Positions 1 to 54,249 of a stretch of 54,249 nt of DNA are shown here, piece by piece. The stretch covers positions 1 through 54,249 of the forward strand of contig CAYGHQ010000001.1 of the NCBI GenBank assembly GCA_964349845.1. Direction: 5' to 3'. The stretch's first letter is position 1. Every line of letters begins with the position of its first letter. A program made the position numbers and the translations under genes. Source of the stretch: an uncultured Candidatus Saccharibacteria bacterium (lineage in GTDB: Bacteria > Patescibacteriota > Minisyncoccia > Phycocordibacterales > CAYGHQ01). A model generated the notes under the pieces. That model made no database searches. It had not been told where the DNA came from and saw nothing but the letters and a program-made list of their open reading frames with translations.

Positions 1-739
1 CGCCCACCCGCCCTTTGGAGAGGTTTATGATTATTATTTTTTTCTCATCCATCATCTTCCGGATGTCAAACGTGGATTTGGGCTGGCCGATAATATTTCT
101 GATAAGCGGGTTGGAAGTAAACTGCCCCACTTTGTTCTGAATGGCCGGAGTGGCTTCGGCGGCAAAACGCTCTGTATATTTTCCGAATTCATCAATCCAA
201 AAAGATTTGACCGACGGATCAGCCACTTTATCCACCACCTTTTTCCGATAATCCTTGTCCGCCAGCATCCTGTTGATGGAAAGGATCGTGGAGTCCGGCA
301 CTTCCAAGAGAGCCAAGAGAGTATTATTCAAAATGTAGGCCATTCTGGCCGACCACGCGTCCACCCAAATTTTTTCAAACGTGCTCATGAGGCCGTTGGC
401 GACCAAGTGGCGCTTATCCGGACCGACATCTTCCATGACATTGAAAGAAATCGGATGTTCCATGTCAAAAGGCGCGAAGTAGAGAACGTCTTTTATACGG
501 TGTTCCGGCACGTAATCCAAAAGAAGCTCCGCCGTCTTTCCGTGCGGGTCAATGAAGGCCATGCCCTCGCCTTTTTGAATGTCGTCAATGGCCAGATTTT
601 CAAGGAGAGTGGATTTTCCCATTCCAGTCTTTCCGATGACGTACATGTGGCGGGAACGGTCTTTGTTTTTGATGCCGAATTTGACGCGCCGTCCGCGGGC
701 ATCGGTCTCGGCGAAATAATTTATTCTTTCTTCGTCCAT
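1..739 (-). CDS. P-loop ATPase of the TraD/VirD4/HerA-like (type IV secretion coupling protein / DUF87) type, N-terminal part; the 3' end runs off the window
   Basis: Absent from the ORF track because it is open at position 1. Manual translation from the ATG at 739..737 gives MDEERINYFAETDARGRRVKFGIKNKDRSRHMYVIGKTGMGKSTLLENLAIDDIQKGEGMAFIDPHGK... It has a Walker A motif GKTGMGKS followed by FIDPHG, as in TraD-like ATPases. Confidence 0.6.
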   Translation of the reverse strand, partial: MDEERINYFAETDARGRRVKFGIKNKDRSRHMYVIGKTGMGKSTLLENLAIDDIQKGEGMAFIDPHGKTAELLLDYVPEHRIKDVLYFAPFDMEHPISFNVMEDVGPDKRHLVANGLMSTFEKIWVDAWSARMAYILNNTLLALLEVPDSTILSINRMLADKDYRKKVVDKVADPSVKSFWIDEFGKYTERFAAEATPAIQNKVGQFTSNPLIRNIIGQPKSTFDIRKMMDEKKIIIINLSKGRVG

Positions 740-792
740 ACTGACTATAATTATATTACAAAACAAAAAAGAAGACAGTTATCTGAAACGCT

Positions 793-830
793 AAAAAACC
801 CGTTTCGTCCCCATGGGGACGAAACGGGTT
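793..830 (-). terminator. Intrinsic terminator (minus strand)
   Basis: On the minus strand, AACCCGTTTCGTCCCC/GGGGACGAAACGGGTT forms a 16-bp stem followed directly by TTTTTT. Confidence 0.7.
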
Positions 831-1135
831 CGCACAATCAAGTTCAGCAATTAAGTTGCATGAGCCGGCCACCAGTGATAATTCTGGCAGATATTACATC
901 CATTCTTCTCCTTTGACCTTGGTCATCCAAGTTGGAATCGTTTTTGTGAAAACGCGTATCGGGGTTTACCCAAACGCCCAAAATCGATGCCGAGGTAGCT
1001 TTTGCAACTCGGGTTGCTTTGCTATTAACCGCAGGTTTTTCCATAAACCGCCTTCTTGTATTTGTGCTTTGCGCATTCCATGCCCGTACTCTCCTATTAT
1101 ACAGGTGCGGAATGTTTTCAGTTGTAAATTGTAGC

Positions 1136-1209
1136 ACGGGCGGAAATAAAAATGCAAATGCGATTTTGCCCTAGGGCAAAATCGCATTTGCATTTTTATT
1201 TCCGCCCGT
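1136..1209. repeat. 74-nt perfect palindrome
   Basis: ACGGGCGGAAATAAAAATGCAAATGCGATTTTGCCCT is followed immediately by its exact reverse complement. I checked it base by base. It lies 26 nt downstream of the stop of the 1232..2431 gene. Confidence 0.95.
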
Positions 1210-1231
1210 TTCTTCCCCTAGTGGCTAACTC

Positions 1232-2431
1232 CTAGTCCCTAGTGGCTTCTTCTAGCGCCCCCCTCGTATATTTATTCGCCGCCGACCACATCATCCAGCT
1301 TGTCAGTCCTGCGTCATAAACAGCCTGCTTCTGTTTCCTAACCATATCCGCCGTATAGACGGCTCCCAAATTAAAATCCTGAAGCCACGGGCGGAGTTTC
1401 TCCGGAGTAGTGCTCGCTCTCTCGTAAGCGCTCTCCATGGAAATCTTGACAACCTCATAAGGATAAGCTGCGGGATTCTTAAATCCGTTCCAGTTGGCGG
1501 GATAATGAGACGGATAAACCATGGGAGAAACATAATCAAAATAAGGCAAAGCTTTTTCCAAAACCTGTCCAATATTAAGGTCATCCTTGTTGGTTGTGGT
1601 CATTCCAAAAAGATCAGCCGAGGTCTTGGCGCCGATTCCTTTCAATTCCCCGCTCAAGTAGTAAAAAAAATCTTCAAGAACTTCGTGCTTTTTCCGCCCT
1701 TCGCTTTTGGGATAGTAAATATCTTTCATGTTTCCATCCGAAGGAAATCTGATATAGTCAAAATTAAGCTCGTCAAAACCTATTTCTTCGTATGATTCTT
1801 TAGCCAGGGCCACAGTATAATCCCAAGCCTTTTTGGAACCGGCATCAATCCAGGAAATTCCCTTGTAATCTTTCCAGACGACATTTTTATCGCTCTCTTT
1901 TTTAACCGCCTCTTCAGGCCAAAACTTCACCAAAAATGGATCCTGGAAAACAGAGATTCTCCCTATGACATAAATATTTTTTTTATGAAGATAGTCAATA
2001 AATTCCCTCGCGTCGGGAAACCTCTTTGATCCGGCCCCGATTTCAACAAGCAAAGGATCGGATACCGGAAAAGCGATCATGCCCGTGTAATCTTTGATAT
2101 CTATCACCACGGCATTCAGTTCCGTTTCATCTATAAGTTTTACTATCCCTTCGCGCAATTTTTTTTCCCCTGCCACCCAGCTTGTCATATAGACCGCCTT
2201 CAAAGGCTCCGGAGTTTGAAGATGCGCGGGTACGAACTTCTTAATCTCTTCCGGCCCATCAGGAATAATGCCCGCTTCCAGCGCCGGCTCGTAAGTTACC
2301 GAAAAAATTTTTCCGTAAAAAAAGTAGAAAGAGATAAAAAGCAAAGCGGCAAAAACGCCAAAGAAAATTGGCGTTTTTGGTCCAATTTTTCTTTTCCCCG
2401 AGACTTTTTCAGGTTCTTGGAATAATTTCAT
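1232..2431 (-). CDS. Putative glycoside hydrolase (COG1306-like TIM-barrel family) with an N-terminal membrane anchor
   Basis: 399-aa ORF. It has an N-terminal hydrophobic helix (PIFFGVFAALLFISFYFFYG). Motifs NAVVIDIKD, FDELNFDYIRFP and SPMVYPSHY match the uncharacterised putative glycosyl hydrolase family as I recall it. Confidence 0.5.
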   Translation of the reverse strand: MKLFQEPEKVSGKRKIGPKTPIFFGVFAALLFISFYFFYGKIFSVTYEPALEAGIIPDGPEEIKKFVPAHLQTPEPLKAVYMTSWVAGEKKLREGIVKLIDETELNAVVIDIKDYTGMIAFPVSDPLLVEIGAGSKRFPDAREFIDYLHKKNIYVIGRISVFQDPFLVKFWPEEAVKKESDKNVVWKDYKGISWIDAGSKKAWDYTVALAKESYEEIGFDELNFDYIRFPSDGNMKDIYYPKSEGRKKHEVLEDFFYYLSGELKGIGAKTSADLFGMTTTNKDDLNIGQVLEKALPYFDYVSPMVYPSHYPANWNGFKNPAAYPYEVVKISMESAYERASTTPEKLRPWLQDFNLGAVYTADMVRKQKQAVYDAGLTSWMMWSAANKYTRGALEEATRD

Positions 2432-2672
2432 CTTTAAATTTGGGAACTCTTGAAGAGGCGGTGAATTTTCCGCTCTCCAAAAAAGAATCCGCCGTCTTTT
2501 CCCCAGCTCTTTCCCCCCTTTGGATAACCGCCCCGCGCAAAAGAACAGCTACAAGGGAAATCGTAATTCCGGCAAGCGCGTAAAAAAATTTTTTCCAGTC
2601 TTCCGGAAACCCTAAAAACGGTATCGCAAAAACCAGAATTCCCAATATAAATATTGCTTTTATTTTCGCCAT
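2409..2672 (-). CDS. Small membrane protein (87 aa), function unknown
   Basis: I chose the internal ATG at 2672 (MAKIKAIFILGILVFAIPFLGF...). It has two predicted hydrophobic helices. A TATAAT lies 6 nt upstream. It overlaps the start of the downstream gene by 23 nt. Confidence 0.4.
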   Translation of the reverse strand: MAKIKAIFILGILVFAIPFLGFPEDWKKFFYALAGITISLVAVLLRGAVIQRGERAGEKTADSFLESGKFTASSRVPKFKDEIIPRT

Positions 2673-2734
2673 TTCTCTATTATACCTTGCCAGGGGGGAA
2701 AGCCCAACCTTGGGGATAACGCTTCTGCCGGCAG

Positions 2735-2762
2735 TTGAAAACGCATTTTTTTGTGATATTAT
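2735..2762 (+). promoter_or_regulatory. Sigma70-type promoter
   Basis: TTGAAA (2735..2740), a 16-nt spacer containing a TGn extended -10, then TATTAT (2757..2762). It lies upstream of the 2803 CDS. Confidence 0.5.
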
Positions 2763-2802
2763 GCCAGCAGTCAGAACAAAGAAATTTAACAAAGGAGGTC
2801 TT

Positions 2803-3144
2803 ATGGCTGACTTAAAACAAGTTTTAACAGACGAATTTCTTTCGCTTTTTGTTCATGGGATTTGCCTCGTAACATGCAAAAAATGTTCCCACATTGGAAA
2901 GATTTCCGGCTTGCGTCTTGACGGATTCGGGACAAAAGGAGAAGTTAAGGTTCTTGCTGAATTTTCCTCTCTTAAGAGAAAAATCGGCCGAGAATCTTGC
3001 GACTTGGGTAAGGCGGATTTCCGCTTTACCGTCGGAGAAATCCTGCATGCTGACAAGCTTTATCTTCACTTTACCGGAGAAGGTGAGGAAGTGGGAGTAA
3101 TGGCTCAAAACGGACATAGGGAACAAACAGGAAAGAAATCGTAA
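2803..3144 (+). CDS. Hypothetical protein (113 aa)
   Basis: ATG preceded by AAAGGAGG (MADLKQVLTDEF...). It is followed by a clean terminator. I recognise no family. Confidence 0.45.
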   Translation: MADLKQVLTDEFLSLFVHGICLVTCKKCSHIGKISGLRLDGFGTKGEVKVLAEFSSLKRKIGRESCDLGKADFRFTVGEILHADKLYLHFTGEGEEVGVMAQNGHREQTGKKS

Positions 3145-3176
3145 AACCCGTTCCGCTACGCGGAACGGGTTTTTAT
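3145..3176 (+). terminator. Intrinsic terminator
   Basis: AACCCGTTCCGC tac GCGGAACGGGTT followed by a T-tract, immediately after the stop codon. Confidence 0.75.
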
Positions 3177-3276
3177 CGCGCCTCGCCCTAAAATTCAAAA
3201 AGGGAGAAAGGGGTAAAATGGGGGGCAAATTTTTGGAATTTTTACGCGCGCAGATTTTTAGGAAATTTTTCCATTA

Positions 3277-5946
3277 TCACGGATTTCTCCCCGCCCTGAT
3301 CTCCTTTATATAATAATCAATTTTTTCCGCGGAAGAAGGATCAAGCTCTTTGACAACCTGAAGGGAAGCGATTGCGTTTGTTCTTTCTCCCATCTGGAGA
3401 TAAAGAGCGGCCAGAGAAAGATGGAGGCTTGGATTTTCCGGACTGGCTTTGATGGCAGACTTGAACATGGAGAGAAGCTTGCCATATTTTTTGGCCGCGA
3501 AATACGCCTGCACTATCCTGTTGTCAACCTGTCCCCCGCCTGCCTGAAGAAGCTTCTCGGCCAAGGAATCGTTTCCGGCATAAATGGCCCCGACGGCGTA
3601 TATTGTCCTCGCTTCGGAAAATTCCGGAGCAAGGTTGTAGGCTTTTTCAAAAGTGGAGAGCGCGGTTTTGTAGTCTCCTTTATTCACATAAGAAGTGCCA
3701 AGCTCAAATATAACGGATTGCTTTTGGGGAGAAAGGCGGAGCGCCTCTTCCAACTCCTTGATGGCGTTATCGTAAAGCGCATAGCGATTGTAAAAAGATC
3801 CCATAAAAAGGCGGAGGCGGGCATCTTCGGGATTCCTGTCTATTTCCTTCCCCATCGCTTCCTTGCCCAAAGAGAAAAGCTCCTGCGAAACGGCTTGATC
3901 ATTTCCTCCGCGGGAATTCATGGCGGACATGAGAACCTGCTCAGCTACTTCTTGCGAAGCGAAAGAATTGTAGGAAACAGTTTTTTTGAAATACTCCACA
4001 TTTTTTGACAACCCGGCCGGATTTGGACTCAAAGCATCAATAAGAGTTTGGGAAGTCGCAACGCCTTTGTAGTTGAAAAAGTAGAGAAGGAAAATGACGG
4101 ACAAAGCGACAACAACCGGAGTCGTCCCCAATTTCCTTATTTCCCTGTCCGCAGATATCCATCTTTTGCCTTCAAAATATTTTACCGGTATGCCGTTTCG
4201 CGAATGAAGGTAAGCAAGAAGAGTAAAGAACATTATGTAGCTTATGAGATGGTCAAAGACGAAAAGATTGTGGAAGAAATAGGCAAACAAAAGCCCGTCA
4301 AGAACGCTTTTTTCCACGGCGGAAAAGTCGGATTTTTCTCCACTAAAGAGAGATTTCCAGATTTTCCTTGCTTTCATCGGCCCCTCCCATTTTCTATAGA
4401 TAAAATATAGGGCAAAGAAGAAAAGAGAAAGATAGCCCAGGAGCCCCAAAATTCCGCCGGCAACCAGCCAATCCAAAAAGACGTTGTGGGTGCGGTCAAA
4501 CCACGGCTCCTGCGAGAACATTTTAGGATTGTAGTATTTGTTGAAAACGAAATTAAATCCTTCCTGTCCGTAACCTAAAACCGGATTTTCAAGAAAGCCT
4601 TTCATAGCCATTGGCCAGACAAAATATCTCGCCTGAGATTTGGCTTCTGAAAAAGAGATTCCGGCAAAGCGGACCAGTACGGGATTATTTTTGACTAAAG
4701 AAGTATTCCTAACAGCCATAAATCCGGCTGAAATGGCGAAAATGGCGATAACAACTCCCCAGCATATTTTTTTGGAAAAACCGTTTTCTTTTTCAAAGAA
4801 AATAATGAGAATGGAAGAAAGCAAAAGTCCCCCCACAAGGCCGAGTATCGCTCCCCTTGTCGCTGTAAAGAAAAGAATTTTTGTCCCAACAAGAGAAAAA
4901 ATTACATACAGTATTGTTTTGAGTGTATTTTTTTGATCCCTTGAATACACATTCAAGAGAAAACCAATACCAATAGCAAGAATTACCGAAATAATCATGG
5001 TAATCCAGACTGCAAGTTCCAGATTTCTAGTCTTATCAGCAAGAATACGCATTGGCATTCTATCAAAAATAAGCAGTATCCCAGTAAAGACAAAGAGCGA
5101 ATTCAGAAAAATGAAAATATATTTAGAATTTTTAATTTTGCCGAGAACTTCTGAAGTATAGAGAATAAAAGAAAAAACTATAATCATAACTATTGATACA
5201 TAAAACCCCATCTCTCCGTAAAAACCTGTGAAAAAACTCGGATTAAAACTCTCCGGAATTTGCCCGTACTGCCTCCAAACCTGGAAAATGGAAGAAAAAT
5301 AAGTGTAGAAAGGATAAAGAAAAGCCAGAATAAATCCTATGAGATAAGAAATGGAAATATTAGCGAGAGCCTCTTCCCTCTTTCTTGCCATAAAGAAGAG
5401 AGCGAGAAAAATCATAAAGATAAGATAGACGGCAAGATAGGCGGAATTGCCGAAAGTGGCATCAAGACGAACGCCTCCCTGATTGATGGTAAGTTCTCCG
5501 GAAAGCTGGAGAATACCGTAAAGATAGACGAAAAATCCTACTCCCAGAAAAGCGTGGAAAAACCAATTCCACATTTTTTCTTTTACAAGGATGGAGGAAG
5601 CCACAAAGAAATATCCCAGAAGATGGAGAAAGGTGATGAAGCCTTCCATTCTTTCAAAATTGCTCCAGACAGCTTTGCGGGGATTAACCCCAAAAATGTC
5701 TGCGATAAAAATAACAACCAAAAAAACAAGAAAAGATGCTGAAATCCACGATTTTTTGGGAAGATAATCTCGATCCCTTAGAGCCAAGATAACCCAAGCG
5801 CCAGAAATAAGCAGGACGATTATCCTAAAAGTGAAGGCTTTCCCCGTTATAAAAGGAAAAAAAGAAGCGTTAGCCACTATTAATGGTATGGCTGGGATGG
5901 TAAAAAGGCCAGCCAAGATAAAATAGCGTAAAATTTTGTTGAGCAT
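3277..5946 (-). CDS. O-antigen ligase/polymerase-like (Wzy_C-type) polytopic membrane protein with C-terminal TPR repeats
   Basis: Long ORF with more than 10 hydrophobic segments over about 600 aa. The soluble C-terminus has repeated TPR-like helices (ALRLSPQKQ, AYNLAPEFSEA, ALYLQMGERTNAIASLQ). I prefer the ATG at 5946, which has TATACT 8 nt upstream; the track start at 5964 is a GTG. Confidence 0.65.
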   Translation of the reverse strand: MLNKILRYFILAGLFTIPAIPLIVANASFFPFITGKAFTFRIIVLLISGAWVILALRDRDYLPKKSWISASFLVFLVVIFIADIFGVNPRKAVWSNFERMEGFITFLHLLGYFFVASSILVKEKMWNWFFHAFLGVGFFVYLYGILQLSGELTINQGGVRLDATFGNSAYLAVYLIFMIFLALFFMARKREEALANISISYLIGFILAFLYPFYTYFSSIFQVWRQYGQIPESFNPSFFTGFYGEMGFYVSIVMIIVFSFILYTSEVLGKIKNSKYIFIFLNSLFVFTGILLIFDRMPMRILADKTRNLELAVWITMIISVILAIGIGFLLNVYSRDQKNTLKTILYVIFSLVGTKILFFTATRGAILGLVGGLLLSSILIIFFEKENGFSKKICWGVVIAIFAISAGFMAVRNTSLVKNNPVLVRFAGISFSEAKSQARYFVWPMAMKGFLENPVLGYGQEGFNFVFNKYYNPKMFSQEPWFDRTHNVFLDWLVAGGILGLLGYLSLFFFALYFIYRKWEGPMKARKIWKSLFSGEKSDFSAVEKSVLDGLLFAYFFHNLFVFDHLISYIMFFTLLAYLHSRNGIPVKYFEGKRWISADREIRKLGTTPVVVALSVIFLLYFFNYKGVATSQTLIDALSPNPAGLSKNVEYFKKTVSYNSFASQEVAEQVLMSAMNSRGGNDQAVSQELFSLGKEAMGKEIDRNPEDARLRLFMGSFYNRYALYDNAIKELEEALRLSPQKQSVIFELGTSYVNKGDYKTALSTFEKAYNLAPEFSEARTIYAVGAIYAGNDSLAEKLLQAGGGQVDNRIVQAYFAAKKYGKLLSMFKSAIKASPENPSLHLSLAALYLQMGERTNAIASLQVVKELDPSSAEKIDYYIKEIRAGRNP

Positions 5947-5994
5947 AATAGGAAAGTATAGCACACAAAATAATTCAAAAAAATTAGCACTCTT

Positions 5995-6230
5995 GAATTA
6001 ACCTAATTTCTAATTGATCTAATTAACCTAATAAATGTCTAAGCACCAATACCCAATTGGGGTTTAGTTATTGGGAATTTTATTAGGTGAACCCCGTACA
6101 AGAAGTTAACATTGTCTATAAGATTACTTTAAATTATCTTCTATTTACATATCTTCTTGTTACTAAAAGATATATAGTTAACTTTCTGTACGGGGTGAAT
6201 TAGGTAATTAGGTTAATTAGAAATTTTTTA
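5995..6230. repeat. Long imperfect palindromic intergenic element (family C, copy 1)
   Basis: The inner arms ACCCCGTACAAGAAGTTAAC (6090..6110) and GTTAACTTTCTGTACGGGGT (6177..6196) pair. The outer arms are built from AATTAACCTAAT / ATTAGGTTAATT words. The segment 6066..6092 recurs in reverse orientation at 26308..26340. Confidence 0.8.
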
Positions 6231-6298
6231 TATTATAATATTCCCGTACATGATTTGAAAAAATTAATTATTGAAACGGTGGCAGAAGCGAGAGATAA

Positions 6299-7201
6299 TT
6301 ATGTTTCCCTATTCCTCTCCATCTCTTTTCTGGAAAAATTCTCAAAGAGAGCGCTGTCTTCTTTGTGGAAAACAGCCACGTCATAGTAAGGAAAAGTTCT
6401 TCCGTATGATTTGCCCGGGGTATAATAATTGAGTTCGGAGATAAGTTTTTTGTCCGCCAAATCGGCCGACAAGAGAAACCTTCCATAATTATCGTAATAT
6501 ACGATTTTTTCATAACCAAGATTAAAAAGCGTTTCCATCGTGTCCAGCCCTTTTTCGCCCAAATGTTCAAATTCGCTTCTGGCGTACTCAAAGAAGATGA
6601 CCGGTTTAGCAGTCCGCAGATAATCTTTTCCGCCTCTTATTATTTTGAAATCAAATCCGTCGGCATCTATCTTGAGAAGCTTGGCATTCTTCCATTTTGG
6701 ATTTTCTTTCACGAACTTGTCCAGCGTGGAAATTTTTATTTTATTCTCCCCCGTTTTTTCGGAAAAAATTTTCATCGTGCCGTTTTCGTTTTTCATTTCC
6801 GCCGAAAAATCCCCCTCCTTGTCCCCTAAAAACATTTTAAACACGGACACGTTTTCGACGGCCAGGGCGTTCTTCTCCAAAAAAGAAAAAAATTTCTCGT
6901 CTCCGTCTATGGAAGCTATGGGAGAAGAAGGGCAGGACGATCTTATGAAAGACGAGGTGTCGCCCACGTTGCCCCCCACATCAATAACTTTCAAATCCGG
7001 ATATTTTTCATAAACGGCTTTGGAGAGCCGGACGATATTTTGGGCGTATTCGGGATGCTTTTTTAAAATAACGGGCAAGAGGTGTTCGCGGGGAAAGGAA
7101 AGGACGGTGTTTCCAATTTTCCAAGCCCGGGGCTTGTTTTTAAGAATAGTCCGGTCAAGAAAATTGCGGGCTTTGACGGCGATTCTAATTAGAATAGGCA
7201 T
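6299..7201 (-). CDS. FkbM-family SAM-dependent methyltransferase
   Basis: 300 aa. It has the VIDVGGNVGD glycine motif and LLKIDADGFDFKII, which is characteristic of the Methyltransf_21/FkbM family. TATAAT lies 6 nt upstream of the ATG. Confidence 0.7.
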   Translation of the reverse strand: MPILIRIAVKARNFLDRTILKNKPRAWKIGNTVLSFPREHLLPVILKKHPEYAQNIVRLSKAVYEKYPDLKVIDVGGNVGDTSSFIRSSCPSSPIASIDGDEKFFSFLEKNALAVENVSVFKMFLGDKEGDFSAEMKNENGTMKIFSEKTGENKIKISTLDKFVKENPKWKNAKLLKIDADGFDFKIIRGGKDYLRTAKPVIFFEYARSEFEHLGEKGLDTMETLFNLGYEKIVYYDNYGRFLLSADLADKKLISELNYYTPGKSYGRTFPYYDVAVFHKEDSALFENFSRKEMERNRET

Positions 7202-7261
7202 GGAGCAATTATACCGAAAGAAAAGGAAAGGGGAAATGGGAGAAAAGGGGAATGATACTTA

Positions 7262-7289
7262 TTGACACTTATTGACACTTGGCTATAAT
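7262..7289 (+). promoter_or_regulatory. Consensus sigma70 promoter with a duplicated TTGACAC box
   Basis: TTGACA at 7262..7267, a 16-nt spacer, then TATAAT at 7284..7289. A second TTGACAC sits 10 nt downstream of the first, inside the spacer. The ATG at 7299 is only 9 nt after the -10. Confidence 0.7.
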
Positions 7290-7298
7290 ATACAATAT

Positions 7299-7544
7299 AT
7301 GGAAGAAATCAAGGTAAATTCAATCTATACAACTGACGAAACGAGAGAGATTCTCCGCGTAAGCCCGAGCACCATAAAACGCCTTTTAAAGAAGGGGCTT
7401 ATTCGCGCCAATAAAGTCGGAGGACAATATCGCATACTCGGGAAAGAGATACTGCGGCTGGTCTCTCCTCAAGCAGAGAAAAAGGCGGTAGAATCATACC
7501 AAGAATTAAAGAGGAAGATAGTTAGGAAGGTGAAGAATTGGTAA
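7299..7544 (+). CDS. Small helix-turn-helix DNA-binding protein (excisionase/MerR-like HTH_17 type)
   Basis: 81 aa from the ATG at 7299. TDETREILRVSPSTIKRLLKKGLIRANKVGGQYRI matches the excisionase-family HTH pattern. Confidence 0.6.
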   Translation: MEEIKVNSIYTTDETREILRVSPSTIKRLLKKGLIRANKVGGQYRILGKEILRLVSPQAEKKAVESYQELKRKIVRKVKNW

Positions 7545-7573
7545 GAAATCCAAAATCCAAATCATGAAAATTA

Positions 7574-7729
7574 AAAAAGCACAAAATTCTAAATACGAAA
7601 TCCGAAACAAATCCGGAAAATTCTAAATTCTAAATCCAAAACAAAAAATCTTTATCTTTGTTTTGGTTATTTATATTTTCTTTATTTGGCTTCGTTTGTT
7701 TCGAATTCCGGATTTCGTGCTTCGGATTT
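7574..7729. repeat. Family E intergenic palindromic element, copy 1
   Basis: The arms are built from CGAAATCCGAAACAAA words around a central CCAAAACAAA/TTTGTTTTGG hairpin. The right arm 7677..7729 is the reverse complement of 8565..8617 with one mismatch. Confidence 0.85.
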
Positions 7730-7737
7730 AAATTGTT

Positions 7738-8562
7738 ATGGCTGAAACTTTAAAAATCATCAAACCAAAAAAAGTGTGGAGCTTGGACGACATCCGGGAA
7801 ATCTGGCAATACCGCGAGCTCATGTTTTTTTTCGTCTGGAGAGATATTAAAGTCCGATACAAGCAGACGGTAATCGGCATTCTTTGGGCGATAATTCAGC
7901 CATTCATCACAATGGCCGTTTTCAGCGTCTTTTTTGGCAAGCTCGCGGGCATTCCCTCGGACGGAATCCCCTATCCTATCTTTGTTTACGTAGGATTATT
8001 GTTCTGGCAATTTTTTTCCGGCTCGCTTGGAGAAACCGCAAATACCTTGATTGGAAACGCCTCCATCATCACTAAAGTTTATTTCCCACGGCTTATCCTT
8101 CCGATAGCCGATACGGCAACCAAGCTCGTGGATATGTTCTTTGCCAGCATTATTTTAGTCGGCCTTATGTTCTATTACGGATACACCCCTCACCTCGTTG
8201 GAATTCTTCTTATCCCCATACTTCTTTTTATATCATTTTTAATCGCAGTGGGAGGCGGATTAATCTTGGCTTCCGTCAATGTCAAATACCGAGACATTCG
8301 CTACGCCCTCCCCTTCTTTCTCCAAATTCTCCTTTTTTTGACGCCGGTTATTTATCCCGGAAGCATCGCCGGAAAATATTCGTGGCTTATGGCTCTTAAT
8401 CCGATGACAGGGGTAATCAAAGCGGCCAGAAACGGCATTTTGGGAGTAGCGCCGGTAAATTGGCTCCTGCTTTTCCTTTCCTTCCTCGGAGCGCTTCTGG
8501 TTTTTGCCATAGGAGTGATTGTCTTTAAGAAAACAGAGCGGTACTTTGCCGACATCGTATAA
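7738..8562 (+). CDS. wzm: ABC-2 type polysaccharide/teichoic-acid export permease
   Basis: 274 aa with six hydrophobic segments. The N-terminal signature is YRELMFFFVWRDIKVRYKQTVIGILWAIIQPF. It lies adjacent to the Wzt/TagH-like ATPase. Confidence 0.85.
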   Translation: MAETLKIIKPKKVWSLDDIREIWQYRELMFFFVWRDIKVRYKQTVIGILWAIIQPFITMAVFSVFFGKLAGIPSDGIPYPIFVYVGLLFWQFFSGSLGETANTLIGNASIITKVYFPRLILPIADTATKLVDMFFASIILVGLMFYYGYTPHLVGILLIPILLFISFLIAVGGGLILASVNVKYRDIRYALPFFLQILLFLTPVIYPGSIAGKYSWLMALNPMTGVIKAARNGILGVAPVNWLLLFLSFLGALLVFAIGVIVFKKTERYFADIV

Positions 8563-8564
8563 AT

Positions 8565-8729
8565 AAATCCGAAGCACGAAATCCGAAATTCGAAACAAAC
8601 GAAGCCAAATAAAGAAAGACCAAATAATCCAAAGCAAAAAACCAACAGAAAAACATTCTTCGTTTTGGATTTTGAATTTTCTACATTTTCTGGATTTGTT
8701 TCGGATTTCGAATTTCGGATTTCGTGCTT
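8565..8729. repeat. Family E intergenic palindromic element, copy 2
   Basis: The left arm AAATCCGAAGCACGAAATCCGAAATTCGAAACAAACGAAGCCAAATAAAGAAA pairs imperfectly with the right arm 8688..8729. Confidence 0.85.
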
Positions 8730-8780
8730 AATTAAATTTTCTTAGAATTCAGATTTTTTTAAATAAATTTAATTAATTGT

Positions 8781-10049
8781 ATGTCTAACTCAATCATAGA
8801 AATCAAAGGCGTCAGCAAGCGCTACAATATCACCCACGAACACGGGAAATATATCGCCCTCAGGGACATTCTGGCGAACATTCTCCGGAATCCTTTTAAA
8901 TATATTTGGACAAAAACCAGAAAAGCCGTAGGCAGAGATAGCGTGGAAAAATTCTGGGCGCTTCGCGACATAAACCTTACAGTTGAAAAAGGAGAAGTAA
9001 TCGGCATTATAGGAAGCAACGGCGCCGGCAAATCCACTCTCCTCAAAATTTTGACAGGCATCACTCCGCCCACCGAAGGGGAAGTTATTATGCGGGGGAA
9101 AGTTGCCTCTCTTCTTGAAGTAGGCACCGGATTTCATCCAGAACTTACTGGCCGAGAAAATATTTTTTTAAACGGCGCGATCCTCGGAATGACTAGGAAA
9201 GAGATCGCCCAGAAATTTGACAAAATTGTTGAATTCTCCGGAGTGGAGAAATTTATAGACACGCCCGTCAAAAAGTATTCTTCCGGAATGTATGTCCGTC
9301 TGGCTTTTTCCGTGGCCGCCCATATGGAACCGGACATTCTTCTTGTTGACGAAGTTCTGGCCGTAGGCGACGCCGAATTCCAAAAAAAATGCCTCGGCAA
9401 AATGGACGAAGTGACAAAGGGAGCGGGCCGGACTATTCTTTTCGTTTCCCACAACATAGCGGCCATCCAAAGAATATGCAACAAGACTGTTTTGCTGGAT
9501 AAAGGAAAGATGGTAATGTTCGGCCCCACGAACGAGGTCATAGAACGCTACCTCTCCGGAAATCGGGAGAATAGCGGGGAAACGCTTTTTAATACTGATC
9601 CGAAAAAAGACGCGGAAGTTACCGAAATATCTTTTGAAAACGAGAAGGGAGAAAAATCGGGAACATTCCTATCAAACGAGGCTTGGAAAATAAAAATCAA
9701 ATATACCGTCAAGAAAAAAGCTCCCAAAACTATGGTAACTCTTGAATTCTACTCAAATACAGGCACGATGTTTTTTATGACCACCGACAGCGATAAAGAG
9801 AAAGATCTTTTGGATAAGCCAGCCGGAGAATATGAAGCTGTTCTCTCTGTTCCGAGAAACATGCTCAATCCGGGAAGTTATACGCTCCGCGTTACCATCC
9901 AGTCGCCATATCAGAAAGTCTATGAGGGAGTGGAAGGCTTACAGGTCTCTATCCAGTCCTCGGGAGAAAATATCCGGGACAGCTATTTCCGCGGAAAATA
10001 TTACGGCTTTCTGGCGATGGAGATGGAGTGGCAAACTAAAAAACTATGA
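8781..10049 (+). CDS. wzt: Polysaccharide ABC exporter ATP-binding protein with a C-terminal extension (Wzt_C-like)
   Basis: 422 aa. It has Walker A GSNGAGKST, the signature YSSGM, and Walker B ILLVDE. About 170 further residues form a beta-rich C-terminal domain, as in Wzt proteins that recognise the glycan terminus. Confidence 0.85.
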   Translation: MSNSIIEIKGVSKRYNITHEHGKYIALRDILANILRNPFKYIWTKTRKAVGRDSVEKFWALRDINLTVEKGEVIGIIGSNGAGKSTLLKILTGITPPTEGEVIMRGKVASLLEVGTGFHPELTGRENIFLNGAILGMTRKEIAQKFDKIVEFSGVEKFIDTPVKKYSSGMYVRLAFSVAAHMEPDILLVDEVLAVGDAEFQKKCLGKMDEVTKGAGRTILFVSHNIAAIQRICNKTVLLDKGKMVMFGPTNEVIERYLSGNRENSGETLFNTDPKKDAEVTEISFENEKGEKSGTFLSNEAWKIKIKYTVKKKAPKTMVTLEFYSNTGTMFFMTTDSDKEKDLLDKPAGEYEAVLSVPRNMLNPGSYTLRVTIQSPYQKVYEGVEGLQVSIQSSGENIRDSYFRGKYYGFLAMEMEWQTKKL

Positions 10050-11263
10050 GGATAGCTATCATTCTCTCGGGCATAGCGGGAAAATCCGGAACAGAGAGGC
10101 AGGCTCTGTCGCTAGCCAGCGCGCTTAAAAGAGAAGGGCATCATGTTGATTTATTCTGTTACTGGCACTCTCCGGATAAATGCTACACGGAGCTTGTCAA
10201 AGGGTTTGATGTTCATTACGTAAAACTTCTCAAGGAAGAAAAACGCGCGGAAAAACCCGCCGGCCGAAAGTTCTTGCCCGAAAAAATCCGCTACTTCGGG
10301 AGAATATATTTTCCGCTTATCAAAAAAATTCTTTTCACGGAAAAGCCTTTGAAAGAGCTCAAAGAGCTTATGGAAAAAACCAATCCCCTTTCCTTTTATG
10401 ATGTCCTTAACCTGCACGAATACGAGATATGCGGAATTGCCCGGATTTTGAGGCACCCGAATATAGTCTGCATGCTAAATGACGCCGGACACACCATCTC
10501 GCGGGGGAAACATCCCATTCATAATTTTTTCTACAATATTCTCCAAAGAATTTACAACCGGCTCATCTTCCGAAACATAAAAAAAATTACCGTTCTCAAC
10601 GAAGGAAGCGTGAAAATCTGCCAAGAATCATACGGCCTGACTCCGACAGTAGTCCGAAGCGGAATTGATATTCAGATTTTCAAAGATTTTCCCGCCACAA
10701 GAGAATTTCCACCGAAGACTCTTAAAATCTTCGCTTCCGGCATTTTTTCTCCGCATCGCCGTTTTGAAGATTTGGCGGACGCCATAGAAATCGTCCGAGA
10801 TAAAGGAGTGAAAAATATTGAAGCGGAAATAAATGGAAAGCACGATAGACATCACGAATATTATCTTTTTATCCAAGAGAGAATCCGGCAAAAAAAACTG
10901 GATGGGTATATAAAAATTACAAGCGGTATGTCGGAGGAAGAGCTTCGCCGGAAAATCAGAGATAGCCATATTTTTGTTTTTCCGAATATAAATCAGACGT
11001 GGGGACTTGCCGTTTTTGAAGCGATGCTCGGAGGGTGCGTCCCCATCGTAAATCGGGAAGCGGGAGCAAGCGAAATTCTTACCGATAATAAAAACGCGCT
11101 TCTTGTCAATCCCCTATCGCCCCGTGAAATTGCCGATAAAATCATTTACTTGGCGGAAAATCCGCAAGTCCTCCAAAAAATCTCCGAGGAAGCCCCGAAA
11201 TTCGTAAAAGAAAATCTGTCGTGGGAAAAATACGCGGAAGCAATGCTTAAAGCGTTTAAGTAG
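10046..11263 (+). CDS. Glycosyltransferase family 4 (GT-B, GT1/GT4 type)
   Basis: 405 aa. The C-terminal EX7E-type region is FPNINQTWGLAVFEAMLGGCVPIV. The start overlaps the wzt stop (ATGA). Confidence 0.7.
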   Translation: MRIAIILSGIAGKSGTERQALSLASALKREGHHVDLFCYWHSPDKCYTELVKGFDVHYVKLLKEEKRAEKPAGRKFLPEKIRYFGRIYFPLIKKILFTEKPLKELKELMEKTNPLSFYDVLNLHEYEICGIARILRHPNIVCMLNDAGHTISRGKHPIHNFFYNILQRIYNRLIFRNIKKITVLNEGSVKICQESYGLTPTVVRSGIDIQIFKDFPATREFPPKTLKIFASGIFSPHRRFEDLADAIEIVRDKGVKNIEAEINGKHDRHHEYYLFIQERIRQKKLDGYIKITSGMSEEELRRKIRDSHIFVFPNINQTWGLAVFEAMLGGCVPIVNREAGASEILTDNKNALLVNPLSPREIADKIIYLAENPQVLQKISEEAPKFVKENLSWEKYAEAMLKAFK

Positions 11264-11265
11264 AT

Positions 11266-11527
11266 AAACATACCAATATACAAATAAATCCCTCCCCCGT
11301 AAGAACGGGTACTCCTTACAGGAGCAGTCCACTCTTTCGCTCTCGCCGACTCGAGCTGAAAGAGTCTTGCGAAGCTCCTTAAGGTCGCTTCTCACCCTTT
11401 AAGAAAGGGAGATTTAAATCCTCCTTTATTAAAGGAGGCCCGCCCGAACCGTCCGAAGCGTCCGCTTCGGTACGGGCGGGTGGCCGGTACTCCGGACGGA
11501 GGATTTTATTTGTATATTGGTATGTTT
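11266..11527. repeat. Family F multi-hairpin element, copy 1
   Basis: 30-nt terminal inverted repeats (11266..11295 and 11498..11527, 28/30 complementary) enclose a chain of short GC-rich hairpins. These include CCTCCTTTATTAAAGGAGG (11420..11438) and CCCGCCCGAACCGTCCGAAGCGTCCGCTTCGGTACGGGCGGG (11439..11480). Confidence 0.9.
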
Positions 11528-11557
11528 AATTACTCATAATATTGGTATGTTAACCTC

Positions 11558-12649
11558 ATGATCAAAGTAAAATTCACAACTACTTTTCCGGAGATGCCGA
11601 TAATAAAAGTTACTCCCGAATCAAAGGGGGTTGTCGGCAACTGCCAATTTTTTGCAAATCAGGAAGTGGAAAATCCGGACTGGTGGGTTATCGTGGAAGG
11701 CCTGTCAAAAAAAGAAAAAGCTGTCTGTCCGCCGGAAAACACCATTCTCGTTACCCAGGAAACAGATCTCACCAAAATTTACGACCCGAAATTCATAAAA
11801 CAGTTCGGCTGGATAATCACTTGCAACAGAAAAATAAACCATCCCCGCGCCATTTTCCGCGACCAGGGATATTCTTCATATTTATTTATGAGAAGGCGGA
11901 AGCCGGGGGAAAAATTTTCTGATTGGCAGGATAATTTCAAAAGCTACGACTATCTTCGAGCTATGACCGACATACCTAAAGATAAGCTTATGTCGGTTGT
12001 CGCTTCCCACAAGACGAGAACAGCCGGAGCCAAAGCCCGTAAGGAATTTATCATAAAAATGAAAGAACATTTCAAAGATGGGCTGGACGCCTTCTCAAAC
12101 CTGCCCGGAGTCTTCGGCCCCGATACCAAAATTTCCGGCATAAAATGGAACGCTGTCGCCCCGTATAAATATCATCTGGCTATTGAAAACAGTCTTGTCC
12201 CCCACTACTGGACGGACAAGATTCTTGACGCCTACCTTGCCGGAGCATATCCTATCTATTACGGAGATCCTTCGGTCGCGGAGTATTTTCCCAAAAATTC
12301 TTTTACGATGATTGACATAAACAATATTGAGGAAAGCATAAAGATAATTGAAAAGGCCATTTCGGAAAACTATTGCGAAAAATACAAAAAAGAAATTTGG
12401 GAAGCAAGAAAGCTTTGTCTGGAGAAATACAACATTTTCGCGGTAGTCGCCGACACCATCTCCTCCCTGCCGTCCGGAAACAAAGCCAAGAAAATCTCCA
12501 TCCGCCCTGAAAAGCGCCTTTCCCTCGTTATCAAGCAGAAAGCCATAGAAATCGCGCAAAATATCCCCGTTATTTATCCAACCGTGAAAAAAATTTACCG
12601 AACGTACAGGAAACTGCGCTACAATCAAAAATTTGAAGATGAAAAATAA
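11558..12649 (+). CDS. Glycosyltransferase family 10-like (alpha-1,3/4-fucosyltransferase family)
   Basis: 363 aa. [36 protein letters not shown] matches the GT10 C-terminal motif (FxLxFENSxxxxYxTEK...PVxxG). Confidence 0.65.
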
Positions 12650-13790
12650 AAAAAATAAAACAACCCGGAATAATAAGAAAAAACCGCCGACAAAAACGGG
12701 AAAAAGAAAAACTCCCGCCAAAAAAACCAAAAAAGTTTTGGTTACGGGCTCGGCGGGACTTATCGGATCGGAATCGGTCAGATTTTTCGCCAATCTAGGT
12801 TTTGATATTATCGGAATTGACAACAATATGCGGGAGTATTTTTTCGGCAAAGAAGCCAGCACGGACTGGAACAGAGAACTTCTAGAGAAAAATCATAAAA
12901 ATTATATCCACCGGAACGCGGATATCCGCGACAATGAAGTTATTGAGGAAATTTTCCGGAACAATAAATTTGACCTCATTATCCACACGGCAGCCCAGCC
13001 CTCGCACGATTGGGCAGTAAAGGAGCCATTCACTGATTTCGAAGTAAACGCGCTGGGCACTCATATCCTTCTTGAGAATTTCCGGAAATACTCCCCGGAG
13101 GCAGTTTTCATTTTTACTTCCACGAACAAAGTCTACGGAGATAGGCCCAACACTCTGCCCCTCATTGAAAAAGAGACAAGATATGAATTGCCGGAAGAAC
13201 ACAGATACTGGAAAGGGATTGACGAGAGCATGAGCATTGACGACTCCAAACACAGCATTTTCGGAGCGTCCAAAGTCGCCGCAGATATAATGGTTCAAGA
13301 GTATGGAAAATACTTCGGCCTCCGCGCGGCTATTTTCCGAGGGGGATGCTTGACAGGTCCGGCTCACAGCGGAGCGGAACTTCACGGATTTCTGGCATAT
13401 CTTATCAAATGCGTAGCCACCGGAAAAAAATACACGATTTTCGGGTACAAAGGAAAACAAGTGAGAGACAACATCCACTCGCGCGACCTTGTCAGAGCTT
13501 TCCATCATTTTTATTTGAAACCTCGCCACGGAGAAGCGTATAATATGGGTGGCGGGAGAAACTCAAATGTCTCAATTTTGGAGGCCATAGATAAAATTGA
13601 AAAAATCTTGGGGAAAAAAGCGGTTCTTGAATACAAAGAAACCAACAGAATAGGAGATCATATTTGGTACATTTCCGACGTCTCCAAATTCAAAACGCAC
13701 TATCCGGAATGGGATTTTGAGTATAATATAGACGACATCATAAAAGAAATTTGCCAGAGATGGAAAGATAATGGAAACCGCCAACCTTAA
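12639..13790 (+). CDS. NAD-dependent sugar epimerase (CDP-paratose 2-epimerase-like extended SDR) with a lysine-rich N-terminal tail
   Basis: It has the Rossmann motif [13 protein letters not shown] and the catalytic motif [11 protein letters not shown] (YxxxK-like region). [12 protein letters not shown] is typical of the CDP-paratose epimerase group as I recall it. The first ATG at 12639 adds about 33 K/T/N-rich residues, and there is no in-frame alternative start before the Rossmann strand. Confidence 0.7.
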
Positions 13791-14544
13791 AAAAATAATA
13801 GTTGAAACGGCAACAGAATCCCATGAAGGGCATATTCCTTCCGCTTTTTCCATTTTGGATATTTTATGGGTTCTTTACGATAAAATTTTAAAAATTGATC
13901 CAAAAAATCCAAAAGACGAAAATCGGGACAGATTTATTTTAAGCAAAGGGCACGGATCGCTAGGACTTTACGCGGTTCTCGCGGAAAAAGGGTTTTTTCC
14001 TCGAGAAGAGCTTTTAGAGTTCGGGAAATTTGATTCCATTTTGGGGGGACATCCGGACAGAAACAAGGTTCCGGGAGTGGAAGCGTCCACCGGATCTTTA
14101 GGGCACGGCTTGCCCATGGCAATCGGCATGGCTCTCGGTTTAAAAATGAAAAAAAACGGGGCAAGGGTTTTTGTCATTGCCGGAGACGGAGAGATGAACG
14201 AAGGAAGTATGTGGGAATCCCTCCTTTTGGCAAGCCATCATAAGCTTAACAATCTGTACTGCATAGTTGATTACAACCATTCCACCGACCGCGCTCTTTT
14301 GATCGGAGATCTGGAGAAAAAATTTGAAGCGTTCGGATGGGAAACAAAAACGATTGACGGGCATAATCGCGAAGAAATTGAAAAAGCTCTTTCCGAAAAA
14401 AACTCGGAAAAGCCGATAGCTATTATCGCAAACACCATAAAAGGACACGGGATCAAAATGATGGAGAATAATCCGGAGTGGCATCATAAGACGCCCAAGG
14501 AGGAAGAAATGAGAGAAATTTTAGAGCAACTGAAAACTGTATAG
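13771..14544 (+). CDS. Transketolase, N-terminal (ThDP-binding) subunit
   Basis: 257 aa. [33 protein letters not shown] and [12 protein letters not shown] are transketolase PP-domain motifs. Confidence 0.85.
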
Positions 14545-14568
14545 TTAATGCTGGTATTATTGCAATTT

Positions 14569-14718
14569 TAAAATCCGAAGCACGAAATCCGAAATCCGAA
14601 ACAAAGCCCAAAAATAAAGAAAATTAAAAATTCCAAACAAATTCGGTTACATTTTGAAAATTAGAATTTTGAATTTGCCTTCGTTTGTTTCGGATTTCGT
14701 GCTTCGGATTTCGAATTT
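14569..14718. repeat. Family E intergenic palindromic element, copy 3
   Basis: AAAATCCGAAGCACGAAATCCGAAATCCGAAACAAAGCCC pairs with GCCTTCGTTTGTTTCGGATTTCGTGCTTCGGATTTCGAATTT. It sits between the two transketolase subunit genes. Confidence 0.85.
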
Positions 14719-14728
14719 ACAAAATAAA

Positions 14729-15607
14729 ATGCGCAAACAATTCCCCAAAACAATAGAAAATTTGATGGAAAAAGACAATCGCCTTGTCGTTCTTTTGGGC
14801 GACATCGGCGTTTTTAGTTTCCAAAACGTTTTTTCCCGTTTCCCCGACCGAATTTATAATATCGGCATTTTGGAACAATCTACAATAGGAATGGCATCGG
14901 GACTTGCTATGGAAGGGTTTATTCCCATAGTCCATACCATCGCTCCGTTCTTGGTTGAAAGAGCCTATGAGCAATTAAAAGACGATTTCGGCTATCAGAA
15001 ACTTTCGGGAAAATTCGTAAGCGCCGGAGCATCCTATGACTACTCGGCCTTGGGTTCTACTCACCACTGCCCCGCCGATGTTCCTGTCCTAAAGCAAATT
15101 CCTGAAATGGAAATTGTTTTGCCCGGAACGGGAGAAGAGTTTGATTCCCTTTTTAAAGAAACTTACGCGAACGGACACCCGACTTATTTCCGCTTGAGCG
15201 AAAATAAAAATGACGCAAGCTTCCCTGTCGCTTTTGGAAAAGCAAATGTCGTAAAGCAAGGCAAAAAAGCAACAGTCATTGCCGTAGGGCCGATGCTCAA
15301 AAATGTTTTAACCGCCTGCAAGGACGAAGATGTAACAATTTTGTATTACACGACCGTAAGCCCATTTGACAAAGAGACTCTCCATGAAAATTTTGTCGGA
15401 GACAAAGTGATATTATGCGAGCCGTATTACAGCGGAGCTCTAGCTTTTGACGTTGCAAGCGCCTTGTCAGATAAAAAAGTTGAAACGCATTTTATCGGAG
15501 TTCCTTTGGAATTCTTGCGAAATTACGGAAAAGCTGAAGATCAAGATAATTTTTTGGGCTTGACAGAAGAAGCTATTGGGATAAAAATCAGAAAAATTTC
15601 AATATAA
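14729..15607 (+). CDS. Transketolase, C-terminal (pyrimidine-binding) subunit
   Basis: I chose the ATG at 14729 (MRKQFPKTIENL...); the longer track ORF begins inside the repeat. GILEQSTIGMASGLAMEGFIPIVHT is the Transket_pyr motif. Confidence 0.85.
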   Translation: MRKQFPKTIENLMEKDNRLVVLLGDIGVFSFQNVFSRFPDRIYNIGILEQSTIGMASGLAMEGFIPIVHTIAPFLVERAYEQLKDDFGYQKLSGKFVSAGASYDYSALGSTHHCPADVPVLKQIPEMEIVLPGTGEEFDSLFKETYANGHPTYFRLSENKNDASFPVAFGKANVVKQGKKATVIAVGPMLKNVLTACKDEDVTILYYTTVSPFDKETLHENFVGDKVILCEPYYSGALAFDVASALSDKKVETHFIGVPLEFLRNYGKAEDQDNFLGLTEEAIGIKIRKISI

Positions 15608-15611
15608 TGCT

Positions 15612-15713
15612 AATCCACGAATCTTATGCGAATGCCACGAATAACACGAATCCACAAAGTGGGATTCTTTATTCGTAAATTTGCATGATTTGTGGCATTT
15701 GCATGCATTCGTA
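15612..15713. repeat. Intergenic imperfect palindrome built from CACGAAT words
   Basis: The central stem is CGAATCCAC aaa GTGGGATTCT. The flanking pairs are CGAATAA/TTATTCG and AATGCCAC/GTGGCATT. Confidence 0.7.
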
Positions 15714-15723
15714 TATTTGAATT

Positions 15724-16548
15724 ATGTTTAAAAAAAATAAAACAAAAAAGGGAGAGCTTGCCGGACGAACAGCGTTTATAACCGGCGGAAGCCGAGGAAT
15801 AGGCTTTGCCATAGCGGAAGCTATGGCCGAAGCGGGAGCGAATATCGCCATCTGCGGACGGGACAAGAAAAATTTGGACAAGGCTGTTTCCCTCCTTAAG
15901 AAGAAAAAAGTTTTATGCAAAGGATACACAGCCGATGCTTCCCGCCTTCCCGATGTAAAAGAGACTATAAAGAATATCAAAAAAGATTTCGGACGGCTGG
16001 ATATTCTTGTCAATAATATCGGCGGGGTCAAACAATTCTCCGGTTTTGACGCCCTTTCGGACGAGCACTGGATGGAAGTTTTTGACGTGAACATTATGAG
16101 CATGGTCCGCTTCACCCGCGAGGCCTTCCCTCTCCTTCAAAAATCCAAACACGGGAGGATTATAAATATGGCAAGCGTAGCCGGAAAAAGGCCGGGAAAT
16201 TTTAATCCCCATTACGGGGCGATGAAAGTAGCTATGATACATTTGAGCAAATATCTTTCCAACCAATGGGGAAAGCACGGAATTCTCGTGAACTCGGTTT
16301 GTCCTCATACAGTCAAGGGCGGAGTCTGGGAAAGAGACGTGGCCGAAAAAGCGGAAAGAGAAAAAACTACAATTAAAGAAGCGGGAGAAAAGCTTATCAA
16401 GGAAGTCGGGGCCAAAACCCCCCTAAACGGAGTGGTTGAACTTTCCGACGTGGCGCATCTTTGCGTCTTCCTAGCATCCGACAAAGCTAAATTCATCACC
16501 GGCCAATGCCTCGCCATTGACGGCGGAGCCGTCAATTCTATTTTTTAA
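15724..16548 (+). CDS. SDR-family oxidoreductase (FabG-like short-chain dehydrogenase)
   Basis: 274 aa with TGGSRGIG, NNIG and YGAMK (YxxxK) motifs. Confidence 0.85.
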   Translation: MFKKNKTKKGELAGRTAFITGGSRGIGFAIAEAMAEAGANIAICGRDKKNLDKAVSLLKKKKVLCKGYTADASRLPDVKETIKNIKKDFGRLDILVNNIGGVKQFSGFDALSDEHWMEVFDVNIMSMVRFTREAFPLLQKSKHGRIINMASVAGKRPGNFNPHYGAMKVAMIHLSKYLSNQWGKHGILVNSVCPHTVKGGVWERDVAEKAEREKTTIKEAGEKLIKEVGAKTPLNGVVELSDVAHLCVFLASDKAKFITGQCLAIDGGAVNSIF

Positions 16549-17056
16549 AATTTTCAGGAGATAATTCCCTTTTGATTTTTTCTATTATTTTCGTCGTGGA
16601 GATATTTTCAAATTTTTTGGGGCAGGAGCGGGAAAGCACAATTAGCTTAGTCCCGTATTTTTTGGCAACTTTTCTTCTGTAGGGAATGTCGTAAGCATCT
16701 TCATTGACTGCGTAAATATCGGGATGAAGATTTTCAAAAATAGGGACAACTTTGTCAAAAAGATTTTCTGTGTCGGGAGTGGGAGGATTGATAAAACAAA
16801 AATCAACGGACTTAAATGAATCTACAACCTTGAGCCGAACATCCTGATTCATTATGGGGCGATTCGGCCCTTTTTGGATTTTCATCTCGTCGTCCCGCCC
16901 AACCATTACAACCAAAACATCTCCCAGTTTTTTACACTCTTCAAAAAACAAAACGTGGCCGGCGTGAGGAAGATCAAAAGAACCGGAGCAGAAAACTATT
17001 TTTTTGTTCCGGTATTTTTTCCGCAAACCGGAGAGTTTATCAAAGGAAATAATCAT
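16538..17056 (-). CDS. Cytidylyltransferase-family nucleotidyltransferase (TagD / glycerol-3-phosphate cytidylyltransferase-like)
   Basis: I chose the ATG at 17056 (MIISFDKLSG...). CSGSFDLPHAGHVLFF contains the HxGH motif. The 3' end overlaps the convergent SDR gene by 11 nt. Confidence 0.7.
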   Translation of the reverse strand: MIISFDKLSGLRKKYRNKKIVFCSGSFDLPHAGHVLFFEECKKLGDVLVVMVGRDDEMKIQKGPNRPIMNQDVRLKVVDSFKSVDFCFINPPTPDTENLFDKVVPIFENLHPDIYAVNEDAYDIPYRRKVAKKYGTKLIVLSRSCPKKFENISTTKIIEKIKRELSPENFKK

Positions 17057-17130
17057 TACACAAAAATAATAAACTCTCTTGATATTTTTTGCAATAGAAA
17101 AAGCGCCCGCTTCACGGGCGCTTTGCTGTT

Positions 17131-17709
17131 TCAAACGATTGGTTTTCCTTCATATTCCAATTCCCACCCCTTAAGATACGGAAGAGCTAAAAGCGTCATC
17201 ACCAAAGTTTTGCTGTCAACAGAAACTCTATTATTCTTTCCAAAAATCGTCCGGCACCACTTTTGCCAAGAAAACAACTTCACTTGGATTATTTCGGTCT
17301 TATCCAATAACGGCTTTCTAACCTTTCCGCACCCTAAAGCGAGAAAGCATACAAACTGAAACCTAAAAGCAGCCGGCTCAAAAATAAAATCGGGAAGTCT
17401 AATCATTTTTAGAGGAAAATACCCGGTCTCCTCTAAAAGTTCTTCAATTGCCGCTTCTTTGAAGTTTTGGCCAGACTTATTCCCTCCCCCGGGAAATTCA
17501 AAAACAAAATCATTTATCCCGTAGCGAAATTGCCTTAACACTATTATTTTCCCCTCCGAGGTAATTGGAAAAATAATAACCGAACTTTTGGATTCAATAA
17601 CAAAAAACTCGTCTTTAACTCCGTTAGGCAAGATAAAGTCCTGAAGAAACACTTTTCGCCCGTAAGCTTCAAATTTTACTCTCTTTTCTCCCGCAATCGG
17701 TCTTTTCAC
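17131..17709 (-). CDS. NUDIX hydrolase
   Basis: 192 aa. It has a Nudix-box-like GGGNKSGQNFKEAAIEELLEETGY. Confidence 0.65.
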   Translation of the reverse strand: MKRPIAGEKRVKFEAYGRKVFLQDFILPNGVKDEFFVIESKSSVIIFPITSEGKIIVLRQFRYGINDFVFEFPGGGNKSGQNFKEAAIEELLEETGYFPLKMIRLPDFIFEPAAFRFQFVCFLALGCGKVRKPLLDKTEIIQVKLFSWQKWCRTIFGKNNRVSVDSKTLVMTLLALPYLKGWELEYEGKPIV

Positions 17710-17750
17710 AAAGAACTCCTTTTGTTGATTATTACATCCGCAAATTGCTA

Positions 17751-17780
17751 CACACTAGAACACACTAGAACACACTAGAA
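17751..17780. repeat. Three exact tandem copies of CACACTAGAA
   Basis: Read directly: a 10-nt unit repeated 3 times, in the divergent intergenic region between the Nudix gene and the radical SAM gene. Confidence 0.95.
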
Positions 17781-17891
17781 TAACCTTAAACTATAAAAAA
17801 AATTTGTCAACCATAAACCATTTACATCTTCCGCCCGATAGCATATAGTATGAAAAGAAAATTTGAACCTTAACAAAGAAATGGAGAATGT

Positions 17892-19694
17892 ATGAATGAT
17901 GTTTTAGAAGCCCCGAAAGCAAGCGCTGTTATTTTAGGAAAAATTTCCGGAATAATAAAGGAAATTTTTCCGGAAAAATGCCAAAAAATTCTTCTGGTGA
18001 ATATCCCGGGAGTAAGCAAGGAAGATTTTGATTTGGCCACAGCCAAGCTCAAAAGATATCCCTGCTTCCCTCCTTACGGGATCGGCATTCTTTCACGGAA
18101 ACTGCAAGAGGCCGGTTACGAAGCAAAAATCATTGACCTAAACTTTGAAATTCTCTCCCGCGTTTCGGAAGATAATTTCAACTACGATCTTTGGAAAGAA
18201 AAACTAAAAGAAGCGGTCGGATCTTTTTGTCCCGACATTATCGGAATAAGCTCAATGTTTTCCGCCAATCATTTGTCCCTCAAAGCGGTTGCTAATTACA
18301 TAGGAAGAACTTTCCCGAATATCCCTATTGTGGCCGGAGGAGTCCATCCCTCCGGAAACACCCGCCAAGTTTTGGAGGATATACTTAATATTGACATCGT
18401 GATCCTTTACGAGGCCGACCGAGCGTTTGTAAATCTTATTGATTTCGCGAACGGCAAAGCGGAAGAAAACGCGCTGTCTCAAATCGCCCTCCTTTGGGAT
18501 GGAGAATATCTCTGTTTGGAAAACAGAAACGCGCCCGATAGAGATGAAGTCGGCAGTCCGCCGGATTACGACGGCCTGCCTATCGGCGAATACAGCGACT
18601 TCGGAGAAATCGGAGTCTATCGCTGGCTCAAAGATTATCCAAAAGGAACATCTATTATTGCCCATAGAGGATGCCGGGGAAATTGCACTTACTGCGCTGT
18701 CCGGAGCTTCAATGGGGTAGGCGTTCGGAGCCGTAAAACTTCCGCAGTAGCAGATGAGATGGAGTTTATGGCGGAAAAACACGGCATCAGGCACTTTATG
18801 TGGCTTGATGATGATCTTTTCCGGCCGGACGCCATTGAATTATTTGGCGAAATTGCCCGAAGAAATTTGGGAATTACCTGGGACGCTTCAAACGCCGTCA
18901 TCGCCTCGGCCACCACGGAAGAAATCGTGGAAAGCGCGCAAAAGTCGGGATGCATCGGACTTTCTTTCGGAATAGAATCCGGCGATCCGGATATTCTTAA
19001 AATGGTCAGGAAGCCGAGCGGAATAAAACACTTCCAAAAAACCGGCGCGATAATGAAAAAATATCCGCGGATTTTCACCAAAGGATTCCTTATGATCGGC
19101 TTTCAAGGAGAGACTATCGGCCAGATTTGGAACACTATCAATCTGGCGAAAGAAATCGGACTTGACTGGTACCCGATCCAAACTGCTGTTCCTCTCGGAG
19201 GAACGGACATGGCCAAGAGAATGCTTGAAGGGGGACTTCTCGGCCAAAGGGAAATTCTTATGTCCAAACTCTATATCGGGCCGGCTGGCGGACAAAAAAG
19301 GAAAGAGTCGGATGAAACCAAATCGAGCAGTTTCAATCTCTCTATCCTCAATCCGGACAATAAAAACAAAATCCCTTTGCGGGAAGAGTTGTCCGACATC
19401 TGGTTCGTAATGGATTATCTCTTAAACTACGACCGGCTCAAAGGAGAAACCAGAATGGTTAAACTCCAAATGCATCGCCTCCATCTAAGGCATATTCTCA
19501 ACCGATCGCCTAAACGCATAGCTATGGCAAGCCTCTATCTTGGCATAGTAAACAAGAAATTAGGCAACCACAAAGAAGCGCGGGAAAACTTTAAGGATAC
19601 CGAAAGATACCTTGAAGAATCCGCTTTCTGGAAAGTGCGTTTTGAAGCGCTCGGACTAAACCCCATTCTCCAAGATTCTTTAAAATCTTGTTAG
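17892..19694 (+). CDS. Cobalamin-binding-domain radical SAM protein (class B type) with a helical C-terminal extension
   Basis: 600 aa. The N-terminal B12-like Rossmann region is followed by CRGNCTYCAV (CX3CX2C). GGAGA lies upstream of the ATG. Confidence 0.75.
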   Translation: MNDVLEAPKASAVILGKISGIIKEIFPEKCQKILLVNIPGVSKEDFDLATAKLKRYPCFPPYGIGILSRKLQEAGYEAKIIDLNFEILSRVSEDNFNYDLWKEKLKEAVGSFCPDIIGISSMFSANHLSLKAVANYIGRTFPNIPIVAGGVHPSGNTRQVLEDILNIDIVILYEADRAFVNLIDFANGKAEENALSQIALLWDGEYLCLENRNAPDRDEVGSPPDYDGLPIGEYSDFGEIGVYRWLKDYPKGTSIIAHRGCRGNCTYCAVRSFNGVGVRSRKTSAVADEMEFMAEKHGIRHFMWLDDDLFRPDAIELFGEIARRNLGITWDASNAVIASATTEEIVESAQKSGCIGLSFGIESGDPDILKMVRKPSGIKHFQKTGAIMKKYPRIFTKGFLMIGFQGETIGQIWNTINLAKEIGLDWYPIQTAVPLGGTDMAKRMLEGGLLGQREILMSKLYIGPAGGQKRKESDETKSSSFNLSILNPDNKNKIPLREELSDIWFVMDYLLNYDRLKGETRMVKLQMHRLHLRHILNRSPKRIAMASLYLGIVNKKLGNHKEARENFKDTERYLEESAFWKVRFEALGLNPILQDSLKSC

Positions 19695-19732
19695 GTTATC
19701 AGTTCTTAAACACAAGCCCCGCCGACTTGATC

Positions 19733-19940
19733 TGTACCCCATAAAGTGGACATCTAATAAATGCCCACTTTTTCTTTTGTTAAGATTAATAGTAATTAAA
19801 CAAATACCATGAGAAATCACATATTTAGCGGGGATGAGATCGAAAAGTTAAAGAAGAGTCCGTTTGTTCGAAAGTTTACCAACAAATCAATCACATACAC
19901 TCCCGAGTTCAAAAAACTGGCGATTAAACAGCACAACCAA
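19733..19940 (+). pseudogene. Remnant of an IS3-family element: terminal inverted repeat plus the first ~44 codons of orfA
   Basis: The TG-initiated end TGTACCCCATAAAGTGGACA resembles IS3-family IRs. The ORF from 19809 (MRNHIFSGDEIEKLKKSPFVRKFTNKSITYTPEFKKLAIKQHN) resembles the N-terminus of IS3/IS150-type HTH orfA proteins. It then runs into the REP array. Confidence 0.45.
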
Positions 19941-20099
19941 TGCGGAAATGGCGGAAATGGGGACAGCCAGAAATGGGGACCCAGAAATGCCCAGAAATGG
20001 AAATGGTGGAAATGGGGACAGCCACCATTTTTTACCTTTTCGTGTGTGGTGGAAATGGTGGAAATGGGGACAGCCACCATTTTTTACCTTTTCGTGTGT
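19939..20099. repeat. REP-like hairpin array (left flank of the RAYT gene)
   Basis: Two exact 45-nt copies of ATGGTGGAAATGGGGACAGCCACCATTTTTTACCTTTTCGTGTGT lie at 20003..20047 and 20055..20099. Each contains the hairpin AAATGGTGG(12 nt)CCACCATTT. Degenerate GAAATGGGGAC units precede them. Confidence 0.85.
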
Positions 20100-20108
20100 C
20101 ATAATAAT

Positions 20109-20780
20109 TTATAGTTTTTTAGGTCGGCCGGGAAAACGCAAGGTTGATTCAAGGTGATAGGCTGTCACCATTTGATTAACCCATTTTTCTCCCCCGTATG
20201 GTATTCCTTTTGTGACCGAAGCGCGAATAAATTCAAGATCTTCAGGGTTATCCGGTGTATTGACCCATTTAATATAATTGCCAGGAAAAGGTGTTAGGGA
20301 AGGATCAAGCAGTTTCCTTTCTTCTTTTGTCCCATTGATTCTTCGCCAAGCGCTTCCCCACTGCCAGCTTTCGCATTTGTCTGTTATTTTTGCTCTGACA
20401 GGATTGCGTTCCACATACTTTATCAAAGAAAGCAAATAACTATCGGTTTCAACCAAAAAAGACTTGTATCTGCCCTGATAAAGATGACCTGTGCCATTTG
20501 TGTTTGTTAAAGCATGCACTTTGCGAGTGTGGGAGTTAGACAAGCGGTGCATAAAAGTTCCAAGATCTCCGTCTTGTTTCGGATACAAAACAAGGTGCCA
20601 ATGATTTGGCATAATCACATAAGCAAGTATTCTCATATCAACCAATTCTTTAGTTTCAAGCAAAAGTGTTTCAATAATCCGATAGTCCTTCTCAGTATTA
20701 AAAATCTTATACCGCCCATTGGCGCGATTAATGACGTGATAAACCTTATCTCCAATATCAACTCTTGTGTTACGAGGCAT
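20109..20780 (-). CDS. REP-associated tyrosine transposase-like (IS200/IS605-type Y1 HUH transposase, COG1943)
   Basis: 223 aa. The HUH motif is present as NHWHLVL, and GHLYQGRYKSFLVETDSYLLSLIKYVERNPVRA contains the catalytic Tyr region. The gene is flanked by inverted copies of the GGGGACAGCCACC hairpin. Confidence 0.8.
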   Translation of the reverse strand: MPRNTRVDIGDKVYHVINRANGRYKIFNTEKDYRIIETLLLETKELVDMRILAYVIMPNHWHLVLYPKQDGDLGTFMHRLSNSHTRKVHALTNTNGTGHLYQGRYKSFLVETDSYLLSLIKYVERNPVRAKITDKCESWQWGSAWRRINGTKEERKLLDPSLTPFPGNYIKWVNTPDNPEDLEFIRASVTKGIPYGGEKWVNQMVTAYHLESTLRFPGRPKKL

Positions 20781-20954
20781 AGTTAAAATATTATATCATA
20801 CTTTTTGTTAAACAATGGTGGCTGTCCCCATTTGTCCACCATTAATGACGTGATAGACCTTATCTCCAATATCAACTCTTGCGTTACGAGGCATGGTGAA
20901 AATATTATATCATACTTTTTGTTAAACAATGGTGGCTGTCCCCATTTGTCTCCC
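20727..20954. repeat. 114-bp tandem duplication covering the RAYT 5' end, its upstream region and a REP
   Basis: 20727..20840 and 20841..20954 align with only a few substitutions. Each copy contains AATGGTGGCTGTCCCCATTT, the reverse complement of the left-flank REP core. Confidence 0.9.
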
Positions 20955-20962
20955 CATTTGTC

Positions 20963-21331
20963 TTGGTTGGAGTAAGTAGCCTTGATTTCCGAAAGAAGGT
21001 AAGGATATTTTTCATGGGGGGCATTTGGAATACTTAAGCGGGGCTTGGGATAAACGGCTTCGAGACCCATCTTCCGCATTAGTCTTCGGATATGGTGGCG
21101 GCCAATGGAGATTCCTCTACTCTCTAGTTCCGGTTTCATTCTTCTTGATCCGTAGAAAGGGTAAGCGGTGTAAACTTCGTCAATGGCGTTCATGGCTCTA
21201 ATGTCTTCCGGGGAAATGATCGGTTTGTAGTAAAAACTCTCGCGGGAGACGCCTAAAAGGGCGCTTTGGCGGGAGAGGGATATTTCTTTATGGGAAGGAA
21301 CGATCAATGATCTTTTTTCCTCATGATTCAA
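20963..21331 (-). pseudogene. IS3-family orfB fragment (HTH_21 region only, no rve/DDE domain)
   Basis: Only about 123 transposase-like residues remain. The rest of the track ORF (DKWGDKWGQPPLFNKKYDIIF...) is a translated REP/duplication sequence. Confidence 0.75.
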
Positions 21332-21657
21332 CTTGCAATTTTTTTTTGAGCCACTCGAGTTCTATCTCGCGTTTGCCAATCGTCCTGTATAACCTTTCAA
21401 TGAGATCGTCCCTGTCCCGATTCTCCTTTTTTCTCTTATCGGTAAAAAGAGAGCCGGCTCCTTCTTCCACGGTCTTTCTCCATTGCCCGACTACGTTCGG
21501 GTGGACTTCGTTTAGAGAACCAATTTCGTTTAAAGTTTTCTCTCCTTTGAGAGCCAGAAGAGCGATTCTTCCTTTTTGCTCGGGGGTGAATATTTTTTTC
21601 ATAGATTTGCGGTTAAGTCAAAATTATACCTCAAAATCCACTAAATATACCTGTGCA
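20963..21657 (-). mobile_element. Truncated IS3-family insertion sequence: IR, orfA and the N-terminal third of orfB; the integrase core is missing
   Basis: orfA at 21321..21602 (MKKIFTPEQKGRIALLALKGEKTLNEIG..., HTH_Tnp_1-like). orfB' runs from about 21331 (LSRQSALLGVSRESFYYKP...YGSRRMKPELESRGISIGRHHIRRLMRKMGL...YPYLL) and stops being transposase-like after SNQ near 20963. The TG-initiated end is TGCACAGGTATATTTAGTGGA (21657 downward). Confidence 0.75.
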
Positions 21658-22765
21658 GATTTATGGGACCAGTATAGGCTGTAATTTTCTTCTCGATTTT
21701 AGACAAAAGATCGTAAAGGTAAATATCCCAATCTTCCCCGCTTTTTCCTTCTCCGTAAATTAATTTGCCGTCTTCCGAAACCGCCGGATTGGTTTGATTG
21801 CCTCCATGACTTGGAATAGAAAGAGGAGTTTTAGTTTTAATGTTATATGCGTAAGCTTTCCAAACCCCTTCTTTGACGCTCATCCAAGAGAGATAATCCC
21901 CAGCCATATTTAACCCGGAAATATCTTTTCCTTCCGCTATCTTCTCTTTGGTTTTGCCAAGAAGATCGTAGATAAATAGAGTCCGATTGTTTCGGCTTAA
22001 AACCTCCACATAAGCCACTTTATCGCCAAAAATAACGGGCTCCGATTGAGATTTTGAGCTCAAAGAAAGAGGGCTTTCTTTACCGGTAGAAAGATTGAAA
22101 AGATAAACCAGTACCGAATCTTTTCCAGGATTTTCCGGATTAGCGCTCCGATTAAGATAAACTATTTTATTTCCGTAAATTGAAGGGCGAAATTCATCTC
22201 CACTGCCCGATGTCAATTGACGCTCTTTTTTGGCAGTTAGATCATAAAGATAAATATCGTAATTTCCATTCCTCTTGTCTTGCCAGACAATTTTATCTTC
22301 GGAAACTTTAGGATAGCTTCGACTGGCCAGAACAGAAGTTATTCGGACTTCGCCTTCCGGAGAAGACCCCGTGGGAGGCTCTATTTTAGAAAGATAATTT
22401 CCGACCACCCATCCGCTTTGTCCTCCATCATAATCAATCTTAAACCAAGTCAAACCATCTGACCGAACAGGGCCTTCCTCCACAAACCCCTGAGAGCCGG
22501 ATTTTTCTATGCTTAAAGGAGCTTTTAGAAAATTAGAAAATTCATAGAGCTTAATTTTATCCAAAGCAAAAACTCTTCCCCCCAAAAGGAAGTCTAAATA
22601 AAAAGGAGTGGATGTGGCTCCCTCTCCCAAACCTCTCATAAGAGAAGTGGGGGTGGAGGTAGAAGAATTCGTCTCCGCATTTCCGTAATCACTAGGAAAG
22701 AAACCGAGACCGATAAGGAGGATAAAACACAAAAACGCGACAAAAATAGAACGTTTGCCAGACAT
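21641..22765 (-). CDS. Secreted protein with an SH3b-like segment and TolB/PD40-like beta-propeller repeats
   Basis: 374 aa. It has an N-terminal signal/anchor (IFVAFLCFILLIGLGFF). The GWVVGNYL segment is SH3b-like. Repeated blades contain (D/N)GNYDIYLYDL and DWDIYLYDL. The last ~9 codons lie inside the IS3 terminal repeat. Confidence 0.5.
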   Translation of the reverse strand: MSGKRSIFVAFLCFILLIGLGFFPSDYGNAETNSSTSTPTSLMRGLGEGATSTPFYLDFLLGGRVFALDKIKLYEFSNFLKAPLSIEKSGSQGFVEEGPVRSDGLTWFKIDYDGGQSGWVVGNYLSKIEPPTGSSPEGEVRITSVLASRSYPKVSEDKIVWQDKRNGNYDIYLYDLTAKKERQLTSGSGDEFRPSIYGNKIVYLNRSANPENPGKDSVLVYLFNLSTGKESPLSLSSKSQSEPVIFGDKVAYVEVLSRNNRTLFIYDLLGKTKEKIAEGKDISGLNMAGDYLSWMSVKEGVWKAYAYNIKTKTPLSIPSHGGNQTNPAVSEDGKLIYGEGKSGEDWDIYLYDLLSKIEKKITAYTGPINLHRYI

Positions 22766-22901
22766 GTGCTAATTATTATACGACAAAATAAATGGGTTAG
22801 CTCAAATAAAGGTGGATAACTGAATTTTGTTTTACTTCAACAATAAAAAGTGATAAATTAAAGGCCTAATTTAAAAATTTAAAAATTAACTTGCCACGAA
22901 A

Positions 22902-23825
22902 ATGAATGAAATAACAGTCAAGCCGGAGGATATCGCCAAGATTTTCAAGGACGACCTGAGCGATTACGTGAAAAAGAAAATTTTGGAGTACAAACCGGTT
23001 TACTCCCCTCTTTCCAAAGAAGAGGAGGAGGAAGCGATTATAAAAATAATAAGCACTCTTCTTGATCCGTTTTTGGTTTACTCCGGCCCGCACAGATTGA
23101 AACAATGGGAAAAAGGCTGGGGAGAAAATCTGGGAGAATTGTCAAAAAAGAAAACGGCAGATGCCGTCCTTCCCCGCTATTTCGGAAAATACAAAATCAA
23201 CCGCCTCAACCAATCTTTCATCAAAGCTGTTTCCCCCAACTTTGAAAGAGATATGTTTTATATCGCTATTGATTACATTTTTGACAAATATTTGAGAAAG
23301 GCGGAAAATATCTATGATTTCGGATGCGGGACCGGACAAGTTCTCCTTAAAGCGCGGGAAGTCAATCCAACCGCCAATCTCTTCGGGCTTGATTGGGCCA
23401 AAGCCTCGCAGAAAATAATCAAGAAAATGTCCGACGTGGGTCTGGTTAAAAATATCACGGGATATAATTTTGACATTTTCAATCCGGACAAGAAAATAAA
23501 AATTGCCGGCAATTCTCTCGTCTATACTTTGGGATCGCTGGAACAAGTGGGTTCCGACTACAAAAAGTTTGTTTCCTACCTGCTTAAAAACAAGCCCGTC
23601 TTCTGCATAAACATTGAGCCGATGGCCGAGTTTCTGGATGAAACCAAATTGATTGACTATTTGGCTATTAAATACTTCCGCAAGAGAAATTACTTAGACG
23701 ACTATCTTGATTACTTGAAGAAATTGGAGAAAGAAGGAAAAATCAAAATCCACGAAACTAAAAGAACGACTATCGGCAGTCTTTATGCCGAGTGTTATTC
23801 GTACGTGGTTTGGTCTCCGCTCTAA
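22902..23825 (+). CDS. Class I SAM-dependent methyltransferase
   Basis: 307 aa with motif I IYDFGCGTGQVLL. Confidence 0.65.
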   Translation: MNEITVKPEDIAKIFKDDLSDYVKKKILEYKPVYSPLSKEEEEEAIIKIISTLLDPFLVYSGPHRLKQWEKGWGENLGELSKKKTADAVLPRYFGKYKINRLNQSFIKAVSPNFERDMFYIAIDYIFDKYLRKAENIYDFGCGTGQVLLKAREVNPTANLFGLDWAKASQKIIKKMSDVGLVKNITGYNFDIFNPDKKIKIAGNSLVYTLGSLEQVGSDYKKFVSYLLKNKPVFCINIEPMAEFLDETKLIDYLAIKYFRKRNYLDDYLDYLKKLEKEGKIKIHETKRTTIGSLYAECYSYVVWSPL

Positions 23826-23827
23826 AA

Positions 23828-25237
23828 ATGAAAAAATTTGCGACAAATTTTGATGAGTTCCAAAAACAATTCCTGATTTACAAAAAAGATGTTTCGGAAT
23901 TCGCAAAGAATAACCCCGCGGAAAACCGTCTGGACTATTTTCGCGCGGTTTCTTTTAACAATTTCATTAAAAACTCCAAAAGAATTTCGCGGGAAGAAAG
24001 GAAAATAGCCAAAAGACTTTTGGAAAGATTTCCCAAAATGGGCAGTTTCAGTTCCGATCGGGATGACAATATAAGATACGAGCCGATTTTAAACCGCAAT
24101 CTTTTAAAAATAAATTTTGATTATTTGGAAAGGCTGGCAAAAATACTCCATAATAGCGAAAATGAAAGCCCCGCGGAAAATGAGCTCCAAAAACTCGCGG
24201 AAGAAGAGCTTGCCATTCTCCAAAACAGGATAAAAAAAATTGATGAGGATCTTTCCAATGTCCCCGAAATCCTCTCCAAAAATTTAAAGCCCCTTGTCAA
24301 AAAAAATATTTCCAAAAAACCGCGGTTATCTGTCATCACCGCCTCCTACAATCTTGCTCCCCTCGTAGAAGAAACGATGCGGTCCATAACCAACCAAGAT
24401 TCGGAAGAATTTGAGCATATCGTCATAGACGGCGCCTCCAAAGACGGATCCTTAGAGCTTTTGAAAAAATATCCGAATATAATTTTAGTTTCCGAAAAAG
24501 ACAAAGGGTATCCGGACGCTTTTTTCAAGGGAATCCAGAAAGCCCGTGGAGATTATATTCTCCAGTGTTGCGTCTCCGACGGATACGCGAGAGTAGAATG
24601 GCTTAGGCGGTGCCTTGAGGAATTGGATAAAAATAAGGATGTTTCCCTCGTCTGGGGGCTTCCTGGACGCCTTTCGGAAGACAGCAAATTTACCGGAATT
24701 TCCAGGGCGGAATTTCATTACAGCGAAGCTCCCCAAAAAGAGAAGATGTTCAATTATTGCATGAAAGAATTTTTCTTTTACACCGAAGGAAATCTCTGCG
24801 TCAGCCGAAAAGCCCTTTTAAAATGTTTCCCCACGGCGGAAGAATGCAATAAAAAAACTTTTGACTTTTGGATAGAATTCAGCCACAGATTTAACAGCCT
24901 TGGATATCTTTCTCTCCACATTCCCATGCTGGCTAATTTTGGAAGGATACACGGCAATCAGATAGGACAAAAATGGATAGGGAGCGGAATAAATGAGAGA
25001 AACATAAAAGACTATAAAAGAAAAGTGGCGAGATATAAATGGAGGCTTGTGTTAGGATTGGCCAAACACACATTCATTGATAAAGACGGCAACAAGCTCC
25101 CCATAGAATGGAAAAGGGCGGAATTTATAAAAGAATATCTGGGATGGAAAATGAGCTTTGTCTTTTGGAAAATAAAGCATTATCTTAAGCCGAGAACGTA
25201 CACAGAATTTATCAAAAGAAAATTACGCAGAAATTAA
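23828..25237 (+). CDS. Glycosyltransferase family 2 with a ~170-aa N-terminal coiled/helical extension
   Basis: I chose the ATG at 23828, 2 nt after the preceding stop. The GT2 core is LSVITASYNLAPLVEETMRSITNQDSEEFEHIVIDGASKDGS. Confidence 0.7.
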   Translation: MKKFATNFDEFQKQFLIYKKDVSEFAKNNPAENRLDYFRAVSFNNFIKNSKRISREERKIAKRLLERFPKMGSFSSDRDDNIRYEPILNRNLLKINFDYLERLAKILHNSENESPAENELQKLAEEELAILQNRIKKIDEDLSNVPEILSKNLKPLVKKNISKKPRLSVITASYNLAPLVEETMRSITNQDSEEFEHIVIDGASKDGSLELLKKYPNIILVSEKDKGYPDAFFKGIQKARGDYILQCCVSDGYARVEWLRRCLEELDKNKDVSLVWGLPGRLSEDSKFTGISRAEFHYSEAPQKEKMFNYCMKEFFFYTEGNLCVSRKALLKCFPTAEECNKKTFDFWIEFSHRFNSLGYLSLHIPMLANFGRIHGNQIGQKWIGSGINERNIKDYKRKVARYKWRLVLGLAKHTFIDKDGNKLPIEWKRAEFIKEYLGWKMSFVFWKIKHYLKPRTYTEFIKRKLRRN

Positions 25238-25240
25238 AAA

Positions 25241-26263
25241 ATGAAATATAAATTTTTTATAACAGGCGGTATGGGCTATATCGGCTCGGCTTTCGCCAAA
25301 GAATCTTTAATGAAAGGTTATGACACGGCTCTTTATGATTCCCTCATATACGAGCAGGACATAAAACCGATATTGAAAGAGGTAATCCGTCCCGCCAAAG
25401 GGGACGCCAAAGCGAAACTCATTATTGGAGACACCAGAAATTTGGATCTTCTGGAAAAATCCATAAAGGATTTTTCCCCCACCCACATCCTGCATCTGGC
25501 CGAACTCTCAAGCGTCTATTCCTGCAACCACAACCCGCCATATACCGAGGAGATAAATTACAAAGCTTCCAAAAAAGTATTGGGTCTATGCGAAAAACTT
25601 AAAATTCCCGTCCTATACAATTCCACCTCCAGCCTTTACGGAAACCAGAAAGAGATGAAACTTATGACTGAAAAAGACCCTCTCCCCGCCCCCACTGACA
25701 ATTACTGCAAATACAAACTCCGAATGGAAGCGTATATAAAAGAAAGAGCTCTAAAAAATCCAGATTTTAAAATAATAGTTTTTCGTCCCGCTACCGTCTG
25801 CGGACTTTCTCCCAGAATGAGATTAGAGCTTCTCCCAAACCATTTTACATATCTTGCCGTCGCCAAAGGAGTCATTAAAATTTCGGAACTTAACGCTTAC
25901 AGGTCGGCCATTGATATCAATGAACTTATAAAAGGATATTTCAAAGTTATTGAAAAAGGAGTATGGAAAAATCTGATCTACAATATCGGGCACCACAATA
26001 TGTCCAAAAAAGATTTTTCAACCGGCATCCAATCTATAGTGAAATGCGATCTTAAGACCATAACCGACATAGGAGATCTTCGAAACCTGCAGATCAACAC
26101 CGAGCTTTTTGAAAAAGAATTCCGCTTCAGTCCGGAAACCCCTTATGAAACTACCATTAAGAATGTCGCTTCGTGGCTCCGTAAAAATCTCCGAGATATA
26201 GAGGCGAGTAATTTTAACGGCATTATCAATATGTCGCTCGCGAGATGGAAGGAGATTACATAA
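25241..26263 (+). CDS. NAD-dependent epimerase/dehydratase (extended SDR)
   Basis: 340 aa with the FITGGMGYIGSAF Rossmann motif and a YCKYK (YxxxK) catalytic motif. Confidence 0.7.
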   Translation: MKYKFFITGGMGYIGSAFAKESLMKGYDTALYDSLIYEQDIKPILKEVIRPAKGDAKAKLIIGDTRNLDLLEKSIKDFSPTHILHLAELSSVYSCNHNPPYTEEINYKASKKVLGLCEKLKIPVLYNSTSSLYGNQKEMKLMTEKDPLPAPTDNYCKYKLRMEAYIKERALKNPDFKIIVFRPATVCGLSPRMRLELLPNHFTYLAVAKGVIKISELNAYRSAIDINELIKGYFKVIEKGVWKNLIYNIGHHNMSKKDFSTGIQSIVKCDLKTITDIGDLRNLQINTELFEKEFRFSPETPYETTIKNVASWLRKNLRDIEASNFNGIINMSLARWKEIT

Positions 26264-26290
26264 CCGAACACCGAAAAAACCAGCGTTCGG

Positions 26291-26346
26291 TAATTTCTAA
26301 TTTCTAATTCACCTAATTACCTAATAAAATTCCCAATAAATCCCAT
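26291..26346. repeat. Family C element, partial copy 2
   Basis: TTCACCTAAT..AAAATTCCCAATAA matches the reverse complement of 6066..6092. It uses the same TAATTTCTAATT / CCTAATTACCTAAT words. Confidence 0.7.
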
Positions 26347-26357
26347 TAGAAAGTTAT

Positions 26358-26466
26358 TTAGAACTTATGCATTTTCGCAGAAAATAATCGTTTCTCTTCT
26401 GTCATTCCCGCGAAGGCGGGAATCCAGTCTTTAAATCACAAAGCCCAAATAACACATAAGTCCTAA
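26358..26466. repeat. Family G MITE-like element, copy 1
   Basis: The termini TTAGAACTTATGC ... CACATAAGTCCTAA are inverted. The core hairpin is GTCATTCCCGCGAAGGCGGGAATCC. Confidence 0.75.
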
Positions 26467-26472
26467 TACTAA

Positions 26473-27237
26473 ATGATACTCAAATCTTTAAAAAGGAACA
26501 GGATTGCCGTGTTTTTTTACCGCAAAGCAAAAAGGATTGTGCAATATTTTTCTTTTATCAAAAATTACCGCGCGTTCAAGAAAAACTCGGGAGAAAATCC
26601 GAGGTTTCCCCTTTCTTGGAAAAAGAGAATGCCTATCTTGGGCGAAAATACCGCAACAACCAATTTTGACGCCCACTATATCTATCATCCGGCATGGGCG
26701 GGAAGAATCGTCAAAAAAATAAATCCGGAATTCCACACGGACATTTCTTCCACCCTGCATTTCTCGTCAATTCTTTCCGCTTTCATTCCCTTACGATTTT
26801 ACGACTATCGTCCGGCCAATTTAAAATTAAGCAATCTTCAAACTGGGACTGCCGACCTTCTTCACCTCCCCTTCCCTGACCAAAGCATTAAGTCCTTATC
26901 CTGCATGCATACAGTTGAACACATCGGACTTGGAAGATACGGAGACCCGATAGATCCCGAAGGAGATATCAAAGCCATTAAAGAATTAAAAAGAGTCTTG
27001 GCTTCCGGAGGAAATCTTCTTTTTGCCGTTCCTATAGGGAAACCGGCTATAAGATTTAATGCCCATCGCATTTACTCATACGATCAAATAATAAAATACT
27101 TTGAAGGTTTGGAACTTAAAGAATTTTCTCTGATTCCGGATGACGGCGCAAAAAACGGTATGATATTAAACGCAAGCAAAGATCTAGCCGACAAACAGTC
27201 CTACGGATGCGGATGCTTCTGGTTTATTAAAAAATAA
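26473..27237 (+). CDS. SAM-dependent methyltransferase-like protein (DUF268-like)
   Basis: 254 aa. SLSCMHTVEHIGLGRYGDPIDPEGD and GGNLLFAVPIG match the DUF268 family pattern as I recall it. Confidence 0.55.
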   Translation: MILKSLKRNRIAVFFYRKAKRIVQYFSFIKNYRAFKKNSGENPRFPLSWKKRMPILGENTATTNFDAHYIYHPAWAGRIVKKINPEFHTDISSTLHFSSILSAFIPLRFYDYRPANLKLSNLQTGTADLLHLPFPDQSIKSLSCMHTVEHIGLGRYGDPIDPEGDIKAIKELKRVLASGGNLLFAVPIGKPAIRFNAHRIYSYDQIIKYFEGLELKEFSLIPDDGAKNGMILNASKDLADKQSYGCGCFWFIKK

Positions 27238-27270
27238 CCTCATTCGCCTAGGCGAATGAGGTTATTTTTA
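27235..27270 (+). terminator. Intrinsic terminator (30-nt perfect palindrome plus T-tract)
   Basis: TAACCTCATTCGCCTAGGCGAATGAGGTTA followed by TTTTT. The stop codon is part of the stem. Confidence 0.75.
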
Positions 27271-27289
27271 TCTTAACCCCTGACCCTTA

Positions 27290-27317
27290 TTGACACCTTT
27301 TGACACCAGAGTATAAT
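27290..27317 (+). promoter_or_regulatory. Consensus sigma70 promoter with a duplicated TTGACAC box
   Basis: TTGACA at 27290..27295, a 16-nt spacer, then TATAAT at 27312..27317. A second TTGACAC sits exactly 10 nt downstream of the first. The geometry is identical to 7262..7289. Confidence 0.7.
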
Positions 27318-27326
27318 AGAAAATAA

Positions 27327-27510
27327 GTGAAATAAGCCATAAGAATGGCGAAATATAATCATCAGAATAATTGAAATTAGCTCGAAGACTCGCGAAAATT
27401 TCGCGAATCTAATTTCTATTTATTTCGGCTTCGTAAATTTCGTGAGGTCTTCCGAACTTATTTCATTCTTATGTATTTCGGCTTCGTAAATTTCGCGAAT
27501 CCCGATTAGC
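27327..27510. repeat. Intergenic imperfect palindrome with an internal 25-nt direct repeat
   Basis: The arms GTGAAATAAGCCATAAGAATGGCGAAATA and CGAACTTATTTCATTCTTATGTATTTCG pair. TATTTCGGCTTCGTAAATTTCG(T/C)GA occurs at 27421..27445 and 27474..27498. It lies in the presumed 5' UTR of the neuB-fusion gene. Confidence 0.75.
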
Positions 27511-27544
27511 GGGAGATCGTATTTCTATAAATTTTGATATCTAT

Positions 27545-29455
27545 ATGCCCCAAAACTCCGAAAAAAATATAACGATGCGCATCGGAAATCGCGCTATCGG
27601 CGATAACCACCCAGCCTTTATCATCGCCGAAGCTGGAATAAACCACAACGGAATGATTGACGTAGCCAAAAAACTGGTTGATTTGGCCGTGGAAGCTGGA
27701 GCGGACGCCATCAAATTCCAGATGAGGGATTTTGAAACTCTCTACACCGAAAGCGCCCTTGACGGAAACGGAGGTAAAGACATCGCCACCGAATATCTTC
27801 TTTCTAAAATAAAAGACGCTTCCCTCTCCCCTCTGCAATTTGAGGAGATTGCCGATTATTGCGGAAAAAAAGGAATAATTTTTCTCTGCACGCCGTGGGA
27901 CAAAAAAAGCGCGGACATTTTGGAAAAAATAGGAGTGCCGGCTTACAAAGTGGCTTCAGCGGACTTAGTTAACTTTGAGCTTCTTGAACATCTAGCTTCC
28001 AAAAAGAAGCCCATTATCATATCAACCGGAATGTCCACCATGGAAGAAATAAAAACAAGTGTGGATTTTTTGAACAAATTAGACGCCGAATTCGCCGTCC
28101 TTCACTGTAACTCCACCTACCCTTCCGCCCCCAAAGATTTAAACCTCCGCTTTATCCCGATTCTCAAAGAAACTTTTGGAAAAATCATAGGGTACTCCGG
28201 CCACGAACTGGGGATAGCCACCACCCTCGCCACTATTCCTCTCGGAGCAAAGATCATAGAAAGACATATAACTCTTGACCGCACTATGACGGGACCGGAT
28301 CACGCCATTTCTCTTGAGCCAGCCGGTATAATTAAGCTTGTCCGAGACATAAGAAGAATTGAAGAAGCCCTATCGGGAGACAAAAAATACGTTACCAGCG
28401 GAGAGTTTATGAACCGAAAAATTCTGGGGAAATCCTTGACAGCAAGTCGCGACATCAAAAAAGGAGAAACTATCAAAAAAGAAATGGTTACGGCAAAAAG
28501 CCCGGCCAAAGGCCTTTCCCCGCAGAAAATATTTGATCTTATCGGGAAACCGGCTCTTCGCGATCTAAAAAAGAACGACTATTTTACCGACCACGATCTT
28601 GGAAAAATCAAAACGGAAAAAAAATTTCCCAAAGGCTCTTGGGGGATTCCCGTACGACCGCATGATTTTCTTTCGCTCAAAGAAGGCGCGAAGCCTTCCC
28701 TCTTGGAATTTCATTTAAGCTCGGAGGATGTAAGCCGGCCGATCGCGATACCGGAGCAGAAAAAAACGGAACTTGTCGTTCACGCGCCGGAACGCTGGGG
28801 AAACGACCTTTTTGACCTTTGCTCCAAAGAAAAAAAGGCGGTAGAAGTTTCCATAAAAAACCTCAATCATTTTTTGGAAATCGTCCGGAAAATGAAAAAA
28901 TCCTTCCCCGACTCCCCCCAAAAAACCAAAGTGATAGTCCACGCAGGGGGGATGAGCTATAATAATTTCGTCTCCCCGGAAGAAAGGAAGGAAATGTATA
29001 AAATCCTCTCCGGCTCTCTTAAAAAGATAAAGAGCAAAAATGATATTGAAATTCTTCTTGAAAACCTTCCTCCCTACCCTTGGTACAAAGGAGGACAATG
29101 GTTCTCCAACGCTTTTATGGATGCAGATGAAATTTGCGATTTCTGCAGGAAAAATAAAATCAGAATGTGCTACGATACAAGCCATGCCGAGCTTTACTGC
29201 AACTTCGCCAAAAAAGACTCTCTGGATTTCTTCAAAAAAATAAAGCCTCTTATAAGACATATGCATATCGCCGACGGAGCGGGAGTTGACGGAGAAGGGC
29301 TTCAGATAGGAGAGGGGGATATTCCTTGGGAGAAGCTTATTCCCGAAATTAAGAAAGCAAAAGCCGGATTTATTCCCGAAATCTGGATGGGGCACGAACA
29401 CCAAGGCGAGGGATTCTGGAAAGCATTGGAAGAACTCAAAAAGCTTGGCCTATAA
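27545..29455 (+). CDS. neuB: Nonulosonic-acid synthase (NeuB family, with SAF domain) fused to a C-terminal xylose-isomerase-like TIM-barrel domain
   Basis: 636 aa. The N-terminal region IGDNHPAFIIAEAGINHNG...AGADAIKFQ...STGMST...HCNSTYP...GYSGHE is NeuB-like. A SAF-like segment (DIKKGETIKKEMVTAKSP) follows. About 270 C-terminal residues carry HAGG, ENLPP and HIAD motifs, typical of sugar-phosphate isomerase/epimerase (AP_endonuc_2) barrels. Confidence 0.75.
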   Translation: MPQNSEKNITMRIGNRAIGDNHPAFIIAEAGINHNGMIDVAKKLVDLAVEAGADAIKFQMRDFETLYTESALDGNGGKDIATEYLLSKIKDASLSPLQFEEIADYCGKKGIIFLCTPWDKKSADILEKIGVPAYKVASADLVNFELLEHLASKKKPIIISTGMSTMEEIKTSVDFLNKLDAEFAVLHCNSTYPSAPKDLNLRFIPILKETFGKIIGYSGHELGIATTLATIPLGAKIIERHITLDRTMTGPDHAISLEPAGIIKLVRDIRRIEEALSGDKKYVTSGEFMNRKILGKSLTASRDIKKGETIKKEMVTAKSPAKGLSPQKIFDLIGKPALRDLKKNDYFTDHDLGKIKTEKKFPKGSWGIPVRPHDFLSLKEGAKPSLLEFHLSSEDVSRPIAIPEQKKTELVVHAPERWGNDLFDLCSKEKKAVEVSIKNLNHFLEIVRKMKKSFPDSPQKTKVIVHAGGMSYNNFVSPEERKEMYKILSGSLKKIKSKNDIEILLENLPPYPWYKGGQWFSNAFMDADEICDFCRKNKIRMCYDTSHAELYCNFAKKDSLDFFKKIKPLIRHMHIADGAGVDGEGLQIGEGDIPWEKLIPEIKKAKAGFIPEIWMGHEHQGEGFWKALEELKKLGL

Positions 29456-29468
29456 CACATCTCTAAAT

Positions 29469-30458
29469 ATGAAAAAGGTTGCGAACATTTTTTACCGCGA
29501 GATATGGAAAAAGAAAAAGACTATCGCTAAAAAGTCTTTTGATGTTATTAAATGTTTGTATGTCGGCCTTAAAACTTTTTTAGGCCTGCCAGCAGAAAAT
29601 AAACAGAAAATAGTTATTACAGACGACAGCCATACAAGTTCCTTAAACCGGGGATTCTTTTCCCTCCTTAGAGAAGTTCTTTATATCATCTCCCTAAACG
29701 GGAAAAAAGATATTGAGGTCTGCTACAACAAAACCGTCTATAATAAAAAATCGGATGAAAATATCTGGGAGTACTGTTTTCGGCCAATCTTAAACCGAGA
29801 GGAGAACAAAAGAAACTATAGATATCTTTTTATGACCGAGCCATTCCGAAACCCTTTTGCCGACAGGCCTCGCTTTTTAAAAATATTCCATAGAATAATA
29901 GAAGACAGGATCCGGCTCAATGGCATAATTAAATCAAAAATAGATAACTTTGTTGAAAAAAATTTTAAAGGAAAAAAAGTCATAGGAATTCATTATCGGG
30001 GAGCCGACACCTTAAGCATCGCCGGCATGCCAAACCGAAGAGACTGGATAAAATCTCCTCTCCAAAGATATTTTGATGTTACAGACGATCTTCTTAAAAA
30101 GGGTTTTTCTGCCATTTTCCTTGCCACAGACGACGAAGAAGGCTATCAGGCTTTTAGGGAAAAATACGGAGATAAAATCTTTAACTGCTCCAATATCAGA
30201 AGTTCAAAAACGGCAGCGGTTTTTAACTGGGGAATAAACAAAAACGAACCGCCCCTTAAAAAAACCGACCCGAGAGAAGTTCTGGAAGAAAGCCTCATTG
30301 ATTGCCTTCTTTTAGCCAAATGCGATTATTTAATTCACGGCAAATCAAATCTTTCTTACGTATCAAAATATTTTAATCCGGATATTCCTTGCGCCAATAT
30401 GGAAGTCAAAAAATACAATCTTATTGAAAAAGCGGAAAATATGATTCTTTATTCATAA
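29469..30458 (+). CDS. Putative glycosyltransferase of the fucosyltransferase superfamily (GT11/GT23/GT65-like fold)
   Basis: I chose the ATG at 29469. IGIHYRGADT (HxRxxD-like), FLATDDEEGY and DCLLLAKCDYLIHGKSNLS resemble the three conserved blocks of that superfamily. This is a weak call from motifs only. Confidence 0.35.
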   Translation: MKKVANIFYREIWKKKKTIAKKSFDVIKCLYVGLKTFLGLPAENKQKIVITDDSHTSSLNRGFFSLLREVLYIISLNGKKDIEVCYNKTVYNKKSDENIWEYCFRPILNREENKRNYRYLFMTEPFRNPFADRPRFLKIFHRIIEDRIRLNGIIKSKIDNFVEKNFKGKKVIGIHYRGADTLSIAGMPNRRDWIKSPLQRYFDVTDDLLKKGFSAIFLATDDEEGYQAFREKYGDKIFNCSNIRSSKTAAVFNWGINKNEPPLKKTDPREVLEESLIDCLLLAKCDYLIHGKSNLSYVSKYFNPDIPCANMEVKKYNLIEKAENMILYS

Positions 30459-30477
30459 AAAATTATAGACAATAATC

Positions 30478-30607
30478 TTAGGGCCTACGCGTTTGAGAAA
30501 ATTTCCAAAGCACTGGATTCCCCATCTCCCCTGCCTGAGGGGAGATGCCGAGTCTGCGAGGCAGAGGGGTGGGAGCGCGGGAATGACACCAAACGCGTAA
30601 GTCCTAA
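30478..30607. repeat. Family G MITE-like element, copy 2 (opposite orientation, enlarged loop)
   Basis: The termini are TTAGGGCCTACGCGTTTG ... CAAACGCGTAAGTCCTAA. The reverse complement contains GTCATTCCCGCG ... GGGAATCC, with an extra internal hairpin CATCTCCCCT/AGGGGAGATG. Confidence 0.75.
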
Positions 30608-30613
30608 AATCTA

Positions 30614-31396
30614 ATGAAAAATACCGACCTAAAAAGTTTTTACGACAAAGTTTACAAAAAGGGAGAAAAGAAACATTACACCAAACTTCTTTTTAAAGAC
30701 GCCAGCCTTCCTTTGGATGAAAAAGAAGTCCTCCATTCGGCAAACTGGAAAGGAAAAACTGTTTTGGATGTCGGTTGCGGAACAGGACTTATGGCAAGCC
30801 TTATCGGAAAAGCCGGAGCCAAAAAAGTTTTAGGCCTTGATTTTAGCCCGGAGGCTATTCTAAAGGCCAAAGAAGCCTACTCTCTGCCAAATCTGGAATT
30901 CCAAGCCGAAAATTTTGAAAAACACAAAGATACATACTATATAATAGTATCGCTTGGCACTTTGGAGCATATGGACAATCCCTTTGAAGCCCTTCAAAGG
31001 ATGAAAAAATTGCTTAAGCCTAAGGGGAAAATAATTTTGACTTGCCCCAACTGGACAAACCCAAGAGGATACATCCTCCAGACTCTTCGGCTTTTGTGGA
31101 ACGCTCCCATCACCTTGGCCGATATCCATTACCTCACGCCTGTTGAATTTCAAAAATGGTCAAAAAAACTTCAAATGAAATTGGAATGGAGAACATTTGA
31201 TCATGATTGGGGATCCGGAAAAAAACTTATCAAAGATTTTGAAAGAAGGCTCCCAAACGTCCTCCGCGATATCGGCATAACCGGCAAAGAAAAAGAGATA
31301 AAAGAATTCATAAAGTGGACAGAAGAGCATGTTCTCCCTTTCCCCGATAAAACTCCTGAAGGAGGAGCGGTAGGTTTGTACATTTTGTCAAAATGA
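30614..31396 (+). CDS. Class I SAM-dependent methyltransferase
   Basis: 260 aa with motif I VLDVGCGTGLMASLIG. Confidence 0.75.
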   Translation: MKNTDLKSFYDKVYKKGEKKHYTKLLFKDASLPLDEKEVLHSANWKGKTVLDVGCGTGLMASLIGKAGAKKVLGLDFSPEAILKAKEAYSLPNLEFQAENFEKHKDTYYIIVSLGTLEHMDNPFEALQRMKKLLKPKGKIILTCPNWTNPRGYILQTLRLLWNAPITLADIHYLTPVEFQKWSKKLQMKLEWRTFDHDWGSGKKLIKDFERRLPNVLRDIGITGKEKEIKEFIKWTEEHVLPFPDKTPEGGAVGLYILSK

Positions 31397-32229
31397 TTTT
31401 CTTGAAAGAAAAATTTAAAAAAATGCCTTTTCTAGGGAAAAAAACTCTTGAACTATGGAGCGCTATTTTAAGATGGAAAGACAAGAAATTCCTCCGAAAG
31501 AACAGCGATTTTAAAAATATTTTTTCCGGCAAAAGATGTTTTGTCGTAGCCACCGGACCCTCCATCAAAAACCAGAACTTAAAAAAACTTAAAGGGGAAA
31601 TTGTCATAAGCGTCAGTAATTTTTTCGTTCATCCGGATTTTCGGGAAATTTCTCCCGAATTTCATCTTTTTGTCCCCTCTCATCCCCCTGTTACGCCGGA
31701 ACAGTATGGCGCGTGGTTTAAGGAAGCGGAAGAAATTTTTCCGGCCGGACAGAAAGTCCTCATTTCCATAACAGACAAGCCGATTGTGGAAAAATTCCAG
31801 GCGTTCAAAAATCAGAAAGTTTATTATTACCGCTCCGGCCACAAGCCCCTTTCTCCCGAAACAGAAATTGATTTTACCCGAAGCCTTCCCGTTATCCAGA
31901 CAAGCGTTCATATAGGCATTTTTCTGGCTTTTTACGCGGGCGCTAAAGAAATTTACCTGCTTGGATGCGATCACGACTGGATACTCCATCTCAATCAAAC
32001 CCGCCATTTTTACGATGAAAAGGAAAGCAAGCTTTCCAACTTAAAATACAACGAGTGGGAAGGCAAAGATTTGGAAGTGGAATTTCAGTCTTACGTAAAT
32101 TTATGGAAAATTTACAAAAAAATCAGAAAATACGCAGGGAAGCGGGATGTCTCCATTACAAATGCCACCGACGGCGGGCTTTTGGATGTTTTCCCTAGAT
32201 TACCCCTAAATGAAGTAATTGATGCGTAA
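31393..32229 (+). CDS. DUF115 / Maf-like (MptE-like) protein, candidate nonulosonic-acid transferase
   Basis: 278 aa. CFVVATGPSIKN and IYLLGCDHDW resemble the DUF115 signature (GNGPSL ... D). The ATGA start overlaps the upstream stop. Confidence 0.4.
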   Translation: MIFLKEKFKKMPFLGKKTLELWSAILRWKDKKFLRKNSDFKNIFSGKRCFVVATGPSIKNQNLKKLKGEIVISVSNFFVHPDFREISPEFHLFVPSHPPVTPEQYGAWFKEAEEIFPAGQKVLISITDKPIVEKFQAFKNQKVYYYRSGHKPLSPETEIDFTRSLPVIQTSVHIGIFLAFYAGAKEIYLLGCDHDWILHLNQTRHFYDEKESKLSNLKYNEWEGKDLEVEFQSYVNLWKIYKKIRKYAGKRDVSITNATDGGLLDVFPRLPLNEVIDA

Positions 32230-32236
32230 AAAAATC

Positions 32237-33079
32237 ATGTCTCTCATCATAAAAAAAATCATAAAAGATTTAACTCCTCCTTTTTTGTGGAAAATGCTAA
32301 GAATGTTGGCCAATAAAAACAATAGACCAACATATTACGGAGACTATAGAAACTGGGGCGAGGCTAAAAAAATGTCTGCCGGATATGAAAAAAAAGAAAT
32401 TCTGTCTAAGGTCAGACAGGCGATATTTAAAGTTAAAAATAGAGAAACCGCATTTGAGAGAGATTCTGTTACTTTTGACCATATTCAGTATTCATGGCCA
32501 TTACTTGCCTTTCTTCTTTGGGTTGCTGGCAATAATAACAATCGTTTATCAGTGATAGATTTTGGTGGCTCTTTAGGTTCCAGTTACTATCAAAATTTAG
32601 AGTTTCTTAAACATTTAAAAAAACTTAGGTGGTGTATAGTTGAACAAAAACACTTCGTAGAAGCAGGGAAAAAAGATTTTGAGAATGAACAACTTACATT
32701 TTATGATAATCTTTCAGTTTGTATTCAAAAAGAACAACCTGATATTATTTTATTGTCTAATGTTCTTCAATATATTGAAGAACCATATAAATTATTGGAA
32801 GATATTAAAAAGCAAAATGTTAAATATATAATTATAGACTGGATACCTTTTCTTAAGGACGACCTCCCCGACCGACTAACAATACAACGTGTATCACCAA
32901 AAATATATAATGCAAGTTATCCTGCATGGTTTTTTAATGAGAAAAAAATGCTTTTTTTCTTAACACAACAATTTGAATTAATAACCACTTTTGAGTCTTC
33001 ACCTACCCCTGTGTTTACAAAAAGTGACCAAGCTATTTTTAAAGGCTTAATCTTTAAACAGGAATCAGACGGGCCATAA
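32237..33079 (+). CDS. Methyltransferase-like protein resembling the TIGR04325 (LIC12133) family
   Basis: YYGDYRNWGEAKKMSAGYEKKEIL ... AFERDSVTF ... VIDFGGSLGSSYYQ matches my memory of that family. The start is uncertain (ATG at 32222 or 32237). Confidence 0.5.
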   Translation: MSLIIKKIIKDLTPPFLWKMLRMLANKNNRPTYYGDYRNWGEAKKMSAGYEKKEILSKVRQAIFKVKNRETAFERDSVTFDHIQYSWPLLAFLLWVAGNNNNRLSVIDFGGSLGSSYYQNLEFLKHLKKLRWCIVEQKHFVEAGKKDFENEQLTFYDNLSVCIQKEQPDIILLSNVLQYIEEPYKLLEDIKKQNVKYIIIDWIPFLKDDLPDRLTIQRVSPKIYNASYPAWFFNEKKMLFFLTQQFELITTFESSPTPVFTKSDQAIFKGLIFKQESDGP

Positions 33080-33128
33080 ATTCGAACAAGGAATTAAAAC
33101 TTTTTAATAATTCATATATTCAAATAAT

Positions 33129-34310
33129 ATGAAATTTAAACAATCAAAAAAATTAGTCTTAACCATGAGTATTATTTCTCTTATGGCGATAATTACCCTT
33201 ATTCCCAACTTGGCATTTGCCACAAACACACATTCTTTAGATCTAGAGAGGGGTTCTAGTCAGTATACCTCAATATCAAGTGATCTTGGCATTACTGGAG
33301 GAAACATTAGCTATGAATTTTGGGTTAATCTTGAAAGTTCTCCTGCTGGAATAGGCAACATGGGTTTATTCCACCAAGAAGATGCCGGGACAAAAGTTGC
33401 TTATAATGTATATCTTGATGACTTAACAACAGAATACCGTTTAACATGGGGTCGTTCCAGAAATGGTTTAGGAAGTGACACGATCATGTACACTGTTAAC
33501 ATGGGAACTGGGAGCTGGCATCATATCGCTTATACTTATGACGGCACTAACCAGAGAGCTTTTGTCGATGGTGCATTGGTTGCTGGCCCCAGCGCAGCAA
33601 GCGGAGATGGATCAGCAGCATCCACAGACCAAGTAATAATTGGATCAGGAGCGGGGGGATATTTTGACGGCAAGATAGATGATGTCCGTGTTTGGAATAT
33701 AGCTTTAGATTCCTCTACTGTTGCTGACCACTACAACTCTGCTACAGAACTTACTGGTTCAGAATCAGGTTTGGTTGCCAACTACAAGTTTAATGAGAAT
33801 TATGAAGACACTACAACTAATAATTATGATTTGACTGCATACGGAAGTCCTGTTTTTTCTACTGATATTCCTTTCTCTTCTTCTGCTCCGATAGGGGTAC
33901 GCAAACCATCCACAGAAACGCTTTCTTCTGACACTACCACAGATGATGATAGTGATTTGGCAATTACATTGTTACCAAATAAAGAATATGTTATGGATGG
34001 AGTAGTGTTCGCCAGTAGCACAAGCTCCCAACCAGACATTAAGGTTGCTTTTAGTGCTCCCACTGGGACCATCTTAGACATCGGCATTATAGCTTCTACA
34101 ATGCGCGAGGCTGAATTGATACAATCTCCTGATACAGACACTGACGGAATACCCTTGTCAGCAAATAAACCTGCCGCCATTCAAATTACAGGGACAGTCA
34201 AAACAGGAAACACCGGAGGAACCCTGACTCTTCAATGGGCACAAAATTCCTCTAATGCAAATGCGGTAGCCGTCCTCCGAGGAAGTTATATAAGAGCTGA
34301 CGAGATTTAG
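33129..34310 (+). CDS. Secreted LamG / concanavalin-A-like lectin domain protein with an unassigned C-terminal domain
   Basis: 393 aa. It has an N-terminal signal/anchor (LVLTMSIISLMAIITLIPNLAFA). SYEFWVNL ... WHHIAYTYDG ... FDGKIDDVRVWN is the Laminin_G_3 pattern. Confidence 0.65.
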   Translation: MKFKQSKKLVLTMSIISLMAIITLIPNLAFATNTHSLDLERGSSQYTSISSDLGITGGNISYEFWVNLESSPAGIGNMGLFHQEDAGTKVAYNVYLDDLTTEYRLTWGRSRNGLGSDTIMYTVNMGTGSWHHIAYTYDGTNQRAFVDGALVAGPSAASGDGSAASTDQVIIGSGAGGYFDGKIDDVRVWNIALDSSTVADHYNSATELTGSESGLVANYKFNENYEDTTTNNYDLTAYGSPVFSTDIPFSSSAPIGVRKPSTETLSSDTTTDDDSDLAITLLPNKEYVMDGVVFASSTSSQPDIKVAFSAPTGTILDIGIIASTMREAELIQSPDTDTDGIPLSANKPAAIQITGTVKTGNTGGTLTLQWAQNSSNANAVAVLRGSYIRADEI

Positions 34311-34323
34311 TCTAAGCTTAGGT

Positions 34324-34397
34324 TAAAATTCTATGCATCTGTCTTACAGATATTTGAACAGATATTTGAAAAACAAGATCAGATGCATAGAATTTTA
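34324..34397. repeat. Hairpin with a perfect 18-bp stem and a tandem 12-nt repeat in the loop
   Basis: TAAAATTCTATGCATCTG (34324..34341) pairs with CAGATGCATAGAATTTTA (34380..34397). The loop contains CAGATATTTGAA twice (34347..34370). Confidence 0.9.
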
Positions 34398-34428
34398 CCT
34401 ATTCACCTAAAGTCATTTTAAATCATAA

Positions 34429-35196
34429 ATGAAAAAAATAGTAAAAAAAATTTTGGCACTATTAGGCTTTAAGAAACTTTATAAAGCTTTTCTTTCTATC
34501 CAATACAAAAATCTTTTTAATCCTGGACTTGCAGGAGTTTTCACCAATCCATTTTATTTTGCAAGAAAGAATCTATTTTCTCAAATGAAAACGCTTTCCT
34601 CAAATATTATAGGCAATGTGCTTGATATAGGCTGTGGGACAAAACCTTATCAAAATTTATTTCCCTGCAAAAGTTATACCGGACTTGAAATTGACACTCC
34701 GGAAATGAGAAAAGTGTCAGAAATTGAATATTTTTATGATGGGCACACTTTTCCTTTTAAAAACGAAACTTACGACTCAATCATCTGTAACCAAACCTTA
34801 GAGCACGTTTTCAATCCTGACGAATTTTTAGAGGAAACAAATCGCGTCATCAAAAGAGGTGGTAAAATCCTTTTAACAATTCCCTTTGTCTGGGATGAGC
34901 ATTCACAGCCATATGATTACGCGAGATATTCTTCGTTTGGGTTAGCCCATCTTATGAAAAATCATAGTTTCAAAATTATTGAACAACGCAAAAGCGTAAA
35001 TACCATTGCGGTAATTTTTCAAATGATAAATTGCTATCTATACAAAAAAATAAACACGAGATTTTACTTTCTGAATTTCTTTCTTGTTTTGATTTTAACT
35101 TCTATGGTAAATATTGCCGGCATAATAGCAGAAAAAATTTTGCCGAAAAACGACGATTTATATCTAGATAATGTTATCTTGGCTCAAAAAATATGA
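34429..35196 (+). CDS. Class I SAM-dependent methyltransferase (Methyltransf_11-like) with a C-terminal hydrophobic segment
   Basis: 255 aa with VLDIGCGTKPY and GGKILLTIPF. Confidence 0.7.
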   Translation: MKKIVKKILALLGFKKLYKAFLSIQYKNLFNPGLAGVFTNPFYFARKNLFSQMKTLSSNIIGNVLDIGCGTKPYQNLFPCKSYTGLEIDTPEMRKVSEIEYFYDGHTFPFKNETYDSIICNQTLEHVFNPDEFLEETNRVIKRGGKILLTIPFVWDEHSQPYDYARYSSFGLAHLMKNHSFKIIEQRKSVNTIAVIFQMINCYLYKKINTRFYFLNFFLVLILTSMVNIAGIIAEKILPKNDDLYLDNVILAQKI

Positions 35197-36194
35197 ATAA
35201 ATATAACTTCTGCACATTATTTGATAAAGGATATCTCCTCAAGGGGCTGGCTCTTTACCAGTCTTTGGCAAAATTTCTTCCCGATTTTACCTTGTGGATT
35301 TTATGTATGGATGAAGAATCCTATGAAATAATATCGCGCCTAAATCTTCCCCATACCCGCCCGATAAGACTTTCTGATTTTGAAAACGCAAATCCCGAGC
35401 TTAAAGAAATCAAAAAAACAAGAAGCTCCGTGGAATACTGCTGGACTCTTTCCCCATCGCTCCCTCTTCATATTATAAAGACCAACGATATTCCTTCAAT
35501 AACCTATCTTGATTCAGATCTTTTCTTCTACACCTCCCCGGAAGTAATTTTTAAAGAAGCCGGAAAATCCTCCATATCCATAATCGCTCAAGACGTGGTG
35601 GAATCAAGAAAAGGAAACGAGGGAATTACCGGCAAATATAATGTCGGAATGCTTATCTTCAAGAAAGATGAAAACAGCCTCGCCTGTCTCAAGTGGTGGA
35701 AAGAGAAATGCGATGAATGGTGCTACGACCGACCGGAACCCGAAAGATACGGGGATCAGAAATATCTGGATTATTTTGAAGAAAAATTCCAAGGAGTCCA
35801 TATCGTGGCCAACAAAGGAGCCGGAGTAGCGCCGTGGAACGTGGAAAAAAAAGAAATAAGCGAAAGAGGAGGAGCGGTTTTTGTGGAAAAAAACCTTTTG
35901 GTTTTTTTCCACTTCTCCAGATTTTTCCTTTATCCGCCGTCACTCATTCTTCCTTATGGTCCCGATACCGTCTACAATTACACCAAATCCGGAGAAGCCA
36001 AAAACCTGATTTACAAGCCCTACGCTCTAACCCTTTACGCCATTCTCCGGAAAGTCAGAGGAATAAATCCGGAATGGAAATACGGACTGACCGAAAGACC
36101 GCCTTTTATAGCAAGCGTCCAAGAATTTTTGAACAACTCAATGAAAAAAAAAAAAAAAAAAGCTTTAAAAAAATTATTAAAAATTAATAAATAA
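35193..36194 (+). CDS. Nucleotide-diphospho-sugar transferase (GT-A, GT8-like) with a poly-lysine C-terminus
   Basis: 333 aa. It has ITYLDSDLFFY (DxD) and NVGMLIFKKD. The tail MKKKKKKALKKLLKINK is encoded by the A18 tract. Confidence 0.45.
   Translation: MNKYNFCTLFDKGYLLKGLALYQSLAKFLPDFTLWILCMDEESYEIISRLNLPHTRPIRLSDFENANPELKEIKKTRSSVEYCWTLSPSLPLHIIKTNDIPSITYLDSDLFFYTSPEVIFKEAGKSSISIIAQDVVESRKGNEGITGKYNVGMLIFKKDENSLACLKWWKEKCDEWCYDRPEPERYGDQKYLDYFEEKFQGVHIVANKGAGVAPWNVEKKEISERGGAVFVEKNLLVFFHFSRFFLYPPSLILPYGPDTVYNYTKSGEAKNLIYKPYALTLYAILRKVRGINPEWKYGLTERPPFIASVQEFLNNSMKKKKKKALKKLLKINK
36144..36161 (+). repeat. Homopolymeric A18 tract inside the coding sequence
   Basis: Counted directly: 18 consecutive A, 33 nt before the stop of the GT8-like gene. 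Confidence 0.95.
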
Positions 36195-36201
36195 ATAGAA
36201 C

Positions 36202-37173
36202 ATGGCTGTTCAAAAAAAAGTTATCGTAACCGGCGGGTTGGGTTTTATCGGAAGCTATTACGTGAAAAAACTATTGGATAAAGGCTATTCCGTTGTAAAT
36301 ATAGACAAAGTAACCTATGCCGCCAGAAGAGATCTGGATTTTGAAAATTACCCGAACTACGAGTTCATCAGAGAAGATATTTGCAACCTTGCCCACCTGC
36401 CCCCGGGAGCGGATTATCTGGTTAATTTTGCCGCGGAATCGCACGTGGATAACTCCATAACCGCCAACGAAGTATTTTTTGAGAGTAATGTCAAAGGCGT
36501 CTATAATCTTCTGGAGCTTCTCCGATCTAAAGATCCGACAGACAGGCCTGTTTTTATCCAAATTTCCACCGATGAAGTCTACGGCGATATTATGGAAGGA
36601 TCTTCCAAAGAAGAAGACCGCCTCAATCCTTCCAATCCCTATTCTGCTTCCAAAGCGGCGGCTGAAGAACTCATAAGAGGTTGGGCTAGAACTTACGGCA
36701 TAAAATTCAAAATCTGCCGGTCAAGCAACAATTACGGCTTCGGCCAGTATCCGGAAAAACTTATCGCCAAAACCATTAGCTTGGCGGAAAAAGACATAAA
36801 AATGACCGTTCACGGAGACGGCTCTTACGAGAGAGAGTGGACGTACGTGGAAGACAATTGCGAAGCTATTTTTATGGTAATGGAACAGGGGGTTTCAGGC
36901 GGAATTTACAATATTTCTTCGGGAGAAATGCTGGCCAATCTTGAGATTGTGAAAAAAGTCCTAAAAGCCATGGGTAAGCCCGAGAATTTTTTTGAATTCG
37001 TGGGAAACAGAATAGGCCAGGACATCAGATATTCCATCAATTCTGAGAAAATCCGCAAACTCGGATGGAAGCCGACCGTCAATCTTGAAGAGTATTTGCC
37101 AAAATACATAAAACTTATAAATACTCCCCATAAATCCCCTTATAAAAAAATCCCTTCTCCGCTTAAAAAATAA
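36202..37173 (+). CDS. rmlB: dTDP-glucose 4,6-dehydratase
   Basis: 323 aa with VTGGLGFIGS, AAESHVDNS, STDEVYG, YSASKAA and NNYGFGQYPEKLI. Confidence 0.9.
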   Translation: MAVQKKVIVTGGLGFIGSYYVKKLLDKGYSVVNIDKVTYAARRDLDFENYPNYEFIREDICNLAHLPPGADYLVNFAAESHVDNSITANEVFFESNVKGVYNLLELLRSKDPTDRPVFIQISTDEVYGDIMEGSSKEEDRLNPSNPYSASKAAAEELIRGWARTYGIKFKICRSSNNYGFGQYPEKLIAKTISLAEKDIKMTVHGDGSYEREWTYVEDNCEAIFMVMEQGVSGGIYNISSGEMLANLEIVKKVLKAMGKPENFFEFVGNRIGQDIRYSINSEKIRKLGWKPTVNLEEYLPKYIKLINTPHKSPYKKIPSPLKK

Positions 37174-37176
37174 AAA

Positions 37177-37608
37177 ATGAAAAATAAATTTTACGAAATT
37201 ATAAAGTTTCCGTCTTTTTCCGGAAAAACCGGCACACTCACCATGCTAGAACACGGCAAAAATCCAAATAGCCTTGTCCCTTTTCCCATAAAAAGGGTTT
37301 TTACGATACGAGGAATGAAAGGGGAAGATGAAAGAGGCGGGCACACTCACCACAAAACCCGCCAGATTATTGTCTGCCTCCGAGGATCATGCCGGATAAA
37401 TCTGGATGACGGAAAGAAAAAAACTTTCGCGGATCTCAAAGATCCAAGCGAGGGTATCACCCTAGAACCCTACATCTGGCACACTATAAGCGATTTCAAA
37501 GGAGATCCGATTCTTATGGTTTTGGCGAGTACGGAATATGATGAGAGAGATTATATAAGAGATTACAGCCAGTTTTTGAAACTAGTTTCAAAAACTGGCA
37601 ATTACTAA
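37177..37608 (+). CDS. dTDP-4-keto-6-deoxyhexose 3,4-ketoisomerase (FdtA/QdtA, WxcM-like cupin)
   Basis: 143 aa. FPIKRVFTIRGMKGEDERGGHTHHKTRQIIVCLRGSC ... EYDERDYIRDY is the FdtA/QdtA pattern. The sequence cannot decide between the galacto and gluco product. Confidence 0.8.
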   Translation: MKNKFYEIIKFPSFSGKTGTLTMLEHGKNPNSLVPFPIKRVFTIRGMKGEDERGGHTHHKTRQIIVCLRGSCRINLDDGKKKTFADLKDPSEGITLEPYIWHTISDFKGDPILMVLASTEYDERDYIRDYSQFLKLVSKTGNY

Positions 37609-37876
37609 TTTCCAATATCCAATTTCCAATGAAATTAATAAAATCCTCAGGCGGAATACCGCCACCTCCTTTATTAAAGGAGGAATTAATTCTCCCTTTT
37701 TTAAAGGGAGCCCGCCCGAACCGTCCGAAGCGGACGCTTCGGTACGGGCGGGTACCCGTCTTCGGAGGGAGGGATTTAAGAAATTTCCGGCATTTCATTG
37801 TCCTTCAAATTCTTCAGGATGGTGAGCCTGTTGAATCCAGAAATTGGTAATTGAAAATTGGAAATTTTAATTCAAT
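37601..37876. repeat. Family F multi-hairpin element, copy 2
   Basis: The outer arms are built from CCAATTTCCAAT / ATTGGAAATT words. The core contains CCTCCTTTATTAAAGGAGG (37665..37683), CTCCCTTTTTTAAAGGGAG (37692..37710) and CCCGCCCGAACCGTCCGAAGCGGACGCTTCGGTACGGGCGGG (37711..37752). Confidence 0.9.
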
Positions 37877-38966
37877 GATTCCCTTCTTTGACGCTACGCG
37901 CAAAACTAAAAAAGAGAAAGGGGAGATTCTCTCGGCCGTGAGAAATGTTTTGGACTCCGGCCGATTTGTCATGGGAGAAAAGATGGCGAATTTTGAGAAA
38001 GAATTTTCTTCTTATCTCGGCGTTTCTTTCGGAGTCGGAGTCAATTCCGGAACAGACGCGCTTAAAATCGCCCTTCGCTCCCTCGGAATTAAGGAAGGGG
38101 ATGAAGTCATTACCGTTTCAAATACCGCCACTCCGACCGTAAGCGCGATTAGAGAAATCGGCGCTATCCCCGTTTTTACGGATATTGACGAATACTTCAC
38201 TATGAAAGTTTCCGGCCTTCCGCGGAAGATTTCCAAGAAAACCAAAGCGATTGTTCCCGTCCATCTCTACGGACATCCGGCGGATATGGAGGAGATTATG
38301 AAATTTGCCCGGGAAAATAATCTTTTTGTCGTGGAAGACTGCGCCCAATCCGCGGGAGCGGAAATCGGGGGCAAGAAAGTCGGAAGTTTCGGAAACGCTT
38401 CCGCATGGAGCTTTTACCCAACAAAAAATTTATCCGCCTGCGGAGACGGAGGAATGATAACCACAAAAAGCAAAGAAATCGCCGAGAAATCGGCAATGCT
38501 CCGGATGTACGGCATGAAAGGAACCTACTTCTCTCACGTGGAAGGCTGGAACAGCCGGCTTGATGAAATCCAATCCGCCATACTTTCAATAAATTTAAAA
38601 TATTTGGATAAAAGAAACCAAAGGAGAATTGAAATTGCTGGACAGTATATCTCAAAAATTAAAAATCCCGCCATAATTCTCCCTAAAAAAAGACCGGAAA
38701 CCAAACACGTTTTCCACCTTTTTGTCGCAAGAACAAAAAAACGGGATAAATTGACGGAATATCTCAAAGAGAAAAGTATCGGGATGGGAATCCATTATCC
38801 CTTCCCCGTTCACCTTCAAAAAGCCTATGAATTTTTGGGATACAAAGAAGGGTCGTTGCCCGAAACGGAAAAAGTGGCCAAGGAAATTCTCTCCCTGCCT
38901 ATTTTCCCGGAATTGACGGATGAAGAAATAGAGTACATCATTAAAGAAATAAACAACTTCAAGTAG
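37875..38966 (+). CDS. DegT/DnrJ/EryC1/StrS-family PLP aminotransferase (FdtB/QdtB-like sugar 3-aminotransferase)
   Basis: I chose the ATG at 37875 (MIPFFD...). GVNSGTDAL, EDCAQSAGA and SFYPTKNL (catalytic Lys) are present. It is adjacent to the isomerase and dehydratase genes. Confidence 0.85.
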   Translation: MIPFFDATRKTKKEKGEILSAVRNVLDSGRFVMGEKMANFEKEFSSYLGVSFGVGVNSGTDALKIALRSLGIKEGDEVITVSNTATPTVSAIREIGAIPVFTDIDEYFTMKVSGLPRKISKKTKAIVPVHLYGHPADMEEIMKFARENNLFVVEDCAQSAGAEIGGKKVGSFGNASAWSFYPTKNLSACGDGGMITTKSKEIAEKSAMLRMYGMKGTYFSHVEGWNSRLDEIQSAILSINLKYLDKRNQRRIEIAGQYISKIKNPAIILPKKRPETKHVFHLFVARTKKRDKLTEYLKEKSIGMGIHYPFPVHLQKAYEFLGYKEGSLPETEKVAKEILSLPIFPELTDEEIEYIIKEINNFK

Positions 38967-38977
38967 GACGCAAATCA

Positions 38978-39817
38978 ATGGTAATTGTAAAACTACAAGG
39001 AGGTCTCGGAAATCAGATGTTTCAATATGCCGCCGGAAGAGCGGCTTCTTTGCGCGTTGAAACAGAACTCAAGCTGGATGTGAGTTCGTTTCAGGAATAC
39101 AAGCTCCGGAAGTATTCTCTCCAAAATTTCAAGATAAAAGCGGATTTCGCTTTATCGGAAGAGACCAGAGAAGCCAAGGGAAATTTTTTAAAAAATCTCG
39201 TCTCCCCTTCGTGGATTAAGGAAGAGCCTTTTTCTCCGTGGAATTCTAAACTGCTTTCTCTTAAAGACAACGCCTATCTTGACGGCTACTGGCAAAGTGA
39301 AAAATATTTCAAAGATAAAGAGGAAAATATCCGGCAGGAATTTTCTCTTAAAAAACCTTTTCAAGCGGAAGCCGGAAAAATTTCCGCCCAGATGGAGGCC
39401 ACGGAAAATCCCGTTTCCATCCATGTTCGCCGAGGGGATTACGTTTCCAAAAAGCATTTAAATGAAATCTTCGGAGTATGCCATCCGGAATATTACGAGA
39501 AAGCGGTGGCTTTCGTAGCTGGAAAAACAAGCCATCCTGTTTTTTTCATATTTTCAGATGATATCGCGTGGGTCAAGGAGAATTTAAAAATTCAATTCCC
39601 CGCCGTTTTCGTTTCTAAATCAGAAATAGAGGATTTTGAAGAGCTTGCTCTTATGAGTGAGTGTAGACACAATATCATAGCCAATTCCACGTTCAGCTGG
39701 TGGGGAGCGTGGCTTAACAGGAATCCTGAAAAAATCGTTATTGCTCCCAAAAAGTGGTTTAATCATCCTTCTTTGAACACAAAGGACTTGATACCAGAAG
39801 GGTGGGTAAAGATTTAA
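38978..39817 (+). CDS. Glycosyltransferase family 11 (alpha-1,2-fucosyltransferase)
   Basis: 279 aa with GGLGNQMFQYAAGRA, HVRRGDYV and NSTFSWWGAWL. Confidence 0.85.
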   Translation: MVIVKLQGGLGNQMFQYAAGRAASLRVETELKLDVSSFQEYKLRKYSLQNFKIKADFALSEETREAKGNFLKNLVSPSWIKEEPFSPWNSKLLSLKDNAYLDGYWQSEKYFKDKEENIRQEFSLKKPFQAEAGKISAQMEATENPVSIHVRRGDYVSKKHLNEIFGVCHPEYYEKAVAFVAGKTSHPVFFIFSDDIAWVKENLKIQFPAVFVSKSEIEDFEELALMSECRHNIIANSTFSWWGAWLNRNPEKIVIAPKKWFNHPSLNTKDLIPEGWVKI

Positions 39818-39972
39818 ATTCGAAGCACGAAATCCGAAATTCGAAACAAACGAAGCCAAATAGAGTCAAAATTCAAATATCTAAACGGGATTTTTATGTG
39901 TCCTTGTTTAGAATTTGAGATTTTCTTCTATTTCGGGTTTTGTTTCGGATTTCGTGCTTCGAATTTCGGATT
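39815..39972. repeat. Family E intergenic palindromic element, copy 4
   Basis: AAATTCGAAGCACGAAATCCGAAATTCGAAACAAACGAAGCCAAATAGAG pairs with TTCTATTTCGGGTTTTGTTTCGGATTTCGTGCTTCGAATTTCGGATTT. Confidence 0.85.
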
Positions 39973-39980
39973 TAATAAAT

Positions 39981-40029
39981 AGATTTCCCGCCTTGGTTCA
40001 ACCCGCTCACAATAAGCCACGGGAATGAC
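39981..40029. repeat. Family G core, copy 3
   Basis: The reverse complement reads GTCATTCCCGTGG...GGCGGGAAATC. This is the same core hairpin ends as at 26401 and 30519..30587. Confidence 0.55.
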
Positions 40030-40055
40030 AAACCCACGCCTTAATTTTATACATC

Positions 40056-41081
40056 ATGTCTTCTAAAATAACCGTTTTTATGCCGGTCTACAACCGCGAA
40101 AAGTTCGTCGCGGAATCTATGAGAAGCGTTCTCGCCCAGACTTTTTCCGATTTTGAGCTTTTAATAATTGACGACGGCTCTACCGACAAAAGTATGGAGA
40201 TTACGCAATCTTTCAATGATCCAAGGATAAGGATCATAAAAAATGAAGGGAACACCGGTCTTGTAGCCGTCCGAAACAAAGGCATAAAAGAATCTCGCGG
40301 AGAATTTATCGCTCTTTTGGATTCAGACGACTTAATGGTCCCTTCCCGCCTTGAAAAACAATACAATTTTCTTTCCGAAAATCCGGAATTTGGAATGATA
40401 GGGACAGGAGTGAAACTGATAGACGAAAAAGGAAAAGAAACAGGTGTAATCTGGAAAGAAAAAATTCCTCCGGAAAAAATTCCTATCCGCCTTCTTTTCA
40501 ACAACTGTTTTACCCAATCATCAGTTATGATGAGAAAAAACGCTCTCCCCGAAGAAAGATACAGGGAAGGCTTTGCTCCAGCCGAGGACTATGAATTATG
40601 GGCAAGAATAGCTGAAACATCCAAAGTATGGAACTTGCCGGAAGTTCTCACCCTTTACAGAATCCACGGAGAAAACATAAGCTCCGGCGGAATAAGCAAA
40701 AAATATGAGAGAGGCTCCGGAAGCGAAAAAGTGACAAGAAGAGAGCTTTTAAGGCTCGGAATAACGCCAACTCCCGAAGATCTTCAAATCCACCGGACAA
40801 ACTATCACTACCCCGAATCTGACATCAAAGACTTTTTGGAAAAAAAAGAAAAATGGCTTCTGAAATTAATCAAAGCCAACGAAGAAACACGGGCATTTTC
40901 AGATAAATTGTTTAAAGAAGTTTCCGCCGAAATTTTCCTCTCCTTCCTCTCCGCCAATTCCCGTCTCGGCCTTTTCGCATGGAAAAGATTCCGGCAATCT
41001 CCCCTTTCCCCTTATCTAAACAAAAAAGAGTCATTGCCAAAACTTCTCAAATTCGCCATTAAATCCCTGCTAAAAATTTGA
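40056..41081 (+). CDS. Glycosyltransferase family 2
   Basis: 341 aa with ITVFMPVYNREKFVAESMRSVLAQTFSDFELLIIDDGSTD and LDSDD. Confidence 0.8.
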   Translation: MSSKITVFMPVYNREKFVAESMRSVLAQTFSDFELLIIDDGSTDKSMEITQSFNDPRIRIIKNEGNTGLVAVRNKGIKESRGEFIALLDSDDLMVPSRLEKQYNFLSENPEFGMIGTGVKLIDEKGKETGVIWKEKIPPEKIPIRLLFNNCFTQSSVMMRKNALPEERYREGFAPAEDYELWARIAETSKVWNLPEVLTLYRIHGENISSGGISKKYERGSGSEKVTRRELLRLGITPTPEDLQIHRTNYHYPESDIKDFLEKKEKWLLKLIKANEETRAFSDKLFKEVSAEIFLSFLSANSRLGLFAWKRFRQSPLSPYLNKKESLPKLLKFAIKSLLKI

Positions 41082-42254
41082 ATTTTTGTTTAAAAACTCC
41101 TTGATCCGGAGGGCGCGTTTTTCCCATGTGTATTTGGTGGCGTCTTTGTAGGCTTCGCCGGCGCGAATTTCTCCTTTGTCCTTTGATTTTTTTATTTCAA
41201 AAATAGTCCGGAAAAGCTCCTTGTCGTCGTCCGGAGAAATTATGAAGCTGTTTCTTTCATTCAAAATTTCCCTTATGGAAGGGAGCGAGGTGGCGATTAT
41301 CGGCCTCCCGCTCATCATGTACTCAAAAATTTTCATGGGAGACATAAAATACTCGTAATGTTTTCCTTTCGGAAAGGGAGCAAGGAGAATATCGGAAGCG
41401 CGAAGATAAAGAGGAATATCCGAATGTCTGACGCTCCCCGCGAAAAAAGTCCGTTCTCCCGCCCCAAGTTCTGCCGATTTTTTCTTGTAAAATTCCACGT
41501 CTTCCGCGTTTCCGCCCACAAAAAGAAAAATGCTGTCTTCCCCTTTTTCCAAAGAAGCTGTTTTTAGAACAGTATCAATCCCTTTCTCCATTCCCATCGT
41601 GCGGAGAGAGCCGACATAAGTGATTACGAATTTACCAGAAGGAAGAAGAAGAGTTTTTCTGGCATCCTCGGCAGAAATTGAAAGCGAGAAAGCTTTGAGA
41701 TCGGCGGCATTCGGCTCGTAAAAGATTTTTTCCGGAGAAATTTTAAAATCTTCCGAAAGTTTTTCTTTTTTCCACTTGTTGGTGGAAACAATCGCCTTCA
41801 TTCTTTTGAGGAAAAAGCTCCATAAACTTTTTTTCCTGTCCGGATAGTCGTGCATTTCATAAACAGTCCGCGGGAAAAAACATGAAGCCAAAAACAGAGG
41901 CAGAGCTTCATTGGAATAAATAATATCTTTTTTATCCGCCTTTAAGAGAAGATAGGCAAGCGAAGAAAGAGAAAAGGAAAAATAGCTCTTCAAAAAAGCT
42001 ATCCGGCTAAAAATTTTCCAAAAAAATAAATCAATCACCGGCAAAAAAACCGCTTTGAAATTCGGCTTGATCCCGTAATAATCCGAGTATTTTTCTCTAG
42101 ATCTGCCAAGACGGCGAGGAACAAGGAGTGTTGCCTCAAAACCGGCATCCGAAAAAGATTCGGCGCTTTTTGCCGCAAAAAGCGCCGCCGCCTTCTCCCC
42201 CGGAAACCTCCCGTGGAATATGAGAAATAGTTTTGGTTTTTTATCCTCTGTCAT
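41070..42254 (-). CDS. Glycosyltransferase family 4 (GT-B)
   Basis: 394 aa. The C-terminal region is LLAPFPKGKHYEYFMSPMKIFEYMMSGRPIIAT. The 3' end overlaps the convergent GT2 gene by 12 nt. Confidence 0.7.
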   Translation of the reverse strand: MTEDKKPKLFLIFHGRFPGEKAAALFAAKSAESFSDAGFEATLLVPRRLGRSREKYSDYYGIKPNFKAVFLPVIDLFFWKIFSRIAFLKSYFSFSLSSLAYLLLKADKKDIIYSNEALPLFLASCFFPRTVYEMHDYPDRKKSLWSFFLKRMKAIVSTNKWKKEKLSEDFKISPEKIFYEPNAADLKAFSLSISAEDARKTLLLPSGKFVITYVGSLRTMGMEKGIDTVLKTASLEKGEDSIFLFVGGNAEDVEFYKKKSAELGAGERTFFAGSVRHSDIPLYLRASDILLAPFPKGKHYEYFMSPMKIFEYMMSGRPIIATSLPSIREILNERNSFIISPDDDKELFRTIFEIKKSKDKGEIRAGEAYKDATKYTWEKRALRIKEFLNKNSNF

Positions 42255-42294
42255 CAGTTTTAAATCATATCATGGACAAATTTATATTCAGGTA

Positions 42295-42323
42295 TTGACT
42301 AAAAAACTTATCTATGCTAACAT
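42295..42323 (+). promoter_or_regulatory. Sigma70-type promoter
   Basis: TTGACT, a 17-nt spacer with a TGn extended -10, then TAACAT. It lies upstream of the DMT transporter gene. Confidence 0.5.
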
Positions 42324-42367
42324 ATTAAAAGTTAGTTCGTTTTTTGACAATCAAAGAAAGCGCAAAA

Positions 42368-43285
42368 ATGAATTTCACCGGTCTTGTTATGATTCTTTTA
42401 GGAGGCTTATTTATAGCTTTCTACACAATCCTTACCAAAAATATCTTCAATAATGTTCCTGATTGGAAGGATAAAAGCGGGCTTTTCGTTTCCTTAACCA
42501 GCTTCATAGCTATATTAGCATTAGCTTGCCTCATACCCTTTACAGGAGGGCTTGAACTAAAAAGCGGGTGGCTTTTGCCAGCTGTTATTACGGGAATATT
42601 GAATATTTTTATTCAATACTCTATAGTCAGAGCCAAAGCGCTGGAAGAAGTTTCTTTGGTCACGCCTATTTACTCAACCACCCCCGCTGTTGTCATACTC
42701 ACAAGCATAATAATCCTTGGAGAGTACCCGACATTCTGGGGGTGGGTCGGGATATGGCTAATGGTCATAGGAACTTATCTCTTAAACATCCAGGACTTTT
42801 TTGAAAAAAAGAAATCCGGACAAGAAATTAAGCCGAAAGACTACCTAGCCCCTTTTCTCCTTCTTGGAAAGAGCAAAGGGGTCAGGTTTGCTTTTTTGGC
42901 AGCCTTTCTGGCAAGCATAAGCCTAAATTTTGACGCTCTCGCTTACAGGAGAGCAAATGTAGCCTTCGCCGGCGTAATAGTTTTTGGGATTACTGCAGTT
43001 TTCAATTTTCTTTATGCCTTAAAGAATAAAGAAATTGAAGGAGGCATTCCGAAGATTAGCTGGAAAATAGTTCTGACCAGCATAATATTTTGCGGAGCGA
43101 TTTGGTTTTCTTCGGCAGCCTTCAGATACGGAATTACTCCGTACGTCGGGACGCTGAAAAGAATCTATATCCCTCTTGTAATAGTCTTTGCCTTCATTTT
43201 CTTAAAAGAAAAAATAGGCTTCAAAAATAGATTATTCGGGGGAATACTCATCGCAATTGGAGCAACTTTGATTTCGGTCGCTTAA
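42368..43285 (+). CDS. EamA/DMT-superfamily membrane transporter
   Basis: I chose the ATG at 42368. It has about 10 hydrophobic segments in two halves, as in EamA-domain proteins. Confidence 0.55.
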   Translation: MNFTGLVMILLGGLFIAFYTILTKNIFNNVPDWKDKSGLFVSLTSFIAILALACLIPFTGGLELKSGWLLPAVITGILNIFIQYSIVRAKALEEVSLVTPIYSTTPAVVILTSIIILGEYPTFWGWVGIWLMVIGTYLLNIQDFFEKKKSGQEIKPKDYLAPFLLLGKSKGVRFAFLAAFLASISLNFDALAYRRANVAFAGVIVFGITAVFNFLYALKNKEIEGGIPKISWKIVLTSIIFCGAIWFSSAAFRYGITPYVGTLKRIYIPLVIVFAFIFLKEKIGFKNRLFGGILIAIGATLISVA

Positions 43286-43301
43286 CTTACAGGAGTTTCA
43301 A

Positions 43302-43328
43302 AAAACTCTGCCCTACGGGCAGAGTTTT
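43302..43328. terminator. Bidirectional intrinsic terminator between convergent genes
   Basis: AAAACTCTGCCC tac GGGCAGAGTTTT is A/T-flanked on both sides. Confidence 0.75.
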
Positions 43329-43332
43329 CTTT

Positions 43333-43911
43333 TTATTTCATATCAAGAGAAGTAAAATCAATTCCTTTCGCTTCCAGAATAAAGTTTGTCAGGTCTCTGA
43401 CTGCCCCTTCCCCGCCAGGCCTTTCCGATATAAAAAGCGAAATATCTTTGATTATTTTTTCCGCTTGAGAAGGAGCGGATGGAAATCCGGCTTTTTTCAT
43501 AATTTCATAATCGCCAATATCATCTCCCATGTAGGCGCATTCGTCCCAATCAATGCTATTTTCTGAAAGCCATTTTTCCACCGGCGGTATTTTATCTTTC
43601 CCTATCACCCCTTTAAAGACAGAAACTCTGTCCCATTTTCCGCTTTGTACCGAAGGAAGGGAGTTCATTTTATTTCCGATCATATCCAAAAATCCGTCTC
43701 CTCCGGCCGTCACAAAAGCCACCTTTATCCCAGCCCCCCGCAAAAGAGAAATCCCCTGCCCGTCCGCATGACTTCGAGTCCGCAAGACTTCCCCTTTTTC
43801 CGGATCAACAAAAACAGTAGCCGAAAAGAGAACTCCCAAACCATCAAACACAACCGCTTTAACATTTTTCGCTTTTTCCAATAATTTTTTATTTTTTTGC
43901 TCAATTTTCAT
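43333..43911 (-). CDS. HAD-IIIA phosphatase of the KdsC family (3-deoxy-sugar-phosphate / nonulosonate-9-phosphate phosphatase)
   Basis: 192 aa with VVFDGLGVL (DxD-type motif I variant) and YMGDDIGDYEIMKKAGFPSAP ... GGEGAVRD. Confidence 0.7.
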   Translation of the reverse strand: MKIEQKNKKLLEKAKNVKAVVFDGLGVLFSATVFVDPEKGEVLRTRSHADGQGISLLRGAGIKVAFVTAGGDGFLDMIGNKMNSLPSVQSGKWDRVSVFKGVIGKDKIPPVEKWLSENSIDWDECAYMGDDIGDYEIMKKAGFPSAPSQAEKIIKDISLFISERPGGEGAVRDLTNFILEAKGIDFTSLDMK

Positions 43912-43962
43912 TTTCTGTATTTCTCTTAACTTAAAATGGATATTAAAGAGTCAGTTTTTTAG

Positions 43963-44002
43963 AACGAAGCTAATTTGTACGATCGTACAAATTAGCTTCG
44001 TT
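43963..44002. repeat. 40-nt perfect palindrome downstream of neuA
   Basis: AACGAAGCTAATTTGTACGA is followed by its exact reverse complement. Confidence 0.95.
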
Positions 44003-44022
44003 TTGTATTTACAAGATAGATA

Positions 44023-44703
44023 CTACGATGTTTTTCCGAATTTCTTTAGTAAAGCTGTTTCCGCTTCCATCCAATCAGCCGGCTCGTCAATATCCACCGC
44101 TCCTTCCGGAAAAACATAAATGCCTATTTTTCCTCCAAGGCGGCACTTATCTTTAAGAAGTATTTCTTTTTTGGTGAGATAAAAAGCGCCGTTCTCGTGC
44201 ACCACTCCTTCAAAATCCTGCCTCATCGGCCTTTTTTTGTAATCATAATTGAGAGGAATGCCGAAAGGAGTCCAAAAGAATTTCTTATGGAGCACGCCGG
44301 TAAGGAGAGAGTCCAGTTTTTGCTCCGCGAACATTTCAATGGCTATGTCCAAATCTTCGCTAGACGTGAAAGGAGTGGTAGCTTGAATGAGATTTATAAT
44401 ATCAAAATTGGGAACTTTTTCGGCAAAATGAAGCATTACGGATTCAGTTGTGGACTTATCTCCCGCAAGCTCCATCGGGCGGTCAATAATTTTTACCCCC
44501 AAGCCCAATTCTTCCACCGCCTTTTTTATCTTCTGATCTTCGGTAGAAACATAAACCTCGTCAATATATTTAGACCGGGCAGCCGCTTTCAAAACGAAGT
44601 AGCAAAGCGGGTGTCCGGCTATCGGCTTGATGTTCTTGTAAGGAATTGACTTTGACCCCCCGCGAAGAGGTATCAGGGAGATAATTTTCTGTCCTTTTAT
44701 CAT
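44023..44703 (-). CDS. neuA: Acylneuraminate (nonulosonate) cytidylyltransferase
   Basis: 226 aa. IISLIPLRGGSKSIPYKNIKPIAGHPL is the CTP_transf_3 N-terminal signature. Confidence 0.85.
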   Translation of the reverse strand: MIKGQKIISLIPLRGGSKSIPYKNIKPIAGHPLCYFVLKAAARSKYIDEVYVSTEDQKIKKAVEELGLGVKIIDRPMELAGDKSTTESVMLHFAEKVPNFDIINLIQATTPFTSSEDLDIAIEMFAEQKLDSLLTGVLHKKFFWTPFGIPLNYDYKKRPMRQDFEGVVHENGAFYLTKKEILLKDKCRLGGKIGIYVFPEGAVDIDEPADWMEAETALLKKFGKTS

Positions 44704-44821
44704 GATACTTTAATGAATGGCTAAAATTGCTATGCTTAATCATACTTAAAAGAAAAAATAATTCAATCTTATGGTTATCTCAAAAAAATAAACAAAGAAC
44801 TGGAAATTAACAATTAGACAT

Positions 44822-44851
44822 AAAAAAAACACCCTCTAAAATAGAGGGTGT
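44822..44851 (-). terminator. Intrinsic terminator (minus strand)
   Basis: On the minus strand, ACACCCTCT atttt AGAGGGTGT is followed by T8, 6 nt after the radical SAM stop. Confidence 0.8.
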
Positions 44852-44856
44852 TTGCG

Positions 44857-46605
44857 TTAAAAGAAAGCAATCGGCGGTTTAGCCGATTTGATTTTATACA
44901 AAGAGCGCTCATAGAGCCATCTCCTTCCAAGAGATCCGGCTGTATCAAAAACTTTTCTAGAAAGATATTCTTTACCGAATTCCCCCGCAAAAGTTCTCGC
45001 CAGTTCTCCGCCAGAAGGAAAGAAACAAAAAAAGAAAGGGTTGTCAGATAATATCCGAGGAACAGTCTCGGAAGAATAATCGGCTTCTTCATAGAGGTTA
45101 TTTTCCCATCCTTCCAGTTTTTCTTTGCATCCATTTTTTTCAAGATGTCTTCGCGTTTCCTCCCCGACTCTTTTCCACGAAAGATCTTCCGGAAATAGTC
45201 CCGTAATTTTTCCAGCCAACAATTCTCCCGCGGGAATTTTGGCAAACCAGACAAAACATCTCTGCAAAACAGCCATTCTCTCCCGATAAATTTCACTTTC
45301 CACGCGAGAAAGATATTCAATCTTTCCAAGATAACAGCCGGAATCAGCAAAACAGACATCTGCCCCAAAAATTCCGCCACAAGTAACAGCTTTCATACGG
45401 CACAAGGGATTATTTTCCGATGGTAGCATATTTTTTAAAACAATTGGCTTTATTGACCGAGGCCCTCCCGCAATATGTCTTAAAATGCTTCTGTCAAAAA
45501 AAGAATCTGACAACTCATCATTGTTGCCGTTGTAGAAGCCGAAATTTGAAGCAAGATTCCCAATTTCTGTCCCAACATACGGAACTAATATTGATGTCCA
45601 TGCGATTTCCGGCTTAAGAGAAATATTCATCTTAAGTGTTTCAAGATCGGTTTCAATGTCGCTAAAAGGAACCGCAAGAATCTGTTCCGTGCGAAGAGCT
45701 AAATCTCTTTCTTTTATCCTCCGAACACCTTCAAAGATAAGATCTTCGCTCATATGACGCAAGAGAACAAACCGGCGAAGAAATTCGTTTCCGGACTCAA
45801 TAGCTACCGTAATTCCCGTACAGCCGGCCTCCTTGAAGAGGTCAAGCCGTCTTTCATCTTTCGTAAGCTCAAGGCGAATTTGGCAATGCCACGGAACTCC
45901 AACCTTTTCTTTCCATTTTTTGGCAAATTCGGAAAGCCACGAGAGGTTAAATCCGAAGATGTCGTCCTGGAAATACACTAATTGAAGAGGCCAGCGTTTT
46001 TGCAAACGCAAAACTTCTTCAACAACATCATCCACGGGCCTGACATTAAGACTGAATCCGTTATAAATTTTCTTATACAACGAATTGTAGCAGTAGCTAC
46101 AACTGAACGGGCATCCCAAAGAGCAAATAACGCTCTTAATGGGACTTTCCGCGAATTCCGGATATCTTTCGTAAACAGATTCTCTGTCCGGCATGGGGAA
46201 TCCTTCCGCCAAATGTTTCGGATCAAAACAAATTCCCTCCGGCTCCAGACCTTCAAGAATTCTCCGAAATATGCGGAAACCTTCTCCTTTGACTGCCCAG
46301 TTGGAATATCTCTGACACTCGGAAGCGAAATAAGTGACATGAGGACCTCCCATAGCTACTTTGATTCCTAGACTTTTAAGCTTGGAGCAAACTGAAAAAA
46401 TTTGAAGATGGTAGCCAGTCCAAACGGAAAAAGCCACCAAACTTGCTCCAAATTTTAGAGCTTCCTCTATCACAGGTTCAAAATTTCTCCCTTTGGCAAG
46501 ACAGACTTTAACTTCCCATCCGGCCACTTTAGCGACCGTAGCAAGACACATAATCCCCAAAGATTCTATGCTTGAGTAATGGGACGCGATAATTAAACGC
46601 TTCAT
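44857..46605 (-). CDS. Cobalamin-binding-domain radical SAM protein (second copy in the locus)
   Basis: I chose the ATG at 46605, preceded by AAGGAG (MKRLIIASHYSS...). It has an N-terminal B12-like domain and CPFSCSYC (CX3CX2C). Confidence 0.75.
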   Translation of the reverse strand: MKRLIIASHYSSIESLGIMCLATVAKVAGWEVKVCLAKGRNFEPVIEEALKFGASLVAFSVWTGYHLQIFSVCSKLKSLGIKVAMGGPHVTYFASECQRYSNWAVKGEGFRIFRRILEGLEPEGICFDPKHLAEGFPMPDRESVYERYPEFAESPIKSVICSLGCPFSCSYCYNSLYKKIYNGFSLNVRPVDDVVEEVLRLQKRWPLQLVYFQDDIFGFNLSWLSEFAKKWKEKVGVPWHCQIRLELTKDERRLDLFKEAGCTGITVAIESGNEFLRRFVLLRHMSEDLIFEGVRRIKERDLALRTEQILAVPFSDIETDLETLKMNISLKPEIAWTSILVPYVGTEIGNLASNFGFYNGNNDELSDSFFDRSILRHIAGGPRSIKPIVLKNMLPSENNPLCRMKAVTCGGIFGADVCFADSGCYLGKIEYLSRVESEIYRERMAVLQRCFVWFAKIPAGELLAGKITGLFPEDLSWKRVGEETRRHLEKNGCKEKLEGWENNLYEEADYSSETVPRILSDNPFFFCFFPSGGELARTFAGEFGKEYLSRKVFDTAGSLGRRWLYERSLYKIKSAKPPIAFF

Positions 46606-46725
46606 AACACTCCTTTCTTTATGTCCCGCAAGGCGGAACTTTTTGTAAATGTTCAAAAATCTGACAAGAACTATAGCAGAAAACAAACGATTTCTAAATT
46701 GACAACTCCGGAATAATCGCTTTCA

Positions 46726-46754
46726 TTGAAAACATAGCAAAAAGAAGGTATTAT
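46726..46754 (+). promoter_or_regulatory. Sigma70-type promoter placed for a leaderless transcript
   Basis: TTGAAA, a 17-nt spacer, then TATTAT. The ATG at 46764 is 9 nt after the -10. Confidence 0.5.
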
Positions 46755-46763
46755 AGCCTTTAA

Positions 46764-47945
46764 ATGAAAGCCTTTCTCCTTATGGCCAGAGATAAAATAC
46801 TATTGGGGTATCTTCCTTGGATTTTTTTTCTTATCTCGCCGAGACAAAAAGTTACGCCTAAAACCCTGCTCATTCTCAAATATGACGCCATCGGCGATTA
46901 TGTTTTATTCAGAAATTTTCTGGAGGCGGTTAGAAAAAGCGAAAAGTATAAAGATTGGAAAATAACTTTATGCGGAAATATCGCCTATAAAGATTTGGCG
47001 GAATGTTTAGATAAAGAATTTATTGATGATTTTATCTGGATAGAAAAAGGAAAGATCCGGAAAGATTTGAAATACACGTGGTCAATATTTCATGAGGCAT
47101 GGAAAAGAGGCTTTGAGGCGGTTTTACATCCTTCTTACGGGCGAGAAGTTATTCCTGATTTTTTAGCAAGAATTACCAATGCTCCGGAAAGAATAGGAAG
47201 CGAGAGCGACCAGGAGATACTTAACATGAAACCCCATCAAAAAGAGATTACTGATAAATACTACACAAAGCTTATCCCGAGGGGGCCGGAAATCTTTTTT
47301 GAATTTTTAAGATATCGCATTTTTTTTGAACAAGTTTTGGATCAGAAAATAGATCAGAGATTTTTCATTGACACGCAAAAAATCCGGACCAATCTTGATC
47401 TGGATAAAAATTTCGCCGTCATTTTCCCCGGAGCCAGCCACGAAAACAGAAGATGGAAACCGGAAAATTTCGCCAGGATTGCCGATTATCTCAAGGAAAA
47501 ATATAATCTGAAATCTTGCGTATGCGGAAACAGGGACGATAAAAAATATTACGAGAAGGTGGCAGAAAACTGCCTAAATTCTAAACCCGAAGACTTCACC
47601 GGAAAATCCCTTCCGGAATTCGCCAAGATACTTTCCAAAGCCAAAATAATCATAACAAACGATACGGTAGCCGCTCATATGGGCGCGGCTGTGGGGGCAA
47701 AAGTAATTTCTCTCTTAAACGGCCGTCATTTTGGCCGTTTTTCTCCATATCCTCCGGAATTAACTTCCTCTTTCAGGCCAATTTATCCCCCAAAGCTTCA
47801 AGCGGAAAATAAAAGCAATTGGGATTTTTTGAAAAAGAAATATAAAAATAAAACAGACGCCAACATCAATGACATAGCGCCGGAAACGGTTATAAAAGAG
47901 ATAGATTCTTTACTGGCCGACAAGAAACAAAACTTCTTTGCTTAA
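46764..47945 (+). CDS. Glycosyltransferase family 9 (heptosyltransferase-like)
   Basis: 393 aa. LLILKYDAIGDYVLFRNFLEAV and the later FPGASHENRRW ... ITNDTVAAHMGAAVG match GT9 blocks. Confidence 0.65.
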   Translation: MKAFLLMARDKILLGYLPWIFFLISPRQKVTPKTLLILKYDAIGDYVLFRNFLEAVRKSEKYKDWKITLCGNIAYKDLAECLDKEFIDDFIWIEKGKIRKDLKYTWSIFHEAWKRGFEAVLHPSYGREVIPDFLARITNAPERIGSESDQEILNMKPHQKEITDKYYTKLIPRGPEIFFEFLRYRIFFEQVLDQKIDQRFFIDTQKIRTNLDLDKNFAVIFPGASHENRRWKPENFARIADYLKEKYNLKSCVCGNRDDKKYYEKVAENCLNSKPEDFTGKSLPEFAKILSKAKIIITNDTVAAHMGAAVGAKVISLLNGRHFGRFSPYPPELTSSFRPIYPPKLQAENKSNWDFLKKKYKNKTDANINDIAPETVIKEIDSLLADKKQNFFA

Positions 47946-48956
47946 AACTTCCTCGGAAACTTTCTTTTCAAAAGTTTCCCTGCCTCCCTTGCCGATTCTT
48001 TGCCTGACTTCCGGATTGCCCTTCAGAAAAATAATTTTTTCGGCTATTTTTTCCGGACTCTCCGGCGGAACAAAAAGGCAATTCCCCCCGTCTTCCAAAA
48101 TTTCCCGATTGCTTAGGGAATCGCGGGTGATGTAGGGCATGCCGAGAGCCAAAGCTTCAAATGTTTTATGCTGAATGGTCCTATCCATCCTTTTATTCGC
48201 CCCGAACTGCCCGAGCATGACATGACACTCTAAAATTCTTCTTCTAAGCTCGTCTGCTGGCAAAAAATAAGTTACAAGTTCCACATTCGTAAGTTTATAT
48301 TTTTCTATAAGATTTTCTATCTTCGGAAGCTCCTGCCCCCAGCCGATTACAAGAAATTTTACGTCTTCTTTTTCCAAAATCCGCGCCGCTTCAATGACAT
48401 ATTCCGCTCCAGTCGCCGGAAGGAACATTCCACGGAAAACTGCCGTAAATTCTTCCCTATTTTTTGTGGAAGGATCGGGATGGAAAACTTCCTCATCCGC
48501 GCCGGTAAAGACGACTTTTAATTTTTTAGAGGAAATGAAAAAAAATCGGGAAATGAATTTCTTCTGTTCTTCGCTTTCAATCAAAGAAATATCAGCCAAA
48601 TGAAAAGCAAAAAAATCTAACACCCAGAAAAGCCATGCTCTCGGAGAAAATTTTGAATAAACAGCTCTGTCCAAAACATAAGTCTCATAAGACGAAGCCA
48701 GAGCGTTAAAGATAATTTTTTTGGATGATATGGCATAGGCCAAGGGAACCAAAAGAGCGCTTAAATAGCCGACCCATAAAATATCGTATTCCCCCTTTAG
48801 ATTTTTGTGTTTTTTCCAAAGGCGAAAATATTTGGACAAGCCGGAAGAAGAATCAACGCACTCCAAAATCTCTATCCCTTGCTTTTTCAAGCCGTCAAAA
48901 TAAATTTTGTCTCTGGGGGCCGTCGGATTGTAAATGCCGAAATAACAGATTTTCAT
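47910..48956 (-). CDS. Glycosyltransferase (GT-B, GT1/GT4-like)
   Basis: 348 aa. The C-terminal region is HKTFEALALGMPYITRDS. The start overlaps the upstream stop (ATGA). The 3' end overlaps the convergent GT9 gene by 36 nt. Confidence 0.65.
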   Translation of the reverse strand: MKICYFGIYNPTAPRDKIYFDGLKKQGIEILECVDSSSGLSKYFRLWKKHKNLKGEYDILWVGYLSALLVPLAYAISSKKIIFNALASSYETYVLDRAVYSKFSPRAWLFWVLDFFAFHLADISLIESEEQKKFISRFFFISSKKLKVVFTGADEEVFHPDPSTKNREEFTAVFRGMFLPATGAEYVIEAARILEKEDVKFLVIGWGQELPKIENLIEKYKLTNVELVTYFLPADELRRRILECHVMLGQFGANKRMDRTIQHKTFEALALGMPYITRDSLSNREILEDGGNCLFVPPESPEKIAEKIIFLKGNPEVRQRIGKGGRETFEKKVSEEVLSKEVLFLVGQ

Positions 48957-49696
48957 GCGTTTTTTCGGGCGAGAACAAACATCTCGTGTCCGTTTTTTAT
49001 CATATTCTTAAAAAACTTGAACTGTATTCTGTATATTAAATTCCAGAAAAAATTCGGCCTGTTGAAAAAACCGGAAACAAAGGGAATATCCCAAGCGTTT
49101 ACAGTTGAGCTTTTGCCGGTTTTTTCATTTTTATCTTCCTTCCCTATGCTCGGTTTTTTCCATTTCGTATACATTCTTCTCATAATCCAAAAAATCGGAA
49201 AAGTGAAATCAAAGCAGGAAACAGGAGAGAGTCCAGCATTAATTATTTTTTTTCGCAAATCTTCCTCTGTATATCGCCTAAAATGCCCGTAAAAGTCATC
49301 GTCCCATCTCCACTCTTTGGGATTGCTTGGCACCGCAATAAGAACATATCCCCCGGGAAGAAGAAGGGAGGATATTTTTCTTAAGACGCTTTCATCATCG
49401 GAAATATGTTCCAAAACATCCCAAAGGAGAATTGTCCGGTAAAATCCGCTTTCTTCAAAAAGAGGCTTTTTATAGACTTTTACATTAGGAAAGCCAGCCA
49501 ATGTTTTTTGAGTCCTCTCTATTGCGACACCTGAGGAATCCAAAGCTGTCCCCTGCCAGCCTTTTTCCGCCAGATATTTGCTTAAATCTCCCACTCCGCA
49601 TCCCAAGTCCAAAAATGGCGCGGATAAATTATAGTCCGCAATCACGCGGTCAAGGCAGAAAAACATATAATTTTTTAGAGGGATAAAGTTGGCCAT
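48953..49696 (-). CDS. Class I SAM-dependent methyltransferase
   Basis: I chose the internal ATG at 49696 (MANFIPLKNY...), 1 nt after the upstream TAG stop. This removes a 236-nt same-strand overlap. Motif I is FLDLGCGVGDLSKYL. Confidence 0.7.
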   Translation of the reverse strand: MANFIPLKNYMFFCLDRVIADYNLSAPFLDLGCGVGDLSKYLAEKGWQGTALDSSGVAIERTQKTLAGFPNVKVYKKPLFEESGFYRTILLWDVLEHISDDESVLRKISSLLLPGGYVLIAVPSNPKEWRWDDDFYGHFRRYTEEDLRKKIINAGLSPVSCFDFTFPIFWIMRRMYTKWKKPSIGKEDKNEKTGKSSTVNAWDIPFVSGFFNRPNFFWNLIYRIQFKFFKNMIKNGHEMFVLARKNA

Positions 49697-49697
49697 T

Positions 49698-51920
49698 CTA
49701 TTTGATAGTGTAAATATAATATCCGCTTTCCTCCGAAAAAAGCTTGTAATTTTTTTGAAGCGATTGAAAATCGCTTTCTCCGATCTTTTTGCCTGCAGGA
49801 ACAACAATAACCTCCAATTTGGCGTCTTTCGCAAAAATTTGAGGATTTGTATAGAGAGAATTAAAAACAGAAACGGGAATAACCGTTTCATCAAGGGTCT
49901 GATATCTTTTTTCGCGAGGAACAAAAATAGCAAGACTTAAAGAGTCGGCTAGGCCGATAGTTTTTTCGGGAAAGGTGTCATTAAGATAAGAACTGGCCAT
50001 GATATCTCTGTCCGAATAAAAAATATCGGCTCCGGCAAAAAGATGAACTGTTTGAACGGCAATTAAAATAAAAATAAGGGAAACTTGGAAAAAAGCCGGA
50101 TTTATTTTCCCCTTTAATCTCGGCAAATAACCAGCCGTTCTTTCCAAAATAATTTTGAAAGAAACGGGAATTAAAAAAAGTATCAAAAGTTCTCCGGCAA
50201 TGATATAGCGAAGCCAGCCGGGACTGCGGAGATAGTAGACAAAAGCTAGTATGGCAAAAATTATAACAAAGTTAAAAATCGGCTTAAGCCTCTCCTCTTT
50301 CAAGAAATAATGAGCTAATACAACAGCTAAAAATAAAATTCCAAAATAAATAAGAGTCGTGGAATGAAAAAAGTTAAGCAGGTTGGAAACCATATTTTCT
50401 TTAATGGAAACTCCATAGGGATTTTTGTAAAAATTAAAGATAGCCAGCAAAGATTCCCGCGACCAAAGGCCTTGAAAAACTAGAATAATCCAAACGACAG
50501 CCGGCGGAAACATCCCTACCGCTATTTTTAAAATTTTTTTGAAAAATCCTTTCCGCTCCAAAAGGAGAACAACTATCATAGCCGGGACAAGGATAAGATA
50601 AACGGAGGGCTTGGCGACTATGGCAAGTCCCCAAAAAATTCCCGTCCAATAAAAATATCTCTTTTCAATCCAGAAATACATCCCCGATACTAAAAACAAA
50701 AAACCCGGAATCTCCCCGACCACCGTCCGGCCGTTGTCATAAAACGAGGCGAAAGTAGCAATAAGAAACAAAGCCAGCAAAGCGTTTTTTGTTCCAAAAA
50801 ACTTCTTGCCGACAAAAAAGATTACATAGAGGCCTAAAATCATCCAAAGAAGCATATAAATTCTCGCTTCCGCGAGGCCGTATCCGAAAATCCCGAAAAA
50901 TAAAGCTAGGGGCAGAGTTACAGGATAACCGGTTGATTGGAGGACATAAGAAACGCCCGAGAAAACTCCCGGGGAAATTTCAATATCCAGCTTGCCGGAC
51001 TCATAAAAGCTTTTGGCCATTTCAATCCCCTTAGCTTCATCCACCCAGAGTTTTGGTTTGGTGGAAAGAGTCCATAAAGATACCGCCCCGACAAAAATAA
51101 GAACAACGGAAAGAAAAAAAACTGCGGAACTTCTCCTCATATTCCCGTCGCTATTATTATCTCCCGCGTCCGATTTTAAAAAAAAATTCTTTATCTTCCT
51201 GCCAAGAAATTTAAAAGACTCCCAAACAGTTAAAATTCCGTATCTCATACTGCGTCCGAAATTAATAGACGAGGCTTCTTTGAAATACCGAACCGGCACC
51301 GGAATGTCCCCCACCTTAAACCTTTTCTCCACTATTTTAAAAAGCATCTCCGTATCAAAAATAAAATCGTCTGAGAATTTAGCGAAATCCACAGACAGGA
51401 GAGCCTTCCGGCTATAAGCCCGCATTCCTGTGTGCCACTCGGAGAAATTTTGTCCAGAAACCAAGTTTTCCCAAGCGGAAAGAGCCCTGTTGGCGATATA
51501 TTTATAGGCTGGCATCCCTCCGGCCAAAGTCTCCCACCGGCTCCTGACCCGCGACCCCAACATCACATCAAAATACCCATCGCGGATAAATTCCACAAAA
51601 TATTTTATCAGCTTGGGATCATACTGATAATCCGGATGAAGCATGACCACAATATCCGCCCCTCTCTCCAAAGCAGTTTTATAGCAAGTTTTCTGATTTC
51701 CTCCATAGCCTTTATTTTTATCGTGCCGAACTACAATAAAAGGCTTAGCCAATTTTTTCCCAAGATTTCGCGCCACATCCACGGTATTGTCCCGGCTGGC
51801 ATCATCCACCAGAATTATTTCATCCACAAAATCCATAGGCACATCAGCCAGAGTTCTCTCCAGAGTAGACTCGGCATTATAAGCCGGCAGAACAACTATC
51901 ACTTTCTGTTTTTGGAGCAT
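49698..51920 (-). CDS. Fusion of a GT2 (polyprenol-phosphate glycosyltransferase-like) domain to a polytopic GT-C/ArnT-PMT-like membrane domain
   Basis: 740 aa. The N-terminal VVLPAYNAESTLERTL ... VDDASRDNT ... HPDYQYDP is GT2-like. The C-terminal ~480 aa have more than 10 hydrophobic helices. Confidence 0.7.
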   Translation of the reverse strand: MLQKQKVIVVLPAYNAESTLERTLADVPMDFVDEIILVDDASRDNTVDVARNLGKKLAKPFIVVRHDKNKGYGGNQKTCYKTALERGADIVVMLHPDYQYDPKLIKYFVEFIRDGYFDVMLGSRVRSRWETLAGGMPAYKYIANRALSAWENLVSGQNFSEWHTGMRAYSRKALLSVDFAKFSDDFIFDTEMLFKIVEKRFKVGDIPVPVRYFKEASSINFGRSMRYGILTVWESFKFLGRKIKNFFLKSDAGDNNSDGNMRRSSAVFFLSVVLIFVGAVSLWTLSTKPKLWVDEAKGIEMAKSFYESGKLDIEISPGVFSGVSYVLQSTGYPVTLPLALFFGIFGYGLAEARIYMLLWMILGLYVIFFVGKKFFGTKNALLALFLIATFASFYDNGRTVVGEIPGFLFLVSGMYFWIEKRYFYWTGIFWGLAIVAKPSVYLILVPAMIVVLLLERKGFFKKILKIAVGMFPPAVVWIILVFQGLWSRESLLAIFNFYKNPYGVSIKENMVSNLLNFFHSTTLIYFGILFLAVVLAHYFLKEERLKPIFNFVIIFAILAFVYYLRSPGWLRYIIAGELLILFLIPVSFKIILERTAGYLPRLKGKINPAFFQVSLIFILIAVQTVHLFAGADIFYSDRDIMASSYLNDTFPEKTIGLADSLSLAIFVPREKRYQTLDETVIPVSVFNSLYTNPQIFAKDAKLEVIVVPAGKKIGESDFQSLQKNYKLFSEESGYYIYTIK

Positions 51921-51922
51921 AG

Positions 51923-52723
51923 CTACAATTTTATGTTTTTAAAGAGGTTCTTGCAAAGATTGAAATGATAACGATGGCGTTCCCATTCCAGCGCAAAGAG
52001 CATTTTGGATCCCCGACAGAAAAAAATATTACGAAGGGAGCGGAAAGCAAAAAGGAGAGAAATTTTTAAATTTTCCAGACAAACCTTAAGCCAATCCATA
52101 AATGATATTTTCGGACGGCGTTCACACTCCAAATTCACATAATAATCCCACTTTTTTCTAATTTCCTCAACGTTCCCGCTTTGGGGAACAAGCATAAAAT
52201 TTTTGAGGGAAAGAACCGGATAGTCAGGCTTTGGATCAATCCTTTCGTGAATTGTTTTTATAAATTTATCCCCCGCTTCCCTATGGAAAAATCTCATCTG
52301 TTTTGAAGGGTAAGTGGAAGCGCAATCAATAATTTTTCCATCAATCACATATTTCCTCGGCACCCAATAGAGAGAAGGTGAAGTATTTTTTTCAATAATT
52401 TCCCTCACTTCCGAAACAACTTCATTTGTCAGAGATTCATCCGAATCAACATAAAAAAACCACAGGTAATTTGATGCCTCAAGCATCTGATTTCTGACAC
52501 CTGAAAAATCTCTTATCCGGTTGTTCTCATATTTAAATTTTTGATCTTGAAAAATAATTTTGCATTCAAATTCTTTCGCAATTTCTGTCGTTTTATCTGT
52601 ACTTCCCCCATCGCAAATAATTATTTCCGCAAAATCCTTTACAGATTCCAGCGCCTTTCTTATTCCCCTCTCCGAATTGAAGGAAAGTATGCCGACAGAG
52701 CAAGAGATTTTCTCTTTATTCAT
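51923..52723 (-). CDS. Glycosyltransferase family 2
   Basis: SVGILSFNSERGIRKALESVKDFAEIIICDGGSTD and VDSDE are present. The start is the ATG at 52723 or the TTG at 52729. Confidence 0.7.
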   Translation of the reverse strand: MNKEKISCSVGILSFNSERGIRKALESVKDFAEIIICDGGSTDKTTEIAKEFECKIIFQDQKFKYENNRIRDFSGVRNQMLEASNYLWFFYVDSDESLTNEVVSEVREIIEKNTSPSLYWVPRKYVIDGKIIDCASTYPSKQMRFFHREAGDKFIKTIHERIDPKPDYPVLSLKNFMLVPQSGNVEEIRKKWDYYVNLECERRPKISFMDWLKVCLENLKISLLFAFRSLRNIFFCRGSKMLFALEWERHRYHFNLCKNLFKNIKL

Positions 52724-52761
52724 GTCCAATATTATGCCATAAATTAAGGCTTTTTTACCTA

Positions 52762-52790
52762 TTGACTTTTAAACACCCTTATGATAAACT
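52762..52790 (+). promoter_or_regulatory. Sigma70-type promoter
   Basis: TTGACT, a 17-nt spacer with a TGn extended -10, then TAAACT. It lies about 140 nt upstream of the 52932 CDS. Confidence 0.5.
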
Positions 52791-52851
52791 ATATACCAGA
52801 AGCTAAAAGTATAGTTTCTTTGAAAAAGCAATAGAAAAAAACTCAAAAATA

Positions 52852-52914
52852 CCCCGCTTCGCTCGAAGGAGCTACGCGGGGCAAGCCCTCCTTCGCATAA
52901 AGCTACGGAAGGGC
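52852..52914 (+). promoter_or_regulatory. Two tandem stem-loops with similar loops in a 5' leader
   Basis: CCCCGC(TTCGC..AGCTAC)GCGGGG and GCCCTCC(TTCGC..AGCTAC)GGAAGGGC lie directly upstream of the AGGAGG and the ATG. Confidence 0.4.
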
Positions 52915-52931
52915 AAAGAAAGGAGGCCAAA

Positions 52932-53963
52932 ATGGCCAAAACAAAAAAAATACTGATAGTTACAAAAGATCTTGGAGAATACAATACTCTGTCGCCAATT
53001 GCTCGGCAGTTAGAACAATCGGGGCAGGTGGTGTCGGTAGTAGCAGAAGAATTGTCCCACGTGAAATGGTTCAAGGAAGGACGGTGGCTTAACGACGAAA
53101 ATGCAGTCTCTCCCGAAGCGCTGTTGAAAAGCTTTAATCCGCAGGCGGTGATTTGCGGACTTGGATCCCCGATTAACCTCGGAGAAAAATACGGACTAGC
53201 CTCCAACAACATGGGAATTCCCCTTGTACACGTTCACGATATTTGGGGAGTTCACTGTCGTTCAACGGCAATTCCGGACTTGGTTTTGGCGCCGGATCCC
53301 TTCGCGGAAAAATTGGTAAAGGAGTACGCTCCCTATGCGGGAAAACCGCCAAAAGTTGTCGTCACCGGCTTCCCGGCGATGGATAACCTCAAAGAGGTCG
53401 GGGAAAATATCACTGTCGCAAAGAAAATAGGGCAAAGTACTGCAATTCTCGTCTTGGGACAGGACGAATCCACAACCCCAATGCTCCATGGCATGGCAGA
53501 AGCGGTAAAAAGGCTGGATGATGTAGTTATTATTCCTCGCCTCCATCCGAAAATTAAGGAGGGACGAGCGGAGTGGTTGGAAATTCTTGCTTCCATGGAA
53601 GCAGATGTTTTATGGGTTCATTCAAACGTTCCCACAAGACAACTTATGTTCTATTCTCATATTACGGTTTCCATATACTCAACAGGATTAGTGGAGGCCG
53701 CCATGTTGGGATCTGTGCCGGCAAGCTGGACATCCGAAATCGGCCGGCAAATGATGAGTAAAAATTTGGGAGGGATTGAGAGATTTCCCCTAGTGAATTA
53801 TGAGTGCGCCTATGAAGTTTCCGAGCCAGAAGGATTTCTGCGGATTATTTCAGAGTATCCCAGTGAGTATGGGAAATGGCAAAAAGCAGTTAAACACCAT
53901 TTGCCCAACGACGGGAAAGCGGCCGAAAGGTGCGCCAATACCATACTTGAGTTCATTTCCTGA
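52932..53963 (+). CDS. GT-B-fold protein distantly resembling UDP-GlcNAc 2-epimerases (Epimerase_2-like); function uncertain
   Basis: 343 aa. ILIVTKDLGEYNTLSPIARQL and IIPRLHPKIK loosely resemble the NeuC/WecB N-terminal and HP motifs. It has a strong AGGAGG RBS. Confidence 0.3.
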   Translation: MAKTKKILIVTKDLGEYNTLSPIARQLEQSGQVVSVVAEELSHVKWFKEGRWLNDENAVSPEALLKSFNPQAVICGLGSPINLGEKYGLASNNMGIPLVHVHDIWGVHCRSTAIPDLVLAPDPFAEKLVKEYAPYAGKPPKVVVTGFPAMDNLKEVGENITVAKKIGQSTAILVLGQDESTTPMLHGMAEAVKRLDDVVIIPRLHPKIKEGRAEWLEILASMEADVLWVHSNVPTRQLMFYSHITVSIYSTGLVEAAMLGSVPASWTSEIGRQMMSKNLGGIERFPLVNYECAYEVSEPEGFLRIISEYPSEYGKWQKAVKHHLPNDGKAAERCANTILEFIS

Positions 53964-53989
53964 TTCCGGAATCAAAATGGAATCGCGCG

Positions 53990-54026
53990 GCCGGCAAAAT
54001 CATCAGATGATTTTGCCGGCTTTTTC
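53990..54026 (+). terminator. Intrinsic terminator
   Basis: GCCGGCAAAATCAT cag ATGATTTTGCCGGC followed by TTTTT. Confidence 0.8.
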
Positions 54027-54094
54027 TTTTTACGACATAACCTTTTACACCGCAAACTAGATAATTTAAAAAATTTACTCTTACCCACCTTTGG

Positions 54095-54189
54095 TCTTAA
54101 CTGCCTATGATCTTAATCAACCCTAATCTTAAGTAACCCTTAACCAGCCTTAATTTTAAGTAACTATAATTTAACTCTATAATCTTAAC
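54095..54189. repeat. Array of (T/C)CTTAA-containing short repeats
   Basis: TCTTAA occurs at 54095, 54111 and 54127, exactly 16 nt apart. CTTAA(C/T)/TTTAA(G/C) variants follow at about 54139, 54149, 54155, 54170 and 54184. Confidence 0.7.
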
Positions 54190-54195
54190 TGACTA

Positions 54196-54249
54196 TTGAC
54201 ATAATTTAGCAAAATCCAGCTATAGCTGGATTTTGCTAAATTATGTCAA
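54196..54249. repeat. 54-nt perfect palindrome ending exactly at the window edge
   Basis: TTGACATAATTTAGCAAAATCCAGCTA is followed by its exact reverse complement. It may extend beyond the window. Confidence 0.95.

Follow-up and report, generated by a model that had tools for sequence, protein, structure and literature searches.

The window analysed here, i.e., the whole stretch of 54,249 nt, is part of a 76-kb contig of an uncultured Candidatus Saccharibacteria bacterium that is made up of glycan genes throughout, packed tightly into blocks as originally described. We folded all spacers of at least 40 nt and compared each with 60 dinucleotide shuffles. The 12 spacers that had been listed as filled by long imperfect palindromes were all far more structured than their shuffles (z from −3 to −12), and the arms were found where they had been placed. 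As a reference, 24 random coding windows of 200 nt gave z = −0.22 ± 1.26, and spacers with divergent promoters gave values of about 0 in the same scan. An element was present in 11 of the 12 spacers of at least 40 nt located between co-oriented plus-strand genes from 7.5 to 40 kb. The stems measure 24–37 bp, and the stuttering words described for the arms were recovered by TRF as tandem words of period 7 (AAATCCG/TTTCGGA, TAATTTC, CAATTTC/GAAATTG). At least six families of unrelated sequence can be distinguished among the elements, and both orientations are seen. Outside the range covered by the original prediction there is a perfect palindrome of 74 bp (1136–1209) between convergent genes, in a spacer with z = −8.9, and a further similar element was noticed at 43963–44002.

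Family E has four copies in the window, all matched over their full length (E values of 1e-20 to 1e-23) by a model, R1, derived from 43 foreign copies only and from no copy of the window. E1 (7575–7731; spacer 7545–7737, z = −5.6; 105.5 bits, E = 7.5e-20) is a heptad-word hairpin of mixed CGAAAT/CTAAAT dialect that ends 7 nt upstream of the wzm ATG. E2 (8563–8731; spacer 8563–8780, z = −8.5; 112.7 bits, E = 2.2e-21) begins immediately 3' of the wzm stop codon, separates wzm from wzt and has a perfect stem of 24 bp (8572–8595/8706–8729). E3 (14569–14720; spacer 14545–14764, z = −5.8; 120.9 bits, E = 4.2e-23) lies between the genes for the N and C subunits of transketolase, and the flanking genes bear out both of these reported splits. 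E4 (39814–39975; spacer 39818–40055, z = −7.4; 111.5 bits, E = 4e-21) also has a 24-bp perfect stem and overlaps the stop codon of a GT11 gene; the element first delimited as 39815–40029 is thus E4 plus a separate remnant (39976–40029) with a G half-site, CGGGAATGAC, at 40020–40029. No copy in the window was found in frame inside a gene. With model R1 a fifth copy was detected at contig position 63.6 kb, beyond the range first described. All five share a private signature, AACAAA(C/T)GAAGCCAAATA, that was not seen in 1.21 Mb of foreign loci holding more than 200 members of the family, and this sharing indicates that E was amplified locally, within this lineage. The signature is on the right arm of E1, which is therefore inverted with respect to E2 and E4. 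The density of E is about 1 per 13 kb here, compared with roughly one extra copy per 30 kb in foreign loci.

The remaining elements are more heterogeneous. Four recurring families had been proposed; E with its four copies, C at two sites and F with three arms at two sites were recovered, but G is loose, with only one full module. The composite hairpin at 5995–6230 (spacer 5947–6298, z = −5.7) was recognised by its inverted repeats, its fold and the alignment of its outer F arms, made of TAATTxx words (6005–6025/6205–6225); it encloses two inner hairpins and contains words of period 9. The stretch 26291–26466 (spacer 26264–26472, z = −3.1), first read as one palindrome, does hold elements, but these are a solo F arm of TAATTTC words lacking its partner (26291–26325) and the G module GTCATTCCCGCGAAGGCGGGAATC, a small GC-rich hairpin (26401–26424). 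This module, complete only there and reduced to a half-site of 10–12 nt in its other two copies, occurs also in four foreign loci of other phyla. The G-type composite hairpin at 30478–30607 (spacer 30459–30613, z = −5.2) has an outer stem CTTAGGGCCTACGCGTTTG/CAAACGCGTAAGTCCTAA and a half-site CGCGGGAATGAC broken by a nested insert. Two composite elements carry C modules that match at 84% (11396–11486 and 37668–37758): at 11259–11534 (spacer 11264–11557, z = −12.0) outer arms of 37 nt, 89% complementary, fold around a chain of small GC-rich hairpins, and at 37597–37883 (spacer 37609–37850, z = −7.3) the outer arms are CCAATTT words of period 7. The H-type hairpin (15608–15704; spacer 15608–15723, z = −5.9) consists of CACGAAT-type words, and hairpins resembling it are found in two of the compared loci (L127 and L091) and in others. 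At 34319–34403 (spacer 34311–34428, z = −7.8) there is a simple hairpin whose stem, of about 30 bp, is nearly perfect.

The K hairpin, with CGTAAATTTCG words (27307–27525, plus strand; spacer 27238–27544, z = −3.0), had been delimited at 27327–27510, and an element is indeed present, but the same spacer also contains, where the upstream gene block ends, a terminator-type hairpin of the ordinary kind with a T run behind it (27238–27261, plus strand) and a consensus sigma-70-type promoter matching at 12/12 positions (27290–27317, plus strand). K is downstream of this promoter and would therefore be part of the NeuB block's leader. The promoter is a near-duplicate of another 12/12 consensus promoter (7262–7289, plus strand) that heads the block HTH_17–wzm–wzt–SDR gene and has E1, E2, C, E3 and H all downstream of it; these are the only two of this quality for plus-strand blocks. 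Families F, C and K had no match outside this contig in the foreign loci searched, and we consider them selfish elements by analogy with the others.

The spread of family E is very different. An exact 19-mer of its core, GAAGCACGAAATCCGAAAT, was found in at least 119 genome stretches out of 596 Gb scanned, where about four would be expected by chance, with at least 12 phylum labels among the record titles of the matches listed, and some of the matches came from complete genomes or from contigs of 0.8–7.5 Mb. Pairing of the 19-mer with an arm further downstream was seen in 103 of 114 copies (median element length 143 nt). Among the 211 ORFs flanking foreign copies were genes for ribosomal proteins, ATP synthase and aminoacyl-tRNA synthetases as well as purine genes, and glycan genes were not in excess. 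The proposed enrichment in glycan loci thus did not hold for E in other genomes, where its copies are scattered in the manner of repeat litter. It may still hold within this organism, of which the 76-kb contig, all glycan genes, was the part covered. The elements average a GC content of 0.37 and their hosts 0.53 (range 0.36–0.73), a composition that looks foreign to the hosts. A search for a transposase, target-site duplications and empty-site pairs at nucleotide resolution gave nothing for E, so that we infer its mobility from the distribution of copies and the private signature. In related genomes, copies of the family were found in frame inside RarA, LeuRS, LepA, HolB and an FAD oxidoreductase, and these genes being intact, E-type sequence is not always cleaved. 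Tiny hairpin inserts were also seen nested in foreign E arms.

In three foreign loci (L107, L116 and L017) E-type arms bracket an ORF of family PF05635/TIGR02436, the 'S23p' family known from the intervening sequences of 23S rRNA. The product, of 121 aa, is a four-helix bundle with PDB entry 2RLD as its nearest structure. PF05635 is not known as a transposase; it resembles its homologue Avd, an accessory protein of diversity-generating retroelements (PMC10053308). A protein-based metagenome scan gave 567 relatives in 600 candidate stretches, and among the 80 best cassette stretches 60 had an E-type arm on at least one side by pattern; most of the other 20, read by eye, had a CTAAAT-word variant or degenerate arms. 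The word variants of the two arms co-vary (CGAAAT/ATTTCG in 63 cassettes, CTAAAT/ATTTAG in seven, mixed in four; Fisher p = 1.8e-7), and arms pair better with their own partners than with those of other cassettes (duplex energy −37.3 versus −34.4, p = 0.02), the gain reaching 8–19 kcal/mol in the CTAAAT-variant copies. Of 78 copies without ORF, 44 still contain AATGACC, a relic of where the ORF began. By these sequence criteria E is the ORF-less form of a PF05635/TIGR02436 hairpin cassette. Elsewhere the cassettes split the large and small subunits of aconitase and the 2Fe-2S and Moco subunits of xanthine-dehydrogenase-type enzymes, insertion into operons being a habit of the family.

We therefore favour, with a probability of roughly 70%, the view that several unrelated families of selfish hairpins, similar to MITEs or intervening sequences, colonised the spacers of this glycan locus. 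MITE-like palindromes with arms of degenerate tandem heptamers would have invaded the operon spacers. One of them, E, is the ORF-less form of a cross-phylum hairpin cassette whose full form encloses the PF05635/TIGR02436 gene, and it has multiplied in this lineage, probably through insertions between cistrons that took place in both orientations. The operon transcripts would include the elements, whose stems measure 24–37 bp. These are most likely RNase III substrates, by analogy with the S23p-type rRNA intervening sequences and the Correia elements of Neisseria, and cutting them would divide the polycistronic mRNA incidentally rather than by design.

The original prediction saw in the elements a dedicated insulator or cassette-boundary system delimiting exchangeable glycan modules, which the occupation of 11 of 12 co-oriented spacers might suggest. 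Comparison with the two closest homologous loci, both from Patescibacteria (L124 and L127), makes this quite improbable. Gene content breaks at 10 of the 11 junctions comparable with L124, and five elements (F, E1, C, K and G) do coincide with these differences, as where a non-homologous gene lies between NeuB and a methyltransferase with G on one side. However, elements sit at five of these 10 breakpoints, none is present at wzt|GT4, GT10|epimerase, NeuB|X and MT|MptE, and E2 splits wzm|wzt, the sole conserved adjacency, where the gap in both relatives is 4 nt. Their loci are equally mosaic although their operons lack such elements and R1 has no match in them. Moreover, a boundary function tied to the glycan locus is at odds with the presence of E beside arbitrary housekeeping genes in so many phyla and with at least six unrelated families in both orientations.

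If the elements acted on RNA instead, they could be domesticated punctuation, i.e., RNase III or stability determinants kept by the host to set the relative expression of cistrons, with REP-like stabilisation of the upstream mRNA. The stems are long enough for RNase III, the elements sit exactly between cistrons, often from the stop codon on, the co-evolving arms preserve pairing, and about 10 contigs retain S23p cassettes at one and the same aconitase junction. A processing-site role is in itself plausible, since RNase III excises the rRNA intervening sequences of S23p type, which are the nearest relatives to have been characterised (PMC4990558). We nevertheless regard host-maintained punctuation as unlikely, given that the homologous operons of relatives do without elements, that there is no preferred orientation, that many families are interchangeable at such sites and that copies occur inside coding sequences too. 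Non-canonical terminators or attenuators, i.e., hairpin clusters without U tract, would fit very stable hairpins right after stop codons with an A-rich 5' arm and a T-rich 3' arm, as in bidirectional terminators, and termination by hairpin clusters has been proposed (PMC8355165). This is very improbable here: obligate partners are split (wzm/wzt, transketolase N/C and the aconitase and xanthine-dehydrogenase-type subunits), consensus promoters do not follow the elements, and terminator-like calls were not enriched (36 versus 26 ± 6). The true terminators of the window (17100–17124, 27238–27261 and 43302–43328) look different, and no classical tail was called on any element, in agreement with the missing U-tract first noted. 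With only two consensus promoters available for the plus-strand blocks, most elements are something other than ordinary terminators, as had been suspected. Hardly credible, finally, is mobilisation as REP/REPIN repeats by the RAYT-like Y1 transposase encoded mid-locus (20109–20780). Its best NCBIfam match is the REP-associated tyrosine transposase (69.9 bits, E = 2e-19), but the score does not reach the cut-off of 80 set for the family, and the repeats on either side of the gene, TGGTGGAAATGGGGACAGCCACCA, are its own and distinct from E, F, C, G and H.

The reading as selfish hairpins also answers in part the earlier impression that no named class fits. We found no description of this particular E family in the literature, but its architecture is that of a MITE or intervening-sequence hairpin. 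Like the window elements, the Correia/NEMIS MITEs of Neisseria are non-coding multi-copy inverted repeats of 100–300 nt that insert in operon spacers and are co-transcribed, as we propose here, and RNase III cleaves the transcripts of Correia elements. The ORF-bearing relative that shares its ends with E, and the relic of the ORF start in the ORF-less forms, are MITE-like too. However, E has no visible target-site duplication, its relative encodes a four-helix-bundle protein and no transposase, and it is spread over many phyla, not one genus. Rickettsia palindromic elements, to our knowledge confined to one genus, have copies in spacers and in frame in housekeeping genes, as do E-family copies in related genomes, but their sequences are unrelated and the window has no in-frame copy. 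REP/BIME/REPIN sequences with RAYT are likewise extragenic palindromes inside operons, and a RAYT-like gene is present, although next to a different repeat, whereas E is AT-rich, about 150 nt long and built of heptad-word arms whose consensus has no visible GTAG/CGTC-type head. The STRR heptamers and small dispersed repeats of cyanobacteria reportedly form tandem heptamers in spacers and, compared by description, have nested tiny hairpin inserts as in foreign E arms, but the words differ and the host is not a cyanobacterium. In the S23p-type 23S rRNA intervening sequences of Coxiella, Leptospira and others the window copies find a counterpart that differs in carrying the ORF and in its location, since none of the 20 ORF-bearing relatives checked and no window copy lies in rRNA, these sites being between or inside protein genes. 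The Coxiella heptamer, GACAGAT, is unrelated to the E arms, and RNase III would cut E by analogy. Still, those sequences, already viewed as selfish, have a long terminal inverted repeat that forms the stem (28 bp in Coxiella), a variable number of tandem heptamers before the ORF, and cargo of the same protein family as in the ORF-bearing relatives of E (PMC4990558).

The palindromes that fill the spacers of this contig are genuine structures. When every spacer of at least 40 nt was folded against dinucleotide shuffles, all 12 spacers of the original prediction were outliers, with z values between -3.0 and -12.0; the divergent-promoter spacers were close to 0 and 24 random coding windows gave -0.22 ± 1.26. 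The arms were found where they had been placed, and the "stuttering words" described in them correspond to a period-7 tandem structure (AAATCCG/TTTCGGA, TAATTTC and CAATTTC/GAAATTG) detected by Tandem Repeats Finder (TRF). Three families recur as had been claimed: E, with four copies (E1 at 7575–7731, E2 at 8563–8731 between wzm and wzt, E3 at 14569–14720 and E4 at 39814–39975), F, with three arms at two sites (6005–6225 and 26291–26325), and C, with modules at 11396–11486 and 37668–37758 that share 84% identity over 91 nt. The three copies attributed to family G are reduced to a single full module of 24 nt (26401–26424), the two others being half-sites only, and the stretch 26291–26466, listed as one palindrome, is a solo F arm followed by this G module. 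The spacer 27238–27544 begins with a conventional terminator hairpin and its T run, continues with a 12/12 promoter and only then reaches the K hairpin (27307–27525), a leader hairpin. According to the folds, several elements are composites in which AT-rich word arms surround chains of small GC-rich hairpins. The four E copies of the window have no ORF, measure 150–170 nt, have a GC content of 28–34% and carry period-7 arrays in all their arms (TRF). Their stems are perfect over 24 bp in E2 and E4, and the 35-nt arms of E3 match at 89%.

The E family is widely dispersed among bacteria. The exact 19-mer GAAGCACGAAATCCGAAAT, searched in one genome per species, was found in at least 119 stretches, against some 4 expected by chance. 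Among the matches listed, the record titles included Desulfobacterota, Planctomycetota, many Patescibacteria, Omnitrophota, Binatia, Chloroflexota, Acidobacteriota, Verrucomicrobiota/Lentisphaerota, Fibrobacterota, Bacteroidota, Gammaproteobacteria and Actinomycetota, with megabase contigs and complete genomes represented (among the latter Planctomicrobium sp. SH661, NZ_CP195791.1, and Desulfobacterales bin60, CP070694.1), and a downstream arm pairs with the 19-mer in 103 of the 114 testable foreign copies (median element 143 nt). The covariance model of the family (A5/R1) was built from 43 copies, all of them foreign, and it matched E1–E4 end to end (105–121 bits, E 1e-20 to 1e-23, positions 1–148 of the 148 in the model), as well as a fifth copy outside the window, at 63.6 kb of the contig. 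Patescibacteria, Planctomycetota, Desulfobacterota, Omnitrophota, Binatia, Chloroflexota and others have in common a non-coding hairpin of ca. 150 nt whose core is conserved. The elements have a mean GC of 0.37, compared to 0.53 for their hosts (range 0.36–0.73), and have been partly ameliorated toward the composition of the host (r = 0.73). A search of the window against Rfam gave no family at gathering score, and neither the E nor the C elements had a BLAST match in PLSDB. IMG/VR yielded one match to E and none to C, so that phages are no obvious vehicle. A cyanobacterial origin, as STRR/SDR repeats of Nostocales, was ruled out by the taxonomy of the 19-mer matches and of the wzm homologues. 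Apparent cargo of other kinds within long E elements turned out to be mostly two neighboring elements, or arms pairing across host genes.

There is also evidence of local multiplication. All five E copies of the contig have AACAAA(C/T)GAAGCCAAATA on one arm, a signature that did not occur in foreign loci totalling 1.21 Mb and containing >200 members of the family. In E2, E4 and the fifth copy it is the left arm that carries this signature, in E1 and E3 the right one, indicating that E is present in both orientations within co-directional operons. With five copies bearing a private signature within 64 kb, E has multiplied within the lineage of this host. The density of E here, ca. 1 per 13 kb, exceeds that in the foreign loci (about one additional copy every 30 kb), yet is of the same order.

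In some MAGs, E sequences are found in frame and without stops inside housekeeping genes coding for a RarA-like AAA ATPase, LeuRS, LepA (two segments), the DNA polymerase III delta' subunit and a FAD oxidoreductase (foreign loci L100:7061–8000, L089:2778–5102, L059:3320–4764, L096:6111–6815 and L078:321–1139). Two of these MAGs are labelled Patescibacteria and the rest are Saccharibacteria or unclassified. The RarA-like ATPase holds a whole E hairpin, ca. 32 amino acids, between Walker A and B. In loci belonging to several phyla (L072, L033, L078, L077, L048, L118 and L088), the E arms are interrupted by inserts of ~22–45 nt, for example CCTTCGACAAGCTCAGGGCAGG, that look hairpin-forming, i.e., mini-elements nested in a larger repeat. 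The GC-rich chains in the C composites of the window may be of the same kind.

The original prediction considered the palindromes a systematic insulator, processing-site or cassette-boundary system of the glycan locus. The window is the initial 54 kb of a metagenome contig of 76 kb (ENA ERZ27247837, k141_2283370). By gene and domain annotation, it is indeed almost wholly one such locus (Wzy_C/TPR, FkbM methyltransferase, an HTH_17 gene, wzm (ABC2_membrane), wzt (ABC_tran + Wzt_C), GT4, a GT10-like gene, epimerases, a split transketolase, SDR, B12 radical-SAM enzymes, a NeuB fusion, many methyltransferases, DegT, GT11 and GT2), and glycosyltransferases continue up to at least 62 kb on the contig. 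The 211 ORFs flanking E elsewhere showed no excess of GT1/GT2 and included one GDP-mannose dehydratase, together with ribosomal proteins S2 and S8, ATP synthase a, tRNA synthetases, SHMT, GlnA, PGK, purine genes and TatC. The spacers that E occupies there are co-directional in 69% of cases, much as would be expected if gene pairs were drawn at random, and its orientation relative to the host genes is unbiased (18 same, 12 opposite). Among the wzm homologues carrying a source name, the closest (68–76% identity) are labelled Patescibacteria/CPR, which makes a CPR bacterium the probable host. In the two closest homologous glycan loci, L124 and L127 (wzm identity 76 and 72%), wzm and wzt are separated by 4 nt, and no palindromic elements were found in the ~700 nt that spacers take up in 20.8 kb of their operons; R1 did not match in the loci of the relatives either. 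Compared to L124, gene content breaks at 10 of the 11 comparable junctions whether or not an element is there; elements are present at five of these (F, E1, C, K and G) and missing from four plus a divergent-promoter spacer, and E2 occupies the sole conserved adjacency. This comparison, of low power with 11 junctions, gives no support to the idea that the elements mark breakpoints. E flanks arbitrary genes elsewhere and the operons of L124 and L127 are free of elements; the proposed boundary system is not supported, and the palindromes are best read as invaders rather than as a designed feature of the glycan gene cluster.

L127, labelled Patescibacteria, does have word-stutter hairpins of CACGAAT and TGATCAAT words (2568–2691, 3802–4053 and 4303–4421), in secA/murB/wzy spacers and outside its glycan operon. 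In the window, the only 12/12 consensus promoters found by the scan were at 7262–7289 and 27290–27317, placing most elements inside long transcription units. The two promoter modules (7253–7307 and 27281–27335) are 75% identical, each with a perfect TTGACA-16 nt-TATAAT and ~10-nt TGACAC(T/C)TAT repeats upstream, and each heads one of the two long plus-strand gene blocks. A small HTH_17/excisionase-like gene (7299–7544, plus strand) is at the head of the wzm operon and is found at the same position in L124 with 70% identity, a conservation that suggests a locus-specific regulator. In the divergent spacer that precedes the B12 radical-SAM gene, a 10-nt unit, ACACACTAGA, is repeated in perfect tandem (3.1 copies, 17750–17780). 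Two loopless perfect palindromes of unusual length, 74 bp (1136–1209) and 54 bp (54196–54249), are also present, the second reaching the end of the window.

A possible parent of the E elements was found in three phyla. In L107 (Patescibacteria), L116 (Deltaproteobacteria) and L017 (Pirellulales) the left and right E arms enclose a 121-aa ORF, with its start ATGACCGAAA within the inner stem, whose product belongs to PF05635 ("23S rRNA-intervening sequence protein")/TIGR02436 ("four helix bundle protein"), with 2RLD as the nearest solved structure. The three proteins are 65–66% identical. A protein-based metagenome scan recovered 567 relatives in 600 candidate stretches; among the best 80, E-type arms recognized by pattern flank 36 on both sides and 24 on one side only, and most of the other 20, when inspected by eye, have arms that are degenerate or built from a second variant of the words. 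The words of the two arms switch together (CGAAAT/ATTTCG in 63, CTAAAT/ATTTAG in 7, mixed in 4; Fisher p = 1.8e-7), and left arms of the CTAAAT variant pair with their own right arm better than with those of the CGAAAT variant by 8–19 kcal/mol. Together, both features indicate that the hairpin is maintained, with the caveat that the CTAAAT copies may be one clade. The advantage of own-arm pairing appears only among the protein-selected cassettes; copies selected by the 19-mer showed no difference between own-arm and cross-copy pairing (-36.1 vs. -34.9, p = 0.2). The contingency test on word variants was used because heptad slippage spoils the alignments, two of which gave 8 pairs and 0 with RNAalifold. 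A relic of the ORF start, AATGACC, is kept in 44 of 78 ORF-less copies and has been lost in those of the window. ORF-less copies with the relic would thus be derived from an ORF-bearing parent by internal deletion.

In xanthine-dehydrogenase-type enzymes, cassettes also separate the 2Fe-2S subunit from the Moco subunit, and the splitting of functional partners is a habit of the E family everywhere. The junction between the large and small subunits of aconitase-family enzymes carries an S23p cassette in about ten contigs (L147, L158, L180, L186, L188, L194, L203, L204, L208 and L017), with arms of differing word variants, which suggests a long vertical persistence with compensating changes in the arms.

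Regarding the other families, the G module is found as an inverted pair in Desulfobacterales, in another deltaproteobacterial MAG and in a Saccharibacteria MAG, and arms like those of the H hairpin (15608–15704, CACGAAT words) are present in several phyla; no copies of F, C or K were detected beyond this contig. A RAYT-like Y1 transposase (20109–20780, minus strand) matches NF047646 at 69.9 bits, below the cut-off of 80. A small hairpin repeat, TGGTGGAAATGGGGACAGCCACCA, flanks it in inverted copies at 19942–20099 and 20727–20963. The 5' end and upstream region of the gene are tandemly duplicated (114 nt x 2, 94%), and it adjoins an IS3-type fragment (20783–21331).

As to what the elements do, they would be transcribed within operons, where their 24–37-bp stems, whose length (24 bp or more) is compatible with such cleavage, could be RNase III substrates by analogy with S23p-type intervening sequences (IVSs), with an effect on the host that would be neutral or a mild uncoupling of cistrons. 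Their practical effect is felt in MAG annotation as spurious low-complexity ORFs, extended predicted N-termini and split operons. The conserved E core is spread over phyla and tied to the enigmatic S23p/Avd-like ORF of rRNA IVSs. It is conceivable, at odds of roughly one in seven, that E hairpins and their S23p-bearing parents form one phylum-spanning mobile class, moved by the Avd-like protein acting on the heptad-word hairpin, and that rRNA IVSs are copies that landed in rRNA. Avd acts together with a reverse transcriptase in diversity-generating retroelements (DGRs), hence the RNA or reverse-transcription step that such movement might involve. If true, this would explain where IVSs come from and represent a mode of transposition without a classical transposase, inserting in operon spacers and in frame in essential genes. 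How IVSs arose and how they move has been an open question since the 1990s (PMC4990558), and the dispersed copies with and without ORF, the arm co-variation and the in-frame insertions provide material to test the hypothesis of their transposition.

Among known systems, intrinsic terminators have a GC-rich stem of 5–20 bp, a short loop and a T run. The scan detected no case in which the stem of a whole element led into a T run, in agreement with the lack of U-tracts predicted for most elements; it identified only small sub-hairpins within them, without overall enrichment of terminator-like calls, the exception being the separate hairpin at 27238–27261. REP/REPIN sequences are short GC-rich palindromes that flank their cognate RAYT; E is AT-rich and ca. 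150 nt long, its arm consensus has, by eye, no conserved tetranucleotide head of the REP type, and the RAYT-like gene is flanked by other repeats. Like a MITE, E is short, non-coding, bounded by terminal inverted repeats and multicopy. No conserved direct repeat was found outside the ends of 78 E copies, where A/T-rich ends could hide a TA or TTAA duplication, and MITE parents encode a transposase, whereas the relative of E with the same ends encodes the four-helix-bundle protein, which to our knowledge is no known transposase. The original prediction that no named class fits holds in so far as we found no published description of the E family (by topic, family name or sequence words), but the elements do belong to a known kind, that of MITE/IVS-like hairpins, with an unusually broad taxonomic spread. 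The in-frame copies in housekeeping genes resemble the Rickettsia palindromic elements. The S23p-type IVSs sit in the 23S rRNA gene (helix 9, 25 or 45), whereas the window elements lie between protein genes and, among 20 ORF-bearing relatives with long flanks, none was in rRNA, only tRNA genes being nearby. In both, terminal inverted repeats form the stem; the IVS encloses the PF05635/TIGR02436 ORF, a family resembling the Avd of DGRs (PMC10053308), which the relatives L107, L116, L017 and L129–L208 carry and the window copies lack. The Coxiella IVS has an S23p ORF, a 28-bp terminal stem, excision by RNase III and, in its 5' part, tandem heptamers that vary in number between strains (PMC4990558), and it is this period-7 architecture that the arms of E share.

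Follow-up and report, generated by a model that had tools for sequence, protein, structure and literature searches.

Two oppositely oriented copies of a dispersed hairpin repeat probably account for the long inverted repeat around wzm in an uncultured Candidatus Saccharibacteria contig

The Correia (NEMIS) elements of Neisseria and the ERIC elements of enterobacteria are non-coding imperfect palindromes of 100–160 nt that are dispersed in intergenic regions, are often co-transcribed with the flanking genes and form long RNA hairpins that can be processed or alter mRNA stability. Inverted repeats also flank the invertible segments of Hin/Gin, fimS and the Bacteroides capsule promoter invertons, which have a dedicated site-specific recombinase and in which it is usually a promoter that is inverted, while long-range pairing 5’ and 3’ of a gene forms the RNase III processing stems of rRNA, which are conserved across taxa. 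The attC sites of integrons consist of core sites, R’’(RYYYAAC)...R’(GTTRRRY), bounding an imperfect palindrome after the cassette ORF. REPs are 20–40 nt long and carry a GTAG or CGTC tag, and REP/BIME sequences are extragenic palindromes at gene 3’ ends and between cistrons, with genome-specific subfamilies and with inverted pairs (PMC3733652). Here we describe a locus in which a single ABC-2 permease gene, wzm, is bracketed by a long inverted repeat. In the window, which is the whole 54,249-nt stretch of DNA that was analyzed, we interpret this bracket, with a probability of roughly 70%, as the result of a dispersed hairpin repeat of REP/MITE-like type having inserted twice, incidentally and in opposite orientations. 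The relevant features are as follows.

7262–7289, plus strand: perfect sigma-70-type promoter, TTGACA-16-TATAAT (12/12), from a consensus scan
7299–7544, plus strand: gene for a small DNA-binding protein of the HTH_17/excisionase family, from a domain scan and homologues
7545–7731, minus strand: E1, an imperfect hairpin repeat of ~187 nt in the orientation opposite to E2–E4, from repeat search, folding and arm profile
7677–7729, minus strand: left arm, the conserved half of E1, from direct comparison and cross-copy identity
7738–8562, plus strand: wzm, ABC-2 type permease of 274 aa, from PF01061 (ABC-2 membrane) and synteny
8563–8740, plus strand: E2, a hairpin repeat of ~178 nt, from repeat search, folding and arm profile
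8565–8617, plus strand: right arm, the conserved half of E2, from direct comparison and cross-copy identity
8741–8780, plus strand: AT-rich tail from E2 to the wzt ATG, with a small inverted repeat (8728–8747 / 8757–8776)
8781–10049, plus strand: wzt, ABC ATPase with a glycan-binding Wzt_C domain, from ABC_tran and Wzt_C matches
14559–14724, plus strand: E3, a further copy of the family, from folding (−49.2 kcal/mol, z = −6.7) and arm profile
39810–39976, plus strand: E4, a further copy of the family, from folding (−69.4 kcal/mol, z = −9.5) and alignment

The assignment of wzm and wzt holds because PF01061 matches within 7738–8562 and both ABC_tran and Wzt_C match within 8781–10049. The promoter at 7262–7289 ends 9 nt ahead of the HTH_17 ATG, and TATAAT is found 6–9 nt before the ATG at several other first genes too. 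Since this promoter is perfect and the consensus scan detected no promoter-like site after E1 or E2, including the AT-rich tail at 8741–8780, HTH_17, E1, wzm, E2 and wzt are probably carried on one transcript that starts from it.

Direct comparison of 7677–7729 with the reverse complement of 8565–8617 gave 52 identical positions out of 53, the sole mismatch being C7708 versus A8586; 8 nt separate the end of the left arm from the wzm ATG, and the right arm begins 2 nt after the wzm TAA stop. The first-pass annotation had reported this repeat with its single mismatch and its 8-nt and 2-nt spacing, and had described the arms as the wzm-proximal halves of two palindromic elements. The comparison reproduces the former, and folding bears out the latter, as both arms belong to long hairpins. 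Without gaps, the inverted repeat can be followed over 70 nt at 90% identity (7661–7730 / 8564–8633), and it is really ~175 nt long, the 53 nt being its best-preserved part. E1 occupies the whole spacer from the HTH_17 stop to wzm and is degenerate in its wzm-distal half; it folds at −41.7 kcal/mol (z = −3.95), and E2 folds at −57.3 kcal/mol (z = −7.7) with a perfect core stem of 24 bp (8572–8595 / 8706–8729). E3 lies between the split transketolase genes 13771–14544 and 14729–15607. E4 overlaps the stop codon of a GT11 gene (38978–39817), 31 kb from the wzm pair, and is without an inverted partner. With the A-rich arm profile, the four copies (165–190 nt, all hairpins) appear as eight arm matches in the 54-kb window. 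The same profile also gave an overlapping weak match in E2 and a marginal match at 27451–27481 (E = 0.44).

A 17-mer derived from the arms has 13 near-matches in the 54-kb window against 0.5 expected, an excess that arises because the arms are members of a repeat family. They are built as arrays of 7-nt units (GAAATCC, GAAATTC, GAAGCAC, GAAACAA and their complements) that differ between copies in how many there are and how they are arranged, and the copies in the window have AT-rich stems with ~27% GC. The complementarity of arms within an element (0.68) is only modestly higher than that between elements (0.59), and we therefore do not argue for compensatory evolution. In the conserved 51-nt half, the identity is 98% for E1–E2, 96% for E2–E4 and 94% for E1–E4, against 58–71% for the remainder of the elements. 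Because the distant and partnerless E4 carries the same half at 94–96% identity, the near-identity of the wzm arms is a property of this half of the repeat subfamily and not of the wzm pair, and it gives no evidence that complementarity between the two arms has been maintained. Over their full length, E1 and E2 are each other’s closest relatives, with a whole-element local alignment score between them of 192 in the inverted and 82 in the direct orientation; this closeness would fit a local copying event, and homogenisation would fit it as well.

To place the elements among the described repeat classes, we compared them with MITEs, Correia and ERIC elements, REPs and attC sites. As in MITEs, they are short and non-coding, have terminal inverted repeats and occur in multiple dispersed copies (four in 54 kb), and orthologous sites in five relatives and 80 metagenomic loci are without the element. 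When the copies were folded with their flanks, no defined termini and no consistent target-site duplication were found; the outer ends are ragged, the count of 7-nt units being variable, and the folds had a tendency to run on into the flanking sequence. No arm pairs 0.5–4 kb apart enclose a transposase among the 119 loci listed (8 kb per locus). It is from presence/absence and copy number only that we infer an insertion-type mobility of E1 and E2. The size of the window elements, their hairpin form, their intergenic or intra-operon location and their multi-copy nature recall Correia and ERIC elements, but there is no sequence similarity to these, a TA duplication or defined termini are not recognisable, and the arms are variable arrays of 7-nt units that recur in many phyla rather than in one genus or family. 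With REP/BIME sequences they share the extragenic position at 3’ ends and between cistrons, the subfamilies and the inverted pairs; in contrast to REPs, the family elements are 80–190 nt long among the matches listed and untagged, and their ends read TAAATYCGAAGCACG. The RAYT-like Y1 gene of the window (20109–20780) is flanked by GGGGACAG-type repeats with GGGGACAGCCACC hairpins, and tblastn found RAYT homologues at two of the 119 listed family loci, neither of them adjacent to an element. Mobilisation by the Y1 transposase of the window was rejected on the basis of this different flanking repeat and of the homologues lying near only 2/119 listed loci. An integron attC site was also rejected, as the ends of the elements misfit the core consensus and the genes form a syntenic glycan operon, not cassettes. 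Taken as a class, the family is similar in its behaviour to Correia, ERIC and REP elements, lacks the features that define REPs and shows some of those of MITEs.

To determine how the locus is organized elsewhere, we checked five relatives individually (L120, L128, L130 and L131 among them) together with 80 further metagenomic wzm loci. No Wzm closer than 76% identity was found in the databases searched, where the best non-self match is at 76%; across the relatives, the identity is 72–76% for Wzm, 50–54% overall and 69% over a partial alignment for Wzt, and 68–70% for HTH_17, which was compared with L120 and L128. In the five relatives, wzm lies 12–24 nt from a co-oriented upstream gene and 4–18 nt from the next gene. 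The downstream junction reads TAA-NNNN-ATG in four of them, and wzt follows wzm directly in four, its place being taken by a radical SAM gene in L130. HTH_17 heads the operon in three (L120, L128 and L130), and in two (L120 and L131) a Wzy_C-TPR gene lies upstream on the opposite strand. An E-family element is absent from the wzm loci of all five, and the arm profile gave zero matches in the 80 metagenomic loci (62–75% identity, 351 kb), whose median downstream spacer is 8.5 nt. Because Wzm, Wzt and HTH_17 all match the same syntenic relatives, wzm is judged to be at its ancestral operon position, and the elements appear as lineage-specific additions to spacers of a few nucleotides. The first-pass annotation had asked whether orthologous loci keep the bracket and had held that the arrangement would be unremarkable if they did not; with the bracket absent from the five relatives and the 80 metagenomic loci, it is unremarkable in that sense.

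In the reading we prefer, two separate copies of a non-coding intergenic hairpin would have entered, in this lineage, the two very short gaps that flank wzm, and the inverted repeat around wzm would be a by-product of their facing in opposite directions. The operon transcript from 7262–7289 would run through both elements, each of which would fold locally into an intercistronic stem-loop. These stem-loops would break the tight wzm–wzt coupling of the relatives. Like REP, ERIC and Correia elements, they may also influence how stable the mRNA is or how it is processed, or dampen read-through. Given ~40–55 intergenic gaps, two out of four copies would land in neighbouring gaps with a probability of ~0.23 (0.21–0.28), and the probability of an inverted adjacent pair is about half of 0.21–0.28. 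Among the loci listed from other genomes, a single gene is flanked by two direct copies in L055, L046 and, marginally, L021 (score 110 versus 102), and by two inverted copies in L067.

The family extends far beyond the window. The exact arm 18-mer (GAAGCACGAAATCCGAAA) is present in at least 119 stretches of a collection of species-representative genomes, against ~17 expected by our own estimate under uniform composition. The matches listed include Planctomycetota, Desulfobacterota, many Patescibacteria, Omnitrophota, Chloroflexota, Verrucomicrobiota and others; the loci with the 18-mer span 33–71% GC, and in nearly all those listed it is flanked by 7-nt units in the same pattern. Complete genomes with the family include OY787460.1 and LR594584.1. 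In adjacent arm pairs among the matches listed, the A-rich arm lies 5’ of the complementary T-rich arm in 40 cases and the reverse holds in one. For the 38 tandem-gene contexts among these matches, the median distance from the stop codon to the start of the element is 8.5 nt, and the upstream stops show no preference for TAA, TAG or TGA. A few copies lie between divergent genes (L079 and L082, both confirmed with Pfam). The context counts are approximate, as contexts were assigned by the longest ORF, which is unreliable in GC-rich loci; L052, first called divergent, proved to be tandem. At the gathering score, no Rfam 15 family matched the window or any of 15 loci that carry typical copies. 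A permissive Rfam search returned only sub-threshold matches to plant miRNA hairpin models, which we dismissed as generic similarity between long hairpins. Nothing relevant came from a full-text literature search with 13–15-mers of the repeat, E4 had no BLAST match among plasmid and phage records, and a keyword search found one relevant paper, the REP survey (PMC3733652); the repeat family is not described in the papers searched.

Several other explanations of the bracket were weighed against the incidental insertions. The one we regard as doubtful, though the least so of these, takes the hairpin with its 7-nt-unit arms as one coherent cross-phylum family, a horizontally spreading functional module of 3’ ends and intercistronic gaps that here additionally loops out wzm as a dsRNA-bounded unit. 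Such a module may be a terminator, an insulator or an RNA-processing site recognised by a conserved factor, and not mere selfish DNA. Unlikely, in our judgement, is an RNA-level cassette at the wzm locus itself, in which the T-rich 3’ half of E1 would pair with the A-rich 5’ half of E2, followed by the whole of E1 with E2, so that wzm would be looped out in a long imperfect dsRNA stem that is cut by RNase III or is stabilising, and Wzm expression would be set independently of HTH_17 and Wzt. In silico, both the MFE and the centroid folds of 7540–8745 pair E1 with E2, the predicted cofold of the two reaches −174.3 kcal/mol compared with −98.2 kcal/mol for two local hairpins, and the duplex of the proximal arms alone reaches −100.7 kcal/mol; decay of the distal arm leaves E1 with a weak hairpin of its own, which favours the long-range duplex, and co-transcription is plausible because there is a single promoter upstream. 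However, nothing suggests that the pairing is under selection, as the same half is equally conserved in the partnerless E4, the inverted E1/E2 arrangement is absent from all relatives examined, and where two copies flank a gene in other genomes, they are more often direct than inverted. Co-transcriptional folding also favours local hairpins, and the window showed no RNase III gene. An mRNA duplex of this kind had been put forward in the first-pass annotation, and what is left of that idea is a thermodynamic possibility. The predicted pairing 5’ and 3’ of the gene does resemble the rRNA processing stems, but whereas those are conserved across taxa, the E1:E2 pairing is lineage-specific and made of two repeat copies. 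Improbable to a further degree is that each element is a bidirectional terminator or insulator that would bound wzm as a monocistronic unit. The position of the family copies at a median of 8.5 nt past stop codons and their constant polarity (A-rich arm, centre, T-rich arm) would suit this, as would the centre in GC-rich genomes, which is often a terminator-like GC-rich stem directly flanked by GAAACAAA and TTTGTTTC. The copies in the window, however, have AT-rich stems (~27% GC) with no U-tract after the stem, and all that a terminator scan picks out is a 6-bp sub-hairpin in E1. E2 separates wzm from wzt and E3 separates the two transketolase halves, pairs that must be co-expressed, and no promoter-like site lies downstream; the Pfam-confirmed divergent contexts (L079, L082) further show that the family is not confined to positions downstream of genes. 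We excluded strict terminator behaviour on these divergent contexts and on the splitting of obligate gene pairs by E2 and E3. Because of the AT-rich stems, the missing U-tract and the need for co-expression, efficient termination at E2 and E3 is unlikely, and the simplest view is that both are intercistronic hairpins that are read through.

At the DNA level, the first-pass annotation had suggested that recombination between the arms inverts wzm and so switches glycan export ON or OFF. The likeness to Hin/Gin, fimS and the Bacteroides capsule invertons lies in inverted repeats that flank a segment of a surface-glycan locus, and such repeats do bound the segment here (52/53 over 53 nt, 90% over 70 nt); near-perfect inverted repeats of 53–70 bp at a distance of 833 bp are a possible substrate for homologous recombination, which would flip wzm relative to its promoter. 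Unlike the known switches, the bracket has no serine or tyrosine recombinase within ~10 kb, and Pfam scans, which covered the flanking genes and the window’s main ORFs up to 51.9 kb, found none; the only transposase-type genes there are the Y1 transposase and an IS3 remnant, ~12 kb away and with their own unrelated repeats. The HTH_17 gene beside E1 is also present in relatives without the repeats. Furthermore, the enclosed segment is a whole promoter-less ORF, the repeats are simply ordinary copies from a dispersed family, the relatives examined lack the bracket, and one orientation only has been seen, two contigs carrying this Wzm, one viewed at this locus and the other listed as similar. 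With no recombinase nearby, an unconserved bracket and an arm identity that is not specific to the pair, the ON/OFF switch finds no support, and we consider inversion very improbable. A composite mobile cassette, in which the inverted copies act as transposon-like ends and wzm was imported or is movable as a unit, is hardly credible, even though the E1–wzm–E2 geometry amounts to terminal inverted repeats of ~175 nt. The gene is placed as in the relatives, directly upstream of wzt in an HTH_17-headed glycan operon, its identity to the relatives (72–76%) is equal to or higher than that of the neighbouring genes, its GC content equals theirs, and no transposase is known for the repeat family or was linked to it in the loci searched. 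The description of wzm as a cassette flanked by inverted repeats is thus literally true as to the flanking, while an evolved cassette function is not supported.

With regard to the incidental insertions, their most concrete consequence is that the 4-nt wzm–wzt junction found in most of the individually checked relatives is broken here by a structured spacer of 218 nt, in a host whose genome appears to have almost no Shine-Dalgarno motifs, implying that the translation start of wzt has probably been changed. The locus also suggests that, in genomes colonised by palindromes, long inverted repeats around single genes arise readily, which calls for caution before they are read as switches unless data on orientation or RNA ends back such a reading. 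The bracket may be less important than the repeat family, whose 7-nt units recur in hairpins just past stop codons in very distant phyla; if either a function or an unusually broad horizontal spread were true, the family would offer a handle on transcript-end biology in uncultured bacteria. Six viral contigs also carry it.

The repeat family that flanks wzm, a dispersed intergenic hairpin with arms of 7-nt units, is found across many phyla (genome contigs L001-L119, at least 119 loci) and is present on viral contigs as well (L132-L137), and the GC content of these genomic and viral loci ranges from 33 to 71%. Among the loci listed, the A-rich arm comes first, and the element typically starts ~8 nt after a stop codon. 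Searches of Rfam and the literature did not turn up the family. Within the window, copy E3 of the family keeps apart the genes for the N-terminal and C-terminal transketolase subunits (13771-15607), and this is the second case of the element splitting obligately co-expressed genes. Single genes with family copies on either side occur in Planctomycetota genomes:

L055, 3216-4550: copies in direct orientation
L021, 4759-6118: copies in direct orientation, marginal
L067, 1830-2890: copies in inverted orientation

A transposase locus in the window has these features:

20109-20780 (core; locus 19809-21331), minus strand: IS200-like Y1 transposase, 223 aa, PF01797
20727-20836 and 20841-20950: direct duplication of 110 nt flanking the transposase

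The NCBIfam model for REP-associated tyrosine transposases, which has a cut-off of 80 bits, gave the transposase a score of 69.9 bits. Inverted copies of a TGGTGGAAATGGGGACAGCCACCA hairpin lie on both sides of the gene, and the GGGGACAG repeats found there agree with the GGGGWSAS terminal repeats that are a feature of 'TIRYT/TIRtron' elements (PMC3733652). The GGGGACAG repeats and the wzm hairpin family are unrelated. The transposase appears to be nested within an IS3-family transposase remnant.

Intergenic inserts of another, second family, also highly structured, are present at 11259-11534 and 37650-37790, and Rfam gave no match for them. The 276-nt element at 11259-11534, closed by a 37-nt inverted repeat with GC-rich hairpins inside, folds at about -140 kcal/mol (305-nt segment folded) and shares a 91-nt module with 37668-37758 at 84% identity. 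Glycan-synthesis genes lie downstream of both inserts. The DUF4015 gene (1232-2431, minus strand) is followed downstream by a perfect 74-nt palindrome at 1136-1209, two 37-nt arms without a spacer.

Shine-Dalgarno motifs are near-absent from genes throughout the window, and in several operon-first genes TATAAT precedes the ATG by only 6-9 nt, for example at 7262-7298 and upstream of two minus-strand genes, 6299-7201 and 21641-22765. This suggests that the source organism uses leaderless mRNAs.

Follow-up and report, generated by a model that had tools for sequence, protein, structure and literature searches.

The two loci in the window

The window, i.e., the whole stretch of 54,249 nucleotides that was analysed, belongs to a CPR genome of 1.08 Mb and contains two loci, locus 1 (11259-11534) and locus 2 (37600-37876), each situated within a run of co-directional genes. 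Both have the same architecture, consisting of layered AT-rich arms, end modules of the form AAATCC(C)TCC...GGAGGGATTT, and a chain of GC-rich hairpin modules. The predicted fold of locus 1 has an energy of -133.9 kcal/mol with z = -11.8 relative to shuffled sequences; for locus 2 the corresponding z is -6.4.

The outermost parts of locus 1 form an inverted repeat (I13) of 37 nt with 89% complementarity. Its left AT-rich arm (11259..11295) overlaps the TAG stop of the upstream gene (11261-11263), includes the word ATAAACATACCAATATACAAATAAA, which recurs in other contigs, and has blastn-short matches at C43, C11 and C5; the right AT-rich arm (11498..11534) also has matches in other contigs. The end module m2 (11286..11315, + strand) consists of AAATCCCTCC, a small covarying hairpin (CCCGtaagaaCGGG) and TACTCC, with 30-nt matches at C3, C40, C70, C7, C66 and C60 that carry hairpin variants at the same position. 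It is followed by the three-helix module M of 88 nt (11310..11397, + strand; score 100.5 bits with the covariance model R1) and by the hairpin CACCCTTT-AAG-AAAGGGAG (11393..11411), whose 5' arm is split by M and which the hairpin census and context listing place in a CTCCC-palindrome family of about 60 copies. The palindrome CCTCCTTT-ATT-AAAGGAGG (11420..11438), one of 86 copies of CCTCCTTTnnnAAAGGAGG, comes next, and between this CCTCC palindrome and the end module m6 lies a 42-mer S hairpin in its TC state (11439..11480, + strand). The module m6 (11481..11508, + strand), composed of TG, the hairpin GCCGGTACTCCGGAC and GGAGGATTTT, is the inverted counterpart of m2 and has about 25 matches of 28-32 nt elsewhere.

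In locus 2, a left AT-rich arm of TTTCCAAT-type words (37600..37638), recurring at C25, C10, C8, C95 and C12, is followed by an inverted m6-like end module with AAAATCCTC and the hairpin GGCGGAATACCGCC (37639..37664, - strand as assigned from the shared C40 and C38 matches). The loop of the CCTCC palindrome (37665..37683) reads ATT on the + strand and AAT when taken in the orientation of the frame. The CTCCCTTTTTTAAAGGGAG hairpin of the CTCCC family (37692..37710) is intact and lacks M, and the 42-mer S hairpin, here in the GA state (37711..37752, + strand), lies between AAAGGGAG and TACCCG, i.e., at the position corresponding to that of M in locus 1 once the two frames are put in one orientation. 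An inverted m2-like end module (37753..37777, - strand), consisting of TA, the hairpin CCCGTCTTCGGAGGG and AGGGATTT, and a right AT-rich arm detected by inverted-repeat and blastn-short searches (37842..37868) complete the locus.

An earlier sequence-only reading had treated the two loci as the two copies of a discrete "Family F". Its description of the shared pieces holds: the 42-mer CCCGCCCGAACCGTCCGAAGCG-NN-CGCTTCGGTACGGGCGGG occurs once in each locus, at 11439-11480 and 37711-37752, identical except for the central TC or GA (0 of 100 shuffles matched); the 19-mer CCTCCTTTATTAAAGGAGG occurs at 11420-11438 and 37665-37683; and the CCCTTT..AAAGGG hairpin lies on opposite sides of the 19-mer, 5' in locus 1 (11395-11409) and 3' in locus 2 (37692-37710). 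The swapped hairpin order is explained by the finding that locus 2 is the frame of locus 1, inverted; the m4 and m6 segments of locus 1 match the same C40 and C38 copies as those of locus 2, on opposite strands. The four to five additional mini-hairpins described for locus 1 are present as well, only they belong to the separate module M and an end module.

Other parts of that description do not survive comparison with the genome. All segments of both loci recur elsewhere, each with 5-40 genomic matches in both orientations, and this includes the outer arms that had been called unrelated, which recur at C33 in addition to the sites given above. The 42-mer is found in eight copies plus a bulge-less variant rather than in two, and the 19-mer is one loop variant of the 86-copy family rather than a two-copy piece of its own. 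Instead of a family bounded by variable terminal inverted repeats, "Family F" is two mosaics of genome-wide hairpin modules, among them about 86 CCTCC palindromes, about 60 copies of M and 28 S hairpins. By k-mer count, 14-mers present at least 3 times cover 167.7 kb of the 1.08 Mb, and nested hairpin repeat DNA thus amounts to about 15% of the genome, a crude k-mer figure that is very rough. A literature search did not find such repeats described in CPR. Sequestration of ribosome-binding sites, suggested by the resemblance of the CCTCC palindrome to paired SD and anti-SD sequences, is rejected, with 0 of 86 palindromes located 3-15 nt from a gene start.

Module M and the possibility of a structured RNA

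Module M has three helices, P1 with the loop TTACA and P2 and P3 with variable tips, and three near-invariant single-stranded boxes, GTMCAC, TCTTGCGRAGC and CGCTYCTCACCC. Covariance-model search yields 62 matches in its own genome, and of 150 genomes from the same order 76 contain M. Across alignments, 95-97% of the cells are paired and 10-14 of the 16 pairs show compensatory changes, nearly all of them Watson-Crick, and the absence of covariation envisaged in the earlier reading is not what is observed. Alignment A2 has 97.1% paired cells, compensatory changes at 14 of the 16 pairs and only about 3 G·U cells in 611; in alignment A1, G·U pairs occupy 7 of 624 cells.

Copies of M occur in both orientations and in all gene contexts, i.e., in convergent, divergent and co-directional spacers. 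Next to co-directional genes, M is opposite to them in direction by 17:6. In the relatives, M lies near tRNA genes in 7 of 10 loci of 3 kb and in 8 of 21 loci of 1.1 kb, often downstream of the tRNA gene and mostly convergent with it. An M-bearing repeat also lies in frame inside secA, where it forms an insert of 294 nt, encoding about 98 aa (residues ~167-265), that is missing in 24 of 24 order relatives and in the SecA sequences of the PDB, and a copy is likewise read through in frame within a UvrD-like gene.

The conservation of M over many families of one order is deeper than is usual for selfish repeats, and M could have a host function; the orientation bias and the proximity to tRNA genes leave room for a role at the transcript level. 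The strongest competing explanation is that M, and perhaps every one of the elements, acts as a functional structured RNA, such as a 3'-end, processing or stability element of operon or tRNA transcripts or a small RNA, in which hairpin order would be free because each hairpin acts alone. The very strong covariation, the conserved loop and junction boxes, the wide occurrence of M in the order, its tRNA neighbourhood and direction relative to genes, and the position of both loci in co-directional gene runs with folds far better than those of shuffles all agree with this explanation, which we nevertheless consider rather unlikely. G·U pairs make up only about 0.5% of paired cells, the pairing is conserved equally on both strands, and copies occur in every spacer type and orientation and are read through in frame in secA and the UvrD-like gene. 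An Rfam match is absent even at E <= 10: the Rfam 15 covariance models gave no gathering-level match in the window, and a permissive threshold applied to 11200-11600 returned noise only (E = 1.8-10). Consensus scans for promoter and terminator signals gave values no higher than shuffles, and promoter or terminator function is rejected as well. Structured RNA is disfavoured because of the near absence of G·U pairs and of any Rfam match. The earlier suggestion that stem conservation with rearranged modules goes beyond drift stands, and drift accounts for the data less well than does a hairpin-recognising DNA transaction.

Candidate mobilising enzymes

The sequence-only reading had also suggested looking for a co-occurring HUH/Y1 or other hairpin-binding enzyme. 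Four RAYT-like genes (PF01797) are present in the genome; the one that lies in the window, at 20109-20780, encodes a protein that scores 69.9 bits with the NCBIfam model REP_Tyr_transpos, below the 80-bit cut-off. Together with the hairpin form of the modules, many of which are arranged in inverted pairs, these genes would fit REP/REPIN-type repeats moved in trans by RAYT-like Y1 (HUH) transposases. The gene flanks argue otherwise, since each gene has its own, different REP (the distinct hairpins GGGGACAGCCACC, TGTAGGACTTAAAGTCCTACA and CAGATGGGCACCATCTG and one of a GAGGCTAAGCCTC type), none of which is a Family F module, and none of the four genes is flanked by the 42-mer, M, or CCTCC/CTCCC palindromes. 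In the 150 order genomes, which are related to each other so that the table is descriptive only, 45 have both M and Y1, 31 have M without Y1, 43 have Y1 without M and 31 have neither (odds ratio ~1.05); genomes G028, G042 and G049 have 13-16 copies of M and no Y1 match. Given these flanks and co-occurrence counts, mobilisation by Y1/RAYT is largely refuted, and we regard it as very improbable.

With respect to the features of MITEs, an inverted repeat is present in locus 1, with arms built in layers, pieces of which recur at other loci. In an all-against-all blastp comparison of the ORFs of 30 M loci in relatives, no autonomous partner gene and no recurrent ORF family of the full-length IS kind was found beside M; only translations of the repeats themselves were shared.

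The 42-mer and its central dinucleotide

The S hairpins, present at 28 loci in the genome (G000), share a shell that runs from CCCGCCC through a bulge of 5 nt (GAAnC), an inner stem whose tip varies, and CGGTAC to GGGCGGG, and they include forms of 32 nt and 35 nt. The 42-mer is a derived member of this family, one subtype with eight copies. Hairpins related to S occur in many genomes of the order, where a reversed control pattern gives few matches.

Comparison of filled and empty sites indicates how the 42-mer is placed. Four copies of M are filled (GCGAAGC^..^TTCCTTAAGG and ^TCCAAGTATT) vs about 45 empty ones, and at AAAGGAGG^ three sites are filled vs dozens of empty sites of the AAAGGAGG^TGKCC type. 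The 42 nt are the sole difference between a filled and an empty site, apart from at most 1-2 ambiguous C, and the comparison reveals no target duplication at the borders; neither a common target sequence nor a duplication was found at the five contexts of the 42-mer. The 42-mer thus behaves as a discrete hairpin insert without target duplication, and each of the two loci in the window has taken up one copy. The search in relatives that had been suggested recovered it in its own genome; the exact form was not found in 60 order relatives or in the other genome contigs searched. A metagenome scan detected a variant in only two near-identical contigs of one distant CPR organism, where the 42-mer is 93-98% identical and the remaining contig DNA is 67-69% identical or unalignable. 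The variant in L013 occupies a tRNA D-loop position, as do S hairpins near GIY-YIG genes.

The three TC copies share one context, CCTCCTTTnTTAAAGGAGG and TGnCCGGTAnTCCGGACGGAGGATTTT on the two sides of the 42-mer, and the five GA copies are found in three or four contexts. Since one flanking context accounts for all three TC copies, a single inversion event suffices, and the tabulation does not bear out recurrent flip/flop. The sequences point to one past loop inversion, old and one-off, as the probable origin of the TC/GA difference, and nothing indicates that a switch is at work. The event would have been an inversion of the 4-nt loop in the inner palindrome CCGAAGC-GKMC-GCTTCGG, possibly through a template switch or through conversion between copies lying in opposite orientations, and the inverted form would then have spread to three loci within a block of ~95-113 nt. 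General loop flipping of these hairpins is rejected on the evidence of the 86-copy CCTCC family, where the orientation of the loop relative to the flanks is essentially fixed (62:1).

It is hardly credible that the inner 18-nt hairpin is an active switch, i.e., an invertible mini-segment that toggles the 42-mer between two folds because the alternative stem CGTCCG-AAG-CGGACG can form in the GA state only: the eight genomic copies do have TC or GA and nothing else, these are exact reverse complements, and the second fold of GA is retained through compensatory changes in C28, C12 and L013, but the state follows context, with the TC copies representing one block lineage, locus 1 is TC in two other, independent sequencing runs as well (two Logan contigs, which break inside the 42-mer and which, with the same assembly, are all that the comparison via identical flanking proteins covers), in the related metagenome copy the dinucleotide is AA, accompanied by a compensating change rather than a flip, the sister family is fixed in loop orientation, and the minimum free energy is the same in both states (-27.7 kcal/mol).

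Small GIY-YIG nucleases and tRNA genes

In four genomes an S hairpin is adjacent to a small GIY-YIG gene (G000 C53, G440:C58, G139:C1 and G419:C4). At all four sites the hairpin occupies the D-loop of a relic tRNA half, with the nuclease gene 30-60 nt downstream of it, and at these junctions a tRNA gene has been split by the small GIY-YIG gene, which also regenerated it. The C53 nuclease is a protein of 80 aa. The tRNA-relic reading of L013 and C53 is a by-eye alignment to the intact neighbouring tRNA; ARAGORN, with or without introns, did not call the interrupted tRNA-like genes of either. None of the exact 42-mer, M and CCTCC palindrome copies flanks a small GIY-YIG gene, and NCBIfam searches yielded no useful family for the small GIY-YIG proteins. 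The association with M over 150 genomes is weak (33/22/43/52, odds ratio ~1.8), and several genomes with many copies of M, e.g., G028 and G005, have neither Y1 nor small GIY-YIG matches at the thresholds used.

Ssn proteins are single-strand-specific GIY-YIG nucleases with NTS/SRM hairpin repeats (Chenal et al. 2025, PMC11893778). An SsnA-like gene at C47 has TGTCATTCCCGCGAAGGCGGGAATCCAG on both flanks. The published SRM pattern, HGTCWYN(0-2)YYVSBRHN(0-5)WNVSBRGN(0-2)RNCYNB, has 51 matches in the genome; the window contains one of these (26400-26427), whereas 11259-11534 and 37600-37876 contain none.

Proposed explanation

We favour the explanation, with a probability of roughly 0.6 for the explanation as a whole, that both loci are composite, gene-less, palindromic DNA repeats from a superfamily that occupies very roughly 15% of the genome, in which non-autonomous hairpin modules, candidate GIY-YIG sites and one TC/GA inversion are combined. 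The modules would be propagated and recognised as single-stranded DNA hairpins, and the S hairpin would be the putative cognate site of its GIY-YIG subfamily, as SRM/NTS is for Ssn. Mobile DNA is preferred over RNA because the pairing is Watson-Crick with almost no G·U and the secA insert is absent from 24 relatives. A more far-reaching version can be offered only tentatively: M and the S hairpins may be DNA recognition elements of an undescribed mobile system acting across the whole CPR order, with tiny GIY-YIG nucleases or another enzyme working on folded single-stranded DNA and placing modules into hairpin loops and arms, into D- and anticodon loops of tRNA genes and, in frame, into essential genes, which might account both for the ~15% of nested repeats and for the regeneration of broken tRNA genes.

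CPR/Patescibacteria genomes are usually portrayed as small, streamlined and repeat-poor. The approximately 15% of nested hairpin repeats, the presence of M in half of the sampled genomes of the order, and its tolerance in secA contrast with this view. Such repeats break assemblies and create false ORFs, and a model of the repeats therefore improves annotation.

Comparison with known systems

Minute inversions of hairpin loops in plastid DNA were reportedly described by Kelchner and Wendel in 1996. As in those inversions (PMC6005162, PMC6342102), the TC/GA difference consists of a reverse-complemented spacer between unchanged arms; here, in contrast, it distinguishes paralogous copies within one bacterial genome, apparently arose once, and is rare in the sister family (62:1).

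The REP, BIME and REPIN elements with their RAYT transposases (PMC3116915; reviewed in PMC3184786 and PMC2229807) are similar in being GC-rich extragenic palindromes that occur in inverted pairs and in many copies in spacers between co-directional genes, and BIMEs are likewise mosaics of a few short motifs. Our modules differ from REP/REPIN in that the RAYTs here have other cognate REPs and do not co-occur with M, the modules are nested in each other's arms and loops, and M is conserved over the entire order.

Like the repeats found here in the essential gene secA (~98 aa, absent in 24 relatives) and the UvrD-like gene, the RPE elements (mentioned in PMC10969869) are read in frame. Their sequences and host lineage are unrelated to ours, and most of our copies are intergenic and modular. 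The RPE, or Rickettsia palindromic elements, are said to have been reported by Ogata et al. in 2000 as small palindromic repeats in frame in protein genes. RPEs are not known to be linked with GIY-YIG or tRNA genes. Modular small interspersed repeats include the pneumococcal BOX elements (boxA-boxB(n)-boxC), Correia/NEMIS and ERIC. These, too, are composite intergenic elements that may or may not contain internal modules, have terminal inverted repeats and are predicted to fold strongly; in our case, however, the 42-mer lacks a target-site duplication, no related autonomous IS was found beside M (30 loci), and the arms are layered low-complexity AT-rich words rather than a single defined TIR.

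The arrangement of S hairpins and GIY-YIG genes resembles the Ssn/SRM system, as judged from gene neighbourhood, and the likeness suggests a link to the enzyme. Both involve small dispersed hairpins with sequence-specific shells in tens of copies and, for the S-hairpin family though not for its exact 42-mer subtype, a single-domain GIY-YIG gene with a product of ~80-95 aa that is flanked by its hairpin. The genome also contains a canonical pair, in which two NTS-like SRMs enclose the C47 gene, and in the four genomes it is genes of another small GIY-YIG subfamily that have an S hairpin directly upstream. The differences are that the Family F modules do not conform to the published SRM pattern, that the S-associated nuclease genes reside within split-and-regenerated tRNA genes, which is undescribed for Ssn (PMC11893778), and that M and the CCTCC palindromes lack an associated nuclease gene. 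If the link between S hairpins and GIY-YIG nucleases is real, it would provide a testable enzyme-site pair, account for many of the spacers that carry no annotation and of the odd low-complexity stretches inserted in CPR proteins, and extend the Ssn-type partnership of single-stranded DNA nuclease and hairpin to a mobile, tRNA-targeting form.

Composition of the two loci

Family F is not a discrete two-copy family, as the sequence-only reading had proposed; its two copies are mosaics of modules repeated across the genome. Both lie in spacers between plus-strand genes: locus 1 (11259-11534) separates two glycosyltransferase genes, the first ending at 11263 and the second starting at 11558, and locus 2 (37600-37876) separates an FdtA-like gene, which ends at 37608, from a DegT-type aminotransferase gene. 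The two core pieces described as common to both copies are located in each locus, namely a 19-nt palindrome (11420-11438 and 37665-37683) and a 42-nt nested hairpin, the 42-mer, at 11439-11480 with central TC and at 37711-37752 with central GA. As had been stated, the 42-mers are otherwise identical, and none of 100 shuffles gave such a match. Locus 1 ends in 37-nt terminal inverted arms, and its predicted fold is a long closing stem enclosing seven or eight hairpins (-133.9 kcal/mol, z = -11.8); for locus 2 the predicted fold gives z = -6.4.

The window is contig C1 of an assembly of 1.08 Mb (103 contigs, 42% G+C), and the source genome is the sole member of its family in the genome set compared. 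Comparison of the loci with this genome by blastn-short gave 178 matches for locus 1 and 143 for locus 2, covering all segments; the outer arms, which had been considered unrelated, are AT-rich sequences that also match elsewhere in the genome. The loci can be decomposed into layered AT-rich arms (7-9-nt words), end modules in which AAATCC(C)TCC is joined to a small hairpin that covaries (the other end carries the inverse form), an 88-nt module M (11310-11397), a CTCCCTTT..AAAGGGAG hairpin present in about 60 copies, a CCTCCTTTnnnAAAGGAGG palindrome present in 86 copies in the genome, and finally the 42-mer. Overall, 14-mers occurring at least 3 times span 167.7 kb, about 15% of the assembly, a figure that is rough because some contigs resemble inverted duplicates. 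On contigs C6 and C26, identical features recur on the two strands in mirror-image positions (M, for instance, is found at C6:3976-4063 (+) and at 26274-26361 (-)), which raises the repeat counts slightly; they look like inverted self-duplications, possibly assembly artefacts. The window also contains a second family of long AT-rich inverted arms built of CGAAAT-type 7-nt words (AAATCCGAAGCACGAAATCCGAAA...) at 7567-8739, 14559-14730 and 39807-39978, bracketing other gene junctions of the glycan locus, as well as perfect zero-spacer palindromes of 74 nt (1136-1209) and 54 nt (54196-54249), the latter of which reaches the window's last nucleotide and may result from assembly.

The swapped order of hairpins noticed between the copies is real, and an inverted frame explains it. 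Locus 2 opens with an m6-like end module and closes with an m2-like one, and segments m4 and m6 of locus 1 match the same copies on C40 and C38 as those of locus 2 do, but on the opposite strand, so that locus 2 is the frame of locus 1 inverted. When both are oriented in a common frame, the 42-mer of locus 2 is flanked by the m2 and CTCCC hairpins, at the place that M holds in locus 1, and the 42-mer of locus 1 sits between the CCTCC palindrome and m6.

The 42-mer and its two states

A genome search with the two core pieces, as the sequence-only reading had suggested, assigned the 19-mer to the 86-copy palindrome and found eight copies of the 42-mer together with a bulge-less perfect-hairpin variant on C12. 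These occupy at least four contexts: after AAAGGAGG (C1a, the locus 1 copy, and those on C3 and C30), after AAAGGGAG (C1b, the locus 2 copy), in the P3 loop of M after GCGAAGC (C34, C50, C28 and the C12 variant), and within an AT-rich arm (C13). Empty sites are plentiful; about 45 copies of M have an unbroken P3 loop, and dozens of CCTCC palindromes run straight into TGKCC. Apart from the 42 nt, filled and empty sites do not differ, and therefore no target duplication is seen. Judged by these comparisons, the 42-mer behaves as a discrete insert. A variant (CCCGCCCGAACCGTTCGAAGCGAACGCTTCGGTACGGGCGGG), 93-98% identical, is carried by two metagenome contigs that are nearly identical and come from a distant CPR organism; their other DNA aligns to this genome only as short rRNA pieces or at 67-69%.

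The TC state (n = 3; C1a, C3, C30) is confined to one block, CCTCCTTTnTTAAAGGAGG[42]TGnCCGGTAnTCCGGACGGAGGATTTT, whose copies are 95-97% identical over 95-113 nt, and the GA state (n = 5; C1b, C13, C34, C50, C28) occurs in three or four contexts. Both retain the inner hairpin CCGAAGC-loop-GCTTCGG, with equal predicted energy (-27.7 kcal/mol). The GA form also allows an alternative pairing, CGTCCG-AAG-CGGACG, a stem that the TC form lacks; it is perfect in C28 and C12, includes a T·G in C13, and is kept in the metagenome copy by a double change (CGTTCG/CGAACG, centre AA). Two independent adjacent mutations that hit precisely the central dinucleotide of 42-mers identical everywhere else and give the reverse complement are unlikely (about 1e-4 by our own arithmetic), and one loop inversion is the economical reading. 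We infer that the loop would have been inverted once, by a template switch inside the palindrome or by conversion from a copy in the opposite orientation, after which the TC-bearing block would have spread to further loci. The flip/flop description holds in that TC and GA are exact reverse complements and both occur, and is unsupported as an active switch: nothing in these sequences suggests a working one, with Logan contigs from other runs (n = 2) having TC at locus 1 and the loop of the 86-copy CCTCC family, read relative to its asymmetric flanks, being CTT in 62 copies and AAG in 1.

Structure, spread and placement of module M

An alignment of 39 copies of M from this genome served to build a covariance model. 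Its three helices (P1, P2 and P3) show 94.9% pairing and compensatory changes in 10 of 16 pairs, and pairing falls to 35-54% if the partners are slid by 1-3 columns. The model has 62 matches in this genome. Of 150 genomes from the same order, 76 carry M, in many families and often with 5-17 per genome, vs one match among 150 others sampled phylum-wide, nearly all of them from outside the order. In the relatives (43 matches, about 30 loci) M is 97.1% paired, 14 of 16 pairs show compensatory changes, and G·U occupies about 3 of 611 cells. Two lone copies without covariation, the outcome named beforehand as speaking against the family, are far from what is found (eight 42-mers; compensatory changes at 10-14 of 16 pairs of M). 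Since G·U is almost absent, the data argue either for pairing that counts on both strands, and hence in DNA, or for correction of one arm against the other. Unpaired boxes are conserved (a TTACA loop, GTMCAC, TCTTGCGRAGC and CGCTYCTCACCC), and the tips of P2 and P3 are exchangeable cassettes. One subfamily of M lies in the 5' arm of SRMs, hairpins of the Ssn nucleases (GTCATTCC^M^CCCGCGAAGGCGGGAATCCAG); another, as in locus 1, occupies the equivalent place in the CTCCC hairpin.

Crude ORF calling places M in spacers of all three kinds (co-directional, convergent and divergent) and in both orientations, with a modest excess opposite to co-directional genes (17 vs 6), and six copies lie within ORFs of at least 250 aa, always in ORF orientation. 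No recurrent partner gene was found beside M at 30 loci of relatives. In relatives, the fetched flanks include tRNA genes, most of them convergent with M, at 7 of the 10 3-kb loci and at 8 of the 21 loci of about 1.1 kb; enrichment near tRNA genes is not evident in this genome, where one copy of M lies in the 23S-5S spacer (C29:8347-8453). In view of the conserved boxes, the order-wide spread and this proximity to tRNA genes, M may instead be a structured RNA, a reading that we consider improbable given the scarcity of G·U, the occurrence in both orientations and the copies read in frame within ORFs. The 3' part of the 23S rRNA is split by an insert of >3 kb (C29:8754-12390, C41:8337-8901), and a group I intron was detected.

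The clearest of the copies within ORFs is that in secA (C7:17802-20759). There, repeat DNA with M in it is translated into a low-complexity stretch at residues about 167-265, giving an in-frame insert of about 98 aa that consists of hairpin repeats (about C7:18300-18600). PDB SecA sequences match residues 12-159 and 279-502 and have only 8-45 residues between the two parts. All 24 of 24 order relatives lack the insert, the matching DNA pieces being 3-15 nt apart in the examples checked, and their ORFs have 811-865 aa vs 986 aa in this genome. These comparisons show a DNA-level insertion in this lineage. There is a second low-complexity insert near the C-terminus.

Candidate enzymes

The co-occurring HUH/Y1 enzyme that the first observation had envisaged was looked for, and four Y1 genes were found, one of them in the window (20109-20780, - strand). 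Each is bracketed by a hairpin family of its own, none of which is a Family F module, and across the same 150 order genomes M and Y1 are unrelated (45 with both, 31 with M only, 43 with Y1 only and 31 with neither); Y1 was rejected as the enzyme of these modules. The RAYT-like gene in the window is flanked by inverted copies of its hairpin (19943-20950; core GGGGACAGCCACC) and wedged into IS3-family transposase fragments, and a 110-nt direct duplication (20727-20950) takes in its 5' end.

The genome has seven small GIY-YIG genes; among order genomes, the presence of small GIY-YIG genes is only weakly associated with M (odds ratio about 1.8). Ssn GIY-YIG nucleases have been described with an NTS consensus and an SRM hairpin pattern (PMC11893778). 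Genome-wide, the published SRM pattern is matched 51 times, once in the window (26400-26427; TGTCATTCCCGCGAAGGCGGGAATCCAG, canonical NTS/SRM) and never in the Family F loci.

The 42-mer is one subtype of a 28-locus family of S hairpins, with a shell of CCCGCCC, a GAAnC bulge, an inner stem, CGGTAC and GGGCGGG; related hairpins occur across the order. At C53:1-420 (- strand), a relic tRNA-Thr 5' half carries two S-type hairpins, after position 9 and in the D-loop at GGTA^GAGC; an 80-aa GIY-YIG gene begins in the anticodon loop, and a complete tRNA-Thr follows, running off the contig end. The three closest homologues of this protein (55-59% identity; G440:C58, G139:C1 and G419:C4) share this layout, including an S hairpin in the relic's D-loop, and two more distant homologues have other GC hairpins at that position. 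C8:15511-15900 resembles this layout, with tRNA-Ser. On the metagenome contig, the 42-mer variant occupies the corresponding D-loop site in a tRNA-like gene that is interrupted. This gene (L013:8290-8600, Ga0209343_10002887; same in L012) lies just after a heavily interrupted 16S gene and has a complete tRNA-Ile(GAU) nested in the anticodon loop between long complementary arms; ARAGORN calls the inner tRNA alone. Given no more than about 8 hairpins of this kind per 1-Mb genome, we estimate informally that their adjacency to the nuclease gene is very unlikely to arise by chance. The S hairpins are candidate cognate sites or end structures of the C53-type nuclease subfamily, and the dispersed 42-mers would be solo derivatives of them.

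Discussion

The earlier observation is real but mis-bounded: Family F gives a glimpse of a CPR superfamily of nested hairpin repeats, of which our literature search found no description. Regulation by SD/anti-SD pairing in the CCTCC palindromes, suggested by the pairing of an anti-SD-like CCTCC with an SD-like GGAGG, was rejected, and a promoter or terminator function of the repeats is unsupported.

Among known systems, the M-bearing repeat in secA behaves as Rickettsia palindromic elements are described to do, being a repeat inserted in frame in a protein gene. An Ssn-type pair is present in this genome at C47:7738-8022, where an SsnA-like GIY-YIG gene of 95 aa has on both sides the hairpin TGTCATTCCCGCGAAGGCGGGAATCCAG, which fits the published NTS consensus (PMC11893778). 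Although they belong fully to none of these classes, the repeats described here resemble REP/BIME, RPE and Ssn/SRM elements in how they work.
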